From the NCBI GenBank assembly GCA_030628225.1, contig DAOVRJ010000001.1, positions 1-40,158 of the forward strand: DNA of 40,158 nt, in the 5' to 3' direction. How positions within the stretch are numbered: the stretch's first letter is position 1; the number at the start of each line of letters is the position of its first letter. The position numbers and the translations under genes are program-made. Positions 1 through 40,158 of the stretch are shown here, piece by piece. This DNA is from Candidatus Zixiibacteriota bacterium (GTDB taxonomy: Bacteria; SM23-81). Below the pieces are notes generated by a model. That model was given only the letters and a program-made list of their open reading frames with translations, did not search any database and had not been told where the DNA came from.

Positions 1-3
1 CTC

Positions 4-600
4 TCATCCCTTCCCCACCTCACTATCCAGCCGGCGGATCATTCCCAACAACCCCACCAGCGGCAACCCCACCACATTATAAAAACAGCCATCGATCCCG
101 CTGATCAAAAGCGCTCCTCTCCCCTGAATCCCATACGCCCCGGCCTTGTCCAGGGGCTCGCCGGTGGCCACGTACTCGGCGATCTCCTCATCGGCCAGCT
201 CCCGGAAGGTCACCTCGGTGCGTTCCACGTGAGAGATCCAGATATCTCCAGCTACGTCTATGAGCGTCAAGCCGGTATACACCTGGTGAGTTCTGCCGTT
301 GAGCTTTCTGAGCATCGCGGCGGCCTCCCGTTTGCCGGCAGGTTTTCCCAGAATTTCCCCGTCCAGTACCACCACGGTGTCCGCACCCAGAACCACACCG
401 GAGGAGAGTCTTTGGGCCACATCCCGAGCCTTGCGACGGGACAGCTCCACCACGTGGTCCTCGGGATCCACCGGGGCATCCACATCCTCGCTGACCCCGC
501 TGACCATCCGGCGGAAAGGAATGCCGGCCAGGTCCAGCAAATCCGCCCTTCTGGGAGATGCCGAGGCCAGTATCAGCTTGTCCTCTCGAGTCCAGCTCAT
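4..600 (-). CDS. maf: Maf-like nucleoside triphosphate pyrophosphatase (septum-formation-inhibitor family)
   Basis: 198-aa ORF with the hallmark Maf/YhdE motifs: [14 protein letters not shown] near the N-terminus, VLGADTVV mid-protein and [10 protein letters not shown] near the C-terminus. Its ATG overlaps the dtd stop (ATGA), implying a dtd-maf operon. Confidence 0.9.
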
Positions 601-1046
601 CGTTCCCTCTCCGATTCAAGGATCAGAGTTACCGGGCCATCGTTGTGGATATTCACGGACATGCGGGCTCCGAAACGACCCGTCTCCACCCTCAGTCCGC
701 TTTGCCGCAGAATGGCCACGAAATGCTCATACAGGGGCTCGGCCTTATCGGGTGGCGCCGCTTCAGTAAAGCTGGGCCGGCGTCCCTTGCGGCAATCCCC
801 GTAAAGGGTAAACTGGGAGATGGCCAGGATCTCCCCACCCACCTCCAGGACGGAGCGGTTCATCTTGCCCTGCTCATCCTCGAAGATGCGCAGGTGGAGA
901 CATTTTTCGGCCAGATAGCGGGCCTGGGACTCTGTATCATCGTGTCCGATGCCCACTAAGAGTACCAATCCCAGGCCGATCCGGCCGATGGATTGACCAT
1001 CAACTGTGACCTCTGCTTCGCTGACCCGTTGTAGGACGATTTTCAT
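597..1046 (-). CDS. dtd: D-aminoacyl-tRNA deacylase
   Basis: 149-aa ORF starting MKIVLQRV. The SQFTLYGD and NDGPVT motifs and the ~150-aa size are diagnostic of Dtd. Confidence 0.92.
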
Positions 1047-1091
1047 GAATCATCTCCCCCTGAGTGGTCTCACAGGAAGCTCGTCTGCCGA

Positions 1092-1336
1092 GGTTCGAGA
1101 TTCGAGATTCGTTGAAAGAAAAACCGATGCTGGATTCTGGATGCTGGATCCTGGATTAAAGTCGAGAAGAACGGGATTCGGGATCCGGGATTCGTAAAGG
1201 CAAAGTTCAACTGCTTTTTCCATTTTGCATTTTTCACTTTGCACTTTTCATTTTGCATTTCACTTTTTGCATACTGCCTCCTGCCGACTGCTTACTGCTT
1301 ACTGGTTTTCTATTGCCATTGCTATTGCCTATTTAT
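1092..1336. repeat. Composite array of six adjacent short (mostly 7-nt) tandem-repeat blocks filling the UbiA/dtd intergenic region
   Basis: Read directly from the DNA. Block A 1092-1112: GGTTCGA/GATTCGA/GATTCGT. Block B 1124-1158: (CCGATGC)/TGGATTC/TGGATGC/TGGATCC/TGGATTA. Block C 1173-1193: GGGATTC/GGGATCC/GGGATTC. Block D 1214-1271: eight T3-5(G)CA(C) units (TTTTGCA, TTTTTCAC, TTTGCAC, TTTTCA, TTTTGCA, TTTCAC, TTTTTGCA). Block E 1274-1308: CTGCCTC/CTGCCGA/CTGCTTA/CTGCTTA/CTGGTTT in exact 7-nt register. Block F 1311-1336: TATTGCC/ATTGC/TATTGCC/TATTTAT. Confidence 0.85.
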
Positions 1337-1338
1337 TT

Positions 1339-2178
1339 TCAAACCCAAACCCCGGCCAAAATCGCCGCCAGTCCCACCCACATATCCACTTTGAGTAATA
1401 GGCTCAACCGCCCCAAATGGTCAGGACTGGAATTCCGCTGGGAAGAGAAAATCACGTACAGCAGGGGAAAATCCACACCGAACACCACGATGATCAGATA
1501 GGCCAGCGAGTAGTGGCCGACGAGATGAGGTATCGGTGTGGCTGCAATCAATATACTGAAGGCCAGACCAGCCCATCGGAGGGCGGCGGGCACACCCACC
1601 ACCGCCGGCAGGGTCCGGGCCCCGGCTGCTCGATCGCCCACCTCATCCTGGGCATCCTTGAGGATCTCCCGTCCCAGATGGAAGAGAAAAGCGAAGCACG
1701 CCGGAACCAGGGCCGGGCCTGGTCTGCCTGTGGCGATCCCTCCATAGAGGAAAGCCAGGCCAGCGGCCAGAGCCACTGCCAGGTTGCCCCACAGAGGCAT
1801 CCTCTTCAGCCAGGCGCTGTAAGCCACCAGCAGAAGGACCACCAGGATGGCGATCAGCAACCCCCAGAGGCCAAGAGCGGGGCTGATGGCCACGCCCAGC
1901 ACCATGAGCATCACTGAAAAAGCGGTCGCCTGGGACCTGGTTAGCCGACCGGAGGGCAGGGGCCTGCCGGGCTTGTTGACCCGGTCTATCTGCACATCGA
2001 AAACATCGTTAATGGCGTTTGCCCCGCCGGTGATCAGCCCGGCCACCAAACAGGCAAGAAGGACCGGCAAGTCCGGGCGCAGCAAACCAGAGGCCAGAGC
2101 CCCCACCAGCACGGAGCCGGCGGCGATGACCACGTTCAGCGGCCTGCTTAATTGCAGGTAGGCAATCACTCGTCGCAT
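1339..2178 (-). CDS. UbiA-superfamily membrane prenyltransferase (DGGGP-synthase / chlorophyll-synthase-like flavour; substrate unknown)
   Basis: 279-aa polytopic hydrophobic ORF. First Asp-rich motif is NAINDVFDVQID, followed by NKPGRPLPSG. Second motif is KDAQDEVGDRAAGARTLP. It starts 21 nt after the upstream Omp85 gene, with a GGAGGA Shine-Dalgarno (SD) sequence. Confidence 0.8.
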   Translation of the reverse strand: MRRVIAYLQLSRPLNVVIAAGSVLVGALASGLLRPDLPVLLACLVAGLITGGANAINDVFDVQIDRVNKPGRPLPSGRLTRSQATAFSVMLMVLGVAISPALGLWGLLIAILVVLLLVAYSAWLKRMPLWGNLAVALAAGLAFLYGGIATGRPGPALVPACFAFLFHLGREILKDAQDEVGDRAAGARTLPAVVGVPAALRWAGLAFSILIAATPIPHLVGHYSLAYLIIVVFGVDFPLLYVIFSSQRNSSPDHLGRLSLLLKVDMWVGLAAILAGVWV

Positions 2179-2199
2179 GAGGATACATCCTCCAGGGGC

Positions 2200-3984
2200 T
2201 TAAAACTCGTTGATCACCCCAAAATGCACCTTGCCATCGGCCAGACCATCCCCCTCACCCAACCCGTAGTCCACTCCGACGATGCCCAGCCGGGACTCTA
2301 AGCGCAACCCCACCCCATAGCCTATCTTCTCTCCGCTGACCTCCTGAACAACCTCTGTCAGGGGATCTATCTTCCGATAAAAATAGTGGCCCGCGTCCAG
2401 GAATAAAAAGCTCCACGAGCGGCGTCCCAGGAGGAAGCGATACTCCAGGTTGGCCCAGATAATCCGCGAGCCATGAAACTGCTCCTCCCGATAGCCGCGC
2501 AGCGTCCGGGCCCCACCCAGCTTGAACTGCTCGTTTAAGGGTACCACAACCTCATCGCTGTAAATCTCCCCCAGATGAAGGTTAACCGCCACCACCTGAT
2601 GCCGGAAAACCCTCACGTACTGCTCCAGCTCACCGGTGAACTCCGTGCTCTCCACCCGACTCCGGGCAGGCTGATATGTCTCGGTGGCCTGGTTCTTCTT
2701 AAAACGCTGGCGAATCATCGTCTGATATCGGCCGCCTCTCCGGGGGGCCAGAAGGTCATCCCGAATATCCAGCTCCAGCCAGACACCCGCCAGGTAGGAT
2801 CGGCTGCCGGGCAGATCCTGACCACCCTTTATATCGGGTATCACCCTCTGCCAGTCGAACATCACACCCCCTATAACGTGCTCCCCGATGGCGGAGTGGG
2901 CTTGAATTCCCAGATCCGTTTGGGCATATGAAGAATCCTGGTTGACCTGCTGGATGTAGCCACCCAGGGTCAGCGGCAGACCCAGAAGCCATGGTTCCTG
3001 ATAGGCGAAGCGCAGTTTTGAGGAAAGAGGATCGCACCGGCTCCAGGCGGCCTCCACTCTCCGGCCCGTGCCCATGAGGTTGCGAAAGGAGAGGTCCAAA
3101 AGACCAGTGAAGTATCCGTCCCGTTGCTCTGTGGCCGGCTGGTAGCCCAGCACTCCGTCGATGGTGTTGGTGCGGCCCTCCACCACCGGAACCACCAGCA
3201 CCGCCAGATCGGAGCGATCACCCGGCAGAACCTGAATTTCTCCCACCTCCCCAAAGAAACCCAGGCGCTGCAACCTTCTATGCCCCTGTTCTATGGCCCG
3301 TTGATTGTACAGGTCACCCTCATCTATGCCCAGCTCCCGGCAGATGACGGAGCTTTTAGTGATGGTGTTGCCCTCCGGCACCACCGACTGCACCCGGACC
3401 CGAGCACCTTCCTGGATGGTTAATCCAAAATCCAGGCGATCCTCCGCGGTCAACCGGAACTGAGTCACCTGGATCTGGCAGTAGGGATGGCCGTTGTTCT
3501 CGTAGACTGTCAACAGCCTCTGCACATCGGCCTCCAGAACATCGCCGCGGAAGACCTGTCCAGAGCGCAGGTCCATCTGCTCCTCTATGGTTTCCCGCCT
3601 GAGCCATCCCTTGCCCTGTATCTCCACCTGGCCTATACGCACCAGGGGACCTTCGTTAATAAGCAGAGTCAAATCCACTTGGGAAGAATCCTGGTTGAAA
3701 CTAAGCTTCGGCGGGAAGATATGCGCCCGAAGATAGCCCTCATCCCGGTACCAGCTGAGCAGACTTTGGATATCTCCCTCCAGGATGGCATCGTCCAAAG
3801 GCCGGCCCTCCCGGGTGACCATCATCTTCAAAATGGTCCGCGTCGAGGCGGCCTTGTGGCCCTGAATGTCCATCTTATGCAGCAGAGCTTGATCCTCTCC
3901 GGCGGCGCCGGACCACCAGCCCAACTGAAGGGAAAGCAAGATGAGCAAAAATGCCCTTCTGGCGATATCCACCATTTGTTCCAT
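2200..3984 (-). CDS. Omp85/BamA-family outer-membrane protein, TamA-sized (about three POTRA domains plus barrel)
   Basis: 594 aa with a signal peptide (AFLLILLSLQLGWWSGAAG). Three POTRA-like units end in LLINEGP, LTIQEGA and PVVEGR. The barrel carries the loop-6-type motif KLGGARTLRGY...NLEYRF and ends in an aromatic residue (...HFGVINEF). Confidence 0.8.
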   Translation of the reverse strand: MEQMVDIARRAFLLILLSLQLGWWSGAAGEDQALLHKMDIQGHKAASTRTILKMMVTREGRPLDDAILEGDIQSLLSWYRDEGYLRAHIFPPKLSFNQDSSQVDLTLLINEGPLVRIGQVEIQGKGWLRRETIEEQMDLRSGQVFRGDVLEADVQRLLTVYENNGHPYCQIQVTQFRLTAEDRLDFGLTIQEGARVRVQSVVPEGNTITKSSVICRELGIDEGDLYNQRAIEQGHRRLQRLGFFGEVGEIQVLPGDRSDLAVLVVPVVEGRTNTIDGVLGYQPATEQRDGYFTGLLDLSFRNLMGTGRRVEAAWSRCDPLSSKLRFAYQEPWLLGLPLTLGGYIQQVNQDSSYAQTDLGIQAHSAIGEHVIGGVMFDWQRVIPDIKGGQDLPGSRSYLAGVWLELDIRDDLLAPRRGGRYQTMIRQRFKKNQATETYQPARSRVESTEFTGELEQYVRVFRHQVVAVNLHLGEIYSDEVVVPLNEQFKLGGARTLRGYREEQFHGSRIIWANLEYRFLLGRRSWSFLFLDAGHYFYRKIDPLTEVVQEVSGEKIGYGVGLRLESRLGIVGVDYGLGEGDGLADGKVHFGVINEF

Positions 3985-3994
3985 AACCTCTCGG

Positions 3995-6900
3995 TTAGAA
4001 AAAAGCTCTCATCTCGGCCCTGCCCGTATGGCGGGTGGGCCGTCCTGGCTGGGAACGCAGGGAATAGCTTGTCGTGGCGGAGATGTACTGATTAAGCCGA
4101 TAGTCCACGCTGAGGCTGTAGCGGTAATTGCTGCCCACACTGTTGCCCTGGGCCATCTCCCACGAAATGGCCGTCCCCTCGGGCTCTGCGGTCACATAGG
4201 CCCAGCCGAAATCACTCCTCAGCTTGCCCTTGACCAGAAAAGAATAGGAAACCCTGGGCGACAGGGAGATCATCCGCGATCTAGTTTGGCCAACAGCATC
4301 CTGATCTCCCCTGAATTCGGTCTTCAGAGAAAGCTCCAGGCTGCGTTCCGGGTAAAAAGTTCCCTCCACAGAAAGATCATCGGCCCGGATTCTGCTCTTG
4401 GGGACATCCTCCAGCTTGCGGAATCTGTTCTCATGTTCATACTCCAGCCGCAGCATCGGCCGGTTCCCCGGGGCCAGGTCTATCCGGATGGACCTTTTGA
4501 TCCTGAGATTTTCCTCGCCTCCGGAAATATACTGATTGTTCTCCTGGTCTGCGCTCTGATAACGGAGACGCACCCCCACATCCCTCCGCTGGGGAAAAAG
4601 AAAAAAGTCCTGCCGGAAAAAAATCTCTCCGCGGAGGGTAGTATCATCCCGCTGGAATTTATCCAGCCGCAGCAGATAAATAGCCATCTTATCCTGCTCA
4701 GTGGTCTTCTCGCCGATCTTTACGAATGTGTCGCTGGACAGATTGCGCATGAAATCCAGAACTCCGCCGCTCCGCTCAGCAACAGCCCGATGGGGCGTCA
4801 GGCGCAGACGCAGACCGACTGTTAGATCGGTAACCGGGATGGAATCGCCTACCGTCTCCGTGCGGAAAACCCAGTTCCCGTCAGGATCGGGAATATACTC
4901 CCCGTCCTCCAGGATATAGTCCCCCTTCCCCTCTCCAACATCCACGGGGATCCTCTGCTTCCTGCTGTCCTGGGTGTTGCTGACCTGGTAATCAACCTGA
5001 GTCTGTACCGCTCCTTTCAGAGGTGCGTAGTTGAGCTTAGTGTAGATGAGATCCACCTTGCTGTTGGCACCTTCCATCTCCTGAAACTGTAGGGTGCGCC
5101 TGGTGTGCTCCGCCGTGAAGGACAGGGATCGCCAGTTCCCAACGGCCAACCGGTTTTTTTGTGTGCGGCCGAGACTTTTTTTCAGCCATTTGCCATTATA
5201 GGCGTGATCCTGGCGATAGGTCAGCTGTGTTGAGATTGAGAGGGCTCCCAAACCCACCGTGGAGAGACCACCGCGAAATTGATCGTATCGCTTCCCGGAA
5301 GTCAAACGGCCAACTCCTGTCAGGTCCAATTCTTTCAATTCCCTTGATTCGCCCTCCCAGGAAAACAAAGGCTTGAGCCGCCAGAGGGTATGATCTGTCG
5401 TCAGTCCCCGTCGAATCCAGCGAGTGCGCTGGCCCGATGAGGATTCAAACCAAGGATACTTCCTTTCGCTTTCGATCAACTCGTAATGAACCGCCAGGTG
5501 GGGCAGACGACGAGGAGTGACCTCCGAGCTCAACCGCCTGCGAGTGGAGGAAAACAGGGATCCCCTGCTGAGCTGACCATATTCTGCGGACACTTTCGCG
5601 GTCGAAAAGGGTCGGTAAGTTCCAGAAATCTCCCTGACTTCCTCGGGATCTGGCTTCCTCTCCCGATCCAGATCCCAGCGACGATCATGTTCTACCTCCT
5701 CGCTGCGGCCCGGGGGACGAAAACGCTCATCTGTTGAGCGATACTCGCCCATCAAATCCAGGTGACCAAACCCGCGGGAACCCAACCTGATAGACTGGTT
5801 GATAAGCCTCCCCTCAAGGGCGATGCCGCGGCCCACGTTGTCGTCATCGCTTTTTCCAGACAGGGTATTGTCGTCTCTTAGGCTGATGCCCAACTCGGCT
5901 TTCAACCGTAGAGTGGAAGATGAAATAAGCTCTGCTTGAAAGTCAACCATGGACTGTTTGCTGGGCAGGGGCAGGTATATCCGGGGAAGGTAGCGCCGGT
6001 CACCATCACCCATGTAGACGTAGTAGTAGCGGTTGTCCTGCAGGCTGAACTGGCGAACGTATTCTCCGTTTCCCGATCCCACATCGCTGAATGCCACATT
6101 ATAGATGCCGATGGAGTCCGGCCCTACATACACGAAATAGGTAGAATCCACCCAAACATAGTCCCCCCTTCCTCCCGCGCTGGTGTCCACCAGAACCCAG
6201 CCGTTCCTCCAGGCCGCTTGGGAATCGTCTCCCGCCCCCTCCAGGATGGCCCGATCCTCCCTGGACAGGGCCACGTCGATGGGGTTATCGCCGTCGTCCG
6301 ATTCGCGAATGTACATCGTATGCAGTTTGAGCTTATCATCAAGCAAAGCAGTCCCACCATACCCTCCGTAGAAGCTGCGCTTGTACTTCTGACCGGAGTA
6401 CTCGTAGTCCACCACTATCCGGGAGTCGGCGGTGATCAGATGATGCATGCTGAAAGTGATCTCTCCGCTGCCATACTCGATGACGTAATCGTTGTTTTGC
6501 CCCCGGGTTACCCGTTCGCCACCCACCCACACCCGTTCCGTGCCGGCCAGCACGATGATGTCTGTCCCGCCCTGATCATCCGTCAGCTGATAGGGACCCT
6601 GTTTACCCTCTATTCCGGAAAAGCTCATGCTTCGAAAATATCCCCTGGAAACCGCTCCCGCCAGGGTAGCATGAATTCCCGGGAACTTGACAGCACCCTT
6701 GGCCCCCTGCAGCTTGCGATTAAACTGCCCGAACTCTCCCTGCAGATATGCGATCTCGAAGTCACCCAGGGTGGCCGTGGCGTTTCTGCTGCTGATCTCC
6801 ACCAGTACTTTGTCGATCTCCTCCAGCGTTTGGGTGTCTCCCTCCGGCTGCAGGGGACTGCTTTGATCGGACAGCAGGGCCACAACTTCCACATCGGTCG

Positions 6901-7453
6901 AGACCTTGCCGGAGATATTTACCTGCAGGGATTGTTCTAGAGAGAGGTCGCGATCTGAGCCCAGAGAGATGGCGAAGGTTTTACTTCCGCCCACTCTCAG
7001 GGCTGATGGAATGCTGGTCTTCGGAGGGGTTGTGGTTACAGCGGGGGCGGACGAGGTGAGAACCTGTGCCTCGCCCGGCTCACCTGTCTTTTGCCGATGA
7101 AAGTACTGCTTCTTCAGCAAAAAGGGCAATTTCTCATACTGTACGCGGATAAGAGAGGTTAATGATGGAGGGACAGTAAAAGTGATCAGACCCAGGTCAT
7201 AATCTATCCGGTAATCCAGAAGTTGAGTTAACGGTCGCTCATCTACCCAGACTCGCTCCCGATGGAGCAGAAGAAATTGGTCAGGAAGTTTAAAGGGGCC
7301 AGTCGTTCCATCTGTCTCTAGGAGAACGGTCCTGTGAAAAAGGGAATAGTACTGTTCCCCGGCGGGCTGTCCGGCACAGGAATCAACCTGGAGAAAAATA
7401 GCCCAAACCAGCAACAGGCAAGAAAACAGGTGGCCAACTGTCCTCGTGCTCAT
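3995..7453 (-). CDS. Large (1152 aa) exported protein, predicted outer-membrane beta-barrel of unknown function
   Basis: Signal-peptide-like N-terminus (LFSCLLLVWAIFLQVDSCAG). The N-terminal third holds two copies of one motif: LLDYRIDYDLGLITF...IRVQYE and NNDYVIEYGSGEITF...IVVDYEY. The C-terminal ~650 aa show an alternating polar/hydrophobic strand pattern and end in ...GRAEMRAFF, which looks like an OMP beta-signal. The stop lies 10 nt before the Omp85 gene start. The ORF itself is firm; the barrel call is by eye. Confidence 0.55.
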   Translation of the reverse strand: MSTRTVGHLFSCLLLVWAIFLQVDSCAGQPAGEQYYSLFHRTVLLETDGTTGPFKLPDQFLLLHRERVWVDERPLTQLLDYRIDYDLGLITFTVPPSLTSLIRVQYEKLPFLLKKQYFHRQKTGEPGEAQVLTSSAPAVTTTPPKTSIPSALRVGGSKTFAISLGSDRDLSLEQSLQVNISGKVSTDVEVVALLSDQSSPLQPEGDTQTLEEIDKVLVEISSRNATATLGDFEIAYLQGEFGQFNRKLQGAKGAVKFPGIHATLAGAVSRGYFRSMSFSGIEGKQGPYQLTDDQGGTDIIVLAGTERVWVGGERVTRGQNNDYVIEYGSGEITFSMHHLITADSRIVVDYEYSGQKYKRSFYGGYGGTALLDDKLKLHTMYIRESDDGDNPIDVALSREDRAILEGAGDDSQAAWRNGWVLVDTSAGGRGDYVWVDSTYFVYVGPDSIGIYNVAFSDVGSGNGEYVRQFSLQDNRYYYVYMGDGDRRYLPRIYLPLPSKQSMVDFQAELISSSTLRLKAELGISLRDDNTLSGKSDDDNVGRGIALEGRLINQSIRLGSRGFGHLDLMGEYRSTDERFRPPGRSEEVEHDRRWDLDRERKPDPEEVREISGTYRPFSTAKVSAEYGQLSRGSLFSSTRRRLSSEVTPRRLPHLAVHYELIESERKYPWFESSSGQRTRWIRRGLTTDHTLWRLKPLFSWEGESRELKELDLTGVGRLTSGKRYDQFRGGLSTVGLGALSISTQLTYRQDHAYNGKWLKKSLGRTQKNRLAVGNWRSLSFTAEHTRRTLQFQEMEGANSKVDLIYTKLNYAPLKGAVQTQVDYQVSNTQDSRKQRIPVDVGEGKGDYILEDGEYIPDPDGNWVFRTETVGDSIPVTDLTVGLRLRLTPHRAVAERSGGVLDFMRNLSSDTFVKIGEKTTEQDKMAIYLLRLDKFQRDDTTLRGEIFFRQDFFLFPQRRDVGVRLRYQSADQENNQYISGGEENLRIKRSIRIDLAPGNRPMLRLEYEHENRFRKLEDVPKSRIRADDLSVEGTFYPERSLELSLKTEFRGDQDAVGQTRSRMISLSPRVSYSFLVKGKLRSDFGWAYVTAEPEGTAISWEMAQGNSVGSNYRYSLSVDYRLNQYISATTSYSLRSQPGRPTRHTGRAEMRAFF

Positions 7454-7498
7454 GCCCCCCCCAGCCTCTGAAGGTTCTTCCTCCCATCCCCTCAGCCC

Positions 7499-8515
7499 TC
7501 ACAGGCCTTCTGTTTCGGCTCGGCGCACGATCTGGAAGATCTGAACTCGCCCGTTCCCGGAGTCCAAGACGCAGAGCAAATCCGTGCCCGAGACGGCCAG
7601 GTCTATCGGCGAATGAAAGGATCCGTAGCCCGTGCCGGCGGCGCCCAGGCTGAAGAGCAATTCGCCCTGGGAGCTGAAGACGCAGATGCGATCATGGCCG
7701 GTATCGGCAACATAGAGATAGCCCTGGCCATCGGTTGCCACACCCTTCGGTCCCTTGAGCAACCCCTGACCTATGCTGCCCAGAAAACTGCCGAAGGCAT
7801 CGTAACGAGCGATGCGGTCATTTCCTGTGTCGGCAACGAAGACGGCGCTCCCGCGGCCGATTGTCAGACCCGCTGGTGTTCTTAGACGATCCGCAGCAGA
7901 GGTAAATCCTCCGAAGGAGCGTTCCAGCTCTCCGAAAGAGGTCAGTATCAACACCTGCTCGTTCTCCTCATCGCTGACATACAGCTCTCCTGTGGGAGCC
8001 ATCTCGATGTCCCGCAGGAATCCGAAAGCCAACGGCTCTTCCTCCTCCGTGGATGGTGGGATGCTGGACAGAAAGTTCAGATAGCGGTCAAAACGCTGCA
8101 CGCGCCGATTTTGAGAATCCACAACATAGATGTTTAACCCCTCCCGAGCAGACAGGCCCGTGGGCCGATTGAACCGTCCCTCACCCCATCCGAATCCCCC
8201 GATCTCCTCGATGAGGCGGCCGGCGGAATCGAATTTCTGCACCCGGTGATTCCCCGTGTCGGCCACATAGATATTCCCCTCTGGATCGACGGAGATACCC
8301 TGGGGATTCAGGAATTGGCCAGGACCGCTCCCGGGACTGCCGAAGGTCCGCTGAAACTTCAGCGCCCGGGGTGGAACGGAATGACCCGGCGCCCACCAGG
8401 AGGACCCGCTCTTTGTTCCGCTCGCCGAACAGGCCAGATATGAGCCAACGGCTAAAATCAACGCCGATGAAATCCAAATTGGAAAGTTCTGTCTGTGAAA
8501 TAGATCACTGAACAT
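7499..8515 (-). CDS. NHL-repeat beta-propeller protein with Cys-containing signal sequence (possible lipoprotein)
   Basis: Five to six NHL repeats are visible: GQFLNPQGISVDPEGNIYVADTGNHRVQKFD, GRFNRPTGLSAREGLNIYVVDSQNRRVQRFD, LRTPAGLTIGRGSAVFVADTGNDRIARYD, LKGPKGVATDGQGYLYVADTGHDRICVF and FHSPIDLAVSGTDLLCVLDSGNGRVQIFQ. I chose the ATG at 8515 (MFSDLF..., hydrophobic stretch ending SYLAC/S, GGAGAG upstream) as the start. The maximal ORF reaches 8614. Confidence 0.8.
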   Translation of the reverse strand: MFSDLFHRQNFPIWISSALILAVGSYLACSASGTKSGSSWWAPGHSVPPRALKFQRTFGSPGSGPGQFLNPQGISVDPEGNIYVADTGNHRVQKFDSAGRLIEEIGGFGWGEGRFNRPTGLSAREGLNIYVVDSQNRRVQRFDRYLNFLSSIPPSTEEEEPLAFGFLRDIEMAPTGELYVSDEENEQVLILTSFGELERSFGGFTSAADRLRTPAGLTIGRGSAVFVADTGNDRIARYDAFGSFLGSIGQGLLKGPKGVATDGQGYLYVADTGHDRICVFSSQGELLFSLGAAGTGYGSFHSPIDLAVSGTDLLCVLDSGNGRVQIFQIVRRAETEGL

Positions 8516-8648
8516 GGCCTTTGCTCTCCGGAGAAATGTGTGGAGACAGCCAGCACGTCCAAGAGGTATTTGGGACCAGGAAAGGAGGGAACTTGGATGG
8601 CAGGAAAACGGCACAAGGCTAATGGGGGGTGCAAATCTACCGCTCGGC

Positions 8649-9422
8649 CTAAAAGCTCCTCTTCAGACCGATGACCACCATCGAGGAGCCGGGTGCCGGT
8701 CGCACACAGAGGGAGAGCTGGACCGGTGAGGGCCGGGAGGCGTGCTCTTTGTTGTATGCCCTGGCTGTCCTGGCGGCGTCCACGGCGCTCACCAGATGGT
8801 TGAGCAGAATGACCCCGGTCACGATGATCGCGTTGTGTTCCGCGTTGATGCTGGTCCGATAGATGGAGTCAAATTCCCTTTGCGAGCTGTCGCTGTCCCA
8901 CTCCCAGAAATCGCTCCCCGAATAGAGCTGGGCCTCCTCCCGGTAATTTATGAGCTGTCGGCTGTTATACTCCTCCATGCTGGTAAAGATACTCACGTCC
9001 TCAAAGTACTCCTTGGATTTGCCCCGGATATCGACGCCGGCGTGCGTCGCCGCATAGAGCTGGTAGTCTTCCTCTTTCCAATCGCTATAGAGGTGCAATC
9101 CCAGAAATCCAGCTAAAATAGCCAGCTCCGTTCCTAAAAAGATCCGTCCGCGACCCGGTGCCTTGGTGTAAAACTGCCCGGTGCCGGGTATCAGAAGAGA
9201 GAGAATAAAGGCTTTCGGCGCCGATCTGGACTCTGCAGATGTCAGGATAATTTCCCCGGTTTTCGCGGCCACGGGGCCCATTGCCCGGTCACTCCCCTGA
9301 GCTACCATGGATAGATCCATGAGCGTCACGATGGAGTGACTCCTGGCTTGAATGGGCAAGAATGTGATCAGCAAGCTGGCTGCCAACCCGGCGACCCACA
9401 AAAGGCCTGTATGCGCCTTCAT
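8649..9422 (-). CDS. Small membrane protein, DUF5683-like (paralog of 12495..13418)
   Basis: Start chosen at MKAHTGLLWVAGLAASLLITFLPIQA (ATG 9422), preceded by GGGGGAGGG. The maximal ORF to 9530 would overlap the upstream gene. The protein shares LSLLIPGTGQFY (hydrophobic hairpin), a Trp/Tyr/Asp/Glu-rich middle, NHLVSAVDAARTARAYN and a C-terminal ...GLKRSF with its paralog. Confidence 0.6.
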   Translation of the reverse strand: MKAHTGLLWVAGLAASLLITFLPIQARSHSIVTLMDLSMVAQGSDRAMGPVAAKTGEIILTSAESRSAPKAFILSLLIPGTGQFYTKAPGRGRIFLGTELAILAGFLGLHLYSDWKEEDYQLYAATHAGVDIRGKSKEYFEDVSIFTSMEEYNSRQLINYREEAQLYSGSDFWEWDSDSSQREFDSIYRTSINAEHNAIIVTGVILLNHLVSAVDAARTARAYNKEHASRPSPVQLSLCVRPAPGSSMVVIGLKRSF

Positions 9423-9435
9423 CTGGCCCTCCCCC

Positions 9436-12400
9436 TTATCCGTCCGAGCTAATAAAGGTAAACAAGAGATTGAAATAGACCCGCCACCCCCCCTTCTCTG
9501 CCGGGCGGTTTTCGATGGCCGGAATATCATCTAACCCATAGGCGGCTGCAAGGCTGAGCTTTGTAGGAAAGGCGTAGAAGGAAAAACAATCCAATCTGAA
9601 CTCTGCCCCAACATTTTTCTTGATATCGTCGAAGTTGACACCATCGTCATTCCAGGCCTTGCCGGCGCCGTAGAAGATGGACCCGCACAGCTTGTCAAAA
9701 TAGACCTGGAAAAACTGCTTGCTGATGTCCATCCAGATGGGAAAGCGATAAGTCACATTCCCCAAAGCTATCCGCCGGCCCTCGATGCTATAGAAGGAGT
9801 AACCCCTGAGACCCTCCTGACTGCCCAGTTGAAAGTAAAAGAAGTCGTCCACGGCCTCGTCGATCACCCCACCCTTGAGGTGCAGGATCAGAGAATGCCG
9901 TCCCCAGGGAAGAGCCCGGTATTCTTTCCAGTCCAGCCGAAACTGGTCGTAGTAGTTCTTGTAGTAAGCGGTGACGTAACCGTATTCCGTTAACTTCCCC
10001 TCGTTTGGATTGATCAGTTTGTTGAACATGCGATCGTAGCGAAGATGTATCTCCCGCCCACCCCGGGGGTTGATCTCGGCATCCCGGGCCCGGGAGATGG
10101 ATTTATAGTCCCAGCGCAGGGATATATCGTGGCCGCGAAAGTAGGTCCAGCTATCTTTGCCCAAAAGCCATCCTTCCGGATAGTGTCCTGGTACCGGCTC
10201 CCGGGTCCAGGCCTCCAGATAGACATCGTACTTACTGAAGATGTAAGCCAGGGTAAGCTCTTTCTGGTAGGTGATGGACATGGGGTCACTCCAAGCATAC
10301 CGGATCCCCAGGTCAAATTCCGTCAGATCATACCGCGTTTCCAAACCAACCAGGGTTTTATGGCCATCGATCCGGTCATATACCTGATCATCGACATGTT
10401 TGCGCAGCCGAAAGGCCTCGAAGAACAGAGTGGGGGCGAACATCCGGTTCTCGTACTGGGCATAGAAATCGAAGTCCCCATCTTTGGCCACCACGGCCGT
10501 GGCGAAAGCAGACTGCTTGCTCAATAGCTCCTGTGAAGCTAAATATAAGCCCCCCTTGAATTTGTTGTCGTCAATAACGAAACGGGGCAGGAAAAAGGTC
10601 TTGTTGAAAATGGACTTGTAGGGCCGGGACTCAAAATGGGGCGCAGCCTCCCGGTGACCTGGATTATCGCCCAGGCCGGCAATGGACGGAATATCCGCAG
10701 GCTTCCCCAGGGTCTCATCCATAGGCAACAGGAAGATCTGGTACCCATCCGAGGTGTATCCGGAATAGACCACCGTCTTCCCGTCCGGGGAAAGGGAGGG
10801 GTTGAAGGCCCCACCCACCACATTAGTCACCTGGGTCAGGCTTCCCTCGTCCAGCCTGTATACATAAAGATTGAATATTCCTCCCCGGTCCGAGGAAAAA
10901 CAAACGGTCCGACCGTCGGGGGACCAACAGGGATCGCGATCATCCTCCAGTCCCCGGATCAAGGAACAACCGCCCGTGCCATCGGTGTTGACCAGGGTCA
11001 CGTCCCGGGTCCGCTCGCGAAACGTGCTCACCAGGATCTTATCACCGCCCGATGACCAGCGGGGGCCATAATACTGGGTGCCATCCTGGTTATCCGTCAG
11101 AGTTCGAACCAGCTTCCCATCGGGATCCAGCAGGGCCAGATTGCGGGTACCGTCGCCATTGAGGACCACCAGTATAGACTGGCCATCAGGAGACCAGCGA
11201 GGATCAGTGGCCCGCAGTTCATGGGTCAGCCGCTTCTCTTTTTCGGTCTTCAGATCGTAGAGATAGATATCGTTCACATGAGAGCCGTATTTGTTAGGCT
11301 TCACCCTCTTGGCATAGACCAGCTTTTCCCCGTCCGGAGACCAGGATGCCGCCGAGCGGAGCCCTCCGGCCACCTGTTCTGCCTCCTGGGTCTCCATGTC
11401 CATCACGTAGAGGCTCATGATCTGGTAATCGCTGCCCTTGTTGGACAGATAGGCCAGCTTTGTCCCATCCGGCGACCAGGCGGGATGGATGTTCATCCAG
11501 CCCTCCTGGATTATCTTCCTGCCTTCCACCAGGTCTTTCTCCACCATCCTCTGCTGGTCCTGATACTCGTCCAGCATGTGTTCATGCCATTCGCGGTAAA
11601 GCTGTTTTTCCGATCTTCCAGTGACCTTCTTTATGGCCGAACCGAAGTTATACCGCCATGGGCTCCTCATAGCCCGACACAGGTCTTTCAGGCTCTTGGG
11701 CCCATATTTCTCGGCGATGTACCGGGTCAGGGAAAATCCCTGGTTGTAAACCATCTCGTTGCCCAGCCCGATCTTTCCAAATCCGCCCATCTCGTCGCAA
11801 CTTAGCAGCTTGTCGCCCAGGACACCCATGCGCAGCAGCATGTCCCGGTGGGTGTCCCAGGACTCATGATCGAGGGAAGGGGCCTGGTACTGGGCCAGCC
11901 CTTCGGCAAACCACAGGGGAACCACCGTCCCGGGCAGGGGATAAGATATGATCACGTTGGGGTACCCGCTGATTACATCGGGCCTCTTCTCCTTCTCATA
12001 GCCGATGTACTGCAGGTAGAAGGATGGCAGCCACTGGGGAAACTTGCGGGCCAGCTGCAGGGAGACCATGTGAGTGAACTCGTGGGTGATGACGTTGCGC
12101 AGCCAGTGGTGCATGCCCCGCAGCTCCCAGTCCATCTGGGTGGCCCAGATGGCGATCTTGTTCTCATAGTAGTAGGCCATTCCATTGGCATAGTCGTCGG
12201 TATCGTAGATGATCAGGTCCACCACCTGGGGTAGCGGATAGTCATAGAGAGAGGTGATCGGATCATATATCTCCTCGGCGATCTGTGCCGCCAACTGGGC
12301 GGTACGCTCGGCACCCTGGTGGTAGTGAATCCGGAAGTGCTCCCTCTCAATGGTGCGCCATTCCAGCTCCGGATGGTTATAGGCCCAAGCTTGGCCCACC

Positions 12401-12453
12401 GCGATCAAGAGGATGGCCAGACAGATCATGATATGTGAGATCCGAACGTGCAT
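9436..12453 (-). CDS. Fusion protein: HExxH (Peptidase_MA-like) domain + six PD40/TolB-type propeller repeats + C-terminal Omp85-type beta-barrel
   Basis: Signal peptide MHVRISHIMICLAILLIAVGQAWA (ATG 12453; the maximal ORF starts at TTG 12498). VITHEFTHMV lies at nt 12070-12084, with WFAEGLAQY about 55 aa later (gluzincin-like). PD40 repeats: WSPDGTKLAY, WSPDGEKLVY, WSPDGQSILV, WSSGGDKILV, WSPDGRTVCFSSDRGG, LSPDGKTVVYSG. The aromatic-rich C-terminal ~390 aa contain QLGSQEGLRGY...NVTYRF (LRGY at nt 9799-9810). This aligns with the KLGGARTLRGY...NLEYRF motif of the Omp85 protein at 2200..3984. Confidence 0.7.
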   Translation of the reverse strand: MHVRISHIMICLAILLIAVGQAWAYNHPELEWRTIEREHFRIHYHQGAERTAQLAAQIAEEIYDPITSLYDYPLPQVVDLIIYDTDDYANGMAYYYENKIAIWATQMDWELRGMHHWLRNVITHEFTHMVSLQLARKFPQWLPSFYLQYIGYEKEKRPDVISGYPNVIISYPLPGTVVPLWFAEGLAQYQAPSLDHESWDTHRDMLLRMGVLGDKLLSCDEMGGFGKIGLGNEMVYNQGFSLTRYIAEKYGPKSLKDLCRAMRSPWRYNFGSAIKKVTGRSEKQLYREWHEHMLDEYQDQQRMVEKDLVEGRKIIQEGWMNIHPAWSPDGTKLAYLSNKGSDYQIMSLYVMDMETQEAEQVAGGLRSAASWSPDGEKLVYAKRVKPNKYGSHVNDIYLYDLKTEKEKRLTHELRATDPRWSPDGQSILVVLNGDGTRNLALLDPDGKLVRTLTDNQDGTQYYGPRWSSGGDKILVSTFRERTRDVTLVNTDGTGGCSLIRGLEDDRDPCWSPDGRTVCFSSDRGGIFNLYVYRLDEGSLTQVTNVVGGAFNPSLSPDGKTVVYSGYTSDGYQIFLLPMDETLGKPADIPSIAGLGDNPGHREAAPHFESRPYKSIFNKTFFLPRFVIDDNKFKGGLYLASQELLSKQSAFATAVVAKDGDFDFYAQYENRMFAPTLFFEAFRLRKHVDDQVYDRIDGHKTLVGLETRYDLTEFDLGIRYAWSDPMSITYQKELTLAYIFSKYDVYLEAWTREPVPGHYPEGWLLGKDSWTYFRGHDISLRWDYKSISRARDAEINPRGGREIHLRYDRMFNKLINPNEGKLTEYGYVTAYYKNYYDQFRLDWKEYRALPWGRHSLILHLKGGVIDEAVDDFFYFQLGSQEGLRGYSFYSIEGRRIALGNVTYRFPIWMDISKQFFQVYFDKLCGSIFYGAGKAWNDDGVNFDDIKKNVGAEFRLDCFSFYAFPTKLSLAAAYGLDDIPAIENRPAEKGGWRVYFNLLFTFISSDG

Positions 12454-12494
12454 ATTGGTCCCCGTAGCCACTAAGGCAGCCAAAAAGCGAATGT

Positions 12495-13418
12495 TCAAAA
12501 TCTCTTGGTTAAGGTGATCTTGGGGATAGCCTTTCCGGCGTAGATATCCATCCCCATGCGCAGCTCAGGATAACCGGCTTCCTCCAGGGATCGCCGGTTA
12601 AAGGCCTTGGCGGCTAAAGCGGCATCCAGGGCGCTGATCACGTGGTTGAACAGGCTGGCGCTGATCCCCCAGGTGGCTCGCTTGAGCAGGTCGTTGGCGT
12701 CGCCGCGCAGGTTAGCATATCTGTCTCGATTCACAGTGGCCGTGGCGTCGCCCCCGCGGCAGATGTCCCGAGTGGTCTGATCGAATGTATAGCCCAAAAG
12801 GGAATCATTGGGGGCGAAATCGCCGGGAAGGTAATCCTGCGGGTTGCCGACCCAACCAAAGGAGAACTGGTCGTATTTGCCGATCATCTCGTAGTAATCG
12901 CCGTCCTTCTGAGCAGGCAGGTGGTGGGTGAACATCTTATCGAAATCGGGATCGTTGTCCCCCTTACGGGCGTCGTACCAGTCCTCCCAGTCGCGATACC
13001 AATCAAGATAAGCATCTTCGGACCACTCGACGTCGGCGAAATCCATGTACTCGTCCTCCTTGTCCTTGCCGGAGCTGTGCTGGGTAAAATACCATGCCCA
13101 GGAAGCCGTCTCTACAGCCAAGAAACCTATGGCCCTCTTCTCAGCCCCAACGTAGAGCTCTCCCATACCGGGAATGATCGCCGAAAACAGCAGGGCCTTG
13201 CCCGGGGACTTCAATCCCGGCGTGCCGGCGGGAATTCCCTCCACGAAAACCGGCTGCTGACCAACTTTCTGGGCCACCTCCCCCACCGACGGCTGTGCTC
13301 TTAGAAAATGCTCGCCGATCACACCAACCCCAGGACCGACGTCGGCCAGCGCTGTGCTGCCCAAGGCCAGCATCGTGCAGACAAGAACCAGAGACCGGAA
13401 AACGGACGTGCCTTTCAT
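12495..13418 (-). CDS. Small membrane protein, DUF5683-like (paralog of 8649..9422)
   Basis: Start chosen at MKGTSVFRSLVLVCTMLALGSTALA (ATG 13418), preceded by AAGGAGGGGG. The maximal ORF to 13622 overlaps the upstream gene. Motifs: FSAIIPGMGELY, an acidic/aromatic middle (DWYRDWEDWYD), NHVISALDAALAAKAFN and a C-terminal ...TLTKRF. Confidence 0.6.
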   Translation of the reverse strand: MKGTSVFRSLVLVCTMLALGSTALADVGPGVGVIGEHFLRAQPSVGEVAQKVGQQPVFVEGIPAGTPGLKSPGKALLFSAIIPGMGELYVGAEKRAIGFLAVETASWAWYFTQHSSGKDKEDEYMDFADVEWSEDAYLDWYRDWEDWYDARKGDNDPDFDKMFTHHLPAQKDGDYYEMIGKYDQFSFGWVGNPQDYLPGDFAPNDSLLGYTFDQTTRDICRGGDATATVNRDRYANLRGDANDLLKRATWGISASLFNHVISALDAALAAKAFNRRSLEEAGYPELRMGMDIYAGKAIPKITLTKRF

Positions 13419-13446
13419 CGCCCCCTCCTTTGAGAGATGTGCCTGG

Positions 13447-16400
13447 TTATTTGACCACCGCAATTTTGCAAAAAACCGTTTCTTGATACCCTCCTCCCCG
13501 AGCCTCCACCCGGCATAGGTAAACCCCGCTAACCACATCGGACAGATCCCAGACCACCTCGTTCTCCGTGTGGGCGAACCCTGTGCCGGGCAGATCGGCC
13601 ACCAGATCGCCGGACAGATCATAGATGCGAATGTCGACCTCGGCCTCCTGACCGAGCCGATACCGTATCGTGGTGCTCTGTCCTTCAGTGGGATTGGGAT
13701 AGTTGTACACCGAGGCCGCGGGCATCAGCTCCCCGGCCTGGGGAGGCGAGGGAAGTTCGCAGATGGGGAAACCCCCCGTGTGTCTGAAATCGTGCCCCCA
13801 GGTGGGCCAGGGGAGCTGAGCAGAGTCGGGCTCTGCCGCCAGGTCCCACACATACATCCACCCGGCCTCATCTCCGGCCAGGATCTCGATGTCCCCATCG
13901 CCGTCGATGTCGGCCAGGGTCGGCGAGGAGTTGACCGCCCCGGCACAGGCCAGGGGCCAGCCCTGCAGTGGATCCCCGAATCTGTCGTGGGCCACCAAAA
14001 GGCCCGCAGGAGTGCCCACCACGATGTCCACCTGCCCATCCCCATCCACATCACCCAGGATGGGCGAGGATTTCATGGTACCAGTATCCTTCAAAGGAAT
14101 GGGAAAGTTCGACACCGGCGAGACGTTGTAGTTCCAGGCCCAGATCTCATCGGTTCCGACAACCACTACCTCCAGATAGCCATCGCCGTCGATGTCTCCC
14201 AGGACTGGCGAACTACTCAAGGGACCTTCTATCTGCACTGGCCAACCGGTGGTCAGATGTCTATACAAATCCCAGACATAAATCTGCCCCCCGGCACAAG
14301 TGGCAATAATCTCCACAATTTGATCATCCCGATCTAAGTCTCCCCAAACCAATCCCATAATCTCTGCTGGAGTTTGAATAACACGAGGTTCTATAGAACC
14401 TTCCCCCAAGGGACAGAACGTAAACACTTGACCGTTAGCCGTTCCGGCGATTACTCTATAAACGAAAGGCCATGAAGCACCGTCGGCAACAGTCAGTGCC
14501 GTAATAGTACTTTCTCCCAGGTTAACCCGCCAGGTGATTTTATCCTCCTCGCCGGGAGCCAATTCGTATACCCAGCCGTTGGCAGTCCCCACCACAATCC
14601 TCGTCCCGCAAAAAACGCCGGGTACTCTAATCAACAAAGCGGCACTAGAAATAGGACTCTCCACGTTAAAAGGAAACCCATCAAGCTCTTCTCCGTCGTG
14701 ATTCCAGCAGTGGACATCTCCGCTCACGGCGCCCAGAACGATTTCCTGATCACCATCCTCATCCAGGTCGCCCAGGGCAGCAGAACCCGCGATGGAATCC
14801 GCCAACTGGACGAACAGAGCCGAGCTGTCCGCTCCGGGCAGAAACGGCGTTCCGTCATGATTCCACACAAAGACCCGGCCATCAGGAGTATTCATCACGA
14901 TCTCCATGTCCCCATCGCCATCCAGATCACCCACCAGGGGCGGATTTTCGGCCAGGGAAACCGCCATCGAATCGGGCCAGCCGGGCTGGTACGTGTCGAT
15001 GGACACGTCGCAGGTCATGGTCGCCCCCGAGGGGCCTATCCCAGTCACGAAAATGTGGCTGTCGGCCCCGCTGTAGCTGTTGGAGTTTGGGTTCGAGGTA
15101 GGCGTGAAGGCCGTGTTGTTGCCCTGGTAGAAGGCATCCTCGGGCATGCCATAGGTGACATAGCCCCCGTAGAGGATGTGGCCGATGTCCTGAAAACCGT
15201 CGGCCTCCTCCAGATCCACCCCCCGGTGGTAGGGGTCGGCGTTGACGGTATTGCTCTCGTAGTTCTCCCGGATGACCTTCTCGTCCACGTGCCAGATGAG
15301 CAGACCCGATCCGGGGATGCCCCAGTCGTACTCGTCCACCTCCAACAGGACCCCACCCTCGATCTGGGCCACGATGCTGTCCCCCCAGGCGTCTCGCTGA
15401 CGGTTCTCGATCAGGAAATACTCGTCGGCATTGATGGGCACTTTCAGCACGGTGGTGTTGGAGCCCCTCACCACCAGGGCATCAATGGCCACCTCCAGGC
15501 TGTCCCGCACCAACACGGGCCTCTCCCAGCCTAAAAAGATCCGCGACCAGGCGCAGGGCACCGCGGGGATCAGGCCCAGCTCGTTGCCGGAGCCCTGGTC
15601 CATCAGGCCCCAGGACCCGATGCCCGAGGAGCCATCCGCGCTGTTGTACAGATTGGGCAGCCCCAACCGATGTCCGAACAGCAGGGCCATCAACCCGGTG
15701 AGGCCGAACTCGACATCCCGCTGGTTGAGGGTCTCCGGCATCCACAGGCCCTCCTGGACAAGATAGGTTCCTCCGTTCACCGGCACTCCCTGAGCATACT
15801 GGGAGCCCAGGGACTGGCTCAGCCATTCCAGGTCCATGTAGGCCGAGGGAATATCGTTTGGCGTCTCGTCGTAAGAGAAAGCGATGTCCGCCCCCACTCC
15901 GGCGTGAAAGATGACCAGGGCATCGAACTGAGAGAAATCGATGGTGCCGGCGGCATCCGCCGTCTCCAAAGCATCCCGGAAGAACTCCGCCAGCCGCCGG
16001 TCGTTCTCCGACTCGGTGAGATTGGGGCTGTAGTAGGCCATCTCGTTGGGCAGAGTGTAGGCCGCATCATTCTCCTGCGGATAGACCTCGCAGGAGAAAT
16101 CCAACAACCCCCGGGAGACGTTCAGATAGTATCTGTGCAGGGCCTCCATCTGTCGTTGAAAATATATCCTGTCATGAGGCGGCGGGTTTATGACCTCGTC
16201 GGAGCTGGCGGAAAGGTCAAACTTGCCCGTGCCGGTTGTGGTGGAGGTGGTATCTGGGAGAAAGTCAACCCGGATGGCCAGAACGGCCTGGGGAAACTCC
16301 TCCGCAGAAACGGTCAGCCCGGCGGCCGGATCGCCCTGCACCAGATCGGCCCGATGGAAACCTTCTCTGCCGCAACGAAGAACCATACCGACATGATCGC

Positions 16401-16518
16401 TCTCGGCCCCCGCCGGGAGAGCGATAAAACAGAGGGCCGAAACTGTGGCCAGACCGGCAATAGAAACGGCAATTCTTCTGATCTTCATCGACTGCTCTCG
16501 CCTCCGCTTATGGATCAT
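13447..16518 (-). CDS. Exported M6 (immune-inhibitor-A)-like pseudo-metalloprotease domain + ~8 FG-GAP/VCBS propeller repeats + T9SS-type C-terminal sorting domain
   Basis: Signal peptide MKIRRIAVSIAGLATVSALCFIALPAGA (alternative ATG at 16488). M6-like blocks are present: VIFHAGVGAD, ALLFGHRLGLPNLYN (in place of AHEFGHxLGLPDLYD), GIGSWGLMDQGSG, LLIWHVDE and LEEADGFQD. FG-GAP-type repeats: GDLDGDGDMEIV, GDLDEDGDQEIV, GDLDRDDQIVEII, GDIDGDGYLEVVV, GDVDGDGQVDIVV, ADIDGDGDIEILA, plus two degenerate blades. The C-terminal 89 aa (nt 13450-13716) read NYPNP..TTIRYRL..VDIRIYDLSGDLV..GVYLCRVEA..KIAVVK, which fits a T9SS type-A CTD / FlgD-Ig-like pattern. Confidence 0.7.
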   Translation of the reverse strand: MIHKRRREQSMKIRRIAVSIAGLATVSALCFIALPAGAESDHVGMVLRCGREGFHRADLVQGDPAAGLTVSAEEFPQAVLAIRVDFLPDTTSTTTGTGKFDLSASSDEVINPPPHDRIYFQRQMEALHRYYLNVSRGLLDFSCEVYPQENDAAYTLPNEMAYYSPNLTESENDRRLAEFFRDALETADAAGTIDFSQFDALVIFHAGVGADIAFSYDETPNDIPSAYMDLEWLSQSLGSQYAQGVPVNGGTYLVQEGLWMPETLNQRDVEFGLTGLMALLFGHRLGLPNLYNSADGSSGIGSWGLMDQGSGNELGLIPAVPCAWSRIFLGWERPVLVRDSLEVAIDALVVRGSNTTVLKVPINADEYFLIENRQRDAWGDSIVAQIEGGVLLEVDEYDWGIPGSGLLIWHVDEKVIRENYESNTVNADPYHRGVDLEEADGFQDIGHILYGGYVTYGMPEDAFYQGNNTAFTPTSNPNSNSYSGADSHIFVTGIGPSGATMTCDVSIDTYQPGWPDSMAVSLAENPPLVGDLDGDGDMEIVMNTPDGRVFVWNHDGTPFLPGADSSALFVQLADSIAGSAALGDLDEDGDQEIVLGAVSGDVHCWNHDGEELDGFPFNVESPISSAALLIRVPGVFCGTRIVVGTANGWVYELAPGEEDKITWRVNLGESTITALTVADGASWPFVYRVIAGTANGQVFTFCPLGEGSIEPRVIQTPAEIMGLVWGDLDRDDQIVEIIATCAGGQIYVWDLYRHLTTGWPVQIEGPLSSSPVLGDIDGDGYLEVVVVGTDEIWAWNYNVSPVSNFPIPLKDTGTMKSSPILGDVDGDGQVDIVVGTPAGLLVAHDRFGDPLQGWPLACAGAVNSSPTLADIDGDGDIEILAGDEAGWMYVWDLAAEPDSAQLPWPTWGHDFRHTGGFPICELPSPPQAGELMPAASVYNYPNPTEGQSTTIRYRLGQEAEVDIRIYDLSGDLVADLPGTGFAHTENEVVWDLSDVVSGVYLCRVEARGGGYQETVFCKIAVVK

Positions 16519-16524
16519 GAACCG

Positions 16525-17490
16525 TTAAAATCTGGCCGTCAGGGAAAAACGCATGGTATCGGCCAGCGGGTGCCCTTCCTGTGCCGTGATGTATCCGAAA
16601 TCGAAGCGAAAAAAATCGTACTGCAGACCAGCACCGAAGGTGGCCGTCTTCACCTGCCCATATTTGTCATAGATGTAACCGGCTCTCAGGGCCAGTAACT
16701 GGGCATACCAATACTCGGATCCGAAATTCGCCCACCATTCTCCTCCCACCAGTCCGATATTCAGCTCGCCACTCAGCAGAAAATCGTTGTACTGAGTGTC
16801 AAAAAGCTGATAGGCGGTCCCTATCTTCAAGTTCCGTGGTAAGGAGCTGGATTGGTTGGCATCTACGTACATGATGTCCGGCCCGATGTTCTGTAACAAT
16901 GCACCGGCACTCAGTCGGGGAATCAAGTCCCGGGAGAGGATTCCCACATCGGCGGCGTAGCTCATGGCCCGGCCATCTCCCTTCTCCACATTCTGGCCCG
17001 GGCCCAGATCGCTGTAAATGACCTTCAGGTTTACCCCCGCGGCGACACTTTCGGACAGCAGCGCCCCCAGAGAACCGCAGATGGCCAGCTCGTAGCTATG
17101 GTGCCAGCCCAGGATTTCCGGGCCATATTCTGAAGTGTAGGGCATATTTCCGTAGGAGAAGTAGATGATATGTCCCCCAAAAGTTCCCACTCCCTTCCAG
17201 GCAGCTGACCAGCAGACGAAATTATAGTACATGTCGGAGGTGAATTCTGGAAACCATTTAGTGTGCATGAAGGTTACTTCAGTGCCTCGTTGAAAGCCCA
17301 GGCCGGCGGGGTTCCAATAGGAGGCGGTGGCATCGTCGGCCACGGCCACAAAAGACTCCCCCATTCCACTGGCTCTGGCCCCGGGCGCGATCATCAGAAA
17401 CAGCACCCCGGACTGGCTAACGGCGAAACATGTGGCAGCGGGCAGGATGCTCACCAAAATGATGCCGCCGAGCAACAGGCTCCTTTTCAT
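16525..17490 (-). CDS. PorV/PorQ-family outer-membrane beta-barrel protein (copy B)
   Basis: 321 aa with a signal peptide ending CFA. The N-terminal motif APGARASGMGESFVAVADDATASYWNPAGLGF is typical of the PorV/PorQ (UPF0164-like) family. It ends in ...MRFSLTARF. It is the same length as the upstream paralog and about 60% identical by eye. Confidence 0.65.
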   Translation of the reverse strand: MKRSLLLGGIILVSILPAATCFAVSQSGVLFLMIAPGARASGMGESFVAVADDATASYWNPAGLGFQRGTEVTFMHTKWFPEFTSDMYYNFVCWSAAWKGVGTFGGHIIYFSYGNMPYTSEYGPEILGWHHSYELAICGSLGALLSESVAAGVNLKVIYSDLGPGQNVEKGDGRAMSYAADVGILSRDLIPRLSAGALLQNIGPDIMYVDANQSSSLPRNLKIGTAYQLFDTQYNDFLLSGELNIGLVGGEWWANFGSEYWYAQLLALRAGYIYDKYGQVKTATFGAGLQYDFFRFDFGYITAQEGHPLADTMRFSLTARF

Positions 17491-17522
17491 CCTTCACCCT
17501 TCCGCTGTGTGAGTCTTTCCTT

Positions 17523-18488
17523 TTAGAACTTCACCGACAGAGAGAAACGCATGGTGTCGGCCAGAGGATGTCCTTCCTTCTCCGGGATGTACCCGAAATC
17601 AAAACGGTATCGATTGTACTGCAGACCCGCCCCGAAAGTGGGCGTTTTGATCTCCCCGTAATCGTCGTAGATGTACCCTGCTCTCAGAGCCAGAATCGTC
17701 GAGTACCAGTACTCGATGCCAGCATTGCCGCGAAACTCCTCCTCCACCAAACTGCTGTTCAACTCGACGGTGGCAAGCAGGTTGTTGTACTCAGATTCTA
17801 TGATCTTATAGGAGACACCCAGTTTCAGGTTTCTGGGCAGTGGACTGGATTGCTCGGCGTCGATGTACATAATGCTCGGCCCCAGGTTCTGTACCATGCC
17901 TCCAATTTTCAATTTGGGCCAGGGACCCTTGTACAGGACACCTACATCCACGGCGTAGCTCATGGCTTTGCCATCGCCCTTTTCCACATTTTGGCCTGGA
18001 CCCAGGTTGCTGTAAATGCCCTTCATGTTCACTCCCACGCAGAGCTCCTCGGACACATTGGTTCCATAGGAAAGACAGCCGGCGATCTCGTAGCTCTCGA
18101 AGAGGTATTGCACCTCCGGGCCGAACTCAGTTGTATAGGGGATCTTGCCGTAGGTCAGGTAAAGGATGTGTCCTCCAATACCTCCCCAACCATCAACATA
18201 ATGGGTGTAGCTCAAGAAATCATAGTACATGTCATCGGCGAATTGTGGAAACCACTTGCTATGCATAAAAGCCAGCTCTTTTCCCCTCATAAAACCGAGG
18301 CCGGCTGGATTCCAATAGGAGGCGGTAGCATCGTCGGCAACGGCCACAAAGGCTTCTCCCATTCCGCTGGCTCTAGCCCCTGGCGCGATCATCAGAAAAA
18401 GCACTCCCGCCCGGCTCACAGCAAAGCTGGAGGAGGCGGTCACCAGTACCATAAGAAGAGTGATGCCCAGAAGCAGAAATTTCCTCAT
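17523..18488 (-). CDS. PorV/PorQ-family outer-membrane beta-barrel protein (copy A)
   Basis: 321 aa. Signal peptide MRKFLLLGITLLMVLVTASSSFA with a GGAGGA SD. Motif APGARASGMGEAFVAVADDATASYWNPAGLGF. It ends in ...MRFSLSVKF. It lies directly downstream of the C25/PorU-like gene, matching the known porU-porV adjacency in Bacteroidota. Confidence 0.65.
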   Translation of the reverse strand: MRKFLLLGITLLMVLVTASSSFAVSRAGVLFLMIAPGARASGMGEAFVAVADDATASYWNPAGLGFMRGKELAFMHSKWFPQFADDMYYDFLSYTHYVDGWGGIGGHILYLTYGKIPYTTEFGPEVQYLFESYEIAGCLSYGTNVSEELCVGVNMKGIYSNLGPGQNVEKGDGKAMSYAVDVGVLYKGPWPKLKIGGMVQNLGPSIMYIDAEQSSPLPRNLKLGVSYKIIESEYNNLLATVELNSSLVEEEFRGNAGIEYWYSTILALRAGYIYDDYGEIKTPTFGAGLQYNRYRFDFGYIPEKEGHPLADTMRFSLSVKF

Positions 18489-18589
18489 TTTTCTATCCTC
18501 CGGTGAGGGTGAACGACCACTGAATATCCTATTTGCAAATTAACAAGGTAAAGTTCATCATCCTGCCTTGAGGCTCTGGGAAGCTCCAT

Positions 18590-21500
18590 TCAGCGCATAA
18601 CCACCACCTTTCCGTAAGCTTCGGTTCGCTTTCCTTCAACGCGAGCAATGATCTTATATAGATAGACACCGTTGGCCACGCGATCCCCATCCTGGTCCTC
18701 TCCTTCCCAGGGTTGGCTCTCGTTGTAGCCAGGAGCTATTTCCCCCTGTTCCAAAGTACGGATGAGCCTGCCGGCCACGGTGTAGATCCTGATGGTCACT
18801 CTGGCCGGACAGCTGAGCTGGTAAGTGAACCGGGTGTTCTCCGACTGAGGGTTGAAGGGATTTGGACAGTTCAGCACATTGCGCAGGAACAGCTCTCCCT
18901 CTTCCATAACCTCAAAATCCAGGGTGACCGTAGAGAAGTTGTTGAAGTTGTCCCACGCCTTCATGGTCAATGTATGCAATCCAACGCTTAACCCCTCCAG
19001 GGTATAGTTCAGCATACCCCGCTGGTAACTTCCCAGGTCGTAGTTAAACCTGTCGGTCACGTTGACACGCTGGGCATCCTCATCGACAGTCAGAACGATC
19101 CAGTGTCCCACCTCTCCGGTGATGTTGATGCCGTTCTCATCCTCCAGGTAAGCGACGATTGTAGAATTGGACGGCACAAAATCTCCGGGGGCGAACTGTT
19201 GACCGGCGATGCTCAGTTCTATTGCCGGGCCGATAGTATCTACCACCGCCGAGGCAGTGCCTTGAACCGGCAACGAATCCAGATAGGCCAAACCATCTCT
19301 GCTCTGGTCGTTGAGGTACGCGCTAATCCGGGCCATGCGCCCCCCGTAGCTGATGTCCTTGGGCACCACGAAGGTGGCCTCAAAATTGCCCTCCTCCACC
19401 AGGCAGGATCCTCGAAAAAGGGTGGCGCCGGGCAAAAGATAGTATATCTTGGACCCAACCTTGGTTGTGTACGTGGTGGCCCGGGCGGAATCAAAAACCC
19501 GCAAAGAGACGCTCCCCTGAAAAGTTGTATCCGGAACGCCCCGAGAAAAAACCTGCCCCTGAACAGTAACCCGATCCAGGGCCTTCAGAGTATCCCGGGA
19601 CATGCTGGTGATGTGGCTCTCCAGCTCCGGGCTTCCCAGCCTCATGCACGGGTCGCCAAAAAGAGCGTACTTCTGGTCGTTGCTGTACGAATTGGGTCGG
19701 CTGAGCTTGGCCCCGAACAGTCCCTCCCCCAGGGTGAGATCTTCGTTGCCTAAGACCAAGCGCAGAAACTCCTTATTCAGCTCGGCATTGGGGGTGGCAT
19801 AACAATACCTGGTGGCCCCTATGGTGGCCACGGCACCACTGTCCTTGACCCTGAGCAGCTCCTCAGACATGGATTCGTTGAGCGTGTGGTCGAACCTGCC
19901 CACATCGCAGGAGGCGGAGTAGACCAGGGGCAGACTCTGCCCATTGGTCAGCCTGGGGATATCATTGGAGCCTCGAAAAGCATCCTCATGAGCCCAGACG
20001 TCGAAGTTCCCATGTCCAATCCAATTGACCACCAGCATCCCCTCGTTGAATCCATCGATGACCGCCTGCTGTGCCTCCGGCTTCTTGTTGGACCAGTCCA
20101 TGGGGTATTCCGTCAGGTAGACCTTATGCTGGTCATAGGAGGGGGAAATGAAATTCCGGGCCAGGTCTTCGCTATCCCGGGTGTGAAAGAGCTCGTTGCC
20201 CTCGCCGTTAGCGGCAGTCTCGTCATCGGAGACGATCATCACCCGGCTGCGCCAGGGTCCGAAGAAGGGATCTAACACATAATCGGTTATTTTACCCACC
20301 ACCACACCGGCCTCCTCCTCGGAGCGCACCGGCAGACGCCCGATCATCATATCTGCCAGATAATCTCCGTCCAGGCGTACAAACCAGTCATCGGTGCACA
20401 AATCTCCCATCTCATAGGGAGGAATTAAGTTAGACCCTCCGGCACCGGAGTTATTCTTGTAATCGAAGTTTCCATCTCCAAAGAGCAAAATGTATGCCGG
20501 GGGAACCACTTGCCTCTGATTATAGGCAAACCACAGATAATCCCGTATGGCCGTGGGATCAACCAGCCCCCAGGCGAACCGGTCGTACACATCCTCGATG
20601 GTGGCCACCACAACGCGCATTCCCTCCTGGCGGTGCAAATTCACCAGAGGCTCCAAGCTTTCCTGAAACGCACGGGGTGTTACCACGATCAGATCGGCAC
20701 TCACCTCCCGCAGATTCGCCGGGATTCGCCTTTCCACGGAAAGGGGGGACACATATGCCTGCGGCGTGGCCGCATAATAGCGCCTCGGCTCCGCAACGGA
20801 CAGGTTTTCCTGAAAACGGAGAGTGTAGTGATCCTCCTGGAAGAACACCGAACCATCGGTGATCCGCACGGGCATATACGGATCGCTTACATCGAGCAAG
20901 AGAATCTGGGCCTCGGAGAAACCCGCCAGATCGTACTGTATGGTCCCCGAGGTGTCCGGGCTGGAGAAGTACAGCTGGTCCTCCACAACCTGATATCCCC
21001 GCCAGTACTCGATCTCGAACCAGTCGAACAAAATATGATCCCACTCGGACTCGACCCGGGGAAGCACGATTGTAAGGGTGTTCTCCCCCTCCCGCAATCC
21101 CTCGGTCTCTCCGTCGGCGACGATTGCCACGGCACCATACCAGAGTCGCTCGATGGTCGGATAAGGGCTGCCGTTCAGATAAAAATAGACATGATGGGGT
21201 ATGGATGAAGGTATCGATCCGGAGGACTTGTAGTAGATGCCCTTGACCCGCACCTTGAGCTGGCAGGATTCGTCTGCTACCCCCTCCAGGGTCACGCGGT
21301 GCTCCTCGGTCTCAGCCCCATGCCCCGTCATGCTGTCCCAGTACCAGGTGAGTCCTGAATAGCTCGGGTTCAGGTAATCGCGCTCCTGATGCGCAGTGGT
21401 CCTGAACCGCTCTGCCTGAATGTATGTGGTCGACTGCGCAGCTCCCGGTCGGATTTCCATCCTCCTGCCCGGCTCCCCCCCATAAGTCAGCCAGTAAACA

Positions 21501-22642
21501 TTGAGGTCCGTATAGGGGTTGGCATATTCGCTGTACCCCCCTTCAGACATCTCCTCCCATCCGGAGAGATCGGTGGCGTAGAAAAGAATCTCGTCCTCCG
21601 GGTCCAGACGACCGTCATCCTGACCGGAGATGGAGATGGGGATCTCCACCATGGTTGGCGGATTCCCCACCTGACGGGGCAGAATTTTGCATCCTATATT
21701 GTAGATTTTGATAGTCGCGGGATCCACCATCGCCAGGTCTAATCCGGCCTGGTTTAGTTCAGTGGATGTCAGCCGACAGATCCCCTCCAGCCGCAGGGAG
21801 ATCTTGAACCAGTCGTCCGATGAGGAAAAGGGGTCATCGCCCCGGATGATTCCTCTGGCAGAGGATCGGGGGCGCGTGCGCCAATTTCGGGCCTGTTCAT
21901 AGTTCAACAGGCTGAACCGGTAAACTCTCTCAAACAGATCTTCGCCGCTTTCATCTTCAACTTCCGGCAATGATGGGCTGAATTGTACCTGAACGACGAT
22001 GCGGCGGTGAATCCGGACCGTCCTGGTCACGGGATTAAACTGCACCGGATAAAGAACCAGCGGAATGACCCGTTGATGTCTCAAAAAGGCCGCCTGCTGG
22101 GCAACACAAATCTCTGCCGGGAAAAAGGCGTCTGCTTGGTACACCTTCCCGTCAGGCTGATAGACGGTCTCGTAAAATGAAGCATCCTCGCCCTTTCCGC
22201 GGAAGGCTCGAGGGCCCGGAGCCAGGAAAACGTCCTGCCGCTCTTCGAACTCATCCTCCAGAATGGAGAAGGACACCACTGCCTGGGGTGGAAACCCGAT
22301 GTTCACGGCCTGCATAGGCAGCATGGGAATACCTTCCCGGACGGCCATGTCGCAGCCCGGCAGGCTAAGTAGCTGAAAAATATCCTCTCCGCCCTCTCCG
22401 GGCAGATTCACCACCGAGGCCTCTGCGGCCAGGAACTCTAAAACCAGGCCATCTCGGCCTGAACTCATCAGGCGAACCGAGCTCAGCTCCTCGCCACTGA
22501 GAGGCATCGCTGCCAGCAAAACCACAACGGTCGCTAAAAACGCCAGATCCCTCAAATTCTCAGCCTTCGCTTTCACAATAAAAAAACCGAGCGACAGGGA
22601 CACCCACACCCCCTTTGTCAACCCGGCACGTTGATCGATCAA
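18590..22642 (-). CDS. Peptidase C25 (gingipain)-family protein with T9SS-type C-terminal domain; PorU-like candidate T9SS sortase/CTD peptidase
   Basis: 1350-aa maximal ORF. C25-type blocks: LIVVTPRAFQESLEPLVNLHRQEGMRV, PAYILLFGDGNFDYKN, catalytic-His context VNWIGHGN (CAT at 20012-20014) and catalytic-Cys context VYSASCDVGRFD (TGC at 19907-19909, 35 residues later). The C-terminal 99 aa (nt 18593-18889) read NCPNPFNP..TRFTYQL..VTIRIYTVAGRLI..GVYLYKIIA..GKVVVMR, a T9SS CTD pattern. The start is uncertain: TTG at 22642; GTG at 22576 gives (M)KAKAENLRDLAFLATVVVLLAAMPLSG, which looks like a signal peptide. Confidence 0.7.
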   Translation of the reverse strand: MIDQRAGLTKGVWVSLSLGFFIVKAKAENLRDLAFLATVVVLLAAMPLSGEELSSVRLMSSGRDGLVLEFLAAEASVVNLPGEGGEDIFQLLSLPGCDMAVREGIPMLPMQAVNIGFPPQAVVSFSILEDEFEERQDVFLAPGPRAFRGKGEDASFYETVYQPDGKVYQADAFFPAEICVAQQAAFLRHQRVIPLVLYPVQFNPVTRTVRIHRRIVVQVQFSPSLPEVEDESGEDLFERVYRFSLLNYEQARNWRTRPRSSARGIIRGDDPFSSSDDWFKISLRLEGICRLTSTELNQAGLDLAMVDPATIKIYNIGCKILPRQVGNPPTMVEIPISISGQDDGRLDPEDEILFYATDLSGWEEMSEGGYSEYANPYTDLNVYWLTYGGEPGRRMEIRPGAAQSTTYIQAERFRTTAHQERDYLNPSYSGLTWYWDSMTGHGAETEEHRVTLEGVADESCQLKVRVKGIYYKSSGSIPSSIPHHVYFYLNGSPYPTIERLWYGAVAIVADGETEGLREGENTLTIVLPRVESEWDHILFDWFEIEYWRGYQVVEDQLYFSSPDTSGTIQYDLAGFSEAQILLLDVSDPYMPVRITDGSVFFQEDHYTLRFQENLSVAEPRRYYAATPQAYVSPLSVERRIPANLREVSADLIVVTPRAFQESLEPLVNLHRQEGMRVVVATIEDVYDRFAWGLVDPTAIRDYLWFAYNQRQVVPPAYILLFGDGNFDYKNNSGAGGSNLIPPYEMGDLCTDDWFVRLDGDYLADMMIGRLPVRSEEEAGVVVGKITDYVLDPFFGPWRSRVMIVSDDETAANGEGNELFHTRDSEDLARNFISPSYDQHKVYLTEYPMDWSNKKPEAQQAVIDGFNEGMLVVNWIGHGNFDVWAHEDAFRGSNDIPRLTNGQSLPLVYSASCDVGRFDHTLNESMSEELLRVKDSGAVATIGATRYCYATPNAELNKEFLRLVLGNEDLTLGEGLFGAKLSRPNSYSNDQKYALFGDPCMRLGSPELESHITSMSRDTLKALDRVTVQGQVFSRGVPDTTFQGSVSLRVFDSARATTYTTKVGSKIYYLLPGATLFRGSCLVEEGNFEATFVVPKDISYGGRMARISAYLNDQSRDGLAYLDSLPVQGTASAVVDTIGPAIELSIAGQQFAPGDFVPSNSTIVAYLEDENGINITGEVGHWIVLTVDEDAQRVNVTDRFNYDLGSYQRGMLNYTLEGLSVGLHTLTMKAWDNFNNFSTVTLDFEVMEEGELFLRNVLNCPNPFNPQSENTRFTYQLSCPARVTIRIYTVAGRLIRTLEQGEIAPGYNESQPWEGEDQDGDRVANGVYLYKIIARVEGKRTEAYGKVVVMR

Positions 22643-22872
22643 AAAAGAAGAATGGATTGCTCGCTAAAGGGTTTTCGGCCCTTCTTAATCATAAAAGTCT
22701 TCTGCGCTGTCTGCGCATATCCACCGGGTACCGAGGAAAATCCTGGCCGCGGTGTTGCCCGTTCTTTTCAATCGAACCCATTGGCATCAATAAAGAACCC
22801 TTTAGCGAACCGCTCTCGTTGAATTAACCTCCTTCAATAAAGAAAACCCTCCAGTCAGAACTATCGTTTATC

Positions 22873-22901
22873 AAAATAGACATTCCCGGCTGTTTTGTCA
22901 A
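22873..22901 (-). promoter_or_regulatory. Candidate sigma70-type promoter for the envelope cluster
   Basis: On the minus strand: TTGACA (22901-22896), a 17-nt spacer, then TATTTT (22878-22873). It sits in the AT-richer 324-bp gap upstream of the PorU-like gene. Sequence match only. Confidence 0.25.
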
Positions 22902-22966
22902 GGTTTTTTAAGCTTATGATTCGGCAATACATCTACTGCAAAGACTCACGAGAACTTCTGGGAGGT

Positions 22967-23380
22967 CTACGACTGGCTTTTTTTCTTTTTTCTTGGTTTG
23001 GTTTTCTGGTTACTTTTTGATGTCTTCGGCCTTGCGTCCGTCTCCTTGGCCTGGGGTTTGACTTTCTGTTCGGCCTCCTTTTCCTCCTTCTCCTCTTCTT
23101 CCACCACCTTCATCTCATCCACGTAGTTCATTCGCAATTCGAACAAAACTCGCTCAACAAGCTTCTTCTCTCTCTCGTTGAGATTGCCCCTGGTTTTTTG
23201 TTCAAGCATGGACACGATGTCGATGGAGTGCTTGGCCTGGACCATGTCCTTCTCCACCTTATTGGTCAAAGGGTTCACGATCTTGCCCATCTGCTGCATG
23301 GCGGTTGCCTGAAATGTAAAAACCAGCTGCGTAAAGTAGGCCTCGTTGATCTCCTCCTGTGAGTATTTCTCAGCCATCAT
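22967..23380 (-). CDS. DUF1844-like protein with Lys/Glu-rich C-terminal tail
   Basis: Core FTQLVFTFQATAMQQMGKIVNPLTNKVEKDMVQAKHSIDIVSMLEQKTRGNL...LFELRMNYV matches my recollection of the DUF1844 pattern. The start ATGATG at 23380/23377 is preceded by TAAGGAGGAAC. The maximal ORF to 23428 is probably over-extended. Confidence 0.6.
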   Translation of the reverse strand: MMAEKYSQEEINEAYFTQLVFTFQATAMQQMGKIVNPLTNKVEKDMVQAKHSIDIVSMLEQKTRGNLNEREKKLVERVLFELRMNYVDEMKVVEEEEKEEKEAEQKVKPQAKETDARPKTSKSNQKTKPRKKKKSQS

Positions 23381-23424
23381 GTTCCTCCTTACTATGTCCT
23401 CTATCTTCAGCCAGTGCAGTCCTT

Positions 23425-23574
23425 TCAAGACTCACTGCGTTCCTGAGGATCTGCACACAGCTTACCTCGGGGAAACACCTCTTTCTCCAGTACAAGGACA
23501 GAAAATCCCCTGCCAGACAGCTCATATTCCACAGTGCTGCCCGCAGGACCGGCTCCGGCGACGATGACATCATA
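23425..23574 (-). pseudogene. Relic N-terminus of an FAD-dependent oxidoreductase (geranylgeranyl-reductase-family type); no start codon, premature stop
   Basis: Hand translation of the minus strand from 23574 gives YDVIVAGAGPAGSTVEYELSGRGFSVLVLEKEVFPRGKLCAD-PQERSES-stop (TGA at 23425-23427). This is a textbook beta-alpha-beta FAD-binding fold (GxGxxG, acidic residue ending beta-2, FPRxKxC). The in-frame upstream codons (..RETIG) contain no ATG/GTG/TTG, and the rest of the gene is absent. Confidence 0.6.
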
Positions 23575-23638
23575 CCCTATGGTCTCTCTCTTCCGGGGGT
23601 AGAACCTGTCCCCTTGTGACCCACGTCCAAAGCTGGGA

Positions 23639-24232
23639 TTAGCCCCTTTGCCGACGAGTGCCTTCTATCTCAAAAACGTATTGATCCACGACCACCTGAG
23701 CCAGCTCCAGAGCATCGATGCCCCCATCCTCCAGGCCCCAGAGCTTGGATTCGGGATCGCCTCCCTGGATATTCACTCCCGTGTAAATCACGACTGAGGA
23801 AGTGGTTAACACACTTGTGGAAACAGTGATCTGGGTCGATTCATGAAAAAGCTCTTCATCCCACCGCTGAACAAAATCCCCCTTGAGACGATGATCCAAC
23901 TTATCCTTCAGCACACAGAGAAGCAGACGTTGCTGGAGACGGAGCTTCTCCAGATCATCGTGCAGGTGCTCCACCACCAGGTGGAGCATTCTCCTTTTCC
24001 GAAAGATCTGGCAAGCTGAGGGAAAGGTCACAGTCCCAGATTCAGGATCAAAAGGCCCCACGAAGGCCACGATGCTCTCGCCATCCAGAGCAAAGCTCTC
24101 TCGAGCCCAACCACTATCAAGCTGGTGACCGTCGAACTCCAACTGTTCAGGTACCAAGTGCTTTTTTAATCTCATATAACACCCTCGGAAAAGTGTTCTC
24201 TTTTCGCAACAGCCAGGCAGAAGGCTGCTCAT
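23639..24232 (-). CDS. DUF366-like protein
   Basis: LEFDGHQLDSGWA...LDGESIVAFVGPFD...RRMLHLVVEHLHDDLEKLRLQQRLLLCVLKDKL resembles the DUF366 family pattern (from memory). The ATG at 24232 overlaps the recG stop (ATGA); an alternative ATG lies at 24175 (MRLKKHL). Confidence 0.5.
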   Translation of the reverse strand: MSSLLPGCCEKRTLFRGCYMRLKKHLVPEQLEFDGHQLDSGWARESFALDGESIVAFVGPFDPESGTVTFPSACQIFRKRRMLHLVVEHLHDDLEKLRLQQRLLLCVLKDKLDHRLKGDFVQRWDEELFHESTQITVSTSVLTTSSVVIYTGVNIQGGDPESKLWGLEDGGIDALELAQVVVDQYVFEIEGTRRQRG

Positions 24233-26358
24233 CCCACATCAGCCAGCTCCATTTTACTCCGGTACCGCTTCTGCAAGGTACATCTCACCCGAGTTTGCTC
24301 TGAACCACGCAGCTGGGGGTCTTTTTCCACCATATCGAAAGCCTCCTGCCGGGCCACTCTGAGAAGATCGGCGTCCCCGATGATATCGGCCACCTTCAGC
24401 TCCGGGAGACCGTGTTGCCTGGTTCCGAATATCTCTCCGGGACCTCTCATGCTCAAATCCACCTCGGCGATCCGGAAACCATCGTTGGTATCGCAGAGGG
24501 AGCGCAATCTCAACCTGGCCTCCTCGGAGAGGGGATAGCTGGCCAGGAGTATACAGTAGGCCTGATGCTTTCCCCGCCCCACTCTCCCACGAAGCTGATG
24601 AAGCTGCGAGAGCCCATACCGCTCGGCATGTTCGACGAACATAACCGAGGCGTTGGACACATCCATTCCCACCTCCACAACGGTGGTACTCACCAGCAGG
24701 TCAATCTGGTGCTGGGAAAAGGCCCGCATCACCTTCTCTTTTTGCGCACTGGGCATCCGCCCGTGAAGCAGGGCCACACGCCATTGAGGGAACACCTCTT
24801 CGGTCAAGCGCTGAGCCATCTCCTTGGCCGCCTTCAAATCCAGCTTCTCTGACTGCTCCACCAGGGGACAGATCACATACACCTGCCTTCCCTGGTGCAT
24901 CTGCTCATCCAGGAACCGGTAGATCTCCTCTCGTTTACGCTCATCGCACCACCGGGTCTTGACCGGCATTCGCCCCGGCGGCAGCTGGTCCAGAACGGAA
25001 ACATCCAGGTCCCCGTAAAGGGTCATGGCCAGACTGCGCGGAATGGGCGTAGCGGTCATGACCAGCACATCGGGACAAACACCCTTGCGGCGCAGAGCGG
25101 CCCGTTGTACCACGCCGAAGCGGTGCTGCTCATCGATCACCACCAGCCCCAGACGGTCGAAGTTCACTTTCTCCTGAATCAAGGCGTGTGTGCCGATGAC
25201 CACCTGTGCCTGGCCGTTCTCTATGAAGAGCATGGCCTTCTCGCGGGGTAACTTCTTCATTCCACCCACAAGCAGGGTCACCTGAACGCCCAGCTTGTTT
25301 AACAGGTTTTGAAGGGTGAGGTAGTGCTGCTCGGCCAGAATCTCCGTGGGAGCCATCAGCGTTGCCTGATACCCATTCTCCACGGCAATGAGCATGGTGA
25401 TCAAAGCCACCACGGTCTTACCCGAGCCCACATCGCCCTGTAAAAGGCGGTTCATCTGCCTTTTGCTTTTCATATCGGCCCGGATCTCGTGGAGCACCCT
25501 CTTCTGGGCAGGGGTAAGCTGGAAGGACAATTCCTCCAACAGCCGGCTTATGAGGCTGTTGGCCTTCTGGAAAACGATACCATCGGCCCTCTGGCGGCGT
25601 CGACTCCGGCGCAGAGCCAGGGAGAGCTCCAGATAAAAAAGCTCCTCGAAGGCCATCCTGCGACGTGCTTCCTTTGCCGCTGCTATATTATCGGGAAAAT
25701 GCACATTCTGGAAGGCCTCCCAGCGAGCCATCAGCCCATTTCTCTCCAAGATAGCGGATGATATGGTCTCCGGAATATCAGAACCCAGACGGTCCAGCGC
25801 CGGTTTGATGATACGCCTTAACCCCCGGCTACCCAACCGGGCCCGTTTCAGGTCAGCCGTGGAGGGATAGAGCGGCACCACCCGTCCTGTGTGAATGAGC
25901 TCGTGGTCGCTCCCGGAGAGAACCTCGAACTCCGGATGGGTCATGGTTTTGCCGCGGTAGAAAGTCACCGGTCCGCTGACCACCACCGTGTCACCCACAT
26001 GAAAGACTTTAGGCAAGTACTCCAGACCATGAAACCATATACAGTTGAGAAAACCAGACTCGTCCGAGAGGATGACCACAAAACGCGGCGTTTTGCCCTT
26101 TTGGAATCCGAAGGTCTCTACTTTTCCCACCACCGTAGCCTGGTCATTGGATTTAAGCTTGGCGATGGGCGTCACCGAACTGCGGTCCAAATACCGCCGG
26201 GGAATGTAGCTCAGCAAATCCTCCACCGTCTCCACACCCACAGCTTTCAACAAAGCAGCTCGCCGGGGCCCAACACCCTTGAGATACTGAACCGCGGTTC
26301 CCAAGTGCAGACCACCCCTGGCAGAGTCGCCCCGGGACAGGGAGAGTCGTTCGGCCAT
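24229..26358 (-). CDS. recG: ATP-dependent DNA helicase RecG
   Basis: N-terminal wedge/OB region followed by SF2 helicase motifs: GDVGSGKTVVA (Walker A), VIDEQHRFG, MTATPIPRS and QLRGRVGRG. Start chosen at ATG 26358 (MAERLSL), which has GGAGG 5 nt upstream. The maximal ORF starts at 26370. Confidence 0.92.
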   Translation of the reverse strand: MAERLSLSRGDSARGGLHLGTAVQYLKGVGPRRAALLKAVGVETVEDLLSYIPRRYLDRSSVTPIAKLKSNDQATVVGKVETFGFQKGKTPRFVVILSDESGFLNCIWFHGLEYLPKVFHVGDTVVVSGPVTFYRGKTMTHPEFEVLSGSDHELIHTGRVVPLYPSTADLKRARLGSRGLRRIIKPALDRLGSDIPETISSAILERNGLMARWEAFQNVHFPDNIAAAKEARRRMAFEELFYLELSLALRRSRRRQRADGIVFQKANSLISRLLEELSFQLTPAQKRVLHEIRADMKSKRQMNRLLQGDVGSGKTVVALITMLIAVENGYQATLMAPTEILAEQHYLTLQNLLNKLGVQVTLLVGGMKKLPREKAMLFIENGQAQVVIGTHALIQEKVNFDRLGLVVIDEQHRFGVVQRAALRRKGVCPDVLVMTATPIPRSLAMTLYGDLDVSVLDQLPPGRMPVKTRWCDERKREEIYRFLDEQMHQGRQVYVICPLVEQSEKLDLKAAKEMAQRLTEEVFPQWRVALLHGRMPSAQKEKVMRAFSQHQIDLLVSTTVVEVGMDVSNASVMFVEHAERYGLSQLHQLRGRVGRGKHQAYCILLASYPLSEEARLRLRSLCDTNDGFRIAEVDLSMRGPGEIFGTRQHGLPELKVADIIGDADLLRVARQEAFDMVEKDPQLRGSEQTRVRCTLQKRYRSKMELADVG

Positions 26359-26396
26359 ACATACCTCCATGGGGTCTTGGGTTGTACAGCTTCATA

Positions 26397-26425
26397 AGTT
26401 TACAACTTTTTGACCAAATGGTCAA
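26397..26425 (-). promoter_or_regulatory. Candidate sigma70-type promoter for recG
   Basis: On the minus strand: TTGACC (26425-26420), a 17-nt spacer, then TAAACT (26402-26397), about 30-40 nt upstream of the recG start. The -35 element is one arm of the TTGACC-N4-GGTCAA inverted repeat. Sequence match only. Confidence 0.25.
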
Positions 26426-26565
26426 GCCCTTTTCTGGTCCCTTACGGAAAAATTCCTTGCCATTCTCCTCCAAATTTAGTATGTTGAAAGCGTCAAGACA
26501 ATGCTGATATTTAGGGATTGTGCTTAATTTTAAAAGGGATTATTGAGCAAAAACAGGAGGCACTT

Positions 26566-26763
26566 ATGGCCAGACGATGTGAAATATGCGGAAAAGGCCC
26601 CATCACCGGGAGCAACGTCAGTCATGCTCACAATGTTACCAAAAGACGGTGGATGCCGAACTTGCAGCGCGTCCGAGTGGTCATCGACGGAAAGCCCAAG
26701 AAAATCAATGTCTGCACTACCTGCCTGCGATCGGATCGAGTCCAGAGGATGATCAAGAAGTAG
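26566..26763 (+). CDS. rpmB: 50S ribosomal protein L28 (four-Cys, zinc-ribbon 'C+' form)
   Basis: The sequence MARRCEICGKGPITGSNVSHAHNVTKRRWMPNLQRVRV...VCTTCLR is typical of L28. An AGGAGG SD lies 5-6 nt upstream of ATG 26566. The ORF-track start at 26518 is an upstream extension. Confidence 0.93.
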   Translation: MARRCEICGKGPITGSNVSHAHNVTKRRWMPNLQRVRVVIDGKPKKINVCTTCLRSDRVQRMIKK

Positions 26764-26791
26764 ATCGCTTGCGCGTGATTCAGAGATATAC

Positions 26792-26819
26792 AAAAGGGAT
26801 GCCTGGGCATCCCTTTTTT
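26792..26819. terminator. Rho-independent hairpin terminator shared by convergent rpmB (+) and radical-SAM gene (-)
   Basis: AAAAGGGATGC-CTGG-GCATCCCTTTTTT: an 11-bp stem with a GC-rich core and a 4-nt loop. A T6 run follows on the plus strand and a T4 run on the minus strand. Confidence 0.8.
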
Positions 26820-26848
26820 GCTCTGTCCTGATCTATCCAAAAAGCAAT

Positions 26849-28504
26849 TCAGCCAGCCGCCTTTTCTGCCCGCAGATATTCGTCTCGCAATTTCGTTTTG
26901 GACACGCCATGATCGATGATCTCCCAGGGCAGGATTTCTCCGAAAGCTCGCTCGCGGTGCACGAAGAAGTTCCGCTCTACCCCCACCTTACGCCAGGCCT
27001 GCGGCCAGCTTAAGCCCTCCACCTGATGGTGCCAGATCACCATACCAACACGACGGTCGCCCATGGCCAGCACTCCCTGCCACAGAGACCGGCGTGGGCT
27101 CTCCCCAGTAAAGCTCACCCCTTTCATGGCACGCAGGCCCCGAGCCAGGAAAAGCATCTTCTGACGTAACACCAATTTCCTTTTCATCTGGGCCCATTGA
27201 AAGGGCGTGGCCGCCTTGGGCACGAAGGCGCTTGCGCTGACGGTGATCTTTCGCAGGCCGGGTACCTGCCGCACCCTTCTCACCAAACCCAAAACGGCCA
27301 CAACATCCTCCGCTTTTTCTCCTGGAAGACCCACCACAAAGTAGAGCTTCAATCGGGGAATTCCCGCCTCAGCGACCATGGCTGCCGTTCGCAGCACATC
27401 CTCTTCGGTCACCGTCTTGTTGATGACCCGGCGCATCCGCTCCGAGCCCACCTCAGGCGCAATGGTGATGGTCTTCATGCCCAGCTCGGCCAGTTTGTTT
27501 ACCAGAGAAGGGGTGAGCCGATCGGCTCGCAGGGAGGAAATTCCCAGACCATCGCTGGAAGAGGCCATCAGAAGACACAGCTCTGGCAAACCGGGCAAAT
27601 CGGCCACCGCGGAGCCCACCAGACCTATGCGCCCACCCCGCTTTTGTGCCCTCTTAATCAGCAAGCTCAACGAGTCCACGGACCGATGGCGTAGGGGGCG
27701 ATAGATGGACCCCATGGCGCAGAAACGACAGCCGTAGGCGCAACCGCGCTGGACTTCGATGAGACACATGTTTTTAAAATGGCTCAGCGGCGTGATGATG
27801 GGCGAGATGGTTTGACAGACATCAAGATCGTCAACCCACTGTCTTTTGACCCTCTGCGGAGCTGGACTTCGATGCCGAATGGCCTTGATGGGACCTTCCG
27901 GAAAATAGCTCACCTGGTAGAAGCGGGGAACATAAATCCCCGTGACCCGCGCACAGGCCTCCAGGATCTCCTCTCTGGAACCGGCAACCTTCATGATCTT
28001 CATCAGGGAAGGGAGAAGATCCTCGCCTTCGCCGACGACGAACAAATCCGCAAAGGGAGCCAGGGGCTCGGGGTTCAGGAAAGCGCACGGCCCTCCCACA
28101 ATGACGATGGGATCTCCCTGCTTTCTCTGAGAAGCCAACAATGGAATGTGGGCTTGATGCAAAATCTGCAGAAGATTGAGGTAGTCCAATTCAAAGGGCA
28201 CGGAGAAAGCTACCACCGGGAATTGTCGCAGGGGACGACCGGACTCCAGTGTGCCTGACCCTCCCGTCTCCCAGAGAAAGGTCCGCTCGCACCGCACACC
28301 CTCCAGACCATTGAGAAGATCGTAGACCACCTGAAATCCCAGGTTGGACATACCTACAGCGTAACGGTTGGGAAATCCCAGAGCAACCTCTATCCCAACT
28401 GGTCCTTTAGGCCGGTGCCTGCCCCGTTCTTGATCCAGGTACCAGTTCCTCTCTGCGTTCCAGCTTTTCCCGAACCCCCGCCGACCAGCTTTACCAGACT
28501 TCAC
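26849..28504 (-). CDS. B12-binding-domain-type radical SAM protein (TIGR03960-like uncharacterised family)
   Basis: 551 aa. N-terminal ALGFPNRYAVGMSNLGFQVVYDLLN. Radical-SAM cluster motif VQRGCAYGCRFCAMG (CxxxCxxC). It starts 5 nt after the ftsZ stop. Confidence 0.75.
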   Translation of the reverse strand: MKSGKAGRRGFGKSWNAERNWYLDQERGRHRPKGPVGIEVALGFPNRYAVGMSNLGFQVVYDLLNGLEGVRCERTFLWETGGSGTLESGRPLRQFPVVAFSVPFELDYLNLLQILHQAHIPLLASQRKQGDPIVIVGGPCAFLNPEPLAPFADLFVVGEGEDLLPSLMKIMKVAGSREEILEACARVTGIYVPRFYQVSYFPEGPIKAIRHRSPAPQRVKRQWVDDLDVCQTISPIITPLSHFKNMCLIEVQRGCAYGCRFCAMGSIYRPLRHRSVDSLSLLIKRAQKRGGRIGLVGSAVADLPGLPELCLLMASSSDGLGISSLRADRLTPSLVNKLAELGMKTITIAPEVGSERMRRVINKTVTEEDVLRTAAMVAEAGIPRLKLYFVVGLPGEKAEDVVAVLGLVRRVRQVPGLRKITVSASAFVPKAATPFQWAQMKRKLVLRQKMLFLARGLRAMKGVSFTGESPRRSLWQGVLAMGDRRVGMVIWHHQVEGLSWPQAWRKVGVERNFFVHRERAFGEILPWEIIDHGVSKTKLRDEYLRAEKAAG

Positions 28505-28509
28505 ATCAG

Positions 28510-29652
28510 CTATTTCCTCAGAAAGGTGGGAATGGACAGATCACTTTGATTCACGGGGATAGGCTCCATCCTATCCTGAGGTATAAGGGATTGCTCCCTT
28601 CTTAAAAATGCTGGTCGATCCAGGCGGGAGCGCGTTGTTGGGTTCAGAAAATCGACCACCCTGGCCGCGGGCCGCCTGGTCGTGAAGTCGGTGCTCTGGT
28701 TAAGACCGGTGGCGATCACCGTGACGCGGACCTCTCCTTCGCTCCGCTCGTCGATAACCGCTCCGAAGATAACGTTCGCGTCGGGACCAGCGGCCTCGTA
28801 GATCACCGAGACGGCCTCATTTACTTCAAACAGGGATAGATCCTTGCCGCCGGTGATGTTCACCAACAACCCCTGGGCTCCGGCGATGGAGACCTCTTCT
28901 AAAAGCGGGCTGGAGATGGCCGCCTGGGCAGCCTCTCTTGCCCTGATCTCGCCGCTGGCAGATCCGGTTCCCATAAGGGCATCTTCCATCTCAGACATGA
29001 TGGTTTTTACGTCGGCAAAATCCAGGTTGATCAAACCAGGTATGGTGATCAGATCCGAGATTCCCCTGGTAGCATGCAGCAAAACCTCATCGGCCATGCG
29101 GAAAGCATCCAGGAGGGGCGTTGTCTTCTCCACGATGCTCAGCAGTCGTTGGTTGGGAATAACGATGAGCGTGTCCACACGTTCCTTTAACTGCCGAAGA
29201 CCTTCATCAGCCTGGGCCATGCGTTTGCGCCCCTCGAACTCGAAGGGTTTGGTGACAATTGCTACAGTGAGGGCTCCTTGTTCCTTGGCGATCTCGGCGA
29301 TGATCGGCGATGCGCCGGTCCCGGTCCCCCCACCCATTCCGGCGGTGATGAACACCATGTCCGCACCCGCCAGGGCTGAAATCATCAGCTCTCGGTCCTC
29401 TTCCATGGCTCGCTGGCCGATCTCTGGGTTGGCACCAGCACCCAAACCCTGGGTGATCTTGCTGCCGATCTGCACCTTCTGCTGGGCCAGGCTTCTCTCC
29501 AAAGCCTGGGAGTCGGTGTTGCTGGCTATAAAACCGACGCCCGTCAAATTGGCGGAGATCATCCTGTCGATGGCGTTTCCTCCGGCTCCGCCCACGCCGA
29601 CGACCTTCATGCTTGCCCCGCGGCCGAATTCTTGGTCCAACTCGAATGTCAT
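28510..29652 (-). CDS. ftsZ: Cell division protein FtsZ
   Basis: The GVGGAGGNA and [12 protein letters not shown] tubulin-signature motifs, plus the conserved C-terminal peptide [10 protein letters not shown]. Confidence 0.97.
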
Positions 29653-29694
29653 GTTTCCCTCCTTGTAAAAAGAGAACGGTTAATAAGCTGTCTC

Positions 29695-30930
29695 TCAGAA
29701 AAATTCTCCGAACCACCTCTTCATCCGGTCAAAGATCCTCTCGAACATATTATTCTCGGTCAATCTCCCCAGCCCATTATTCTCCGAACCCTGAAAAGCA
29801 TAAAGAACCAGGCCGACCCCGGTGGCATGTATGGGGTTCTGCGCCAGATCCACCAAACCACCGAACCCCTGGGGAATACCTAATTTCACCGGCATGTCAA
29901 AAACCTGCTCGGCCAGCTCGGTCGCACCCGGCATCAGGGAAGCCCCTCCGGTGACGACCACTCCCGCCGCCAACAGATCGCTATAATCGGTTCGGCGCAA
30001 CTCCCTGAGGGAAAGGCTGAACAGCTCCTCCATCCGTGGCTGGATGATAGAGGTCAATAACGACCTGGGAACCTGTCGTTCCTGGCGGCCACCGATCCCC
30101 GGCACGGTGATCATCTCGTCCTCCTCGATCATAGAAGCCAGGGCACACCCTTTCTCCACCTTGATTTTCTCCGCCTGCGATATGGAGGTCCGCAGCCCAA
30201 TGGCGATGTCTCCGGTAACGCTGTTGCCTCCCAGACCGATAACAGCCGTATGACGAATGCTTCCCTCGAAGAAGACGGCGATGTCCGCCGTGCCGCCTCC
30301 TATGTCCAGAAGCATGACCCCCAACTCCTTCTCTTCCGGAGATAAAACCGAGTAGCTGGAGGCCAGTGGTTCCAGAACGAGATCTCTCACGTTCAGGCCA
30401 GATTTTTGGATGCTCTTGTAGATATTTTGAGCCGACGTTACCGCACCGGTGACGATGTGGACCTCGGCCTCTAAGCGCACACCGGCCATGCCTACAGGAT
30501 CCTTGATGCCCGGCTGATCGTCCACGATATACTCCTGGGGCAGAATATGGATAATCTCACGATCCATGGGTATGGCCACCGCCTTGGCAGCGTCCACCAC
30601 CCGACCCACATCGCTCTTGGAGATCTCCCTGTTGGCTCCCGACACAGCGATAACGCCCCGGCTGTTAATGCTTCTGATGTGGTCGCCGGCAATGCCCGCC
30701 AACACAGAGCGCACCTCTATCCCGGCCATCAACTCTGCCTCCGCCACCGCCTTGGAGATGGACCTCACCGTTTTCTCCAGGTTCACCACTACCCCCCGTC
30801 TCAGACCTTCCGAGACACTTGTGCCCACGCCCACTATCTTCGGTTCCTGCTCATCGGAAACCTCAGCGATAACCGCCCCAATCTTAGTGGTCCCGATGTC
30901 CAATCCAACAACTACATTGTTGCTCCCCAT
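29695..30930 (-). CDS. ftsA: Cell division protein FtsA
   Basis: Actin-fold motifs VGLDIGTTKIGAVIAE and LDIGGGTADIAVF. It sits between ftsQ and ftsZ. Confidence 0.95.
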   Translation of the reverse strand: MGSNNVVVGLDIGTTKIGAVIAEVSDEQEPKIVGVGTSVSEGLRRGVVVNLEKTVRSISKAVAEAELMAGIEVRSVLAGIAGDHIRSINSRGVIAVSGANREISKSDVGRVVDAAKAVAIPMDREIIHILPQEYIVDDQPGIKDPVGMAGVRLEAEVHIVTGAVTSAQNIYKSIQKSGLNVRDLVLEPLASSYSVLSPEEKELGVMLLDIGGGTADIAVFFEGSIRHTAVIGLGGNSVTGDIAIGLRTSISQAEKIKVEKGCALASMIEEDEMITVPGIGGRQERQVPRSLLTSIIQPRMEELFSLSLRELRRTDYSDLLAAGVVVTGGASLMPGATELAEQVFDMPVKLGIPQGFGGLVDLAQNPIHATGVGLVLYAFQGSENNGLGRLTENNMFERIFDRMKRWFGEFF

Positions 30931-30958
30931 ACATCACACCTCCCTTTAGATCCAGCCC

Positions 30959-31753
30959 TCAGCTGGCTGGCTGGCAGATGAGCTGATCTTTAAACCTTAG
31001 GTCCAGACTTTTCGCCGATATTCCTCTGGCAGCCAGGTCTCCCAAAACGACCCACAGCCGCCGAAGCTTGGCATGAAGATCGCCGGAGCCCAACCTCACC
31101 TGTACCCCGTCAGGGATCAGATAAAGCAGAGGATCCTCTGGCCGGGCTACATTGATCTCGGAGATCTTGTCCAATAAAGAAGGGGCCGCCTGCAAAAGTA
31201 CCTGTCTGATCTGCAAACCTTTCCGAATGCCCAGATGCTCGAAACCCGCGCCGGGCTGAACCTGGGGAAAGATACCGGTCAGCACGGGAATGTCCTCCAG
31301 ACCCTCTTCCTGGTCCATGGGGATCACCATGCCCTCTTCGTCCAGGCCATAGAATCTGTCCGCACTAATCAGCATTACCGGTTCCCGCTCATGAATGGTG
31401 ATGATGATTTTGGAGGGAAGTTGACGACGAATAGTGACCTCCCGGATTCTGGGGTCCTGCTGCATGGCCCTCTTGATGGCCTCCAGATCCACGGCAAATA
31501 TGTTGGTGCCTGTTTCCACGGGCACCAACTTCAGGGCCAGCTGTGAGGGGACCATCCGATTGCCCCCTACGTCGACGGTCGAGAGCTGGAAAAGAGGAGC
31601 TGTTCTCGTCCAGGCAGTCAGACCGGCAGCTCCGATGAAAATGCTCAGCCCCAGCAGGGTGACCAAAAAAACCCTCTTACTTCTGTGCTGCCGGCAACGG
31701 GCCTTTTTTGGGCCAGCCGATAGCCCCCTTTTGATTCGACCCATAACCGTCAT
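30959..31753 (-). CDS. ftsQ: Cell division protein FtsQ (POTRA-containing)
   Basis: 264 aa. A basic N-terminus is followed by a single TM segment (VFLVTLLGLSIFIGAAGLTAW) and then a POTRA-like region (VDVGGNRMV...). It sits between murB and ftsA, and its ATG overlaps the murB stop. Confidence 0.8.
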   Translation of the reverse strand: MTVMGRIKRGLSAGPKKARCRQHRSKRVFLVTLLGLSIFIGAAGLTAWTRTAPLFQLSTVDVGGNRMVPSQLALKLVPVETGTNIFAVDLEAIKRAMQQDPRIREVTIRRQLPSKIIITIHEREPVMLISADRFYGLDEEGMVIPMDQEEGLEDIPVLTGIFPQVQPGAGFEHLGIRKGLQIRQVLLQAAPSLLDKISEINVARPEDPLLYLIPDGVQVRLGSGDLHAKLRRLWVVLGDLAARGISAKSLDLRFKDQLICQPAS

Positions 31754-32646
31754 TCCTCCCCAATCACGAGTATTTCCATCTGCAACTCAACCTCAAATTG
31801 GTCCTCGACTCTTCTGCGGACCTTCTCGATAAGCTGTTTCACATCCGCGGCAGTGGCCCCACCGATATTGATGATGAAGTTGGCGTGTTCGGCAGAAACC
31901 TGCGCCCCATTCACTTGCATGCCCTTACATCCCGATTCCTCGATGAGCTTTCCAGCGGCAGTCCCGGGCGGATTCTTGAAGATGCATCCGGCGCTCCTCT
32001 GACCGGCAGGCTGATGACTGCGCCGTCGGCGAAATTTCTCCATGCGCTTCTGGATAATCTGGCTGGGCTGGGAAGTTAAAGCTAGCTTGACCTCCGTAAT
32101 TATCAGGTCCCCGGGCAGATGGACCGAGCGATATTGAAAATGTAACTGGGGTGACTGCAGAGTAACGGCCTGGCCGGAGAGATCATATCCGCTGACAGCC
32201 CGTACAAACTGGCCAATAGATCTATCCCAGGCCCCGGCGTTGACCCTGATGCCTCCCCCCACCGATCCGGGGATGCCAGCCATGAACTCCAACCCTGCCC
32301 ACTCCCAGCGCCGGCAGTGGTCTAAAAGCTCCGTCACCGATACCCCTGCTCCCACCACCACACCACCGGACCACTCCTCCAATCGACAGCAGCACTTGCT
32401 CAGATCCAGGACCACCCCCCGGACCCCCCCATCTTCCACCAGGAGATTAGTCCCCCGTCCAATGACCATCAGGGGCAGCCCATGGGTCCTGGCCAGGTTG
32501 AGAACGGCCACCATCTCCTGTTCCGTTTTTGGCCGGACGAAAAAATCCGCCGGACCACCGATAGCGAAGGAGGTGTGACGATTCAAGGGTTCATCTACGA
32601 GGATTTCTCCCTTTACCAAACGCAAGAGCTCGCTTTGAAACTCCAT
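31750..32646 (-). CDS. murB: UDP-N-acetylenolpyruvoylglucosamine reductase
   Basis: EPLNRHTSFAIGGPADFF, GRGTNLLV and AGCIFKNP motifs. Start chosen at ATG 32646 (MEFQSEL), with GGAGGG just upstream. The maximal ORF begins at GTG 32661, overlapping the murC stop. Confidence 0.9.
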   Translation of the reverse strand: MEFQSELLRLVKGEILVDEPLNRHTSFAIGGPADFFVRPKTEQEMVAVLNLARTHGLPLMVIGRGTNLLVEDGGVRGVVLDLSKCCCRLEEWSGGVVVGAGVSVTELLDHCRRWEWAGLEFMAGIPGSVGGGIRVNAGAWDRSIGQFVRAVSGYDLSGQAVTLQSPQLHFQYRSVHLPGDLIITEVKLALTSQPSQIIQKRMEKFRRRRSHQPAGQRSAGCIFKNPPGTAAGKLIEESGCKGMQVNGAQVSAEHANFIINIGGATAADVKQLIEKVRRRVEDQFEVELQMEILVIGEE

Positions 32647-32657
32647 TTTCCCTCCGG

Positions 32658-34034
32658 TCACTTCCTCTTTTTAAGCAGCTTAATGAGCTCTTCCCCTATC
32701 CTGTGCACATCTCCGGCACCCAGGGTGATGACCAGATCGCCCGGCAGAACCTGAGCGGCCAAATACGTGGCCACTTTCCTCTTATCCTGGATGTAGACCA
32801 CCTTGCGATGTCCATATTCCCTGGCTGCCTGAGCTACCAGCTCACCGCTGATACCGGCGATGGGCTTCTCGCGGGCGGGGTAGACATCGGTAACCAACAA
32901 TATGTCTGACTGAAAAAAGGATTTGCCGAAATCCCCGCAGAAATCCCTGGTCCTGCTGTAGAGATGTGGCTGAAAGACCGCTATGGTCCGCCGGCCCAGT
33001 CCGTTTTTAGCCGCCTGGAGAGTTGCCTGGATCTCCGTGGGGTGATGAGCATAATCATCCACCACCATCACATCATCAACCTCTCCTTTGACCTCGAACC
33101 GCCTGTAAACACCGGTAAAGCTCTCCAGAGCCTTCTTGACAGTGCTGAAACTTAAACCCAGCTCCAATCCAACAGCGGCGGCTGCCAAGCTGTTCTTAAC
33201 ATTGTGAACTCCGGGGGCCTTCACTCTCAGCCGACCTAGTTTCTTCCCGCGGACGACCAGATCAAAAACGCTGGTCAAACCCCGGAAAGCCAGGTTTGTT
33301 GCCCTGATATCGACCTGAGCAGATAGCCCATAGGTAATCAGTGGCTGTTGTATGTGGGGAACGATGCTCTGAAGGCTTTGCTCATCGAGACAGAGGATAA
33401 CTGTCCCGTAAAAGGGCACCTTGTTCACGAACTCAATAAAAGCGCCTTTGATATCATCCAGATTGGTGTAGCAGTCTAAATGCTCGGCCTCCAGGGTGGT
33501 CACCACGGCGATCGTGGGAACCAACCGGAGAAAGGAGCGATCGAACTCGTCGGCCTCGGCAACCAGATATTGCCCTTTGCCCAGTTTTGCGCTCGCCCGC
33601 AGGCTCTTCACTTTTCCGCCCACAATGATTGTGGGGTCCAATCCACCTTCGGTTAAGACCAGACCCACCATAGAGGTGGTGGTAGTCTTGCCGTGGGTTC
33701 CGGCGATGCCGATGCCGTATTTCATGCGCATAAGCTCGCCAAGCATCTCGGCCCGACGTATGACCGGGATCTTTAACCTGCGAGCCTCCATTACCTCGGG
33801 ATTGTCCGGATTCACCGCCGAAGAGATGACCACCACGTCGGCATCGCCCACCTGAGAAGCTCTATGTCCTTTGGACACGATGGCCCCCAGTTTCATTAAC
33901 CTTCGGGTCACCTCACTGAGTTGAAGATCCGAGCCGGTGATCTGAAATCCCAGGTTCAGGAGCACCTCGGCGATACCGCTCATCCCGATGCCCCCAATAC
34001 CCACAAAATGAAGTTTTCTGACCTTGCCGAACAT
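32658..34034 (-). CDS. murC: UDP-N-acetylmuramate--L-alanine ligase
   Basis: HFVGIGGIGMSGIAEVL and GIAGTHGKTTTTSM (Mur ligase P-loop), plus DDYAHHPTEI, which is typical of MurC. Confidence 0.95.
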   Translation of the reverse strand: MFGKVRKLHFVGIGGIGMSGIAEVLLNLGFQITGSDLQLSEVTRRLMKLGAIVSKGHRASQVGDADVVVISSAVNPDNPEVMEARRLKIPVIRRAEMLGELMRMKYGIGIAGTHGKTTTTSMVGLVLTEGGLDPTIIVGGKVKSLRASAKLGKGQYLVAEADEFDRSFLRLVPTIAVVTTLEAEHLDCYTNLDDIKGAFIEFVNKVPFYGTVILCLDEQSLQSIVPHIQQPLITYGLSAQVDIRATNLAFRGLTSVFDLVVRGKKLGRLRVKAPGVHNVKNSLAAAAVGLELGLSFSTVKKALESFTGVYRRFEVKGEVDDVMVVDDYAHHPTEIQATLQAAKNGLGRRTIAVFQPHLYSRTRDFCGDFGKSFFQSDILLVTDVYPAREKPIAGISGELVAQAAREYGHRKVVYIQDKRKVATYLAAQVLPGDLVITLGAGDVHRIGEELIKLLKKRK

Positions 34035-34035
34035 C

Positions 34036-35130
34036 TCATCTCTCCCCGGCTAGCTCTCGAATGGCCTGGACCACGGTCGCCGCGGCCTGGGGCCGGCCCA
34101 ATAGCTTGCTTTTCTCGGCCATCTGTCGAAGACAACGATCGTCGCCCAGCAGACAAAGCAGAACGGAGATGAGCTTGTCCCCTCTCAACTCGCCATTCAA
34201 TACCATCTCTGCGGCCCCGGCTTTCACCAGAGCTTGAGCATTGATCCGCTGGTGATCGGCGGCAGCAAAGGGGTAGGGCACGAAGATGGCTGGCAGACCA
34301 CAAAGGGCGATCTCCGCCACCGTGGTCGCCCCGGCCCGGCAGACCACTACATCGGCAGCCCCGTAGGCCGAGCTCATGTCCCGGATGAAATCGACCACCA
34401 CCGTCCCGGGCCCGCGCTCCGCAAACTGCTGTCGAATCTGGGCCAGATCCCCCTTCCCCGTCTGCCATATAACCTGAATATTCTCAGCCTTCAATCGGTC
34501 AAACCCTCGGGCCACGGCCATATTAATGCTGTGTGCTCCCTGACTTCCTCCCATCACCAGAACCGTTTTCCGGCGGGGGTCAAGGGCAAATGCCTCAGCA
34601 GCACATCTCCGTTCGGCCCGATCCAGCTCTGTGCGCAGCGGGTTTCCGCTCATCCTCAGATGGTTCTTCTTCCGAAAATACCTTCGGGATTGCGGAAAGC
34701 TCAGGTGCACCTGGTCAACCCGAGGGCTCAAGATCCTGGTGGTAATCCCCGGAAAGCTGTTCTGCTCCTGAATCAGGGTGGGGATACCCATGAGGGAGGC
34801 CAGAAAAACGACCGGTCCGCTCACGTAGCCACCGGTTCCCACCACCACTTTGGGTCGAAATCGGCGGAGAATCATAAAAGAGCGCCAAAGACCCAGAAAA
34901 AGAAACCAGGGAAAGGCGATGGTCTGCCAATGGAATCTCCTGCTCCACCCCCGGACGGACACGGAGGCAAAGTCAAAACCCTCTTGCGGGACAATCTGTT
35001 TTTCCAGCCCGCGGTCACCCCCCAAAAAGAGCACCTTGGCCTCAGACACCTGCCGCCAGAGCTCCTCAGCGATGGCCAGGGCCGGGAAAAGATGCCCCCC
35101 CGTTCCTCCCCCGGCGATCAGCACGCGCAT
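34036..35130 (-). CDS. murG: UDP-N-acetylglucosamine--N-acetylmuramyl-(pentapeptide) pyrophosphoryl-undecaprenol N-acetylglucosamine transferase
   Basis: The true start is MRVLIAGGGTGGHLFPALAIAEEL at ATG 35130. The maximal ORF to 35274 runs into ftsW. VMGGSQGA and RAGATTVAEI motifs are present. Confidence 0.93.
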   Translation of the reverse strand: MRVLIAGGGTGGHLFPALAIAEELWRQVSEAKVLFLGGDRGLEKQIVPQEGFDFASVSVRGWSRRFHWQTIAFPWFLFLGLWRSFMILRRFRPKVVVGTGGYVSGPVVFLASLMGIPTLIQEQNSFPGITTRILSPRVDQVHLSFPQSRRYFRKKNHLRMSGNPLRTELDRAERRCAAEAFALDPRRKTVLVMGGSQGAHSINMAVARGFDRLKAENIQVIWQTGKGDLAQIRQQFAERGPGTVVVDFIRDMSSAYGAADVVVCRAGATTVAEIALCGLPAIFVPYPFAAADHQRINAQALVKAGAAEMVLNGELRGDKLISVLLCLLGDDRCLRQMAEKSKLLGRPQAAATVVQAIRELAGER

Positions 35131-36266
35131 GGTCCCCTCCTTTTTTTCCAGGAGGCTTTCCCGGCTAGTCGCCGTCGGGAGATATTCAGCAAAATGCCCA
35201 TCCCGATGAGATTGAACAACAGAGAAGAACCGCCATAGCTGATGAAGGGGAGAGTCAAACCGGTTGTAGGACACAATCTGGTAACCACGGCCACGTTGAC
35301 CGCCATATTCAGAAAGATCATCGCCGTGATACCCGTTCCCATAAGAAAGCCGAATCGGTCGGCAGCGCCACGGGCCGCTCTCAGGCCGCGCCAGGCCACC
35401 AATAGGAAAAGAGCCAAAATGACCACGACTCCGACGAACCCCAGCTCTTCTCCCAATATGGAGAAAACGAAATCGGTGTGCGGCTCCGGTAAAAAGAGCA
35501 GTTTCTGACGACTATTTCCCAGCCCAACGCCAAAAATTCCGCCGCTGCCCAGGCTGATCAGGGACTGTTCGATCTGGTAGCCAGCCCCGATGGGATCCAG
35601 TTCGGAATCCAAAAATGATAGCACTCTCAAACGGCAATAGGGCACGCAGAAAATCATCGTGGCCGCCCCCAATAGGGTCAGAAACCCCATTTTCAGCAGG
35701 TGAATCCATCTCACCCCGGCCACCGCAAACATGCTAAAAACCAGCATTCCGACGACCAGAGCTGTGCCTAAATCCGGCTGCAGAGCAATCAGGACAAGGC
35801 TGAGGCCGATGACGCAGACCGTGGGCAGAAGACCCTCTTTGAAATCCCCAATTTGACCCTCTTTTCGGGTCATCTGCCTGGCGATGTAAAAGACCAGCAC
35901 CAGTTTAACCATCTCCGAGGGCTGAAAACGCACAAAGGCCAGGTTTAGACTACGGGAGAGACCTTTAGCGGATCCGCCCCAGCCCACTCTGGGCAACAGA
36001 ACCAGGGAAAGGAGGAAGATGGAGACCAACATCCCCAGGCCGGCCAGCTTCTGCCAGCGGTGGTAGTCGATCCTCATGGCCACCAGCATGGCCAGCAGGC
36101 CCAGGAGGGCCCGCAGCACGTGCCTTTTCAGGAAGAAGCTGCTGGTCTGATAGCGCAGCTGGGCCACGGCCACGCTGGAGCTGTACACCATGATGATGCC
36201 CACCCCAACCAAAAGCACTATGGCCACAAACAAAATCCGATCCGGCCTGTCTTTTCCGTCCACCAC
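35118..36266 (-). CDS. ftsW: SEDS-family peptidoglycan glycosyltransferase FtsW
   Basis: Polytopic membrane protein with LPEPHTDFVFSILGEELG and LTLPFISYGGSSLL motifs. It sits in the murD-ftsW-murG position. Confidence 0.92.
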   Translation of the reverse strand: MVDGKDRPDRILFVAIVLLVGVGIIMVYSSSVAVAQLRYQTSSFFLKRHVLRALLGLLAMLVAMRIDYHRWQKLAGLGMLVSIFLLSLVLLPRVGWGGSAKGLSRSLNLAFVRFQPSEMVKLVLVFYIARQMTRKEGQIGDFKEGLLPTVCVIGLSLVLIALQPDLGTALVVGMLVFSMFAVAGVRWIHLLKMGFLTLLGAATMIFCVPYCRLRVLSFLDSELDPIGAGYQIEQSLISLGSGGIFGVGLGNSRQKLLFLPEPHTDFVFSILGEELGFVGVVVILALFLLVAWRGLRAARGAADRFGFLMGTGITAMIFLNMAVNVAVVTRLCPTTGLTLPFISYGGSSLLFNLIGMGILLNISRRRLAGKASWKKRRGPCAC

Positions 36267-36275
36267 GACCTCCGC

Positions 36276-37655
36276 TCAAGATGGAAGTGAACCGGACTTC
36301 TCCCGACCCAGGCGCCCAACGATCTCCTTAAAAACCCGTCCCCGATGCTCGAAATCCCGAAACATATCGAAACTGGCACAGGCCGGAGAGAGCAACACAC
36401 AATCGCCAGGAACCGCTTTAGCCCGAGCTACACTCACGGCCTCTTCCAGATCCTTCACTAAAATGGTCTCGGTCACATCGCTCCAGACGGCGCGCATTTT
36501 CTCCCGGGCTTCGCCCAACAGCAAAAGGAGCCGCACCCGCTGGCCTATTAAAGTTCGCAACCCTTCGAAATCCCCCTTCTTATCCCGGCCACCGGCGATG
36601 AGCAAAATGGGCTCAGCGAAGGTCATCAGCCCCTGTCTGACAGCGTCCACATTGGTACCCTTTGAGTCGTTGATGTACTTCACGCCGTCCAACATGCGCA
36701 CCAGTTCCAGCCTGTGCTCAACGCCTTTGAAATCAGCTAGCTCAGCGGCGCACACGGAGAGATCAACACCCATGATCTGGACCGCGGCCACCGCAGCCAG
36801 GCTATTGGACAGATTATGAGGACCTGGAATGCCCAATTCTTTGACCTCCAGAACTACCTTCTGAGTATCTGTGAGCTGGGAGATGATCTGTCCCTCTCTG
36901 ACGAAGACACCGCCTTTCACCTCTCCCCGAATGCTGTACAGCACGACCCGGCCTGGCGACTTTTCCGCCAGGGCAACTGCTCCCGGGTCGTCCCTGTTTA
37001 GGATGGCTATATCCGTGGCCTGCTGGTTTATCAACAGACGCGCCTTGGTCCGCGCGTAAGCCTCCATGCTACCATACCTGTCCAGATGGTCGGGCGTGAT
37101 ATTCAGAACAATCCCCACCCGGGGCCGAAAGGTCTCGATCCGCTCAAGCTGAAAACTGCTCACCTCCACAACAATCACGCCATCTCTTGGAACGCTCCTC
37201 ACCGAGGCGGACAGGGGAAAACCGATATTGCCGGCCACCTGATATTGCCAGCCAGCTCTCTCGAAAATTCTGCCAATGAGCGTGGTGGTTGTAGTCTTCC
37301 CGTTGGATCCGGTGATCGCCACCAGAGGAACCCTGGCCCACCAGGAGGCCACTTCCAGCTCTCCGTACACGGGAATATCGGCCTCTTGCGCCCTGGCCAA
37401 GATGGGCACATCTCTGGGAATGCCCGGGCTGACCACCACAAAATCGGCTCCCGCCAGAGCTCGCTCCGAGTGCCCCCCGGCCTCTATCTCCACGCCCAGA
37501 CCTCGAAGATCTCGCACCTCTTCATTCAGGGTTTCCATGGGTTTCAGGTCGCTGCCGAAGACCCGGGCTCCTTCCTGGTGCAGAAGCCGGGCCACGGCCA
37601 GGCCACTGCGTGCCAGGCCGAGCACAAGGACCTTTTTTCCAGCCACTGAGCGCAT
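36276..37655 (-). CDS. murD: UDP-N-acetylmuramoylalanine--D-glutamate ligase
   Basis: N-terminal KKVLVLGLARSGLAVARLL Rossmann-like segment and the ITGSNGKTTTTTL P-loop. It sits between mraY and ftsW. Confidence 0.93.
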   Translation of the reverse strand: MRSVAGKKVLVLGLARSGLAVARLLHQEGARVFGSDLKPMETLNEEVRDLRGLGVEIEAGGHSERALAGADFVVVSPGIPRDVPILARAQEADIPVYGELEVASWWARVPLVAITGSNGKTTTTTLIGRIFERAGWQYQVAGNIGFPLSASVRSVPRDGVIVVEVSSFQLERIETFRPRVGIVLNITPDHLDRYGSMEAYARTKARLLINQQATDIAILNRDDPGAVALAEKSPGRVVLYSIRGEVKGGVFVREGQIISQLTDTQKVVLEVKELGIPGPHNLSNSLAAVAAVQIMGVDLSVCAAELADFKGVEHRLELVRMLDGVKYINDSKGTNVDAVRQGLMTFAEPILLIAGGRDKKGDFEGLRTLIGQRVRLLLLLGEAREKMRAVWSDVTETILVKDLEEAVSVARAKAVPGDCVLLSPACASFDMFRDFEHRGRVFKEIVGRLGREKSGSLPS

Positions 37656-37664
37656 TTCAGACCT

Positions 37665-38753
37665 CTAGCGAATCTTGAAGGTGCTCAAGCTCAACAGGGC
37701 CAGTATGGCGGCTACGATCCAAAAACGCACTACCACCTGTGACTCGGGCCATCCTTTCAGTTCGAAGTGATGGTGCAGAGGAGCCATACGAAAAACCCGC
37801 TTGCCGCCGCGGAGCTTAAAGGAGGTGATCTGAATGATCACCGAAAGAGCCTCAGCGGCGAACACACCACCTACGATGAGCAGCTGAATTTCCTTCTTGA
37901 GAAGAATGGCCGCCGCGCTGAGGGCCCCACCCAAAGCCAGGGAACCGGTATCTCCCATAAAAACCTTGGCGGGATGAGCGTTGAACCACAGAAAACCCAG
38001 GGAGGCTCCGACGATGGCCGCTAAAAACACGGTCAGCTCACCGCTGCCCTCCAGGTACATGATGTTCAGATAGCTGCTGAAGTCCACCCGCCCTGAAACG
38101 TAGCTCATCCCGGCAAAGGCCATGGCACAGGTGGCTACGATACCGATGGCCAGACCATCCAGGCCATCGGTTAGGTTAATGGCGTTGCTGGTTCCCGTGG
38201 TCACTAAAACCACAAAAGGGATGTAGAAAATCCCGAAATCGAGGACCCAATTCTTGAGAAAAGGAATGCTGGTCTGGGTATGAAACTGGGCGGACAGTGG
38301 CCAGATATACAGGATGCTCCCCAGAATCAGGCCAAAGGTCACCTGGCCGATGAGCTTTCGGCGGGCCACCAGACCTTTGGGCAGATGTTTCACCGCTTTC
38401 AGGTAGTCGTCGATAAAACCGATGGTTCCCATCCAGACGGTGGAGAACAGGATCAGCTGAATGTACCTGTTGGTCAGATCGGCCCACAGCAGGGTGGGCA
38501 AAACGACGGCCAACAGGATGATCAGCCCGCCCATGGTGGGAGTTCCCTCTTTAACCAGATGGGTCTGGGGACCATCCGACCTGATTCTCTCCTTAATGTG
38601 CAGTTTGTGCAGGCGCCTGATGATGAAAGGCCCGATGATGAAGCTGACCAACAGGGCTGTCAGGGTGGCATAGGCCGCGCGAAAAGTGATGTACCGAAAG
38701 AGATTAAACGCCGAAACGACGTCGCTCAGTGGGCTGAGAAGGTAATAGAGCAT
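37665..38753 (-). CDS. mraY: Phospho-N-acetylmuramoyl-pentapeptide transferase
   Basis: SNAINLTDGLDGLA, FMGDTGSLALGG and MAPLHHHFELKGW motifs. Confidence 0.96.
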   Translation of the reverse strand: MLYYLLSPLSDVVSAFNLFRYITFRAAYATLTALLVSFIIGPFIIRRLHKLHIKERIRSDGPQTHLVKEGTPTMGGLIILLAVVLPTLLWADLTNRYIQLILFSTVWMGTIGFIDDYLKAVKHLPKGLVARRKLIGQVTFGLILGSILYIWPLSAQFHTQTSIPFLKNWVLDFGIFYIPFVVLVTTGTSNAINLTDGLDGLAIGIVATCAMAFAGMSYVSGRVDFSSYLNIMYLEGSGELTVFLAAIVGASLGFLWFNAHPAKVFMGDTGSLALGGALSAAAILLKKEIQLLIVGGVFAAEALSVIIQITSFKLRGGKRVFRMAPLHHHFELKGWPESQVVVRFWIVAAILALLSLSTFKIR

Positions 38754-38759
38754 TAGATC

Positions 38760-40158
38760 TTAGCCTTTTTGAAGTGATGAAGAGAGGGCAGGTATGATCT
38801 CCTCCAGACGCACCGCCCGCGAGGCTTTTAGCAGCACCAAATCTCCCTTTTTGAGCATTTTTTTCAGACATTCTGCCGCCTGCCCCGGATCTGCACAACG
38901 GATAACCTTTCCGGCCTCATAGCCATCTTGAATGGCACCTTGCGCAATCCCCTCGGCCAGCTCACCCACGGTGATCAGCCTCTCGATGCCGGATTTGGCC
39001 ACCCAACACCCCAACTCCCGATGGGCCTGAGACTCCTGGTGGCCCAGCTCCAACATGTCTCCCAAGACGGCGATCTTGCGGGCATCCGTCTCCAGGCCGG
39101 CCAGAACTTCGATGGCAGCTCTCATAGAGGCTGGATTAGCATTGTAAGCGTCGTTGAGAATTACCGCTCCACCGACCCTAACCAGCTCCATACGCATGGG
39201 ACTGGGGGAAAAACTTCGCAGGGCCTCCCCGATCTGGTCGACGGACAGCCCCAGCTTCAGCCCCACAGCAATGGCCGCCAGAGCGTTGTAGACGTTGTGC
39301 CGGCCCCAGGTGGGTATCTGGAACTCCCCCACCCCATCAACCTGAAAGCTGGTCCGCAGCCCATCAAGGAGGTGAAAAACCGTGACCCGGTAGTCCGCTC
39401 CCTCCCCCATCCCGAAGGTCACCACCCGGGAGGACGGAATCACCCTTTGCGCCATCAACCGCTCATCGTCGGCGTTGAGAAAAACCAGTCCCTCGGGGAG
39501 CAGCATCTCCAGAAGCTCGAACTTGGCCTTGGTAATTTCCGGCAAGCTCCTCAGCTGCTGCAGGTGGGCCGGTCCAATGTTCGTGATCAGGCCGTACCGG
39601 GGGAGACTGATCTCCGCAGAGCGATAAATCTCGCCTGGTCCGCTCATGCCCATCTCCACCACGGCCATCTGATCCTTTGCGGAAAGCCGAAACAGGGTCA
39701 GGGGAACACCGATGTGATTGTTGAAGTTCCCCTCGGTTTTCATAGTTGGAAATCCCGTAGAGAGGACGGCGGCCACCATGTCTTTGGTGGTGGTCTTGCC
39801 GTTGGTACCGGTGATTCCGATGACGGTCACAGACATCTTTCCCCGGTAGTATCCGGCCAGATCCTGGAGGGCCCTGAGGGGATCGGCAACCACAATCAGG
39901 GGCGCAGGAAATCTCTCTCCGGGAACAAGACCTGCCGTCCACTGCCGGGAGACCACCGCCAGGGCAGCTTTGTTCTCCAAGGCCTGGGCCACGAATTCAT
40001 GGCCGTCGAACCGCTCTCCGCGGAGGGCGAAAAAGGCTTCTCCCCGGTTAACGCACCGGGAGTCGGTGGAAATACCCTCTATCCTGAGATGATCCAGGTC
40101 GGGCTCATCCGTTGTCGGGAAAACGCGGCCGCCGGTGGCCGCGATGATCTCCCTGATA
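38760..40158 (-). CDS. murF: UDP-N-acetylmuramoyl-tripeptide--D-alanyl-D-alanine ligase (5' end runs off the window)
   Basis: ITGTNGKTTTKDM P-loop. The frame stays open upstream of the ORF-track GTG (39992). Hand translation to the window edge gives IREIIAATGGRVFPTTDEPDLDHLRIEGISTDSRCVNRGEAFFALRGERFDGHEFV, a typical MurF N-terminus, so only a few codons are missing. Confidence 0.92.
   Translation of the reverse strand, partial: IREIIAATGGRVFPTTDEPDLDHLRIEGISTDSRCVNRGEAFFALRGERFDGHEFVAQALENKAALAVVSRQWTAGLVPGERFPAPLIVVADPLRALQDLAGYYRGKMSVTVIGITGTNGKTTTKDMVAAVLSTGFPTMKTEGNFNNHIGVPLTLFRLSAKDQMAVVEMGMSGPGEIYRSAEISLPRYGLITNIGPAHLQQLRSLPEITKAKFELLEMLLPEGLVFLNADDERLMAQRVIPSSRVVTFGMGEGADYRVTVFHLLDGLRTSFQVDGVGEFQIPTWGRHNVYNALAAIAVGLKLGLSVDQIGEALRSFSPSPMRMELVRVGGAVILNDAYNANPASMRAAIEVLAGLETDARKIAVLGDMLELGHQESQAHRELGCWVAKSGIERLITVGELAEGIAQGAIQDGYEAGKVIRCADPGQAAECLKKMLKKGDLVLLKASRAVRLEEIIPALSSSLQKG

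Follow-up and report, generated by a model that had tools for sequence, protein, structure and literature searches.

The 292-bp spacer between ubiA and dtd in this Candidatus Zixiibacteriota genome is, with a probability that we put at roughly 70%, a mosaic member, devoid of genes, of a lineage-wide family of heptanucleotide-repeat modules, that is, a hypervariable spacer that likely has no function specific to dtd and maf. The DNA analyzed, referred to below as the window, is a stretch of 40,158 nt; it represents contig C166, the longest contig of a 2.34-Mb assembly of 306 contigs with a G+C content of 54.5%. Under the reading that we favor, a module would be built from short imperfect arrays of 3–9 units, drawn from a handful of 7-nt families, joined by conserved linkers and following one another in a recurring order. 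Such an element would have inserted or grown directly after the ubiA stop codon, in an ancestrally abutting and presumably co-transcribed gene pair, and would then have changed in two ways: by slippage of 7 and 14 nt inside blocks, and by the swap or replacement of whole blocks, probably when arrays that share a unit but lie at different sites recombine with each other. In the full-length form of the module, two inverted arrays of the same unit would bracket a small PF05635 gene; in the miniature form, two such arrays would bracket a loop of 36–100 nt; and the window copy would consist of unpaired "solo" arms, with transcription reading through them and dtd keeping its own Shine–Dalgarno site.

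Architecture of the ubiA–dtd spacer

The spacer occupies positions 1047–1338, between the stop codon of the UbiA gene (stop at 1339–1341; gene at 2178..1339 on the minus strand, PF01040 at 148 bits in Pfam) and the ATG of dtd at 1046 (gene at 1046..597, minus strand), which encodes a 149-aa PF02580 (Tyr_Deacylase) protein. An Omp85/POTRA protein is encoded by the next gene upstream of UbiA, and Maf follows dtd. According to Tandem Repeats Finder (TRF), approximately 194 bp of the 292-bp gap consists of tandem arrays, and the linkers between these arrays are also repeated at other sites in the genome. The sole unique part of the gap is the dtd leader at approximately 1047–1088 (minus strand), which lies outside the repeat element, is homologous to the 46-bp ubiA–dtd spacer of an array-free relative (G002, introduced below), and carries a Shine–Dalgarno sequence (GGGGGAG, 1054–1060) 7 nt before the ATG; the array blocks stop 43 nt short of that ATG.

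The arrays themselves comprise six adjoining blocks at 1089–1333, five with a period of 7 and one with a period of 6–7, so that the six consecutive blocks of the preliminary description are recovered by TRF to within 3 nt. Read on the minus strand, their order is [GGCAATA]n – [GGCAGTA]n – [AAATGNA]n – core GCAGTTGAACTTTGCCTTTACGA – [GAATCCC]n – [ATCCAGN]n – GGTTTTTCTTTCAAC – [GAATCTC]n. Block F (1310–1333; plus-strand unit CTATTG with period 6, 3.8 copies; GGCAATA, GCAATGG, and CAATAG on the minus strand) begins 5 nt after the UbiA stop codon, and precedes block E also in a tandem pair of elements on contig C209 and in contig L134 of another assembly. Block E (1268–1304; unit TGCCTAC, 5.3 copies) reads GGCAGTA, GCAGTAA, or GGCAGGA on the minus strand, and block D (1212–1272; unit TGCATTT, 8.7 copies) reads as A-rich AAATGCA, AAAGTGA, or AAAATGA. 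The non-tandem "family A" core GCAGTTGAACTTTGCCTTTACGA (1192..1214, minus strand) recurs genome-wide, and is followed, as in copies on C293, C197, C181, C88, and C161, by block C (1172–1194; unit CGGGATT, 3.3 copies), with GAATCCC, GGATCCC, and GAATCCC on the minus strand. Block B (1126–1156; unit GATGCTG, 4.4 copies) belongs to the GGATNCT family and reads ATCCAGG, ATCCAGC, ATCCAGA, and ATCCAGC. It is separated by the linker GGTTTTTCTTTCAAC (1112..1125, minus strand) from block A (1089–1111; unit CGAGATT, 3.3 copies), which belongs to the CGAGAYT family and reads GAATCTC, GAATCTC, and GAACCTC. Near-identical copies of this linker lie between ATCCAGN and GARTCTC blocks at other sites, and TGTTTTCTTCAC occupies the matching position in the orthologous spacer of a sister genus (G003). 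All of the window blocks are imperfect, with 3–9 units each and 72%–93% matches in TRF, and their exact unit numbers are uncertain, the source being a short-read assembly.

The spacer shows little sign of being an expressed or structured element. The short open reading frames drawn across the repeats have no Pfam match, in keeping with their earlier dismissal as artefacts. A structured or attenuating RNA had also been suggested for this region; the sense RNA of the spacer is predicted to fold no more stably than shuffled sequences (z = +0.70), and an Rfam scan of the entire window gives nothing at the gathering threshold, both of which count against that suggestion. The two GGATCC sites already recorded in the spacer are present, and pairing between the blocks that contain them accounts for the antisense fold (z = −1.77), which yields no convincing structure. 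None of the six blocks has an inverted partner within the spacer and, because its arms are unpaired, the window copy would form no stem. The dtd–maf promoter or the end of the upstream transcript had been expected here as well, but no promoter-like or terminator-like site is predicted in 1047–1338 using a consensus that may not be this phylum's.

A genome-wide family of heptamer arrays

A family of heptamer arrays extends across the whole genome. Our own stringent array detector was too strict (40 arrays at period 7, 21 at period 4, and 0–7 at periods 5, 6, and 8–12), and TRF was therefore used; over the whole assembly it reports 624 arrays at period 7, along with 152 at period 14, 93 at period 6, and 103 at period 8, compared with 31 period-7 arrays in a genome shuffled within 100-bp windows. 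The 624 arrays group into 413 clusters, and the dominant unit families are CGAGAYT, AAAATGN, GGATNCT, CTCGAGT, AGGGGTT, and GGCAGTA, with AAATGNA and AGGGRTY also present. Of the intergenic regions that measure 30 bp or longer, at least 12% hold arrays; the rate is similar for all gap types (co-directional, 9.8%; divergent, 15%; convergent, 13%), and every heptamer unit is found in both orientations relative to the flanking genes. For 63% of the period-7 arrays, the overlap with crude open reading frame calls is below 20% (10%–30% for periods 6, 9, and 12), a figure that is a lower bound because the crude caller draws spurious reading frames across arrays. The locus-specific element envisaged in the preliminary description thus largely gives way to a dispersed one, with clusters by the hundred and no bias of orientation or position, and the likeness to STRR elements drawn there proves apt, given the excess of period-7 arrays over the shuffled genome and their dispersed, mostly intergenic distribution.

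Arrays also shape the assembly itself: an array is found within 150 bp for 17% of contig ends, versus 3.2% of random 150-bp windows. Because arrays break the assembly, all array counts are lower bounds and the window, as the longest contig, holds just one cluster. The only other period-7 match in the window, TTTTTTC ×2.3 at 22979–22994 (score 32), is probably a chance match outside the heptamer family. At its start (window positions 1–4), the contig extends only 3 nt beyond the stop codon of maf; heptamer arrays are present downstream of maf in two relatives, at approximately 780 nt in G003 (L011:6069–6091) and approximately 220 nt in G002 (L012:3273–3304), and the end of the window contig beyond maf is probably a break at another array.

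What distinguishes the family from a scatter of independent arrays is its mosaic grammar. Window blocks with the same order and core are present at approximately 16 other sites, and the 16 copies of the core GCAGTTGAACTTTGCCTTTACGA (allowing up to 5 mismatches) are invariably flanked by the A-rich block on one side and a GAATCYC block on the other. The gene upstream of the core is on the same strand in 12 of 15 copies, which, based on crude gene calls and small numbers, is a weak hint that the family-A core could have a mild 3′-end role. At C209:4895–5137, two complete family-A elements stand in tandem, joined via a GGCAATA block; judging from this arrangement, which L134 shows as well, the population may include a form of the window locus with two copies of the element. 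In a second mosaic family, [GGATNCT]n and [CGAGAYT]n follow each other in alternation, together with two conserved A-rich linkers, and a third has a 38-bp higher-order unit built on AGGGRTY. The arrays of this genome show no preference for four units. Within arrays, identical neighboring units are scarcer than in within-array shuffles, both for GGATNCT (15 observed versus 22.8 ± 2.9) and for CGAGANT (23 versus 35.5 ± 3.2); the units tend to alternate, giving a 14-nt super-period, whereas fresh single-unit slippage would predict the opposite. We considered and set aside the idea that CGAGANT arrays are clusters of GANTC methylation sites, as the variable base is a pyrimidine on one strand in 88% of cases.

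Many arrays are also paired. An inverted partner of the same family lies within 700 bp of 22% of the period-7 arrays, mostly at a distance of 36–100 nt, forming gene-less hairpins. A second small dispersed hairpin repeat, GTCATTCCCGCG...CGGGAATC or GATTCCGGC...GCCGGAATGAC, is embedded between heptamer blocks in several places, for example at C17:3290–3330, at C194:9350–9440, and in the ubiA–dtd spacer of G003 (L011:4000–4100).

We traced the family through the seven species representatives of the phylum in the collection searched, namely this genome (G000), its sister species (G001), two other genera of the same family f1 (G002 and G003), and a sister family (G004–G006). BLAST with the window element gives at least 50 matches in G000, at least 66 in G001, and at least 25 in G003, with 0 in G002 and none or marginal ones in the sister family (2 weak matches in G004). 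Exact-pattern counts give a similar distribution: (CGAGAYT)3 is found 41 times in G000, 6 times in G001, 8 times in G003, and 0 times in 38 other genomes, and (GGATNCT)3 is found 47, 116, and 1 times, respectively, and 0 times in the rest of the phylum. CGAGATT/GAATCTC arrays also occur in unrelated phyla, including Acidobacteriota; there are runs of at least 10 units in Vibrio (L025, L044, and L090), a GAATCTC array in Xanthomonas (L016), many inverted CGAGATT/GAATCTC pairs 40–60 nt apart in the Gemmatimonadaceae MAG SMAG_U8540 (L020, L028, L066, and L077), and three different heptamer arrays back to back in Kuenenia (L029).

The arrays change far more readily than their surroundings. At 16 array loci, the flanks in G000 and G001 are 95%–97% identical, while the arrays themselves show clean 7-, 14-, or 29-nt indels at some loci and have had whole blocks replaced at others; aligned in this way, the two species show the arrays to be hypervariable.

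PF05635 cassettes and the origin of the arrays

PF05635 denotes a 23S-rRNA intervening-sequence (IVS) or Avd-like four-helix-bundle protein. Its genes in G000 number three (130.5, 102.5, and 52.8 bits), and 3 of 3 lie between inverted heptamer arrays. On C188, the gene (1695–2015) is flanked by (GGATACT)4.3 at 1588–1617 on the left and (TATCCAG)4.9 at 2088–2121 on the right; on C49, the gene (2082–2330) lies between (AAATGAA)5.7 at 2021–2060 and (TTTTCAT)5.3 at 2419–2455; and on C261, the gene (3310–3624) has a left arm of AGGGGTT units at 3213–3228 and a right arm of CCCTAAT-type units near 3690. By comparison, when 330-bp segments were drawn at random, both flanks had an array no farther than 120 bp away in 0.07% of trials. 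All 3 of the further family f1 loci checked (two in G001 and one on contig C4 of G003) are likewise situated between inverted arrays, and the arms on C4 of G003 are of CGAGAYT, the unit family of window block A. Three PF05635 loci in G004–G006 have short-period arrays of other unit types on one or both sides.

The window blocks share their units with these arms: block D matches the left arm of the C49 cassette at 31 of 33 positions and its inverted right arm at 30 of 33 (91%–94%), and block B matches an arm of the C188 cassette at 24 of 27 (89%). In this genome, the unit families of the arrays are thus associated with PF05635 cassettes as judged from sequence comparison, and we infer that solo arms derive from cassettes, that transcription reads through them, and that they are neutral. 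As the window element lacks both an inverted partner and an open reading frame, shared unit families are its sole tie to the cassettes. The window copy was accordingly rejected as a full IVS-like cassette, having neither inverted arms nor a PF05635 open reading frame although the arm unit families match, and also as a MITE, since its ends (GGCAATA... and ...GAACCTCGG) are not inverted repeats and it shows no target-site duplication relative to the empty site of G002.

An extension of this reading holds that the arrays are the cis-acting arms of a mobile PF05635 cassette family, that gene-less hairpins and solo mosaics are its non-autonomous members, and that the PF05635 pentamer or a recruited host factor recognizes 7-nt periodic nucleic acid. 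We regard this extension as possible but doubtful. In G002, these arrays are essentially absent and there is no PF05635 gene, while G004–G006 carry 6–16 PF05635 genes and almost none of these arrays; because these genomes are rich in PF05635 yet nearly array-free, the cassettes alone do not explain the proliferation of arrays. Two other candidate agents fared no better: Y1/RAYT transposases are found in G000, G001, and G003 and not in G002, but are abundant in the array-free sister family, and a reverse-transcriptase (telomerase-like) origin was rejected in view of the lack of any RVT_1 gene in family f1.

At C221:7947–8887, an IS200/IS605-type Y1 transposase gene (8242–8604, 141 bits) is flanked by CCCCCGCTCGTGAGCGGGGG hairpins of its own, and this IS200-like element sits inside an A/T-rich (T-rich) heptamer arm, with CATTTTT/CACTTTT units on both sides. 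Such an arrangement suggests that arrays serve as insertion targets for single-strand transposons. The same picture may equally arise in the reverse order, with the arrays in place first and the cassettes and the IS200-like element landing in them later.

The reverse order is also the starting point of a second explanation, under which the arrays are plain slippage microsatellites that arise in tolerant intergenic DNA from a 7-nt replication bias, with cassettes and insertion sequences arriving afterwards. Mrazek reportedly noted in 2007 that the replication machinery favors slips of 7 nt. This explanation would account for the clean 7- and 14-nt indels, the lack of orientation or position bias, the IS200-like element inside an A/T-rich array, and the presence of the GAATCTC unit in Vibrio, Xanthomonas, Gemmatimonadaceae, Acidobacteriota, and Kuenenia, and it agrees with the general excess of heptamers in bacteria (PMC4679880, PMC4692102). 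However, it leaves unexplained the block order, the non-repeat linkers, and the core of approximately 23 nt common to 16 sites, as well as the insertion of the whole mosaic, with all six blocks, at a junction that ancestrally had no gap, and it is at odds with the scarcity of identical neighbors relative to shuffles (23 versus 35.5 ± 3.2 for CGAGANT). We thus consider simple slippage an unlikely origin for the family.

Comparison with repeats described in other bacteria places the family among several known kinds. The STRR heptanucleotide repeats of heterocystous cyanobacteria were reportedly described by Mazel and colleagues in 1990. The units of STRR1–3 are CCCCAGT, TTGGTCA, and CAACAGT. As with STRRs, the arrays here have 7-nt tandem units, fall into several families per genome, adjoin different arrays, and are dispersed in hundreds of mostly intergenic copies; unlike STRRs, they reside in a Zixiibacteriota host, have other unit sequences, and form mosaics with conserved linkers and order that are tied to PF05635 cassettes. 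The BIMEs and REP sequences of enterobacteria are intergenic mosaics of a few short motifs and linkers present in hundreds of copies, the REP motif being an imperfect palindrome of approximately 35 nt. The recurring combinations of short motifs with conserved linkers, in hundreds of copies per genome, are common to both systems, but the elements here are tandem heptamers rather than palindromes, and across this phylum the distribution of the arrays does not follow that of genes for Y1 (RAYT-type) transposases.

Rehm et al. (2015; PMC4692102), who also cite the STRR sequences of cyanobacteria, describe GGGAATC and GGGGA(C/T)T (GGGNATC) heptamer repeats in Xanthomonas and Nostoc. These too are genome-wide intergenic arrays of a few units in variable number, and the units GAATCCC and GAATCTC found here are related to them; in contrast, most of the units here are not G-rich and could not form G-quadruplexes, and there is neither a four-unit preference nor a strand bias. 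TAACTGA direct repeats are known from marine Beggiatoaceae, cyanobacteria, and some Bacteroidetes (MacGregor 2015; PMC4679880), and are similarly abundant intergenic heptamer repeats, of 2–6 units, with a patchy phylogenetic spread. They differ from the present arrays in having a single unit type that clusters immediately before start codons, whereas here there are many types and no positional preference.

The closest parallel to the cassettes is provided by the intervening sequences of 23S rRNA that bear open reading frames, as in Coxiella burnetii and Leptospira, where a PF05635 gene lies between inverted arms with adjoining heptamers whose number varies between strains. In the Coxiella IVS, 2–3 tandem heptamers precede the S23p (PF05635) open reading frame, the number of heptamers is strain-dependent, and RNase III cleaves at the first of them (PMC4990558). 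Unlike these, the cassettes described here are located between protein-coding genes and not in rRNA, and the window copy has neither an open reading frame nor a paired arm.

History of the ubiA–dtd site

The gene order bamA–ubiA–dtd–maf is kept across the phylum, which allows the spacer to be followed through its relatives. In G004–G006, and in eight metagenome loci obtained from a UbiA scan (relatives with at most 48% identity in the best segment; no exact match to the UbiA protein is on record), the ubiA–dtd gap is −2 to 40 bp and holds no heptamer arrays. The gap in G002 is 46 bp, is homologous to the last 46 nt before dtd in the window, and likewise holds none. Because distant relatives have ubiA–dtd gaps of at most 46 bp and no repeats, the alignment of these loci shows the 292-bp spacer, at the level of sequence, to be a derived insertion into an ancestrally abutting gene pair. 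In G003, the gap is approximately 412 bp, on a 127-kb contig, with arrays partly in the same order ([AAGCAGG]n ... [ATCCAGN]n – TGTTTTCTTCAC – [GAGTCTC]n). In G001, the contig ends approximately 190 bp after ubiA and dtd is not assembled, but different, partly 8-nt arrays are present just after ubiA. Arrays are therefore present at this site in G000, G001, and G003 with completely different content, so that a scan of related genomes, as proposed in the preliminary description, finds only array presence to be kept. This shared presence could reflect retention by selection.

Other assemblies bear on the window locus more directly. Four of their contigs encode a Dtd identical to that of the window, of which two terminate precisely at the block A boundary (the upstream edge of the dtd leader). 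In a third, L133, exactly 7 nt (AGTATGC) are missing, relative to the window, where blocks E and D meet, and the fourth, L134, has a block E that is one unit shorter, with a second copy of the element upstream. L133 and L134 join different sequences upstream of block E, and more than 250 nt across blocks A–D are letter-for-letter identical in the three assemblies (window, L133, and L134). The variation in unit number at the window locus consists of such between-assembly differences only. The slipped-strand contingency locus proposed earlier is borne out insofar as slippage is real, on the evidence of the 7-nt loss and the missing unit; its locus specificity does not hold up, slippage being a property of the whole heptamer family. 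The region also differs from a typical phase-variable locus in having blocks of 3–9 imperfect units and not one long near-perfect tract.

These comparisons weigh against the idea that the spacer is a functional cis-element of this locus, namely a contingency switch, a promoter or terminator, or a protein-binding array that tunes dtd–maf expression or ends the upstream envelope operon. Such a role would fit the arrays that G000 and G003 carry in their ubiA–dtd gaps and those shortly after ubiA in G001, along with the unit numbers that vary between assemblies and the position of the family-A core after a same-strand gene in 12 of 15 copies. On the other hand, hundreds of equivalent copies adjoin unrelated genes; the content of the site differs completely among G000, G001, and G003; and G002 and all more distant relatives have no arrays here. 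The spacer, moreover, has no predicted promoter or terminator and matches no Rfam family, its RNA shows no excess of structure, and its short imperfect arrays are unlike known phase-variation tracts. We therefore judge a locus-specific function to be quite improbable. An assembly artefact, in which low-complexity sequence was collapsed or joined chimerically in a short-read metagenome bin, would explain why contig breaks coincide with arrays in this and other assemblies and why L133 and L134 differ upstream of block E, but hardly deserves credence given the identity of more than 250 nt over blocks A–D in three assemblies, the same unit families in two genomes obtained by other studies (G001 and G003), and the placement of the G003 orthologous site on a 127-kb contig.

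Reading the spacer as a gene-less mosaic copy of the heptamer family has several consequences. It removes a tempting but wrong regulatory annotation of the locus, and it explains the fragmentation of the assembly, with contigs breaking at arrays. Heptamer arrays and IVS-like cassettes are already known kinds of element, and the lineage is little studied; what is new here is the mosaic grammar and the clean within-genome association with PF05635 cassettes. Since all PF05635 genes lie between arms, and the arm types are those of the free-standing arrays, the genome provides a data point on why bacteria favor 7-nt tandem repeats. Close relatives show empty, array-only, and gene-bearing sites, making this lineage suited to the question of whether the arrays derive from the cassettes or serve as landing pads for them. 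If the doubtful extension, in which the arrays are the arms of a PF05635 cassette family, were true, it would supply a mechanistic origin for the excess of heptamers across phyla, including the STRRs and the repeats of Xanthomonas and Nostoc.

Follow-up and report, generated by a model that had tools for sequence, protein, structure and literature searches.

Eleven envelope genes of a Zixibacteria-like bacterium: a proposed T9SS cargo-sorting module and a giant-barrel module that were probably inherited separately

Gene content and transcription signals of the region

The window, a 40,158-nucleotide stretch of DNA from a Candidatus Zixiibacteriota bacterium, contains a group of envelope genes numbered here g1 to g11 from position 22642 down to position 1339 (Table 1). 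The sequence-only reading had described eleven co-directional genes with short gaps, and the analysis bore this out: all eleven ORFs were present on the minus strand, and the successive gaps from g1 to g11, counted from Shine–Dalgarno-supported starts, were 101, 32, 36, 28, 41, 13, 133, 45, 10, and 21 nt, which is a range of 10–133 nt. The gap between g11 and dtd was 292 nt. The likely true start of g1 is a GTG at 22609 or 22603, that of g6 is likely the ATG at 12453, and g5 starts at 13418 with AAGGAGG ahead of it. Nearly all domain assignments of that reading were also supported by profile models, AF2 models, and motifs. Below, g1–g7 are referred to as module A (22642–8649), and g8–g11 as module B (8515–1339).

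Table 1. Features of the region, with positions in the window
Feature	Description	Position	Strand	Basis
Promoter-like element	TTGACA-17-TATTTT, in AT-richer gap upstream of g1	22873..22901	-	10/12 consensus match
g1	PorU, T9SS C-terminal sortase; C25 peptidase, propeptide, C-terminal Ig-like/CTD	18590..22642	-	NF033707
g2	PorV-family outer-membrane barrel, copy A	17523..18488	-	NF033709, 260 bits; PF19572
g3	PorV-family barrel, copy B	16525..17490	-	NF033709, 237 bits
g4 (M6i)	Catalytically dead M6-like domain, FG-GAP propeller, type A T9SS CTD	13447..16518	-	NF052323, Por_Secre_tail
g5	Exported DUF5683-like protein, beta-signal-like C-terminus (...TLTKRF)	12495..13418	-	DUF5683 matches of relatives
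g6	HExxH peptidase (Peptidase_MA_2), TolB-like PD40 propeller, POTRA-less 16-strand Omp85-type barrel	9436..12498	-	Profiles and AF2
g7	Second DUF5683-like exported protein (...IGLKRSF), last gene of module A	8649..9422	-	DUF5683, 24 bits
-7 box-like element	TAGATTTG, fits Bacteroidetes-type -7 box TAnnTTTG; in 133-nt g7–g8 gap between modules A and B	8632..8639	-	Motif match
g8	NHL six-bladed propeller, signal peptide; first gene of module B	7499..8515	-	NHL, 7e-38
g9	Giant outer-membrane beta-barrel, 1152 aa	3995..7453	-	AF2 model, Foldseek
g10	Omp85 protein, three POTRA domains, BamA/TamA-like	2200..3984	-	Profiles; TLRGY L6 motif
g11	UbiA-family prenyltransferase, nearest archaeal-type DGGGP-synthase-like models	1339..2178	-	PF01040, 3e-43

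The gap upstream of g1 (22643–22966) had a GC content of 0.44 versus 0.57 for the window, and the promoter-like element proposed there was indeed present. Promoter-like matches in the region were overall not above chance (seven found versus 6.0 expected), and the terminator scan detected no intrinsic-terminator-like sites within the intergenic gaps of the eleven genes. The element TAGATTTG in the g7–g8 gap points only weakly to an internal promoter, as the -7 box consensus occurred six times in the window versus 8.6 expected. The promoter and terminator scans were at chance level and do not decide the operon structure. Because every gene of the 40-kb window lies on the minus strand, co-directionality is weak evidence for an operon. 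On the other hand, the gaps of at most 133 nt and the lack of terminator-like sites in them mean that all eleven genes could form one transcript in this lineage. No Rfam family and no tRNA was detected in the window.

Sorting genes and their companions in module A

The first three genes encode proteins related to the T9SS attachment machinery. The g1 protein matched the PorU equivalog model NF033707 over its full length with 742 bits, above the cutoff of 420, and contained Peptidase_C25 (2e-89) and Propeptide_C25 (8e-27) domains; by sequence it is PorU, the predicted CTD-cleaving/transpeptidase sortase. Both g2 and g3 exceeded the cutoff of the PorV/PorQ family model NF033709 (90 bits), while their scores against the narrower PorV equivalog NF033710, 192 and 183 bits, were under its cutoff of 250. 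The two proteins are 62% identical and most other module A loci have a single PorV, and g3 is a lineage-specific tandem duplicate of the PorV gene. The earlier statement that attachment-complex genes are dispersed in known systems was inaccurate for porU and porV, which in P. gingivalis are neighbors (PG0026 and PG0027, separated by 75 bp; PMC5445135) and whose counterparts in F. johnsoniae have consecutive locus tags, Fjoh_1556/1555 (reviewed in PMC5445135).

The g4 protein, M6i, is judged from its sequence to be a close relative, and not a certified member, of the family NF052323, named "T9SS-dependent M6-like inactivated metalloprotease". It aligned along this model with 534 bits, just under the cutoff of 600, and scored 92 bits against the M6 domain model TIGR03296. 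As in that family, the catalytic HExxH is lost, with LLFGHRLGLP at the motif position, and a type A sorting domain stands at the end: the Por_Secre_tail models (TIGR04183/PF18962) matched residues 940–1010 with 32 bits, which exceeds both cutoffs, so that M6i is predicted to be itself T9SS cargo. The PorZ model matched g4 in the CTD only, and a PorZ-like role of M6i would be by analogy only. We found no publication on the NF052323 family or its gene neighborhood.

The DUF5683 model PF18935 matched g7 with 24.4 bits, below the gathering score of 26.7, and did not match g5. However, g5 and g7 have a motif in common, and the model was matched by 26 of 36 syntenic relatives (best 7e-14). The counterpart at locus L012 scored 37 bits.

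The g6 protein has an unusual domain order. Its peptidase motif is HEFTH, and across 19 sequences the residues H139, E140, H143, R898, G899, and Y900 were invariant; the zinc peptidase is apparently active. The AF2 model (pLDDT 78) showed the peptidase, the propeller, and then a 16-strand part at residues 633–1013, and the protein has the 16-strand C-terminal barrel and the L6 sequence (V/I/L)RG(Y/F) that define Omp85 proteins. The Pfam Omp85 model PF01103 did not match g6 of the window itself, but it matched 8 of the 19 family members (best 5e-10). Because Foldseek with the whole g6 model returned propellers only (TolB, S9 peptidases), the barrel was classed by the motif and by the Pfam matches of the relatives. 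The RGY motif and the strand count are the same as in the BamA/TamA insertases, but g6 has no POTRA domains, and Peptidase_MA_2 and the PD40 propeller stand at the N-terminus in their place. In type Vd (PlpD-like) autotransporters an enzyme at the N-terminus is joined to an Omp85-like barrel, and g6 has a similar order of an N-terminal enzyme domain and a C-terminal 16-strand Omp85-type barrel. It differs from them in that there is no POTRA between passenger and barrel, and in that the predicted passenger is a zinc peptidase with a propeller instead of a patatin lipase. Identification of g6 as TolB was rejected, since the score against TIGR02800 was 155 bits versus a cutoff of 343, the likeness was limited to the propeller fold, and the neighbors are PorV and M6i, not tol-pal.

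The genome collection gave 600 pattern matches, of which 575 encoded a gene-6 relative, and the best 80 loci were inspected. Among these 80 loci the order of module A was kept in Zixibacteria, KSB1, Latescibacterota, Gemmatimonadota, Ignavibacteria, and Calditrichota. Counted over the eligible loci of this set, M6i adjoined g6 in 64 of 69, PorV was present in 59 of 63, the first DUF5683-like gene in 58 of 67, the second in 36 of 61, and PorU in 34 of 56. Hence, the proposed linkage of T9SS attachment genes to the Omp85-type fusion and to DUF5683-like genes is conserved in these best 80 loci. At L012 unrelated housekeeping genes lie on the flanks of the module. In six Ignavibacteria-type loci it is next to canonical sprA (>1000 bits), which lies 3–4 kb downstream on the same strand in five of them (L030, L040, L045, L052, and L073), and is adjacent and divergent in L055.

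Like the PorU–PorV–PorQ–PorZ complex of P. gingivalis, module A has PorU, here at equivalog level, PorV-family barrels, adjacent porU and porV genes, and a CTD-bearing propeller protein (g4) with a PorZ-like architecture. No PorQ or PorZ orthologue was found within the cluster. In contrast to that complex, module A adds M6i, the Omp85/peptidase/PD40 fusion, and DUF5683-like proteins, and it is found in the six lineages listed above. It also contains a T9SS cargo gene (g4), whereas genes adjoining T9SS component genes are reported never to encode cargo in P. gingivalis (PMC5445135). We read module A as a T9SS cargo-sorting module in which the sorting genes are joined by an undescribed set of further genes; our literature search found no paper describing module A or module B.

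The giant barrel and its partners in module B

The first gene of module B, g8, possibly encodes a lipoprotein, and it precedes g9 in KSB1, in CP070758.1, and in 22 metagenome loci. The g10 gene always follows g9 in module B. Its product resembles BamA and TamA in having POTRA domains, a 16-strand Omp85 barrel, and the L6 RGY motif, and the propeller protein g8 encoded alongside is reminiscent of the BamA–BamB pairing. However, it has three POTRA domains versus five in BamA, and there is no TamB (DUF490) partner beside it. The scores were 200 bits against BamA TIGR03303 (cutoff 297) and 35 bits against TamA NF047950 (cutoff 625), and with both scores below the cutoffs and the wrong gene context, assignment of g10 as canonical BamA or TamA was rejected. 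The g11 protein matched PF01040 with 148 bits, above 34, while its best subfamily model, PRK12884, gave 223 bits (cutoff 269), and PRK12882 213 bits, also below the cutoff, so that no equivalog was reached.

The g9 protein is predicted to be a giant single-chain outer-membrane barrel that may resemble the SprA/Sov translocon (6H3I, 6H3J, 8GL6, 8GL8). The AF2 model (pLDDT 77) had about 36–39 long strands by DSSP. The barrel of SprA has 36 strands. In a Foldseek search of the PDB the top four matches were all SprA chains (E 2.8e-13 to 1e-10), although with TM-scores of only 0.21–0.28, and the next-best structures were MtrB (1e-8) and LptD (4e-7). Assignment as LptD was rejected, since there was no LptD/OstA Pfam match and the SprA structural match was 10^5–10^6-fold better. 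The barrels of g9 and SprA both hold an inserted small beta-sandwich domain; in g9 there are two copies of it (residues ~40–108 and ~283–353), which aligned to SprA 718–836 with 84–90% probability in profile–profile comparison. The confident sequence similarity is limited to this domain of about 60–120 residues, which is also like a phage distal tail protein. Weak local profile matches to SprA are collinear along the barrel, but hhalign with shallow and then deep alignments gave no confident alignment of the barrel itself. The SprA model TIGR04189 gave 25 bits (cutoff 200), limited to residues 66–109, although it matched 16 of 26 members of the g9 family; neither SprA_N (PF14349) nor any other Pfam model matched g9, and a search of PDB sequences with a profile of the family alignment gave no matches. 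Further differences are the length, 1152 aa versus about 2300–2400 aa, and the genes encoded nearby, an Omp85 and an NHL protein. Because only the small inserted domain was aligned with confidence, g9 was not filed as SprA. The g9 family comprises 4790 clusters at 50% identity, which have no family annotation. Its named members are confined to FCB-group taxa (Zixibacteria, KSB1, Latescibacterota, Chloroherpetonaceae), while distant members are mostly stand-alone genes in housekeeping surroundings.

In KSB1 and further lineages, genes 8–11 make up a conserved block of their own that lacks PorU and PorV. Module B was found by itself in KSB1 (L086), CP070758.1 (L087), and Zhuqueibacterota (L088), and among 80 metagenome loci the NHL gene was present in 22 and the Omp85 gene in 16. 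The suggested part of the UbiA protein in lipid-anchor synthesis is speculative: its gene travels with the Omp85 gene, yet the housekeeping genes dtd and maf do the same. The block continues with UbiA-dtd-maf in L093 and L115, whereas the L091 contig stops after UbiA-dtd.

Relation of the two modules and their proposed roles

These data suggest that the region probably consists of two separately inherited envelope modules, A and B, which are juxtaposed only in this Zixibacteria-like lineage, where they are possibly co-transcribed. The sequence-only reading had proposed a single eleven-gene system. The gene content of that proposal was confirmed, but its unity was not, because genes 8–11 were absent from all 80 of the best loci centered on the gene-6 family, and in the closed genome CP070758.1 the modules are 1.6 Mb apart. 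Conservation of the neighborhood was likewise observed for each module across lineages, while the full eleven-gene order was limited to close relatives at 69–96% identity, and an order that includes dtd and maf was kept in relatives at 60–96% identity. Since the place behind module A is taken by sprA in Ignavibacteria and by a SprA-like barrel here, the juxtaposition may nevertheless be functional rather than accidental.

That positional parallel also bears on a tentative alternative, according to which g9 is a compact, half-size SprA/Sov homologue that serves as the T9SS export pore of these lineages, with g10 and g8 as its dedicated assembly factors and with module A acting directly downstream of it. 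This is rather unlikely, even though the ranking of the SprA chains, the strand count, the alignments of the inserted domain, the TIGR04189 matches of the relatives, the collinear local matches, and the FCB-group distribution of the named members all point to SprA. It is weakened by the low TM-scores, by the confinement of significant sequence similarity to a domain that is also phage tail-like, by the score of g9 itself against TIGR04189 and the missing SprA_N match, by the empty PDB profile search, and by the stand-alone position of most distant relatives. A broader form, which we regard as similarly doubtful, is that the g9 family could represent compact half-size SprA-type translocons. Combined with PorU, PorV, the Omp85-anchored peptidase, and M6i, these would make up a streamlined T9SS-like route for export and attachment outside classical Bacteroidia, served by an Omp85/propeller assembly pair of its own.

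It is improbable that the region is one dedicated machine, a single operon combining cargo attachment, two Omp85 insertases, and its own lipid-anchor synthesis. The short gaps free of terminator-like sites, the order preserved in close relatives, and the parallel with Ignavibacteria are consistent with it, but the separation of the halves in CP070758.1, the absence of genes 8–11 from the 80 gene-6 loci, and the fact that module B stands apart from PorU and PorV in KSB1 and on many metagenome contigs argue against it, as does a Zixibacteria contig at 52% identity, where module A ends at CRISPR-Cas genes. The co-directionality of the entire window and the joint travel of dtd and maf with module B also count against it. 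Least probable is that these are ordinary housekeeping envelope genes, with g10 as BamA, g9 as an LptD-like LPS exporter, and g6 as TolB, since the BamA and TolB scores, the LptD structural match, the setting of module B among dtd and maf, and the fact that three-POTRA Omp85 proteins are the general insertase in cyanobacteria are outweighed by the sub-cutoff scores of g10 and g6, the extra peptidase and barrel and the PorV–M6i synteny of g6, and the far better match of g9 to SprA.

With the region read as two modules, we infer a sequence of steps for module A. Cargo with a CTD would exit the translocon bound to the PorV shuttle barrel, and PorU would cut off the CTD and anchor the cargo. M6i, exported via its own CTD, could serve as a non-catalytic surface partner, like PorZ in Porphyromonas. 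At the outer membrane, on either its periplasmic or its surface side, the Omp85-anchored peptidase/propeller (g6) may process or clear cargo or fragments of the CTD, and the DUF5683-like proteins may dock to the g6 barrel via their beta-signal-like C-termini. In module B, g10 and the g8 propeller, as a BamA/BamB-like pair, would most likely be the assembly factors or partners of the giant barrel g9.

Knowledge of the T9SS comes almost wholly from Porphyromonas and Flavobacterium, with their scattered component genes and the PorU/V/Q/Z attachment complex. Module A appears to be a fixed gene module widespread in FCB-group phyla and contiguous with sprA in some lineages, which adds to PorU and PorV three uncharacterized families: a dead M6 protein that ends in a CTD, a zinc peptidase/propeller anchored by an Omp85-type barrel, and DUF5683-like proteins. 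These are testable candidates for cargo processing and anchoring in organisms without PorQ, PorZ, and A-LPS, and for the function of DUF5683. The g9 protein defines a very large unannotated family, for which the T9SS translocon is the closest match among solved structures; should g9 prove to be a compact translocon, a far smaller system would be at hand for work on structure and mechanism.

Gene layout and conservation of two modules

All eleven minus-strand open reading frames (g1-g11, in transcription order from 22642 down to 1339) claimed by the sequence-only reading were found with matching coordinates, and its domain assignments were essentially right as judged by profile matches and models. 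With the gene starts chosen as those preceded by a Shine-Dalgarno-like purine run, the gaps from g1 to g11 were 101, 32, 36, 28, 41, 13, 133, 45, 10, and 21 nt, and the spacing between g11 and dtd was 292 nt. The AT-richer gap upstream of g1 (22643-22966) was confirmed, with a GC content of 0.44 versus 0.57 in the window, together with its promoter-like TTGACA-17-TATTTT match. The scan of the region showed no terminator-like sites between the genes, and the promoter-like and terminator-like matches across the region were at chance level. The whole 40-kb window is minus-strand, including the dcw cell-division cluster, recG, and a radical SAM gene upstream (TIGR03960, 403 bits, below the cutoff of 462), as well as dtd and maf downstream; because every gene is on this strand, co-directionality by itself argues only weakly for an operon. 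The 478-nt AT-rich gap preceding recG contains a second TAnnTTTG box (26471-26478). The dcw cluster (mraZ...ftsZ) adjoins module A, which comprises g1-g7, in three separate lineages.

Coordinates of features in the window and in two related loci
Feature	Sequence	Position	Strand	Remark
UbiA (g11)	window	1339-2178	-	DGGGP-synthase-like models, below cutoff
Small duplicated domain of g9 (residues ~40-108 and ~283-353)	window	gene 3995-7453	-	
C-terminus of g7 (...IGLKRSF)	window	8649-8680	-	
C-terminus of g5 (...TLTKRF)	window	12495-12530	-	
Promoter-like match TTGACA-17-TATTTT	window	22901-22873	-	gap upstream of g1
DUF1844 protein, DUF366 protein, RecG, TIGR03960-like B12-binding radical SAM	window	22967-28504	-	directly upstream of g1
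dcw cell-division/murein cluster	window	28510-39992	-	upstream of module A
dcw cluster	L085 (related locus)	13328-22919		directly downstream of module A
dcw cluster	L089 (closed genome CP070758.1)	15448-23093		directly downstream of module A

A one-genome-per-species scan gave at least 600 pattern matches, and 575 of the 600 listed encode a relative of the g6 fusion protein. The best 80 of these 575 loci were examined with 10-kb flanks by tblastn with all window proteins. The recurrent order in these 80 loci was PorU-PorV-M6i-g6-DUF5683-like-DUF5683-like, where M6i is the inactivated M6-like protein (g4). Among the loci with sufficient flanking sequence, g6 was accompanied by M6i in 64/69, by PorV in 59/63, by the first DUF5683-like gene in 58/67, by the second in 36/61, and by PorU in 34/56. 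Loci of the KSB1 and Latescibacterota types have PorU at another site in the genome, and unrelated housekeeping genes bound the block. The block stops after the two DUF5683-like genes in a Zixibacteria contig with 52% identity, where CRISPR-Cas genes come next, while another contig has only PorV-g6, followed by mraZ.

Relatives of g8, g9, g10, and g11 were found in 0/80 of the best g6 loci. These four genes (module B) are a conserved block of their own: a KSB1 genome has NHL-g9-Omp85-(two genes)-UbiA-(one gene)-dtd-maf, the closed CP070758.1 genome has NHL-g9-Omp85-UbiA, and g9-Omp85 was found in Zhuqueibacterota; many metagenome contigs carry NHL-g9-Omp85, followed in some of them by UbiA and dtd (and maf). 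In CP070758.1 the two blocks are located at 3.29 Mb and 1.68 Mb. Both modules are also present in the closed Latescibacterota chromosomes OZ24xxxx/OZ25xxxx. The synteny comparison across FCB-group genomes, which the sequence-only reading had proposed, thus showed that the module A order recurs, and that the full eleven-gene order with dtd and maf is restricted to close relatives (75% and 69% g6 identity; 60% g9 identity). The claim of a single eleven-gene machine is not supported, given the lack of g8-g11 in the 80 loci and the separation in CP070758.1. The separate synteny and this separation indicate that the "super-operon" is a lineage-specific juxtaposition of two modules.

Proteins of module A and their link to the T9SS

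The g1 product is PorU at the equivalog level (NF033707, 742 bits versus a cutoff of 420), and both the C25 peptidase domain and its propeptide were recognized. The g2 and g3 products are PorV/PorQ-family barrels, which are 62% identical to each other, and hence derive from a recent tandem duplication. M6i matched NF052323, "T9SS-dependent M6-like inactivated metalloprotease", with 534 bits, slightly below the cutoff of 600, and contains FG-GAP repeats as well as a T9SS sorting domain (CTD) of type A. The HExxH motif is absent from M6i, where its position is occupied by LLFGHRLGLP. The NCBIfam name shows that M6i was already known to curators as T9SS-dependent.

The g6 protein has PD40 repeats after a Peptidase_MA_2 domain, in which an HEFTH motif is invariant. 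Its AlphaFold model (pLDDT 78) consists of the peptidase domain, a propeller with TolB as the best PDB matches (E 7e-12), and a 16-strand C-terminal barrel. The barrel has the Omp85 loop-6 motif, with R898, G899, and Y900 invariant across 19 diverse relatives, 8 of which matched Pfam Omp85; no POTRA domains were found in g6. More than 4251 homologues were found, which align from end to end with identities near 40% and are spread over many FCB-group phyla; the closest named relative is from Zixibacteria (77% identity).

The g5 and g7 products have a common signature, "(K)SPxKAxLxSxxxPGxGExY ... NHxxSAxDA". The DUF5683 model was matched by g7 slightly under threshold and not by g5, and by 26 of their 36 syntenic relatives (best E-value 7e-14). 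Across phyla the C-terminus of the DUF5683-like proteins is nearly always an amphipathic beta-strand closed by an aromatic residue (84 of 114 ORFs end in F or W, 61 and 23, respectively); ...LSLQIKW is another example among the proteins from the window and the 80 loci. This strand has the shape of an Omp85/OMP beta-signal, while the remaining part of each protein seems to be soluble or helical.

Module A is linked to the T9SS through PorU, PorV, and the CTD-bearing M6i. Additionally, canonical sprA is located 3-4 kb downstream from g6 on the same strand in five Ignavibacteria-type loci (TIGR04189, >1000 bits). In a sixth locus, on an Ignavibacteria contig (L055), sprA is divergent and directly adjoins g6, which there lacks neighboring PorV, M6i, and DUF5683-like genes. 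The L055 sprA consists of two overlapping ORFs (3200-9807), which could reflect a frameshift or an assembly error. In a Zixibacteria locus with 52% g6 identity (L084, 1-6571), toxin-antitoxin-like genes (HicB-like, PIN, AF2212-like) are placed between PorU and PorV, and PorV forms part of a protein of 755 aa, in which LysM and Reg_prop were matched faintly.

In model organisms the T9SS genes are scattered except for porPKLMN; in P. gingivalis porU and porV adjoin, with 75 bp between them, and no neighbor of a T9SS component gene encodes cargo (PMC5445135). T9SS genes in other FCB phyla were noted in general terms only (PMC11285876), and no publication was found on M6i, the g6 fusion, DUF5683, or the T9SS in Zixibacteria or KSB1. 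That T9SS attachment genes are linked to an Omp85-type protein, as noticed from sequence alone, stands as a deeply conserved arrangement that includes DUF5683-like proteins and of which no description was found.

The known roles of PorU, PorV, PorZ, and Omp85 proteins were the source of every step of the mechanism proposed here for both modules. Module A would handle CTD cargo after translocation, with PorV as the cargo carrier and PorU responsible for CTD cleavage and protein anchoring. M6i, presumably exported through its own CTD and devoid of catalysis, could serve as a surface partner, PorZ-like by analogy. The Omp85-type barrel of g6 would provide a hold in the outer membrane, and its propeller-gated zinc peptidase may act on cargo or CTD fragments, processing or clearing them. 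The enzyme domains of g6 would, as Omp85 topology suggests, face the periplasm; alternatively, they might be displayed on the surface in a type-Vd-like manner. The beta-signal-like C-termini of the DUF5683-like proteins may let them dock on the POTRA-less barrel of g6.

Module B and the giant barrel g9

The g8 product is an NHL propeller, and g10 combines an Omp85 barrel with three POTRA domains, scoring under both the BamA and TamA equivalog cutoffs. The g11 UbiA prenyltransferase is closest to archaeal-type DGGGP-synthase-like models, missing every cutoff. DGGGP-synthase-like homologues of FCB-group bacteria have been connected with the synthesis of ether lipids in Cloacimonetes (PMC7852524); the window contains no GGGP synthase gene. 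A dedicated lipid-anchor role for UbiA is unsupported, as UbiA travels with module B, but dtd and maf do too. In a KSB1 locus (L086, 1-3703), a PorV-family gene, a 255-aa ORF, and a CarboxypepD_reg/Plug/TonB-dependent-receptor-like barrel are located about 4 kb upstream of NHL-g9-Omp85. Module B would pair the giant barrel g9 with an Omp85 protein and a propeller protein, which are most likely its assembly factors or partners; this Omp85-propeller pairing recalls BamA-BamB.

The g9 protein has no Pfam or NCBIfam family, and a PDB profile search with its family gave no match. It is modeled as a giant barrel (pLDDT 77) of about 36-39 long strands with a small beta-sandwich insert present twice. 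In a Foldseek comparison with the PDB, the top four matches were SprA chains 6H3I_A (2.8e-13), 8GL6_A, 8GL8_A, and 6H3J_A, with TM-scores of only 0.21-0.28, followed by MtrB (1e-8) and LptD (4e-7). The SprA model was matched by 16/26 g9 family members (best 49 bits), only at positions 572-686, which correspond to this small insert. When deep alignments of 147 g9 relatives and 58 full-length SprA proteins were compared, both insert copies aligned to SprA 718-836 (90% and 84% probability), and further local matches along the barrel were collinear, each insignificant by itself. Weaker resemblance of the small domain was seen to TIGR02217, a family of phage distal tail proteins (21/26 relatives), and to a model of the phage tail tube. 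We conclude that g9 is an SprA-like giant barrel, which has at least one domain in common with SprA; that it is a compact translocon seems rather unlikely.

The g9 family comprises 4790 clusters at 50% identity (E<=1e-3), nearly all of 1050-1250 residues and without family-level annotation. The source-named members, almost all "hypothetical protein", come from Zixibacteria, KSB1, Latescibacterota, Chloroherpetonaceae, and Zhuqueibacterota, and relatives with about 30% identity stand alone in diverse gene neighborhoods. One distant homologue (32% identity; L121, 7294-9471) comes directly after a BNR/Sortilin protein that carries a T9SS Por_Secre_tail. Among solved structures, the T9SS translocon is the nearest relative of this large unannotated family, to which g9 belongs.

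Follow-up and report, generated by a model that had tools for sequence, protein, structure and literature searches.

The window, a stretch of 40,158 nucleotides that makes up positions 1 to 40,158 of contig DAOVRJ010000001.1 from a Candidatus Zixiibacteriota bacterium, carries four consecutive minus-strand genes in which a large exported protein is twice followed by a small one. The large proteins are M6i, with an M6-like protease domain, and a zincin-PD40-Omp85 protein (Omp85-zincin); the small ones are here called A and B. These genes form the middle of one co-directional 11-gene operon linked to type IX secretion (T9SS), which runs from the sortase gene PorU to UbiA (Table 1). The four middle genes are separated by only 28 (M6i/A), 41 (A/Omp85-zincin) and 13 (Omp85-zincin/B) nucleotides, as read from the sequence, and gaps across the whole operon range from 6 to 101 nucleotides. 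The sole good promoter-like site in the operon lies upstream of PorU, and we found no terminator-like site between its genes. Both A and B have an AGGAGG/GGAGG ribosome-binding site 6–8 nucleotides ahead of the ATG. Sequence, HMM matches and AF2 models bore out the coordinates, sizes, domains, 13–41 nucleotide gaps and strong ribosome-binding sites given for the four genes in the initial annotation. The T9SS context is present, with PorU and two PorV_fam barrels (NF033709, 260 and 237 bits) in the operon itself and SprA (TIGR04189) above cut-off in 7/7 genomes of the phylum.

Table 1. Genes of the T9SS-linked operon, in operon order.
Gene	Position	Strand	Product	Basis or remark
PorU	18590-22642	-	PorU sortase	NF033707, 742 bits; upstream part of operon
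PorV	17523-18488	-	PorV/PorQ-family barrel	NF033709 match; upstream part of operon
PorV'	16525-17490	-	PorV/PorQ-family barrel	NF033709 match; upstream part of operon
M6i	13447-16518	-	M6i, 1023 aa	NF052323, FG-GAP_3, TIGR04183
A	12495-13418	-	small protein A, 307 aa	DUF5683 superfamily; paralog of B
zincin-PD40-Omp85	9436-12453	-	zincin-PD40-Omp85, ~1005 aa	HExxH, PD40, AF2 barrel; open frame up to 12498
B	8649-9422	-	small protein B, 257 aa	DUF5683 superfamily; paralog of A
NHL	7499-8614	-	NHL propeller	downstream part of operon
1152-aa barrel	3995-7453	-	predicted outer-membrane protein (barrel), 1152 aa	downstream part of operon
BamA-like	2200-3984	-	BamA/TamA-like Omp85 with 3 POTRA domains, 594 aa	downstream part of operon
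UbiA	1339-2178	-	UbiA prenyltransferase	downstream part of operon

Two unrelated large proteins

M6i is predicted to be a secreted pseudo-protease that combines a dead M6-like domain with an FG-GAP propeller and a T9SS C-terminal domain (CTD) of type A. By far its best-matching family is NF052323 ('T9SS-dependent M6-like inactivated metalloprotease'), with 534.4 bits in four stretches, which is below the 600-bit cut-off. M6 peptidases carry HEFGHxLGLPD at the zinc-binding motif. In M6i the zinc site is lost and reads ALLFGHRLGLPNLY, and LLFGHRLGLPNLY stands at the position of the HExxH motif, which is the inactivation that NF052323 describes, together with a retained type-A CTD. The propeller is matched by FG-GAP_3 (1.8e-20) and the CTD by TIGR04183 (31.8 bits, cut-off 23) as well as Por_Secre_tail, and the NCBIfam search gave no match to the type-B CTD (TIGR04131). 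With M6i as the query, a search of genome contigs for related loci returned only four close ones.

The open reading frame of the second large gene spans 9436-12498. Its likely start is the ATG at 12453, because the resulting 1005 amino acids equal the length of a 96%-identical homolog. The protein carries a signal peptide and a gluzincin domain with its HExxH...E motif intact, and matches Peptidase_MA_2 and PD40. The residues H139, E140, H143 and E199 are invariant among 44 homologs. The AF2 model (pLDDT 87.9) contains a TolB-like PD40 propeller with structural matches to TolB and, at residues 635-1012, a 16-strand C-terminal barrel with pLDDT of approximately 90. Pfam model PF01103 (Omp85) finds no match in the window copy at E<=0.01 and matches 18/44 full-length aligned homologs (best E 1.2e-11). 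The top 50 Foldseek matches to the full-length model were all propeller matches and so left the barrel itself unranked, and comparison of the profile with PDB sequences returned TolB and other propeller proteins only, with BamA and TamA absent. No CTD was found by Pfam or NCBIfam. Since Omp85-zincin ends in a barrel and has no CTD, it is not predicted to be T9SS cargo. The protein resembles the WD40-Omp85 subfamily of the Omp85/TpsB superfamily (Heinz & Lithgow 2014, PMC4104836), in which a propeller likewise replaces the POTRA domains before the barrel. However, the text searched in that paper mentions neither a peptidase domain nor a link to T9SS, and no small partner genes. M6i and Omp85-zincin are unrelated to each other, as initially suggested: the best BLASTP match between them has E 0.011 and falls on a propeller repeat.

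An ancient pair of DUF5683-like paralogs

A and B are built alike: each has a signal peptide, a hydrophobic helical hairpin with the motif PGxGQxY, long helices and an amphipathic C-terminal beta-hairpin that ends in Phe or Trp. In A, the hairpin (PGxGExY), which contains an invariant Glu (E103), occupies approximately residues 72-112 and is followed by a helical middle domain with an invariant YYEMIGKYDQF..GW motif, a long helix at residues 225-280 and a terminal beta-hairpin ending KRF. B has the same architecture without the insert of A and ends KRSF. BLASTP aligns the two proteins with 32% identity over 85 amino acids (E 1e-7), and profile-profile comparison with hhalign joins them from the hairpin through the C-terminus (probability 100%, E 2.6e-39, 190 columns), in agreement with the earlier view that they are paralogs. 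That they are helical rather than barrel-like is likewise upheld by the AF2 model of A (pLDDT 84.1), which is helical with a single terminal beta-hairpin, and neither protein matches the PorP/SprF models (PF11751, TIGR03519) in Pfam or NCBIfam. A Foldseek search of the small-protein model against the PDB gave no significant fold match; the best one, to the periplasmic domains of GldM/PorM (E 0.13, TMq 0.13), was taken as chance.

Both window copies score below the gathering cut-off of PF18935 (DUF5683; 26.7 bits), with 25.0 bits for B and 14.5 bits for A, and many of their homologs in other genomes pass it. We therefore regard A and B as divergent members of the DUF5683 superfamily rather than clean members of the family. 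They share the signal peptide and the S..PGxGQxY hydrophobic hairpin with PF18935 and TM2-like hairpin proteins, but have a middle domain in addition and make up two subfamilies linked to T9SS. The family is large; searches with B recovered 3004 representative clusters at E<=0.001 (50% identity clusters). To our knowledge, no function is known for any DUF5683 member.

A and B are an ancient paralog pair. Scores against A and B HMMs split the proteins into two groups in every lineage, the tree contains separate A and B clades, and the duplication is older than the divergence of Gemmatimonadota, KSB1, Calditrichota and the Zixibacteria-like phylum of the window. A recent tandem duplication of a two-gene unit, already doubted in the initial annotation, is excluded by these ancient clades and by the unrelated large genes.

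Gene order and co-occurrence in other lineages

A and B adjoin each other in about 24 other family-level lineages, which include Gemmatimonadota, KSB1, Calditrichota and a sister family in the same phylum. Usually B comes directly after A and both lie downstream of M6i, whether or not Omp85-zincin intervenes. In type I clusters the order is M6i-Omp85-zincin-A-B (lineages L006, L012-14, L019/24, L020, L021, L025-27, L031, L033 and L040), and in type II clusters it is M6i-A-B (L004, L005, L023, L030, L032, L035-38 and L042). The trio of NHL, 1152-aa and BamA-like genes that follows B in the window does so in the type II clusters of other lineages as well. Interleaving of the large and small genes is confined to the window's family, where four genomes from three genera show it (G000, G004, G005 and G006), and among the sampled lineages only this family has Omp85-zincin directly upstream of B. 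Two nearly complete genomes, G017 (98%) and G034 (97%), have M6i-A-B and no Omp85-zincin ortholog at E<=1e-30, an absence call that rests on a scored subset of first-look candidates and is not absolute. In G111, A and B are still together and both large genes lie elsewhere, and in G067 all four genes are dispersed. Three lineages (L048-50) have just one small gene, which is B-like, and a strict A/B heteromer is therefore not the rule everywhere.

A single transposition in the window's family has probably separated A from B by the Omp85-zincin gene, so that the locus looks like two 'large + small' modules. Since nearly all other lineages keep A next to B, neither is a private partner of the large gene that precedes it here. 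The initial annotation had proposed a conserved one-to-one partnership of a large protein with its cognate small protein, and had named gene order in relatives as a check. The survey agrees with it in that the small genes are not randomly placed and are tied to the T9SS cluster; there is, however, no fixed pairing of large and small genes, since A and B adjoin each other outside the window's family and both occur without Omp85-zincin.

A and B are tightly tied to the PorU/M6i secretion cluster, and their co-occurrence with it is near perfect. In a sample of 121 family-level genomes, M6i is present in 29, a strong A match in 28 and both in 26. Thus A accompanies M6i in 26/29 genomes, compared with 2/92 of the genomes that lack M6i (Fisher p = 6.7e-21). 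PorU exceeds its cut-off in 24 genomes; the NCBIfam model detects M6i in 22/24 of these, and a 23rd (G065) was recovered with a purpose-built HMM only.

Possible role of A and B

Nearly everything known about T9SS comes from work on Bacteroidia. Our survey indicates that many further phyla of the FCB group nearly always combine PorU and PorV with two DUF5683-like proteins and a dead M6 protease, to which a protease-bearing Omp85 barrel is often added. In the literature we found nothing on type IX secretion in Zixibacteria, nothing relevant on PorU2, PorV2 or M6-like proteins, only passing mentions of DUF5683, and no role for A/B, M6i or the protease-bearing barrel. The PorU-PorV-PorZ-PorQ attachment complex of Porphyromonas gingivalis (PMC8545088) is comparable in that a PorU sortase and PorV/PorQ-family barrels head the window operon, but no DUF5683-like or Omp85-zincin component has been described for it. 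M6i is similar to PorZ of that complex as a propeller-bearing T9SS-CTD protein encoded beside PorU and PorV, although there is no homology outside the CTD (M6i scores 20.8 bits against NF052228, cut-off 260).

We consider it most likely, with a probability of roughly 0.6, that A and B act jointly as an accessory of the PorU/PorV/M6i late-stage T9SS module. This value covers the whole explanation: one operon, an ancient A/B pair, the transposition and joint service to the module. A and B would work together, probably as a heteromer formed through three conserved hydrophobic helices with conserved polar residues, and would serve the late-stage (attachment-type) module as a whole rather than one large protein each. 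Synteny and sequence are the basis on which the heteromer, its location and its contacts with PorU, PorV or M6i are suggested. If A and B are a pair belonging to the whole module, the relevant questions concern their joint function and heteromer, not cognate against non-cognate pairs, and a large family of orphans, with at least 3,000 clusters when grouped at 50% identity, gains its first functional context.

The topology we somewhat favor has the signal peptide cleaved, the helical hairpin and third helix in the inner membrane, and the helical domain in the periplasm, directed toward the periplasmic face of the outer-membrane module. The hydrophobic helices reach 0.9–1.8 on Kyte-Doolittle 19-residue windows, which is borderline for true transmembrane helices. 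The positive-inside distribution, judged by eye, is only partly discriminating and was left out of the evidence. This inner-membrane topology implies a cytoplasmic C-terminus, with which the terminal aromatic residue is hard to account for. A more tentative possibility is that the amphipathic C-terminal beta-hairpin with its near-invariant Phe/Trp end serves as an OMP-type beta-signal, by which A/B would dock at the outer membrane to a barrel of Omp85 or PorV type.

Developed into an explanation of its own, such docking would make A and B periplasmic helical proteins whose hairpins are captured by the POTRA-less Omp85-zincin, the BamA-like barrel or PorV, so that they would be tethered beneath the outer membrane as module subunits. 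We regard this as rather unlikely. The terminal residue is Phe, Trp or Tyr in 78/80 family members and 127/149 representatives, the hairpin strands alternate hydrophobic and polar residues, A/B genes lie among outer-membrane barrel genes in every cluster type, and a DUF5683 protein of P. gingivalis has been found in outer-membrane vesicles (PMC13744359). However, three hydrophobic helices are expected to stop transfer in SecYEG and remain in the inner membrane, the residue at position -3 is frequently Lys or Arg and thus non-canonical for a beta-signal, some genomes have A and B without Omp85-zincin, and no solved structure resembles the small-protein model. More speculative still, and in our judgment unlikely, is that a type IX 'attachment' machine outside Bacteroidia has A and B as structural subunits so far undescribed. 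A barrel of the Omp85 family, either the POTRA-less zincin-Omp85 or the BamA-like protein of the cluster, would hold their beta-signal-like hairpins, and A and B would link PorU/PorV/M6i to the periplasm or inner membrane. If true, hairpins held by Omp85 would be a new way to anchor a mainly alpha-helical protein at the outer membrane.

It is improbable that the small proteins instead form two cognate partnerships, M6i with A and Omp85-zincin with B, by analogy with type-B-CTD cargo and its own downstream PorP/SprF protein in Flavobacterium johnsoniae, a likeness drawn in the initial annotation. Each small gene does lie immediately 3' of a large exported-protein gene, after a short gap and with a ribosome-binding site of its own, in the window and all four family genomes, and A follows M6i in type II clusters. 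Nevertheless, B follows A and not Omp85-zincin in the roughly 24 other lineages, A follows Omp85-zincin and not M6i in type I clusters, and A and B persist in G017 and G034. The analogy also fails at the protein level, as M6i has a type-A CTD, Omp85-zincin is no cargo, and the small proteins are helical rather than PorP/SprF barrels. Finally, A and B might perform a housekeeping function in the envelope that has nothing to do with T9SS, and simply be located in the operon. The same genome does have DUF5683-superfamily genes that are not part of T9SS clusters, one at C205:1176-1937, next to a sugar transferase, and one at C96:6083-6685. Yet we consider this explanation very improbable, given the near-perfect phyletic co-occurrence of the pair with M6i and PorU and an adjacency that has been kept across several phyla despite rearrangements.

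The cassette and its proteins

The inactivated M6-like protease M6i, the zincin-PD40-Omp85 protein Omp85-zincin and the small DUF5683-superfamily proteins A and B are encoded within one co-directional minus-strand run, in which genes follow each other in the order tabulated here with gaps of 6–101 nt. None of the terminator-like matches in the run is intergenic, and the run is compatible with a single operon.

Features of the run, in order of transcription
Feature	Positions	Strand	Properties
Promoter match	22873-22901	minus	TTGACA-17-TATTTT; best sigma-70-like match of the region, ~230 nt upstream of PorU start
PorU sortase	18590-22642	minus	heads run; NF033707 742 bits
Two separate PorV/PorQ-family barrels	between PorU and M6i	minus	321 aa each
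M6i (large gene 1)	13447-16518	minus	1023 aa; NF052323 534 bits (cut-off 600); FG-GAP repeats; TIGR04183
A (small gene)	12495-13418	minus	307 aa; 28 nt past M6i stop; AGGAGG in front
Omp85-zincin (large gene 2)	ATG 12453 (most likely start), end 9436	minus	41 nt past A; Peptidase_MA_2, PD40 repeats
B (small gene)	8649-9422	minus	257 aa; 13 nt past Omp85-zincin; GGAGG in front
NHL propeller	within 2200-8614	minus	first gene after B
1152-aa protein	within 2200-8614	minus	faint SprA match
BamA/TamA-like Omp85	within 2200-8614	minus	three POTRA domains
UbiA-family prenyltransferase	1339-2178	minus	last gene of run

The initial annotation described these four genes as two pairs, each of a large protein and a cognate small one. 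Its account of the layout, gene sizes, short gaps and sites in front of A and B holds, as do the domain architectures of the large proteins, which are unrelated to each other. M6i falls short of the cut-off for NF052323, the NCBIfam model 'T9SS-dependent M6-like inactivated metalloprotease', and carries a type-A T9SS sorting domain (TIGR04183, 31.8 bits versus a cut-off of 23). Its zinc site reads LLFGHRLGLPNLY, so that the HExxH motif is lost. In Omp85-zincin the HExxH...E zincin domain is intact, and H139, E140, H143 and E199 are invariant across 44 homologs. A homolog with 96% identity is 1005 aa long. In the AF2 model (pLDDT 87.9, pTM 0.85) a peptidase domain and a propeller are followed by a C-terminal barrel of 16 strands. 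PF01103 (Omp85) matches 18 of 44 aligned full-length homologs, whereas the window's copy does not reach E 0.01; one homolog is named 'BamA/TamA family outer membrane protein' by NCBI. The protein probably belongs to the WD40-Omp85 subfamily (PMC4104836). The window's own genome has another zincin-PD40 paralog away from the cluster, at G000:C171:4333-5541 (+), with an open frame of 1064 aa and 33% identity across residues 194–591; more distant paralogs are present in genomes without a strong A-type match.

A and B are paralogs, as was first proposed, judging from BLASTP (32% identity over 85 aa, E 1e-7) and from comparison of their family profiles (probability 100%, E 2.6e-39, 190 columns reaching the C-terminus). 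Alignment of orthologs from five lineages gives a common plan. A cleavable signal peptide and a variable linker of low pLDDT are followed by K-S-x-x-K-A-F and a hydrophobic hairpin with P-G-x-G-(Q/E)-x-Y, whose second helix carries a conserved Glu. The middle domain of A has an insert with an invariant YYEMIGKYDQF..GW motif. After the middle domain comes a long helix, in which N-(H/R)-x-x-S-A-x-D-A is conserved, and then a C-terminal amphipathic beta-hairpin; the last residue is aromatic in 40/41 A sequences, 38/39 B sequences and 127/149 B-profile representatives. The helical character noted earlier is borne out by the AF2 model of A (111 homologs; pLDDT 84.1, pTM 0.70), with helices 72–89, 93–131, 134–151 and 225–280 and a beta-hairpin at 285–304. 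Foldseek found no significant match to this model in the PDB (best E 0.13).

Both window copies score under the Pfam cut-off for DUF5683, and A and B are divergent members of this superfamily. The family is large: 3004 clusters formed at 50% identity match the B profile with E<=0.001, and 492 still do so with E<=1e-30. Our literature search found no published function for DUF5683; one P. gingivalis member was detected in outer-membrane vesicles (PMC13744359). Two further members lie outside the T9SS cluster of the window's genome. One (G000:C205:1176-1937, +) fuses an N-terminal PEGA-like domain to the same hairpin and ends in ...RILLTRRF, with a polyprenyl-phosphate sugar transferase-like gene directly upstream and a fibronectin-III-repeat lipoprotein downstream. 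The other (G000:C96:6083-6685, -) is shorter and lies at a contig end, close to the gene for a 647-aa protein whose C-terminus resembles a type-A CTD.

Gene order and co-occurrence

Loci were taken around homologs in metagenome assemblies and from family-level representative genomes, and annotated with HMMs based on the proteins encoded in the window and on orthologs of these.

Gene orders in compared genomes (G; G000 is the window's own) and fetched loci (L)
Arrangement	Where found
Type I: [PorU]-PorV-M6i-Omp85zincin-A-B	sister family in the window's phylum (G001-3); Gemmatimonadota chromosome (CP070758); Calditrichaeota MAG; KSB1 MAG; G056, G089, G022, G069, G098, G062, L006
Type II: PorU-PorV-M6i-A-B	G025, G017, G034, G090, G021, G041, G072, G065, L004, L005
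One B-like gene after M6i	G010, G085, G100
A-B adjacent; M6i and Omp85-zincin-like gene on other contigs	G111
A after Omp85-zincin; B alone on another contig	G078
M6i, A, Omp85-zincin, B on four contigs	G067
Interleaved: M6i-A-Omp85zincin-B	only G000, G004, G005, G006 (SM23_81): one family, three genera

In every lineage A-type and B-type sequences can be told apart by HMM score, which is two to three times higher with a sequence's own model; in the tree they form separate clades, with the single-copy small genes nested in the B clade. The A/B duplication is therefore ancient, and A and B are adjacent as a rule. In the window, a local rearrangement has brought the Omp85-zincin gene to lie between the two. 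The proposed partnership of each large protein with a cognate small one is thus not sustained: its appearance as a duplicated two-gene module is an artefact of family-specific gene order. A search for full-length Omp85-zincin orthologs at E<=1e-30 found none in G017 and G034 (98% and 97% complete), which retain M6i-A-B; B is therefore not dependent on Omp85-zincin, nor is A.

Of 121 genomes (about one per family, picked as nearest relatives), 29 carry M6i and 28 a strong A-type match; 26 have both (Fisher's exact test, p = 6.7e-21). Two of the three M6i-positive genomes without strong A, G085 and G100, have a single small gene; the third is 59% complete, with the cluster cut by a contig end. 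In 24 genomes PorU exceeds its curated cut-off; M6i is recognised by the NCBIfam model in 22 of these and, in one more (G065), by an HMM built here. Co-occurrence of A/B with PorU, PorV and M6i is almost perfect; any constant companion of the small proteins would be these three, which A and B have in common.

Proposed role and location of A and B

What remains is a conserved, uncharacterised and moderately interesting T9SS-linked cassette with a paralogous small-protein pair that has no PDB fold match. SprA is above its curated cut-off in all seven genomes examined from the window's phylum, so the T9SS translocon is present. The analogy with PorP/SprF and type-B CTDs had to be given up, since every feature tested by HMM searches and AF2 models was against it; the CTD of M6i is type A, in contrast to the type-B CTD of PorP/SprF-linked cargo. 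The closest functional frame is the PorU-PorV-PorZ-PorQ attachment complex (PMC8545088), although this has no DUF5683-like or Omp85 component and the cassette has both. By analogy, M6i would be a CTD-bearing propeller protein occupying the position of PorZ in Porphyromonas. A and B most likely act jointly, probably as a heteromer formed through conserved hydrophobic helices bearing conserved polar residues, and would be accessory to the T9SS, namely to its late-stage, attachment-type part.

We favour the inner membrane over the outer membrane as the location of A and B, at odds of about 55:35. Their three hydrophobic helices, the short Lys/Arg-rich loops following helix 1 and helix 3, and the resemblance to TM2-like hairpins suggest the inner membrane, where, however, the conserved terminal Phe would be cytoplasmic and without explanation. 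The amphipathic hairpin with its terminal aromatic instead resembles an OMP beta-signal, and the genes lie among barrel genes, as would suit the outer membrane; yet helices this hydrophobic are normally retained by SecYEG.

Neighbouring genes

The NHL, 1152-aa and BamA-like genes after B in the window are typical of type II clusters, where they are often next. This trio recurs in many type II clusters from unrelated families, apparently as a second sub-module conserved within the locus. NHL, a ~1100–1200-aa outer-membrane protein with a faint SprA match and a 3-POTRA BamA/TamA-like Omp85 follow B in L023, L035, L038, L042, L048 and L049. UbiA also ends the operon in SM23_81 (L015) and lies directly after B in a distant type II cluster (L005:11783-12679); it could connect the module to a lipid anchor or carrier, or its presence may be coincidental. 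Several lineages encode a PorV of 760–900 aa rather than ~320–360 aa, indicating fusion to an extra domain or a second barrel (L004:4057-6762, L005:4028-6754, L016:679-2958, L023:7993-10680, L030:8192-10699 and L048:10825-13329).

Follow-up and report, generated by a model that had tools for sequence, protein, structure and literature searches.

A POTRA-less Omp85-type barrel protein with a zinc-peptidase and propeller arm, encoded in a porU-porV-linked gene row

Our analysis of a 40,158-nucleotide stretch of DNA from a Zixiibacteriota bacterium (the window) identifies an Omp85-type protein whose gene has a fixed place in a row linked to type IX secretion (T9SS). The protein carries, in this order, a Sec signal peptide, a Peptidase_MA_2 domain, a PD40/TolB-like propeller, a linker of ~40 residues and a 16-strand barrel (Table 1), and the row in which its gene stands comprises, all on the same strand, porU, porV, a gene for a dead M6-like T9SS cargo protein (M6i), the peptidase-Omp85 gene itself and one or more genes for DUF5683-like proteins. 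The most informative fact is the fixed membership in this porU-porV-linked row across several phyla, which was absent from the original prediction, a reading of the window from its letters. For the 9436..12453 gene taken alone, our result is mostly confirmatory and adds one more member to a catalogued family.

Outer-membrane biogenesis depends centrally on Omp85 proteins, and almost all studied examples use POTRA domains. Here, a large subfamily replaces POTRA with a live-looking zinc peptidase and a propeller, and it has gone unstudied since it was catalogued in 2014. Its fixed place behind porU-porV and beside a dead-protease T9SS cargo provides a concrete functional setting in which the subfamily can be tested and suggests that there are extra parts at the T9SS sorting stage in many lineages of the Fibrobacterota-Chlorobiota-Bacteroidota (FCB) group outside the model species. 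If this is true, the textbook parts list of the T9SS, drawn up from Porphyromonas and Flavobacterium, is incomplete.

Table 1. Features of the peptidase-propeller-Omp85 gene and of its neighbours (positions in the window; residues of the 1005-aa protein)
Feature	Coordinates	Strand	Basis or remark
Whole gene, 1005-aa exported peptidase-propeller-Omp85 barrel protein	9436..12453	(-)	Stop codon included, ORF open
Sec signal peptide, residues 1-24	12382..12453	(-)	Cleavage after AWA (...AVGQAWA/YNHPE)
Gluzincin-type metallopeptidase domain, residues about 25-305, Pfam Peptidase_MA_2	11539..12381	(-)	AF2 pLDDT about 90
HEFTH zinc-binding/catalytic motif (H124, E125, H128), residues 124-128	12070..12084	(-)	Invariant in 45 sequences
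WFAEGLAQY motif, residues 181-189, presumed third zinc ligand E184	11887..11913	(-)	Conservation in 45 sequences
Six-bladed PD40/TolB-like beta-propeller, residues about 306-578	10720..11538	(-)	Pfam, TolB matches, AF2
Linker, residues 579-619, with invariant Y612	10597..10719	(-)	pLDDT<50 at residues 590-601
16-strand Omp85-type beta-barrel, residues 620-1005, invariant P623 and R624 near its start	9439..10596	(-)	AF2, Foldseek, hhalign
Loop-6 GLRGY motif, residues 881-885, counterpart of BamA VRGF	9799..9813	(-)	Between strands 11 and 12
Strand-13 motif F-x-(D/E)-x-G-x-A-W, acidic position Gly929 here	9652..9678	(-)	Alignment to FLDAGHYF of canonical Omp85
C-terminal beta-signal-like last strand WRVYFNLLFTF	9454..9486	(-)	Conserved in relatives
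Downstream DUF5683-like exported protein, 257 aa, ends ...GLKRSF	8649..9422	(-)	Weak DUF5683 Pfam match, below cut-off
Upstream DUF5683-like paralogue, 307 aa, ends ...TLTKRF	12495..13418	(-)	Reciprocal jackhmmer matches with downstream copy
M6-like inactivated metalloprotease, T9SS-dependent, with T9SS CTD	13447..16518	(-)	NF052323, 534 bits (below cut-off of 600); Por_Secre_tail
Two tandem PorV-family barrel genes	16525..18488	(-)	Pfam PorV; NCBIfam PorV_fam, 236 bits
PorU, T9SS sortase, C25 peptidase	18590..22642	(-)	NF033707, 742 bits (cut-off 420)

Results

The original prediction of an Omp85-type barrel joined to an intact HExxH domain and a TolB-like propeller, without POTRA domains, is upheld by Pfam, AF2, Foldseek and hhalign. 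The full-length AF2 model of the 1005-aa protein reached a pLDDT of 86.2 and a pTM of 0.85 and begins with the helix of the signal peptide (H2-19; low confidence at residues 18-29). Since the 8000 scored candidates include more than 2362 full-length homologues at E<=0.001, the architecture is not a product of chance; identity to the protein was 36-96 % among the 120 homologues listed, and the relatives (>2300) are spread over the genomes of at least 580 species. The orthogroup is represented by a single copy in each of six genomes of the phylum (6/6), and two paralogues with the same architecture are encoded elsewhere in the genome, outside the porU-porV row. Residue conservation was read from a set of 45 relatives that are 39-79 % identical to the target.

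The Peptidase_MA_2 match scored 42.3 bits on the full protein against a cut-off of 32.4 (42-47 bits across the Pfam scans), and both this domain and PD40 were matched in 45/45 relatives. HEFTH had been placed at nt 12070-12084, which is exact to the nucleotide, and the FAEGLAQY reported after it is present as part of a WFAEGLAQY motif in which W181, A183, E184, G185 and Q188 are invariant across the 45 sequences. This motif resembles the WLNEG motif of the M1 family. The protein thus has the HExxH and downstream Glu of MA-clan gluzincins with all four residues invariant in the 45 sequences, and the catalytic and zinc-binding residues are also intact in both paralogues of the same genome. Judged from these residues, the zinc peptidase is apparently active.

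The propeller scored 112.9 bits with PD40 on the full protein. Six repeats had been proposed; the AF2 model, with 23 strands in blade-like groups, fits six 4-stranded blades, but Pfam detected only 5 repeats. TolB structures match this domain at an E of about 1e-14 by sequence and are also its top Foldseek matches. An identity of the protein with TolB was rejected, as TIGR02800 gave 155 bits against an equivalog cut-off of 343 and aligned to the propeller part alone. Pfam DPPIV_N also matches the 1005-aa protein, and the precomputed domains of relatives carry Tricorn_N/Tricorn_2nd labels. The linker that follows is partly disordered in the AF2 model, is too short for a POTRA domain and does not have the helices and strands that such a domain needs. 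Pfam found no POTRA domain in the full protein (E<=1) or in linker plus barrel (E<=10), and POTRA was matched in 0/45 relatives; the stated absence of POTRA upstream of the barrel is borne out, and no cryptic copy lies between propeller and barrel.

In the AF2 model, the barrel has 16 strands over residues 620-997, with loop 6 between strands 11 and 12; pLDDT was 86 in the full-length model and 88.6 in a model of the barrel only. With the latter as the Foldseek query, the top 50 PDB matches were all BamA/TamA/Sam50 (probability 1.00, TM 0.41-0.63), and hhalign aligned the barrel to the four POTRA-bearing Omp85 proteins of the genome with a probability of 98.65 % and an E of 4.9e-16. An unrelated fold, an outcome that would have overturned the prediction, is contradicted by both fold and profile. 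The Pfam match of the 1005-aa sequence to Omp85 is marginal: PF01103 was not matched in the whole-protein scan and reached 24.1 bits (cut-off 24) with the C-terminal 423 aa alone. It was matched in 23/45 relatives (best E 1.2e-11), and a PDB profile search gave a best TamA match at an E of only 0.19. A search with the barrel returned 423 cluster representatives at E<=0.001. Most of the 150 full-length representatives listed measure about 1000 aa and have their barrel at about 600-1000; the shorter proteins in the list are probably fragments. This clade of barrels goes together with the peptidase-propeller arm.

The motifs of the barrel follow those of other Omp85 proteins. Position 883 in loop 6 is R in 39/45 and K in 6/45 sequences, G884 and Y885 are invariant, and hhalign aligns GLRGY to TLRGY of the neighbouring POTRA-bearing Omp85 (2200-3984). 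The alignment of QLGSQEGLRGY...NVTYRF with KLGGARTLRGY...NLEYRF in the original prediction was reproduced in this way, except that the spacer is 13 residues in both proteins and not 12, a trivial difference. The strand-13 motif has F in 39/45, D/E in 41/45 and W in 34/45 sequences, with G at the acidic position in 3/45, the target included. The last strand keeps the consensus W-R-x-Y-F-x-L-x-F-G-F, at the F of which many relatives stop exactly, and the first and last strands are short, as in functional Omp85 proteins.

The gene row was surveyed in 84 loci, with matches counted only if they covered >=60 % of the query. PorV was found upstream on the same strand in 60/67 loci, and PorU in 31 of the 57 loci that have >=9 kb of flank. 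The M6-like gene lies directly upstream of target orthologues, on the same strand, in 59/72 loci, and a DUF5683-like gene directly downstream in 57/74, often overlapping or a few bases away. The upstream DUF5683-like paralogue has the same position in locus L001. The loci belong to Zixibacteria-like bacteria, Latescibacterota, KSB1, Calditrichota, Ignavibacteriota, Bacteroidota and Gemmatimonadota, and the order PorV-M6i-target-DUF5683-like on one strand is kept in about 80-90 % of them, in at least 7 phylum-level lineages and at 37-45 % protein identity. The same row was seen beside an orthologue of 69 % identity, as well as in Calditrichota and KSB1. The gene has a conserved neighbourhood with core T9SS genes across lineages, and the genome encodes the SprA translocon and PorU.

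The few loci without the row group into three small clades within the orthogroup, a pattern that suggests secondary loss. One clade of Krumholzibacteria/Latescibacterota has kept the gene, with HExxH intact, away from porV, and therefore the protein can function without the porV neighbourhood. Since the genome encodes about 20 PorV-family paralogues, a single PorV adjacency means little, and weight lies only in the conservation across phyla; gene adjacency is in any case not proof of a functional link. The DUF5683-like proteins look helical and soluble except for a C-terminal hairpin, and in 91/102 of those encoded beside the gene an alternating hydrophobic stretch leads up to a final F, W or Y.

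Discussion

We consider it probable, if only narrowly, that the protein is a zinc peptidase anchored in the outer membrane, facing the periplasm and gated by its propeller, which works with the sorting stage of the T9SS and has the DUF5683-like protein(s) as bound partners. By analogy with BamA and TamA, the barrel would sit in the outer membrane with both ends periplasmic, which would place the peptidase-propeller arm just beneath the membrane, on its periplasmic side. The invariant residues suggest a catalytically active peptidase, and the propeller may admit only peptides or unfolded chains, like the propellers of prolyl oligopeptidases, DPP-IV and tricorn. Judging from synteny, the protein would cooperate with PorV and PorU at the sorting stage of the T9SS, where the peptidase would trim or clear periplasmic polypeptide at the outer membrane, for instance T9SS cargo that has stalled or been mis-targeted, or fragments of sorting signals. 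A more far-reaching version, which we put forward tentatively and which is doubtful as a whole, is that PorV, the dead M6-like cargo, the Omp85-anchored peptidase and the DUF5683-like protein(s) form an unrecognised outer-membrane T9SS sub-complex in most FCB-group phyla outside the model Bacteroidia. The lateral seam of the barrel would then hold the beta-signal-like C-terminal strand of the DUF5683-like protein in a stable hybrid, comparable to a BamA-substrate intermediate, and the propeller-gated peptidase in the periplasm would act beneath PorV, processing or removing T9SS cargo or sorting signals.

The barrel might also be a working Omp85 insertase or translocase with a lateral gate, with the DUF5683-like proteins, PorV or M6i as clients or partners. 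The beta-signal-like strand of the DUF5683-like proteins would pair with barrel strand 1 as BamA substrates do, and the arm would process the client, which is the coupled processing and insertion device that the original prediction envisaged, with a quality-control device as its other suggestion. The terminal aromatic residues of the DUF5683-like proteins fit the pattern of an outer-membrane beta-signal, their genes follow that of the target directly, many with an overlap or a gap of only a few bases, and the barrel has kept loop-6 (R/K)GY, the strand-13 motif and a short strand at either end, like functional Omp85 proteins; furthermore, mitochondrial Sam50 is still functional without its POTRA domain, according to a passage in Heinz and Lithgow (PMC4104836). 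However, POTRA is absent, and outside the C-terminal hairpin the presumed clients resemble helical, soluble proteins more than barrels. A terminal aromatic residue is, moreover, expected of every client of BAM, and insertion needs no peptidase; we regard an insertase as rather unlikely. The conservation of the gene order in about 80-90 % of loci and at least 7 lineages, far more than co-regulation usually preserves, argues in turn against a general periplasmic housekeeping peptidase at the outer membrane, for quality control or peptide scavenging, that is unrelated to the T9SS and shares with porU-porV only the co-regulation of envelope genes. Sideroxydans, Myxococcus, Sorangium and Vibrio are not known to possess a T9SS. 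That WD40-like Omp85 proteins occur in these Proteobacteria, too (Table S3 of PMC4104836), that the two paralogues are located elsewhere in the genome and that one orthologue clade has left the porV row would all be expected of such a housekeeping enzyme, which we nevertheless judge distinctly unlikely.

Two further readings concern the arm. TolB-like PD40 propellers are typically periplasmic, and PlpD-type proteins keep a POTRA domain, which is absent here; both points count against the arm being a passenger that is exported through or beside its own barrel in a type Vd-like manner and ends up as a surface protease beside PorU and M6i. Moreover, loop 6 is in its usual place in the AF2 model, and a tightly folded two-domain arm of 550 residues is an unlikely client of a 16-strand barrel. 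Set against this, the 41-residue linker could span the barrel lumen, PorU and M6i are delivered to the outside by virtue of their T9SS sorting domains (CTDs), and the Omp85 barrel of PlpD is described as delivering its N-terminal enzyme domain to the surface (a passage in PMC4104836); all in all, we find export of the arm highly improbable. It is very unlikely, too, that the HExxH domain is a non-catalytic binding module and the protein a TolB-like tether or scaffold between the outer membrane and a periplasmic partner. The neighbouring M6-like protein is clearly a pseudo-protease, so dead proteases are in use in this gene row, and the propeller of TolB itself acts as a binding platform (a further passage in PMC4104836), but the invariance of all four catalytic and zinc-binding residues in 45 diverse sequences, together with their presence in both paralogues, is unexpected if catalysis is dispensable.

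The anchored, propeller-gated peptidase that we favour shares parts with several known systems. With BamA/TamA it has in common the 16-strand barrel, the loop-6 RG(F/Y), a strand-13 motif of the F-x-D-x-G type and the C-terminal aromatic strand; it differs in the missing POTRA, the very distant sequence, the enzyme arm and the absent acidic residue of strand 13. PlpD (patatin-Omp85, type Vd) likewise has a hydrolase domain joined to the N-terminal side of an Omp85 barrel. It keeps its POTRA domain and exports and releases a lipase passenger, whereas the target has no POTRA and its arm is, by analogy, most likely periplasmic. The middle domain, a six-bladed PD40 propeller, finds its best match in TolB by both structure and sequence, but in the target it is joined to a peptidase on one side and a barrel on the other, and the gene stands in a porU-porV row and not beside tol-pal neighbours. 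A beta-propeller next to a peptidase domain is also found in prolyl oligopeptidase/DPP-IV (S9) and in tricorn with its M1 partner F3; these are soluble cytoplasmic or periplasmic enzymes with serine or M1 domains, whereas in the target a Peptidase_MA_2 zincin is tied to an outer-membrane barrel, and the gating function of the propeller is presumed. The attachment complex PorU-PorV-PorQ-PorZ of P. gingivalis is related to the row through the genes of PorU and PorV at its head. No Omp85-type or zinc-peptidase subunit was among the T9SS components named in the literature found; from synteny, we hypothesize that the target belongs to a T9SS complex.

The family as such was catalogued as the "WD40-like Omp85" subfamily by Heinz and Lithgow (2014, Front Microbiol 5:370, PMC4104836), and the original prediction is right that PD40+Omp85 architectures exist and are uncharacterised. 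The target is a member, with the same three-part design and no structural difference. Table S3 lists members such as H1XQ58 (Caldithrix) and D0MEQ5 (Rhodothermus) with a BamA/TamA barrel, TolB and a "best aminopeptidase hit" and gives M1-like matches (PMC4104836). Because the catalogue already records the architecture, aminopeptidase-like domain included, it is less novel than the title of the original prediction suggests. The text, in the passages found, treats the propeller only, as a BamA-BamB-like fusion, gives no function and contains neither a discussion of the peptidase nor a link to T9SS genes (PMC4104836). The literature searched contained no biochemical or genetic data on any family member. 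Caldithrix, one of the carriers named by Heinz and Lithgow, is itself among the loci of our row survey (L017 and L076).

Domain architecture and fold of the target

The open frame at 9436..12453 (-) encodes a protein of 1005 residues, the target of this analysis, which begins with a Sec-type signal peptide (...LLIAVGQAWA, with YNHPE following the cleavage site). Pfam places a Peptidase_MA_2 domain at the N-terminus (42.3 bits in the full protein and 47.1 bits if scanned alone, cut-off 32.4) and five PD40 repeats at about residues 320 to 570 (112.9 bits in total). The Omp85 model (PF01103) was reached solely when the C-terminal 423 residues were scanned alone (24.1 bits, cut-off 24). In the full-length AF2 model (mean pLDDT 86.2, pTM 0.85), a mixed alpha/beta peptidase domain extends to about residue 305, the propeller region (312-577) has 23 strands in blade-like groups that fit six blades as in TolB, and a linker (579-619, disordered at 590-601) leads to a barrel of sixteen long strands (620-997). 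A long loop at 865-893 with GLRGY inside joins strand 11 to strand 12, just where BamA has its loop 6. No hidden POTRA domain was found between propeller and barrel, in line with the original prediction: the linker is without POTRA-type helices and strands, and Pfam gave no POTRA match in the full protein at E ≤ 1 or in linker plus barrel at E ≤ 10.

With the whole model, Foldseek matched the propeller alone (TolB, S9 peptidases), and therefore, the barrel was modelled separately (pLDDT 88.6). The best 50 PDB matches of the barrel-only model were all Omp85-superfamily barrels with a probability of 1.00, including BamA of F. johnsoniae (9n2d, E 6.6e-8), TamA of P. aeruginosa, E. coli BamA and Sam50. 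Furthermore, profile-profile alignment (hhalign) of the family barrel with the four POTRA-bearing Omp85s of the same genome gave 98.65 % probability (E 4.9e-16) and brought loop 6, the F-x-D-x-G-x-x-W motif of strand 13 and the last strand of both barrel types into register. The barrel was thus of the Omp85 type as predicted, and a check for an unrelated fold did not refute it. The proposed alignment of QLGSQEGLRGY and NVTYRF with the neighbouring three-POTRA Omp85 holds, since the spacer between the two aligned segments has 13 residues in both proteins, not the 12 originally claimed, and the alignment is reproduced by hhalign. HMM-versus-sequence searches alone do not establish Omp85 membership; in a search of the family profile against the PDB, TamA barrels reached just E 0.19-0.45. 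In the PDB, the sole match of the peptidase domain by sequence was collagenase ColG, and it was weak (E 0.34). In sum, the observation of a peptidase-propeller-Omp85 design is confirmed.

The last strand resembles a beta-signal, with W-R-x-Y-F-x-L-x-F-G-F, whose final Phe is the exact end of many relatives. The acidic position of strand 13, whose residue pairs with the loop-6 Arg in BamA, is D/E in 41 of 45 relatives and Gly in the target (residue 929, window 9652-9678). Gly at this position of F-x-(D/E)-x-G was seen in 3 of the 45.

Positions of the target's motifs and of the genes in its row
Feature	Window position	Strand	Residues	Support
PorU	18590-22642	-		NF033707, 742 bits
PorV-family barrel	17523-18488	-		domain models
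PorV-family barrel	16525-17490	-		domain models
M6-like inactivated metalloprotease with sorting domain	13447-16518	-		domain models
DUF5683-like gene, upstream of target	12495-13418	-		
HEFTH of target	12070-12084	-	124-128	sequence
WFAEGLAQY of target		-	181-189	sequence
DUF5683-like gene, downstream of target	8649-9422	-		

Relatives and prior knowledge of the architecture

Among 8000 scored candidates from a collection of 5.8 billion proteins, more than 2362 relatives of the target were found at E ≤ 0.001. The 120 relatives listed have 36-96 % identity and, in nearly all cases, 94-100 % query coverage, and they are named "BamA/TamA family outer membrane protein", "PD40 domain-containing protein" or "Tol biopolymer transport system component". 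They come from Zixibacteria, Latescibacteria, Krumholzibacteria, Calditrichaeota and KSB1; a scan with one genome per species yielded at least 580 loci and added Ignavibacteriota, Bacteroidota, Gemmatimonadota, Kryptonia-like organisms, LCP-89 and Handelsmanbacteria. An orthologue is present, one per genome, in all six genomes of the target's phylum. The flag "1 TAA inside" on three of these orthologues (genomes G001-G003) was a terminal stop through which the alignment had read, and the genes are intact.

Pfam found Peptidase_MA_2 and PD40 in 45 of 45 diverse members, Omp85 in 23 (best E 1.2e-11) and POTRA in none. The HEFTH motif lies exactly where originally predicted, and H124, E125, H128 and E184, that is, HExxH and the Glu of W-F-A-E-G, are invariant in the alignment of the 45, the pattern that an active gluzincin would show. 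A search with the barrel only against 1.8 billion cluster representatives returned 423 proteins at E ≤ 0.001. Among the 150 listed, full-length relatives have mostly about 1000 residues with the barrel at about 600-1000, which ties this barrel clade to the peptidase-propeller arm; the shorter ones are probably fragments.

A cluster named "WD40-Omp85" or "WD40-like" was established in the superfamily survey of Heinz and Lithgow (2014; PMC4104836), where its propeller is compared with TolB and BamB. For members of the cluster in Caldithrix, Rhodothermus, Chloroherpeton, Cloacimonas, Sideroxydans, myxobacteria and others, Table S3 of the survey gives a BamA/TamA barrel match, a TolB match and a "best aminopeptidase hit" (1z5h, 4kxd, 4fgm and others), and therefore, the three-part design was already known; discussion in the passages found is confined to the propeller (PMC4104836). 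In the literature on PD40/WD40 Omp85, T9SS (the type IX secretion system), DUF5683 and T9SS in candidate phyla, we found no functional work later than this catalogue, a single paper besides the survey was found to use the subfamily name, and NCBIfam has no model for it. The target is a further member of this known, uncharacterised subfamily.

Gene context

The informative part is the gene context. On one strand of the window follow PorU, two PorV-family barrels, a T9SS-dependent M6-like inactivated metalloprotease (M6i), a DUF5683-like gene, the target, a second DUF5683-like gene, an NHL propeller, a 1152-residue protein and the three-POTRA Omp85, and the gaps flanking the target are 13-41 nt. 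The whole row recurs in a relative at 69 % identity, and a shortened row (PorV-M6i-target-DUF5683) in Calditrichota and KSB1. For a count, ORFs called in 84 loci were searched with the window proteins; at least 60 % query coverage was required because shared C-terminal sorting domains made any T9SS cargo resemble M6i or PorU. PorV was found at most 5.5 kb upstream on the same strand in 60 of 67 loci with enough flank, M6i directly upstream in 59 of 72, a DUF5683-like gene directly downstream in 57 of 74 and PorU further upstream in 31 of 57. The commonest orders were PorV-M6i-target-DUF5683-DUF5683 (20 loci) and PorU-PorV-M6i-target-DUF5683 (17 loci). The target's own lineage has a DUF5683-like gene (12495-13418) between M6i and target, and most other phyla have both behind the target.

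In the family tree, the orthogroup is split with full support from two paralogues in the same genome. The eight context-free loci group in three small clades, of which the largest belongs to Krumholzibacteria/Latescibacterota; this distribution speaks for secondary relocation and against a different ancestral state. The SprA translocon is encoded in the target's genome, and a linkage of the subfamily to the T9SS was not found in the literature searched; it is the part of the finding that deserves experiment.

Downstream of the row, at 2200-8515, lie the NHL propeller, the 1152-residue exported protein, which has no Pfam domain and a weak local SprA match (E 2e-6), and the TamA-sized three-POTRA Omp85. 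This trio is kept in the 69 % relative (L001 14025-20314) and was not seen in the more distant loci examined.

The DUF5683-like proteins beside the target have a signal peptide and the conserved motifs K-S-P-x-K-A-f-l-l-S-l-l-l-P-G-x-G-e-x-Y, Q-Q-Y-Y-E-x-I-G-K-Y and N-H-x-x-S-A-i-D-A, in this order, with moderate hydrophobicity past the signal peptide. A terminal aromatic residue (64 F, 25 W, 2 Y) ends 91 of 102 of those adjoining the target, preceded by an alternating hydrophobic stretch (e.g., ...LTLTQKF, ...ALSMRLSW), and this C-terminus has the look of an outer-membrane beta-signal. Apart from it, the proteins look helical rather than barrel-like. The DUF5683 protein PG0140 of P. gingivalis is present in an OMV proteome.

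Proposed function

Our model, which we favor by a little, is a periplasmic, propeller-gated peptidase that works with the PorV/PorU sorting stage of the T9SS and has the DUF5683-like proteins as partners. Judging from Omp85 topology, the barrel would begin and end on the periplasmic side, given its even strand number and a loop 6 that joins strands 11 and 12, like that of BamA and TamA; the arm of peptidase and propeller would then hang in the periplasm under the membrane. The propeller may admit only unfolded chains or peptides to the zinc site, by analogy to prolyl oligopeptidases, DPP-IV and tricorn; Pfam DPPIV_N and Tricorn_N/Tricorn_2nd match the propeller. Synteny suggests that the target acts with PorV/PorU and that the DUF5683-like proteins are its partners, and the enzyme might act at the membrane on cargo that has stalled or on fragments of sorting signals, which it would trim or remove. 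The original interpretation is partly supported: its structural reading holds, and a coupled processing/insertion or quality-control device may be the function.

Alternatively, the target could be a genuine insertase or translocase that serves its neighbors, which we regard as unlikely. The DUF5683-like proteins may attach by their terminal strand to the seam of the Omp85 barrel encoded next to them, or they may be ordinary BAM clients. A housekeeping peptidase unrelated to the T9SS would suit the context-free loci and sits poorly with the row conserved across phyla; we consider it improbable. It is very doubtful that the target is a non-catalytic scaffold, a role hard to square with the invariant zinc-site residues. 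Least credible is a surface-exposed passenger.

T9SS repertoire and paralogues

Jackhmmer detected about 20 PorV-family paralogues in the target's genome (2.34 Mb, 306 contigs), together with many tens of proteins that bear a T9SS sorting domain, a cargo and shuttle repertoire that is very large for so small a genome. The two paralogues of the target with its architecture (C59:11407-14262 (-), 951 residues; C171:3835-7008 (+), 1057 residues) combine HELVH or HELTH and W-x-x-E-G-L-A-E-Y with PD40 repeats and an Omp85-like barrel, in which RGY and the canonical strand-13 F-x-D-x-G-x-A-W are present; both lie outside the porU-porV row. Behind the C59 copy, on the same strand, come a repeat-rich BamB-like protein and a large receptor-like barrel protein (both by eye), then a protein with a sorting domain and a barrel of the PorV family (jackhmmer); the opposite strand carries a PpiD-like gene (by eye).

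Follow-up and report, generated by a model that had tools for sequence, protein, structure and literature searches.

Gene Content of the Locus

The window analysed here is the whole stretch of 40,158 nucleotides of contig DAOVRJ010000001.1 (assembly GCA_030628225.1) from a Candidatus Zixiibacteriota bacterium. It harbours a minus-strand gene string (Table 1) in which a porU gene, two porV-family genes and a gene for an M6-like protein, the subject of this study, are consecutive and on the same strand, as described in the initial annotation. The mechanically called ORF of the latter (13447-16518, 1023 aa) is real, and a start at Met11 is given by both the public gene calls and an identical database protein (P0001), each of 1013 aa.

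Table 1. Genes of the conserved string and domains of the M6-like protein, with their positions in the window.
Feature	Position	Strand	Details
M6-like inactivated metalloprotease with FG-GAP propeller and type A CTD	13447..16488	-	1013 aa from Met11
Predicted Sec signal peptide	16405..16488	-	MKIRRIAVSIAGLATVSALCFIALPAGA followed by ES; read by eye; N-terminal helix at 5-36 in the model
M6/InhA-like pseudoprotease domain and following beta domain	14989..16287	-	residues 78-510
Degenerate zinc site	15652..15684	-	residues 279-289; LLFGHRLGLPN in place of HExxHxxGxxD
Eight-bladed FG-GAP/VCBS beta-propeller	13804..14976	-	residues 515-905; FG-GAP_3 73.7 and FG-GAP 57.4 bits (Pfam)
Type A T9SS CTD	13450..13716	-	residues 935-1023; seven-strand beta-sandwich in the AlphaFold2 model
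PorU sortase (C25 peptidase and CTD)	18590..22603 (ORF to 22642)	-	1337 aa (public gene call)
PorV-family barrel, copy A	17523..18488	-	321 aa; NF033709 260 bits (cutoff 90)
PorV-family barrel, copy B, directly upstream of the M6-like gene	16525..17490	-	321 aa; NF033709 237 bits (cutoff 90)
Conserved membrane protein, weakly DUF5683-like	12495..13418	-	307 aa; downstream of the M6 gene in 40/52 loci
MA_PD40: HEFTH MA-clan peptidase, PD40/Tricorn-like propeller and C-terminal Omp85-like barrel	9436..12498	-	
DUF5683-like protein	8649..9422	-	257 aa (public gene call); kept downstream in 27/48 loci
Giant outer-membrane barrel, SprA/Sov relative	3995..7453	-	1152 aa; same gene string

The neighbour previously read as a C25/CTD protein is indeed the PorU sortase, since it matches the T9SS_sortase profile (NF033707) with 742 bits against a cutoff of 420 and Peptidase_C25 with 300 bits, and carries a C-terminal domain. 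The two barrels had been described as PorV/PorQ-like; their membership of the PorV family stands, but not the likeness to PorQ, as copies A and B score 192 and 183 bits with PorV, and 88 and 73 bits with PorQ, respectively. They share 62% identity and, judging from their sequences, are recent duplicates of the PorV type. The second copy is missing from the closest relative (L083), and porV copy number differs among close relatives. In two further loci (L009 and L045), what appeared to be two porV genes proved in each case to code for one long PorV that carries a large insertion.

Downstream of the M6-like gene, a 375-aa ORF overlapping its 3' end is an artefact of ORF calling, the actual gene coding for the 307-aa membrane protein. 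The next gene product, MA_PD40, retains an intact site (HEFTH), and its Omp85 match reaches 24.1 bits. An Omp85/POTRA protein is also encoded in the gene string. The 1152-aa barrel is distantly related to the T9SS translocon SprA/Sov and has half its length: its best four Foldseek matches are all SprA, and 24 of 40 members of its family match TIGR04189. The presence of this SprA-like barrel indicates that the operon is T9SS-related.

Domain Organisation of the M6-like Protein

The protein comprises four parts, namely, a predicted signal peptide, a zinc-less M6/InhA-like domain, an eight-bladed FG-GAP propeller and a type A T9SS CTD, and an AlphaFold2 model was obtained with a pLDDT of 92.8 and a pTM of 0.89. 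The M6-like domain matches Pfam Peptidase_M6 (PF05547) with 28.9 bits (cutoff 22, no single stretch exceeding it) and TIGR03296 with 92.3 bits, under the cutoff of 110.8, and a profile search of the PDB matched InhA (4yu5) at the degenerate motif. With M6/InhA proteases (PDB 4YU5, PF05547, TIGR03296) it appears to share the scaffold of the catalytic domain, but substitutions have removed the catalytic Glu, the first His of the zinc site and the Asp that serves as third ligand, and the propeller and the T9SS CTD are additions. The earlier description of a dead protease domain is thus borne out by the loss of the HExxHxxGxxD zinc/catalytic motif.

The propeller had been estimated at about eight blades, in agreement with the model, in which residues 528 to 892 form eight blades of four strands each. 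DxDxDG calcium-type loops are found in blades 1, 2, 5, 6, 7 and 8, and the lectins PLL, PHL and PVL were matched in a PDB profile search. The CTD was correctly located by the initial annotation, residues 940-1010 matching both Por_Secre_tail (PF18962; 32.2 bits, cutoff 27) and TIGR04183 (31.8 bits, cutoff 23). The features that define a T9SS type A cargo are therefore present, that is, the CTD and a signal peptide read by eye, with porU, porV and a SprA-like barrel in the gene string. With regard to column conservation, the CTD (0.68) and the M6-like domain (0.65-0.67) exceed the propeller, which has the lowest value (0.43). The PorU orthologues of the same loci follow the same pattern (0.57 versus 0.53), in a comparison that covers the M6-like family and PorU.

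Family Membership and Conserved Neighbourhood

The protein matches NF052323, "T9SS-dependent M6-like inactivated metalloprotease" (T9SSA_dep_M6i), with 534.4 bits (E 5.8e-160, in 4 stretches), below the naming threshold set by the curated equivalog cutoff of 600 bits. We class it as a sub-threshold member of this family, to which its homology is clear. It shares with NF052323 the three-part architecture over the full length, the loss of the HExxH site, the type A CTD and the place after porV; it differs in its score and in its dead site, which reads LL..H..N instead of AT..S..D in Ignavibacterium. NF052323 is a named family on which our search of the literature returned no paper, and on M6-like proteins, PorU2, PorV2 or T9SS in these phyla it returned nothing relevant.

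The homologues number more than 1513, with a length of 990-1090 aa and the same architecture in nearly all, and at least 584 matching stretches are present in species-representative genomes. The relatives belong to KSB1, Calditrichota, Ignavibacteria, Zixibacteria, Latescibacterota, Eisenbacteria and other phyla. We examined 80 genome loci, each from a different assembly, and observed one architecture throughout. A porV-family gene lies directly upstream in 49 of 52 loci with a dead site, and porU is upstream in 27 of 45. The member from Ignavibacterium album (L055; 1133 bits on NF052323) adjoins an equivalog-level PorV and, located after porU-porV and before MA_PD40, has the same position as the protein studied here. 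The earlier view of a non-catalytic T9SS-CTD protein tied to porU/porV is upheld by this adjacency, the conservation of which across many phyla argues that the protein is more than an arbitrary cargo adhesin.

Loss of the Zinc Site and the MA_PD40 Neighbour

Among 114 family members, none has Glu at position 280 or Asp at position 289, while His is present at position 279 in 12 and at position 283 in 69. In about a quarter of the loci (19 of 79), a homologue with an intact HExxH...D was found, and those that occupy the same operon slot have retained HExxHxxGxxD. For these intact-site homologues, porV is directly upstream in 8 of the 15 with enough upstream sequence and porU is upstream in 4 of 11, whereas five of 15 have no porV nearby.

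The state of the site is closely associated with that of the neighbourhood: MA_PD40 is downstream in 45 of 49 dead-site loci versus 0 of 15 intact-site loci (Fisher p 2.4e-11, in a test that ignores phylogeny). The MA_PD40 orthologues keep HExxH in 48 of 51 cases, and four dead-site loci lack MA_PD40 nearby. The occurrence of this peptidase beside dead sites points to a transfer of catalysis to the neighbour. If other Omp85 proteins are a guide, the peptidase domain of MA_PD40 would be turned towards the periplasm, whereas T9SS cargo faces outward, which makes a simple hand-over topologically awkward. The site may have been lost once or repeatedly: in a neighbour-joining tree, the deep nodes of which are unresolved, the split between intact and dead sites appears in 2 of 100 bootstraps.

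The CTD and the Comparison with PorZ

The CTD had been aligned by the initial annotation with that of PorU, and the two are 35% identical in a stretch of 105 residues (pairwise E 2e-12). The alignment covers YPNP/CPNP, V-x-IRIY, GVYL and K-[IV]-x-V-x-[KR], but the register of T-x-R-[FY] is only approximate, and the shared motifs are generic type A CTD motifs. On a profile of the M6-family CTDs, the PorU CTDs have a median of 42 bits (n=22), only slightly above the 32 bits of unrelated neighbouring cargo CTDs (13 tails, including two M6/PorU fragments). Because these control scores overlap, the resemblance to the PorU CTD was dropped as a sign of a shared partner. The "retained-type" label of the CTD was also abandoned. 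No sequence rule tells cleaved and retained CTDs apart, and the one structural difference that has been published, an extra hairpin common to PorU and PorZ CTDs in P. gingivalis, is functionally irrelevant according to its authors (PMC11285876). In the AlphaFold2 model, the CTD of the M6-like protein is a plain seven-strand domain devoid of this hairpin.

The protein had further been proposed as an analogue of PorZ. It resembles PorZ of Porphyromonas gingivalis (PDB 5M11; NF052228; PF21544) in being a non-catalytic, putatively T9SS-secreted protein in which propeller(s) precede the CTD, and in being encoded with or near attachment-complex genes. In PorZ, however, there are two propellers of the sensor type, each seven-bladed, and a protease-like domain is lacking (PMC5121618), as opposed to one eight-bladed FG-GAP propeller and an M6-like domain, and the two candidate barrel partners are here of the PorV type, not the PorQ type. 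On the NCBIfam PorZ model (NF052228), the protein reaches 20.8 bits (cutoff 260) through an alignment limited to CTD residues 935-1023, while the true PorZ proteins of relatives score 262-392 bits. The PDB profile search detected only generic propeller and CTD similarity, and in the Foldseek comparison, 5m11 ranked 19th (TM 0.18/0.23, rmsd 24 Å), behind generic propellers.

A canonical PorZ, when looked for in relatives, was found beside the same family in three of them, in two cases within the same cluster. In a KSB1 locus (L008), a 741-aa PorZ (277.5 bits, cutoff 260) is encoded upstream of porU-porV-M6i, an arrangement that recurs in L028, and chromosome CP070762.1 carries a PorZ (P0260, 261.7 bits) together with a porV-M6i cluster. 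Ignavibacteriales MAGs also carry PorZ (P0277, 389 bits). Since relatives hold a true PorZ too, the M6-like protein is most probably not a PorZ stand-in. Of the "PorZ-like non-catalytic role" first suggested for it, the non-catalytic part is retained and the likeness to PorZ is not; nor is a complete attachment-complex operon supported, as neither barrel is PorQ-like and canonical PorZ is a separate protein in relatives.

Proposed Role and Alternative Explanations

We propose that the M6-like protein is most likely a PorV-docked, non-catalytic T9SS surface protein, an explanation that, taken as a whole, we hold with a probability of about one half. The protein would be exported by Sec via its predicted signal peptide, and its CTD would then be passed to the T9SS, as suggested by the family match. 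On the cell surface, it would be functionally coupled to the PorV barrel encoded by the neighbouring gene, most likely with its CTD kept docked in PorV as that of PorU is, a form of coupling to which gene adjacency and CTD conservation point. There, it might act through its M6-like domain and propeller as a binding or scaffold partner instead of an enzyme. The same explanation supposes that the family works alongside PorZ, not in its place, and that it may descend from an active M6 protease of the same operon slot, whose catalysis could later have been delegated to MA_PD40. The gene for a CTD protein likewise adjoins that of its holding barrel in the case of PorU-PorV and of type B CTD/PorP-like anchors (PMC12365241, PMC9143113), and in its conservation the CTD equals that of PorU. 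In contrast to these systems, surface location, CTD retention and binding to PorV are here what we infer, and the CTD is of type A, without the P. gingivalis PorU/PorZ hairpin.

Several points speak against this explanation: the score on NF052323 stays below the curated cutoff, the CTD has the usual seven strands of type A and passes the generic cargo model, and "T9SS-dependent" in the NCBI name means cargo. The protein could thus be a surface adhesin or lectin-like cargo, the CTD of which is cut by PorU and the gene of which lies near porU/porV as that of an abundant or ancestral client, a possibility that we consider real, if rather less probable. The resemblance of FG-GAP propellers to lectins and integrins, with the matches to PLL, PHL and PVL, fits such a role, as do the intact-site homologues, which resemble normal secreted proteases and in some cases lack a nearby porV; moreover, with PorZ separately present, no slot in the machinery is vacant. 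Nevertheless, adjacency to porV over so many phyla would be unexpected for arbitrary cargo, the architecture is the same in all loci, and it is the CTD and the dead domain that are most conserved, whereas the propeller, the presumed adhesive part, is least conserved.

Two other explanations appear improbable. The tight link between dead sites and MA_PD40, which keeps its HExxH motif and bears an Omp85-type barrel, together with the Omp85/POTRA protein of the same string, would suit a regulatory or inhibitory pseudoprotease paired with MA_PD40 in outer-membrane protein quality control instead of T9SS attachment. The topologies expected of a surface cargo and of periplasm-facing Omp85-type domains differ, though, adjacency to porV is tighter than that to MA_PD40, and some dead-site loci have no MA_PD40 nearby. 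Still less probable is a PorZ analogue, a subunit of the attachment complex without catalytic activity that a PorQ-like barrel would hold and that would hand the anchor glycolipid to PorU. The propeller-plus-CTD layout, the place directly after porU and porV, the lack of catalysis and the PorU-like conservation of the CTD would be in line with it, and the intact-site relatives L063 and L072 are followed by a PorV-family barrel scoring higher with PorQ than with PorV. Set against this are the missing homology outside the CTD, the lack of a specific fold match, the different propellers, the coexistence with canonical PorZ, the PorV type, recent duplication and variable copy number of the neighbouring barrels, and the same-slot homologues that are apparently active proteases.

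Significance for T9SS Biology

Knowledge of the T9SS comes almost wholly from Porphyromonas and Flavobacterium, and the literature that we consulted restricts the system to Bacteroidota or, at the widest, to the FCB superphylum, without treating the phyla considered here. As the present locus shows, a gene string with porU and porV is conserved in many other FCB-group phyla and includes three further genes without a studied counterpart, coding for a dead M6 protease, an MA-peptidase/Omp85 fusion and a half-length SprA-like barrel. A speculative and rather unlikely extension would be that, in FCB-group phyla outside the class Bacteroidia, the T9SS outer-membrane module includes an additional, previously undescribed subunit pair, composed of a PorV-docked M6 (pseudo)protease and an Omp85-anchored MA peptidase that took over catalysis upon loss of the M6 site, both encoded with PorU, PorV and a half-size SprA-like translocon. 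Should the M6-like protein be only cargo, the analysis would still do away with an assignment to PorZ that is attractive but wrong. If PorV has a fixed partner in the dead protease, attachment uses additional parts in most lineages carrying the system, and the state of the site together with the neighbouring peptidase would offer a clean natural case of catalysis being passed from an enzyme to its neighbour.

Domain Composition and Family Membership

Profile searches with the target protein revealed FG-GAP repeats, a weak match to M6 peptidases and a type A CTD. The zinc site is dead, the M6 motif HExxHxxGxxD being replaced by LLFGHRLGLPN. In the AlphaFold2 model, obtained with 114 homologues as input (pLDDT 92.8, pTM 0.89), an alpha/beta domain occupies the N-terminal part, residues 528-892 form eight blades of four strands each, and a sandwich of seven strands lies at the C-terminal end. 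Profiles, motif and model thus confirm the propeller of about eight FG-GAP blades, the dead protease domain and the CTD described in the initial annotation, which was also right in suspecting a T9SS link, as indicated by the type A CTD and the adjacent porU and porV genes.

By far the best match of the target is NCBIfam NF052323, named 'T9SS-dependent M6-like inactivated metalloprotease' (E 5.8e-160), where its 534 bits fall just below the 600-bit cutoff. Clear sequence homology places the target in this family, hereafter M6i, as a new, sub-threshold member of a group already named by NCBI curators, on which our literature search found no paper. A protein search with the target returned more than 1513 relatives, with generic source names only; nearly all are 990-1090 aa long and share 36-72% identity across 92% or more of the length. 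When a single genome per species was scanned, at least 584 stretches matched. The family is carried by KSB1, Calditrichota, Ignavibacteria (including Ignavibacterium and Melioribacter MAGs), Zixibacteria, Latescibacterota, Eisenbacteria, Gemmatimonadota, WOR-3, Marinimicrobia and others. The Ignavibacterium album orthologue reaches 1133 bits on NF052323, and the gene adjoining it passes the PorV equivalog model. Within M6i, the mean column identity is 0.68 for the CTD, 0.65 for the M6-like domain and 0.43 for the propeller, the least conserved part; PorU orthologues from the same loci, the one other family compared for this CTD pattern, give 0.57 for the CTD and 0.53 for the catalytic domain.

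Organisation of the Locus

All genes of the window lie on the minus strand (Table). From porU through the porV copies and the target to the following genes, neighbouring genes either overlap or are separated by no more than about 100 nt, and a site scan of the region found no terminator-like site between them. The top promoter-like site is found ahead of porU; site counts in this region do not exceed those of shuffled sequence. The order ftsZ, rSAM, porU recurs in another genome (L030). A 375-aa ORF overlapping the 3' end of the target was rejected as an ORF-calling artefact; the true gene inside it starts at Met69 and encodes a 307-aa protein with a signal peptide, weakly related to DUF5683.

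Table. Features of the window, in transcription order, and of homologous loci (L-numbers) from other genomes
Locus	Feature	Coordinates	Strand	Remarks
Window	dcw cell-division cluster, murF to ftsZ		minus	First in transcription order
Window	B12-binding radical-SAM (B12-rSAM) gene	26849-28504	minus	TIGR03960 family, below cutoff; between ftsZ and recG
Window	recG, then two small genes (DUF366, DUF1844)		minus	After B12-rSAM, ahead of porU
Window	Top promoter-like site	22901-22873		Upstream of porU
Window	porU		minus	Followed by the porV-family genes
Window	Two porV-family genes	16525-18488	minus	Between porU and target
Window	Target ORF	13447-16518	minus	Public gene calls and identical database protein begin at Met11 (start 16488; 1013 aa)
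Window	Rejected 375-aa ORF	12495-13622	minus	Overlaps target 3' end
Window	307-aa DUF5683-like protein	Start 13418	minus	Directly after target
Window	MA_PD40, 1020-aa peptidase	9436-12498	minus	After 307-aa DUF5683-like gene
Window	Second DUF5683-like protein, then NHL-repeat protein		minus	After MA_PD40
Window	big1152, 1152 aa	3995-7453	minus	After NHL-repeat gene; without Pfam match
Window	Omp85/POTRA protein, prenyltransferase, maf		minus	End of transcription order, after big1152
L008	PorZ, 741 aa	1172-3394		Upstream of porU
L028	PorZ	3-818		Upstream of porU
L063	PorV-family barrel	8933-9937		After intact-site homologue
L072	PorV-family barrel	13104-14108		After intact-site homologue
L009	PorV with insertion	7387-9699		Intact-site M6 locus
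L045	PorV with insertion	7144-9786		Intact-site M6 locus
L086	BrnT/CopG toxin-antitoxin pair and split MA_PD40	13787-17465		CP070762.1

The initial annotation accurately placed a PorU and two PorV/PorQ-family barrels beside the target, the former reaching 742 bits on the NCBI sortase model (cutoff 420) and both 321-aa barrels passing the PorV/PorQ family model. The complete PorU/PorV/PorQ/PorZ-type set that it had tentatively read into these genes is not supported: each barrel does better on the PorV model than on the PorQ one. The two share 62% identity and do not make up a PorV/PorQ pair. A single porV copy is present in L083, the nearest relative of the target (72% identity), and the tandem pair recurs in the more distant L084 (67% identity), so that the second copy was gained or lost within the lineage.

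Conserved Adjacency to porV

The proteins of the window were compared by tblastn with 80 genome loci. Where the site of the M6i homologue is dead, the gene immediately upstream belongs to the PorV family in 49 of 52 loci, a PorV-family gene is nearby in two more, and PorU is found upstream in 27 of 45. Genera with MAGs that carry the cluster include Ignavibacterium, Melioribacter and Caldithrix. Downstream, M6i is usually followed by MA_PD40 and the DUF5683-like proteins, then in some lineages by the NHL protein, big1152 and the Omp85 gene. The persistence of the porV adjacency over phylum-level distances is the main argument for a functional tie between M6i and PorV.

Some arrangements differ. 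At L063 and L072, from MAGs of Gemmatimonadales and Eisenbacteria, a PorV-family barrel comes after, not before, an intact-site M6/propeller/CTD homologue, and PorQ is its better-scoring model (119 and 107 bits, against 61 and 75 bits for PorV). At two other intact-site loci (L009 and L045), PorV is encoded by one long ORF (770-880 aa), with about 450-560 residues inserted after approximately residue 66.

Active and Dead Forms, and the Neighbouring Peptidase

When the 80 homologues from these loci were aligned with the family profile, the intact HExxH…D site was seen in 19 of them, the rest being dead. The intact forms come from Zixibacteria, WOR-3, Eisenbacteria, Stahlbacteria, Gemmatimonadales, Glassbacteria and two Ignavibacteria MAGs, and the dead ones display several substitution patterns (LM..H..N, HQ..H..S, A[SN]..S..D, LL..S..S and RF..S..G). 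In a neighbour-joining tree with unresolved deep nodes, the dead forms do not make up one group: a split between intact and dead forms appears in 2 of 100 bootstraps, and the dead group of Latescibacterota is placed among intact forms.

Like the dead forms, 8 of the 15 intact ones with enough upstream sequence have porV immediately upstream, and porU lies upstream in 4 of 11. MA_PD40 is present within 2 kb downstream at 45 of 49 loci with a dead site and at none of the 15 with an intact one (Fisher p 2.4e-11, uncorrected for phylogeny). This protein combines Peptidase_MA_2, with an intact HEFTH, PD40/Tricorn-like propellers and a C-terminal region reaching the Omp85 Pfam threshold; HExxH is retained in 48 of 51 orthologues. 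In L086, a BrnT/CopG toxin-antitoxin pair lies between the M6i gene and MA_PD40, itself split between two genes, one for the peptidase and propeller (564 aa) and one for the Omp85 barrel (440 aa).

A Putative SprA-like Barrel in the Gene String

With regard to big1152, it belongs to a family of over 900 proteins, every one annotated as 'hypothetical' and lacking a Pfam domain. The model (pLDDT 82.7) consists almost entirely of long beta-strands, roughly 40, and predicts a giant barrel; the protein ends in …AEMRAFF. The top four Foldseek matches are the T9SS translocon SprA (E 2.9e-12 to 2.6e-09, the next being about 1e-7), with low TM scores, and the SprA model TIGR04189 is matched weakly by 24 of 40 members of the family (best E 1e-13). 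These data are suggestive of a remote relative of SprA, half its length, within the porU/porV gene string, and of an operon that is T9SS-related beyond porU and porV. Weak matches to TIGR02217 (phage distal tail protein, Rcc01695 family) also occur in 18 of the 40 members (alignment A4, best E 3.7e-06) and may stem from small N-terminal beta domains; one member is labelled DUF2460-containing in its NCBI record.

Comparison with PorZ

PorZ possesses two seven-bladed sensor-type propellers (PMC5121618), whereas the target combines a single FG-GAP propeller of eight blades with a protease-like domain. On the PorZ model, the CTD of the target alone aligns (20.8 bits, cutoff 260), and in a Foldseek search with the target model, PorZ (5m11) came at rank 19 (TM 0.18/0.23), below BBSome and WD40 propellers. 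The CTD does align with that of PorU, as first noted (35% identity over 105 residues, E 2e-12). However, the family-CTD profile gives overlapping ranges for PorU CTDs (median 42 bits) and unrelated neighbouring cargo CTDs (median 32 bits for 13 tails, including two M6/PorU fragments), so this likeness is mostly generic. In P. gingivalis, the uncleaved PorU and PorZ CTDs share an extra hairpin, found functionally irrelevant by the authors (PMC11285876); it is absent from the modelled target CTD, which leaves the 'retained-type' label of the initial annotation without support.

No PorZ is encoded within the 40-kb window, but PorZ coexists with M6i in relatives. In a KSB1 single-cell genome (L008), a protein passing the PorZ equivalog model (277.5 bits, cutoff 260) precedes porU by a few kb, in the order PorZ … PorU, PorV, dead M6, MA_PD40, and the complete chromosome of an unclassified bacterium (L028) is arranged likewise. 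PorZ, PorU, PorV and M6i can therefore share one cluster outside class Bacteroidia. On chromosome CP070762.1, PorZ (P0260, 261.7 bits) maps to 2.84 Mb and the string porV-M6i-MA_PD40 to 3.46 Mb, and Ignavibacteriales MAGs also encode PorZ-level proteins (P0277, 389 bits). A canonical PorZ elsewhere had been listed by the initial annotation as an observation against its own reading, and relatives supply it.

Proposed Role

We propose, with a probability of about 0.5, that the target is a PorV-coupled, non-catalytic T9SS surface protein. It would be exported by Sec, transit the T9SS via its CTD and reside on the cell surface, where the CTD would remain docked in PorV; the M6-like domain and propeller may have a binding or scaffolding role, with catalysis possibly delegated to MA_PD40. 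The soluble domains of MA_PD40 should face the periplasm, like those of other Omp85 proteins, whereas T9SS cargo faces outward, a conflict that this proposal leaves unexplained.

That the target is ordinary T9SS cargo seems rather unlikely, although it is the alternative to be taken most seriously: the type A CTD suits it, and the conserved neighbourhood with porV speaks for the coupling to PorV. A role as pseudoenzyme partner of MA_PD40, with no part in attachment, would fit the association of this peptidase with dead forms; we regard this reading as improbable. Least credible, and not supported, is the PorZ analogue put forward in the initial annotation, given homology confined to the CTD, the lack of a specific fold match and the true PorZ of relatives.

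What is new here is the cross-phylum linkage of M6i to porV and a series from active to dead forms tied to a neighbouring peptidase, together with the coexistence of M6i and PorZ and the presence of a putative SprA-like barrel in the gene string.
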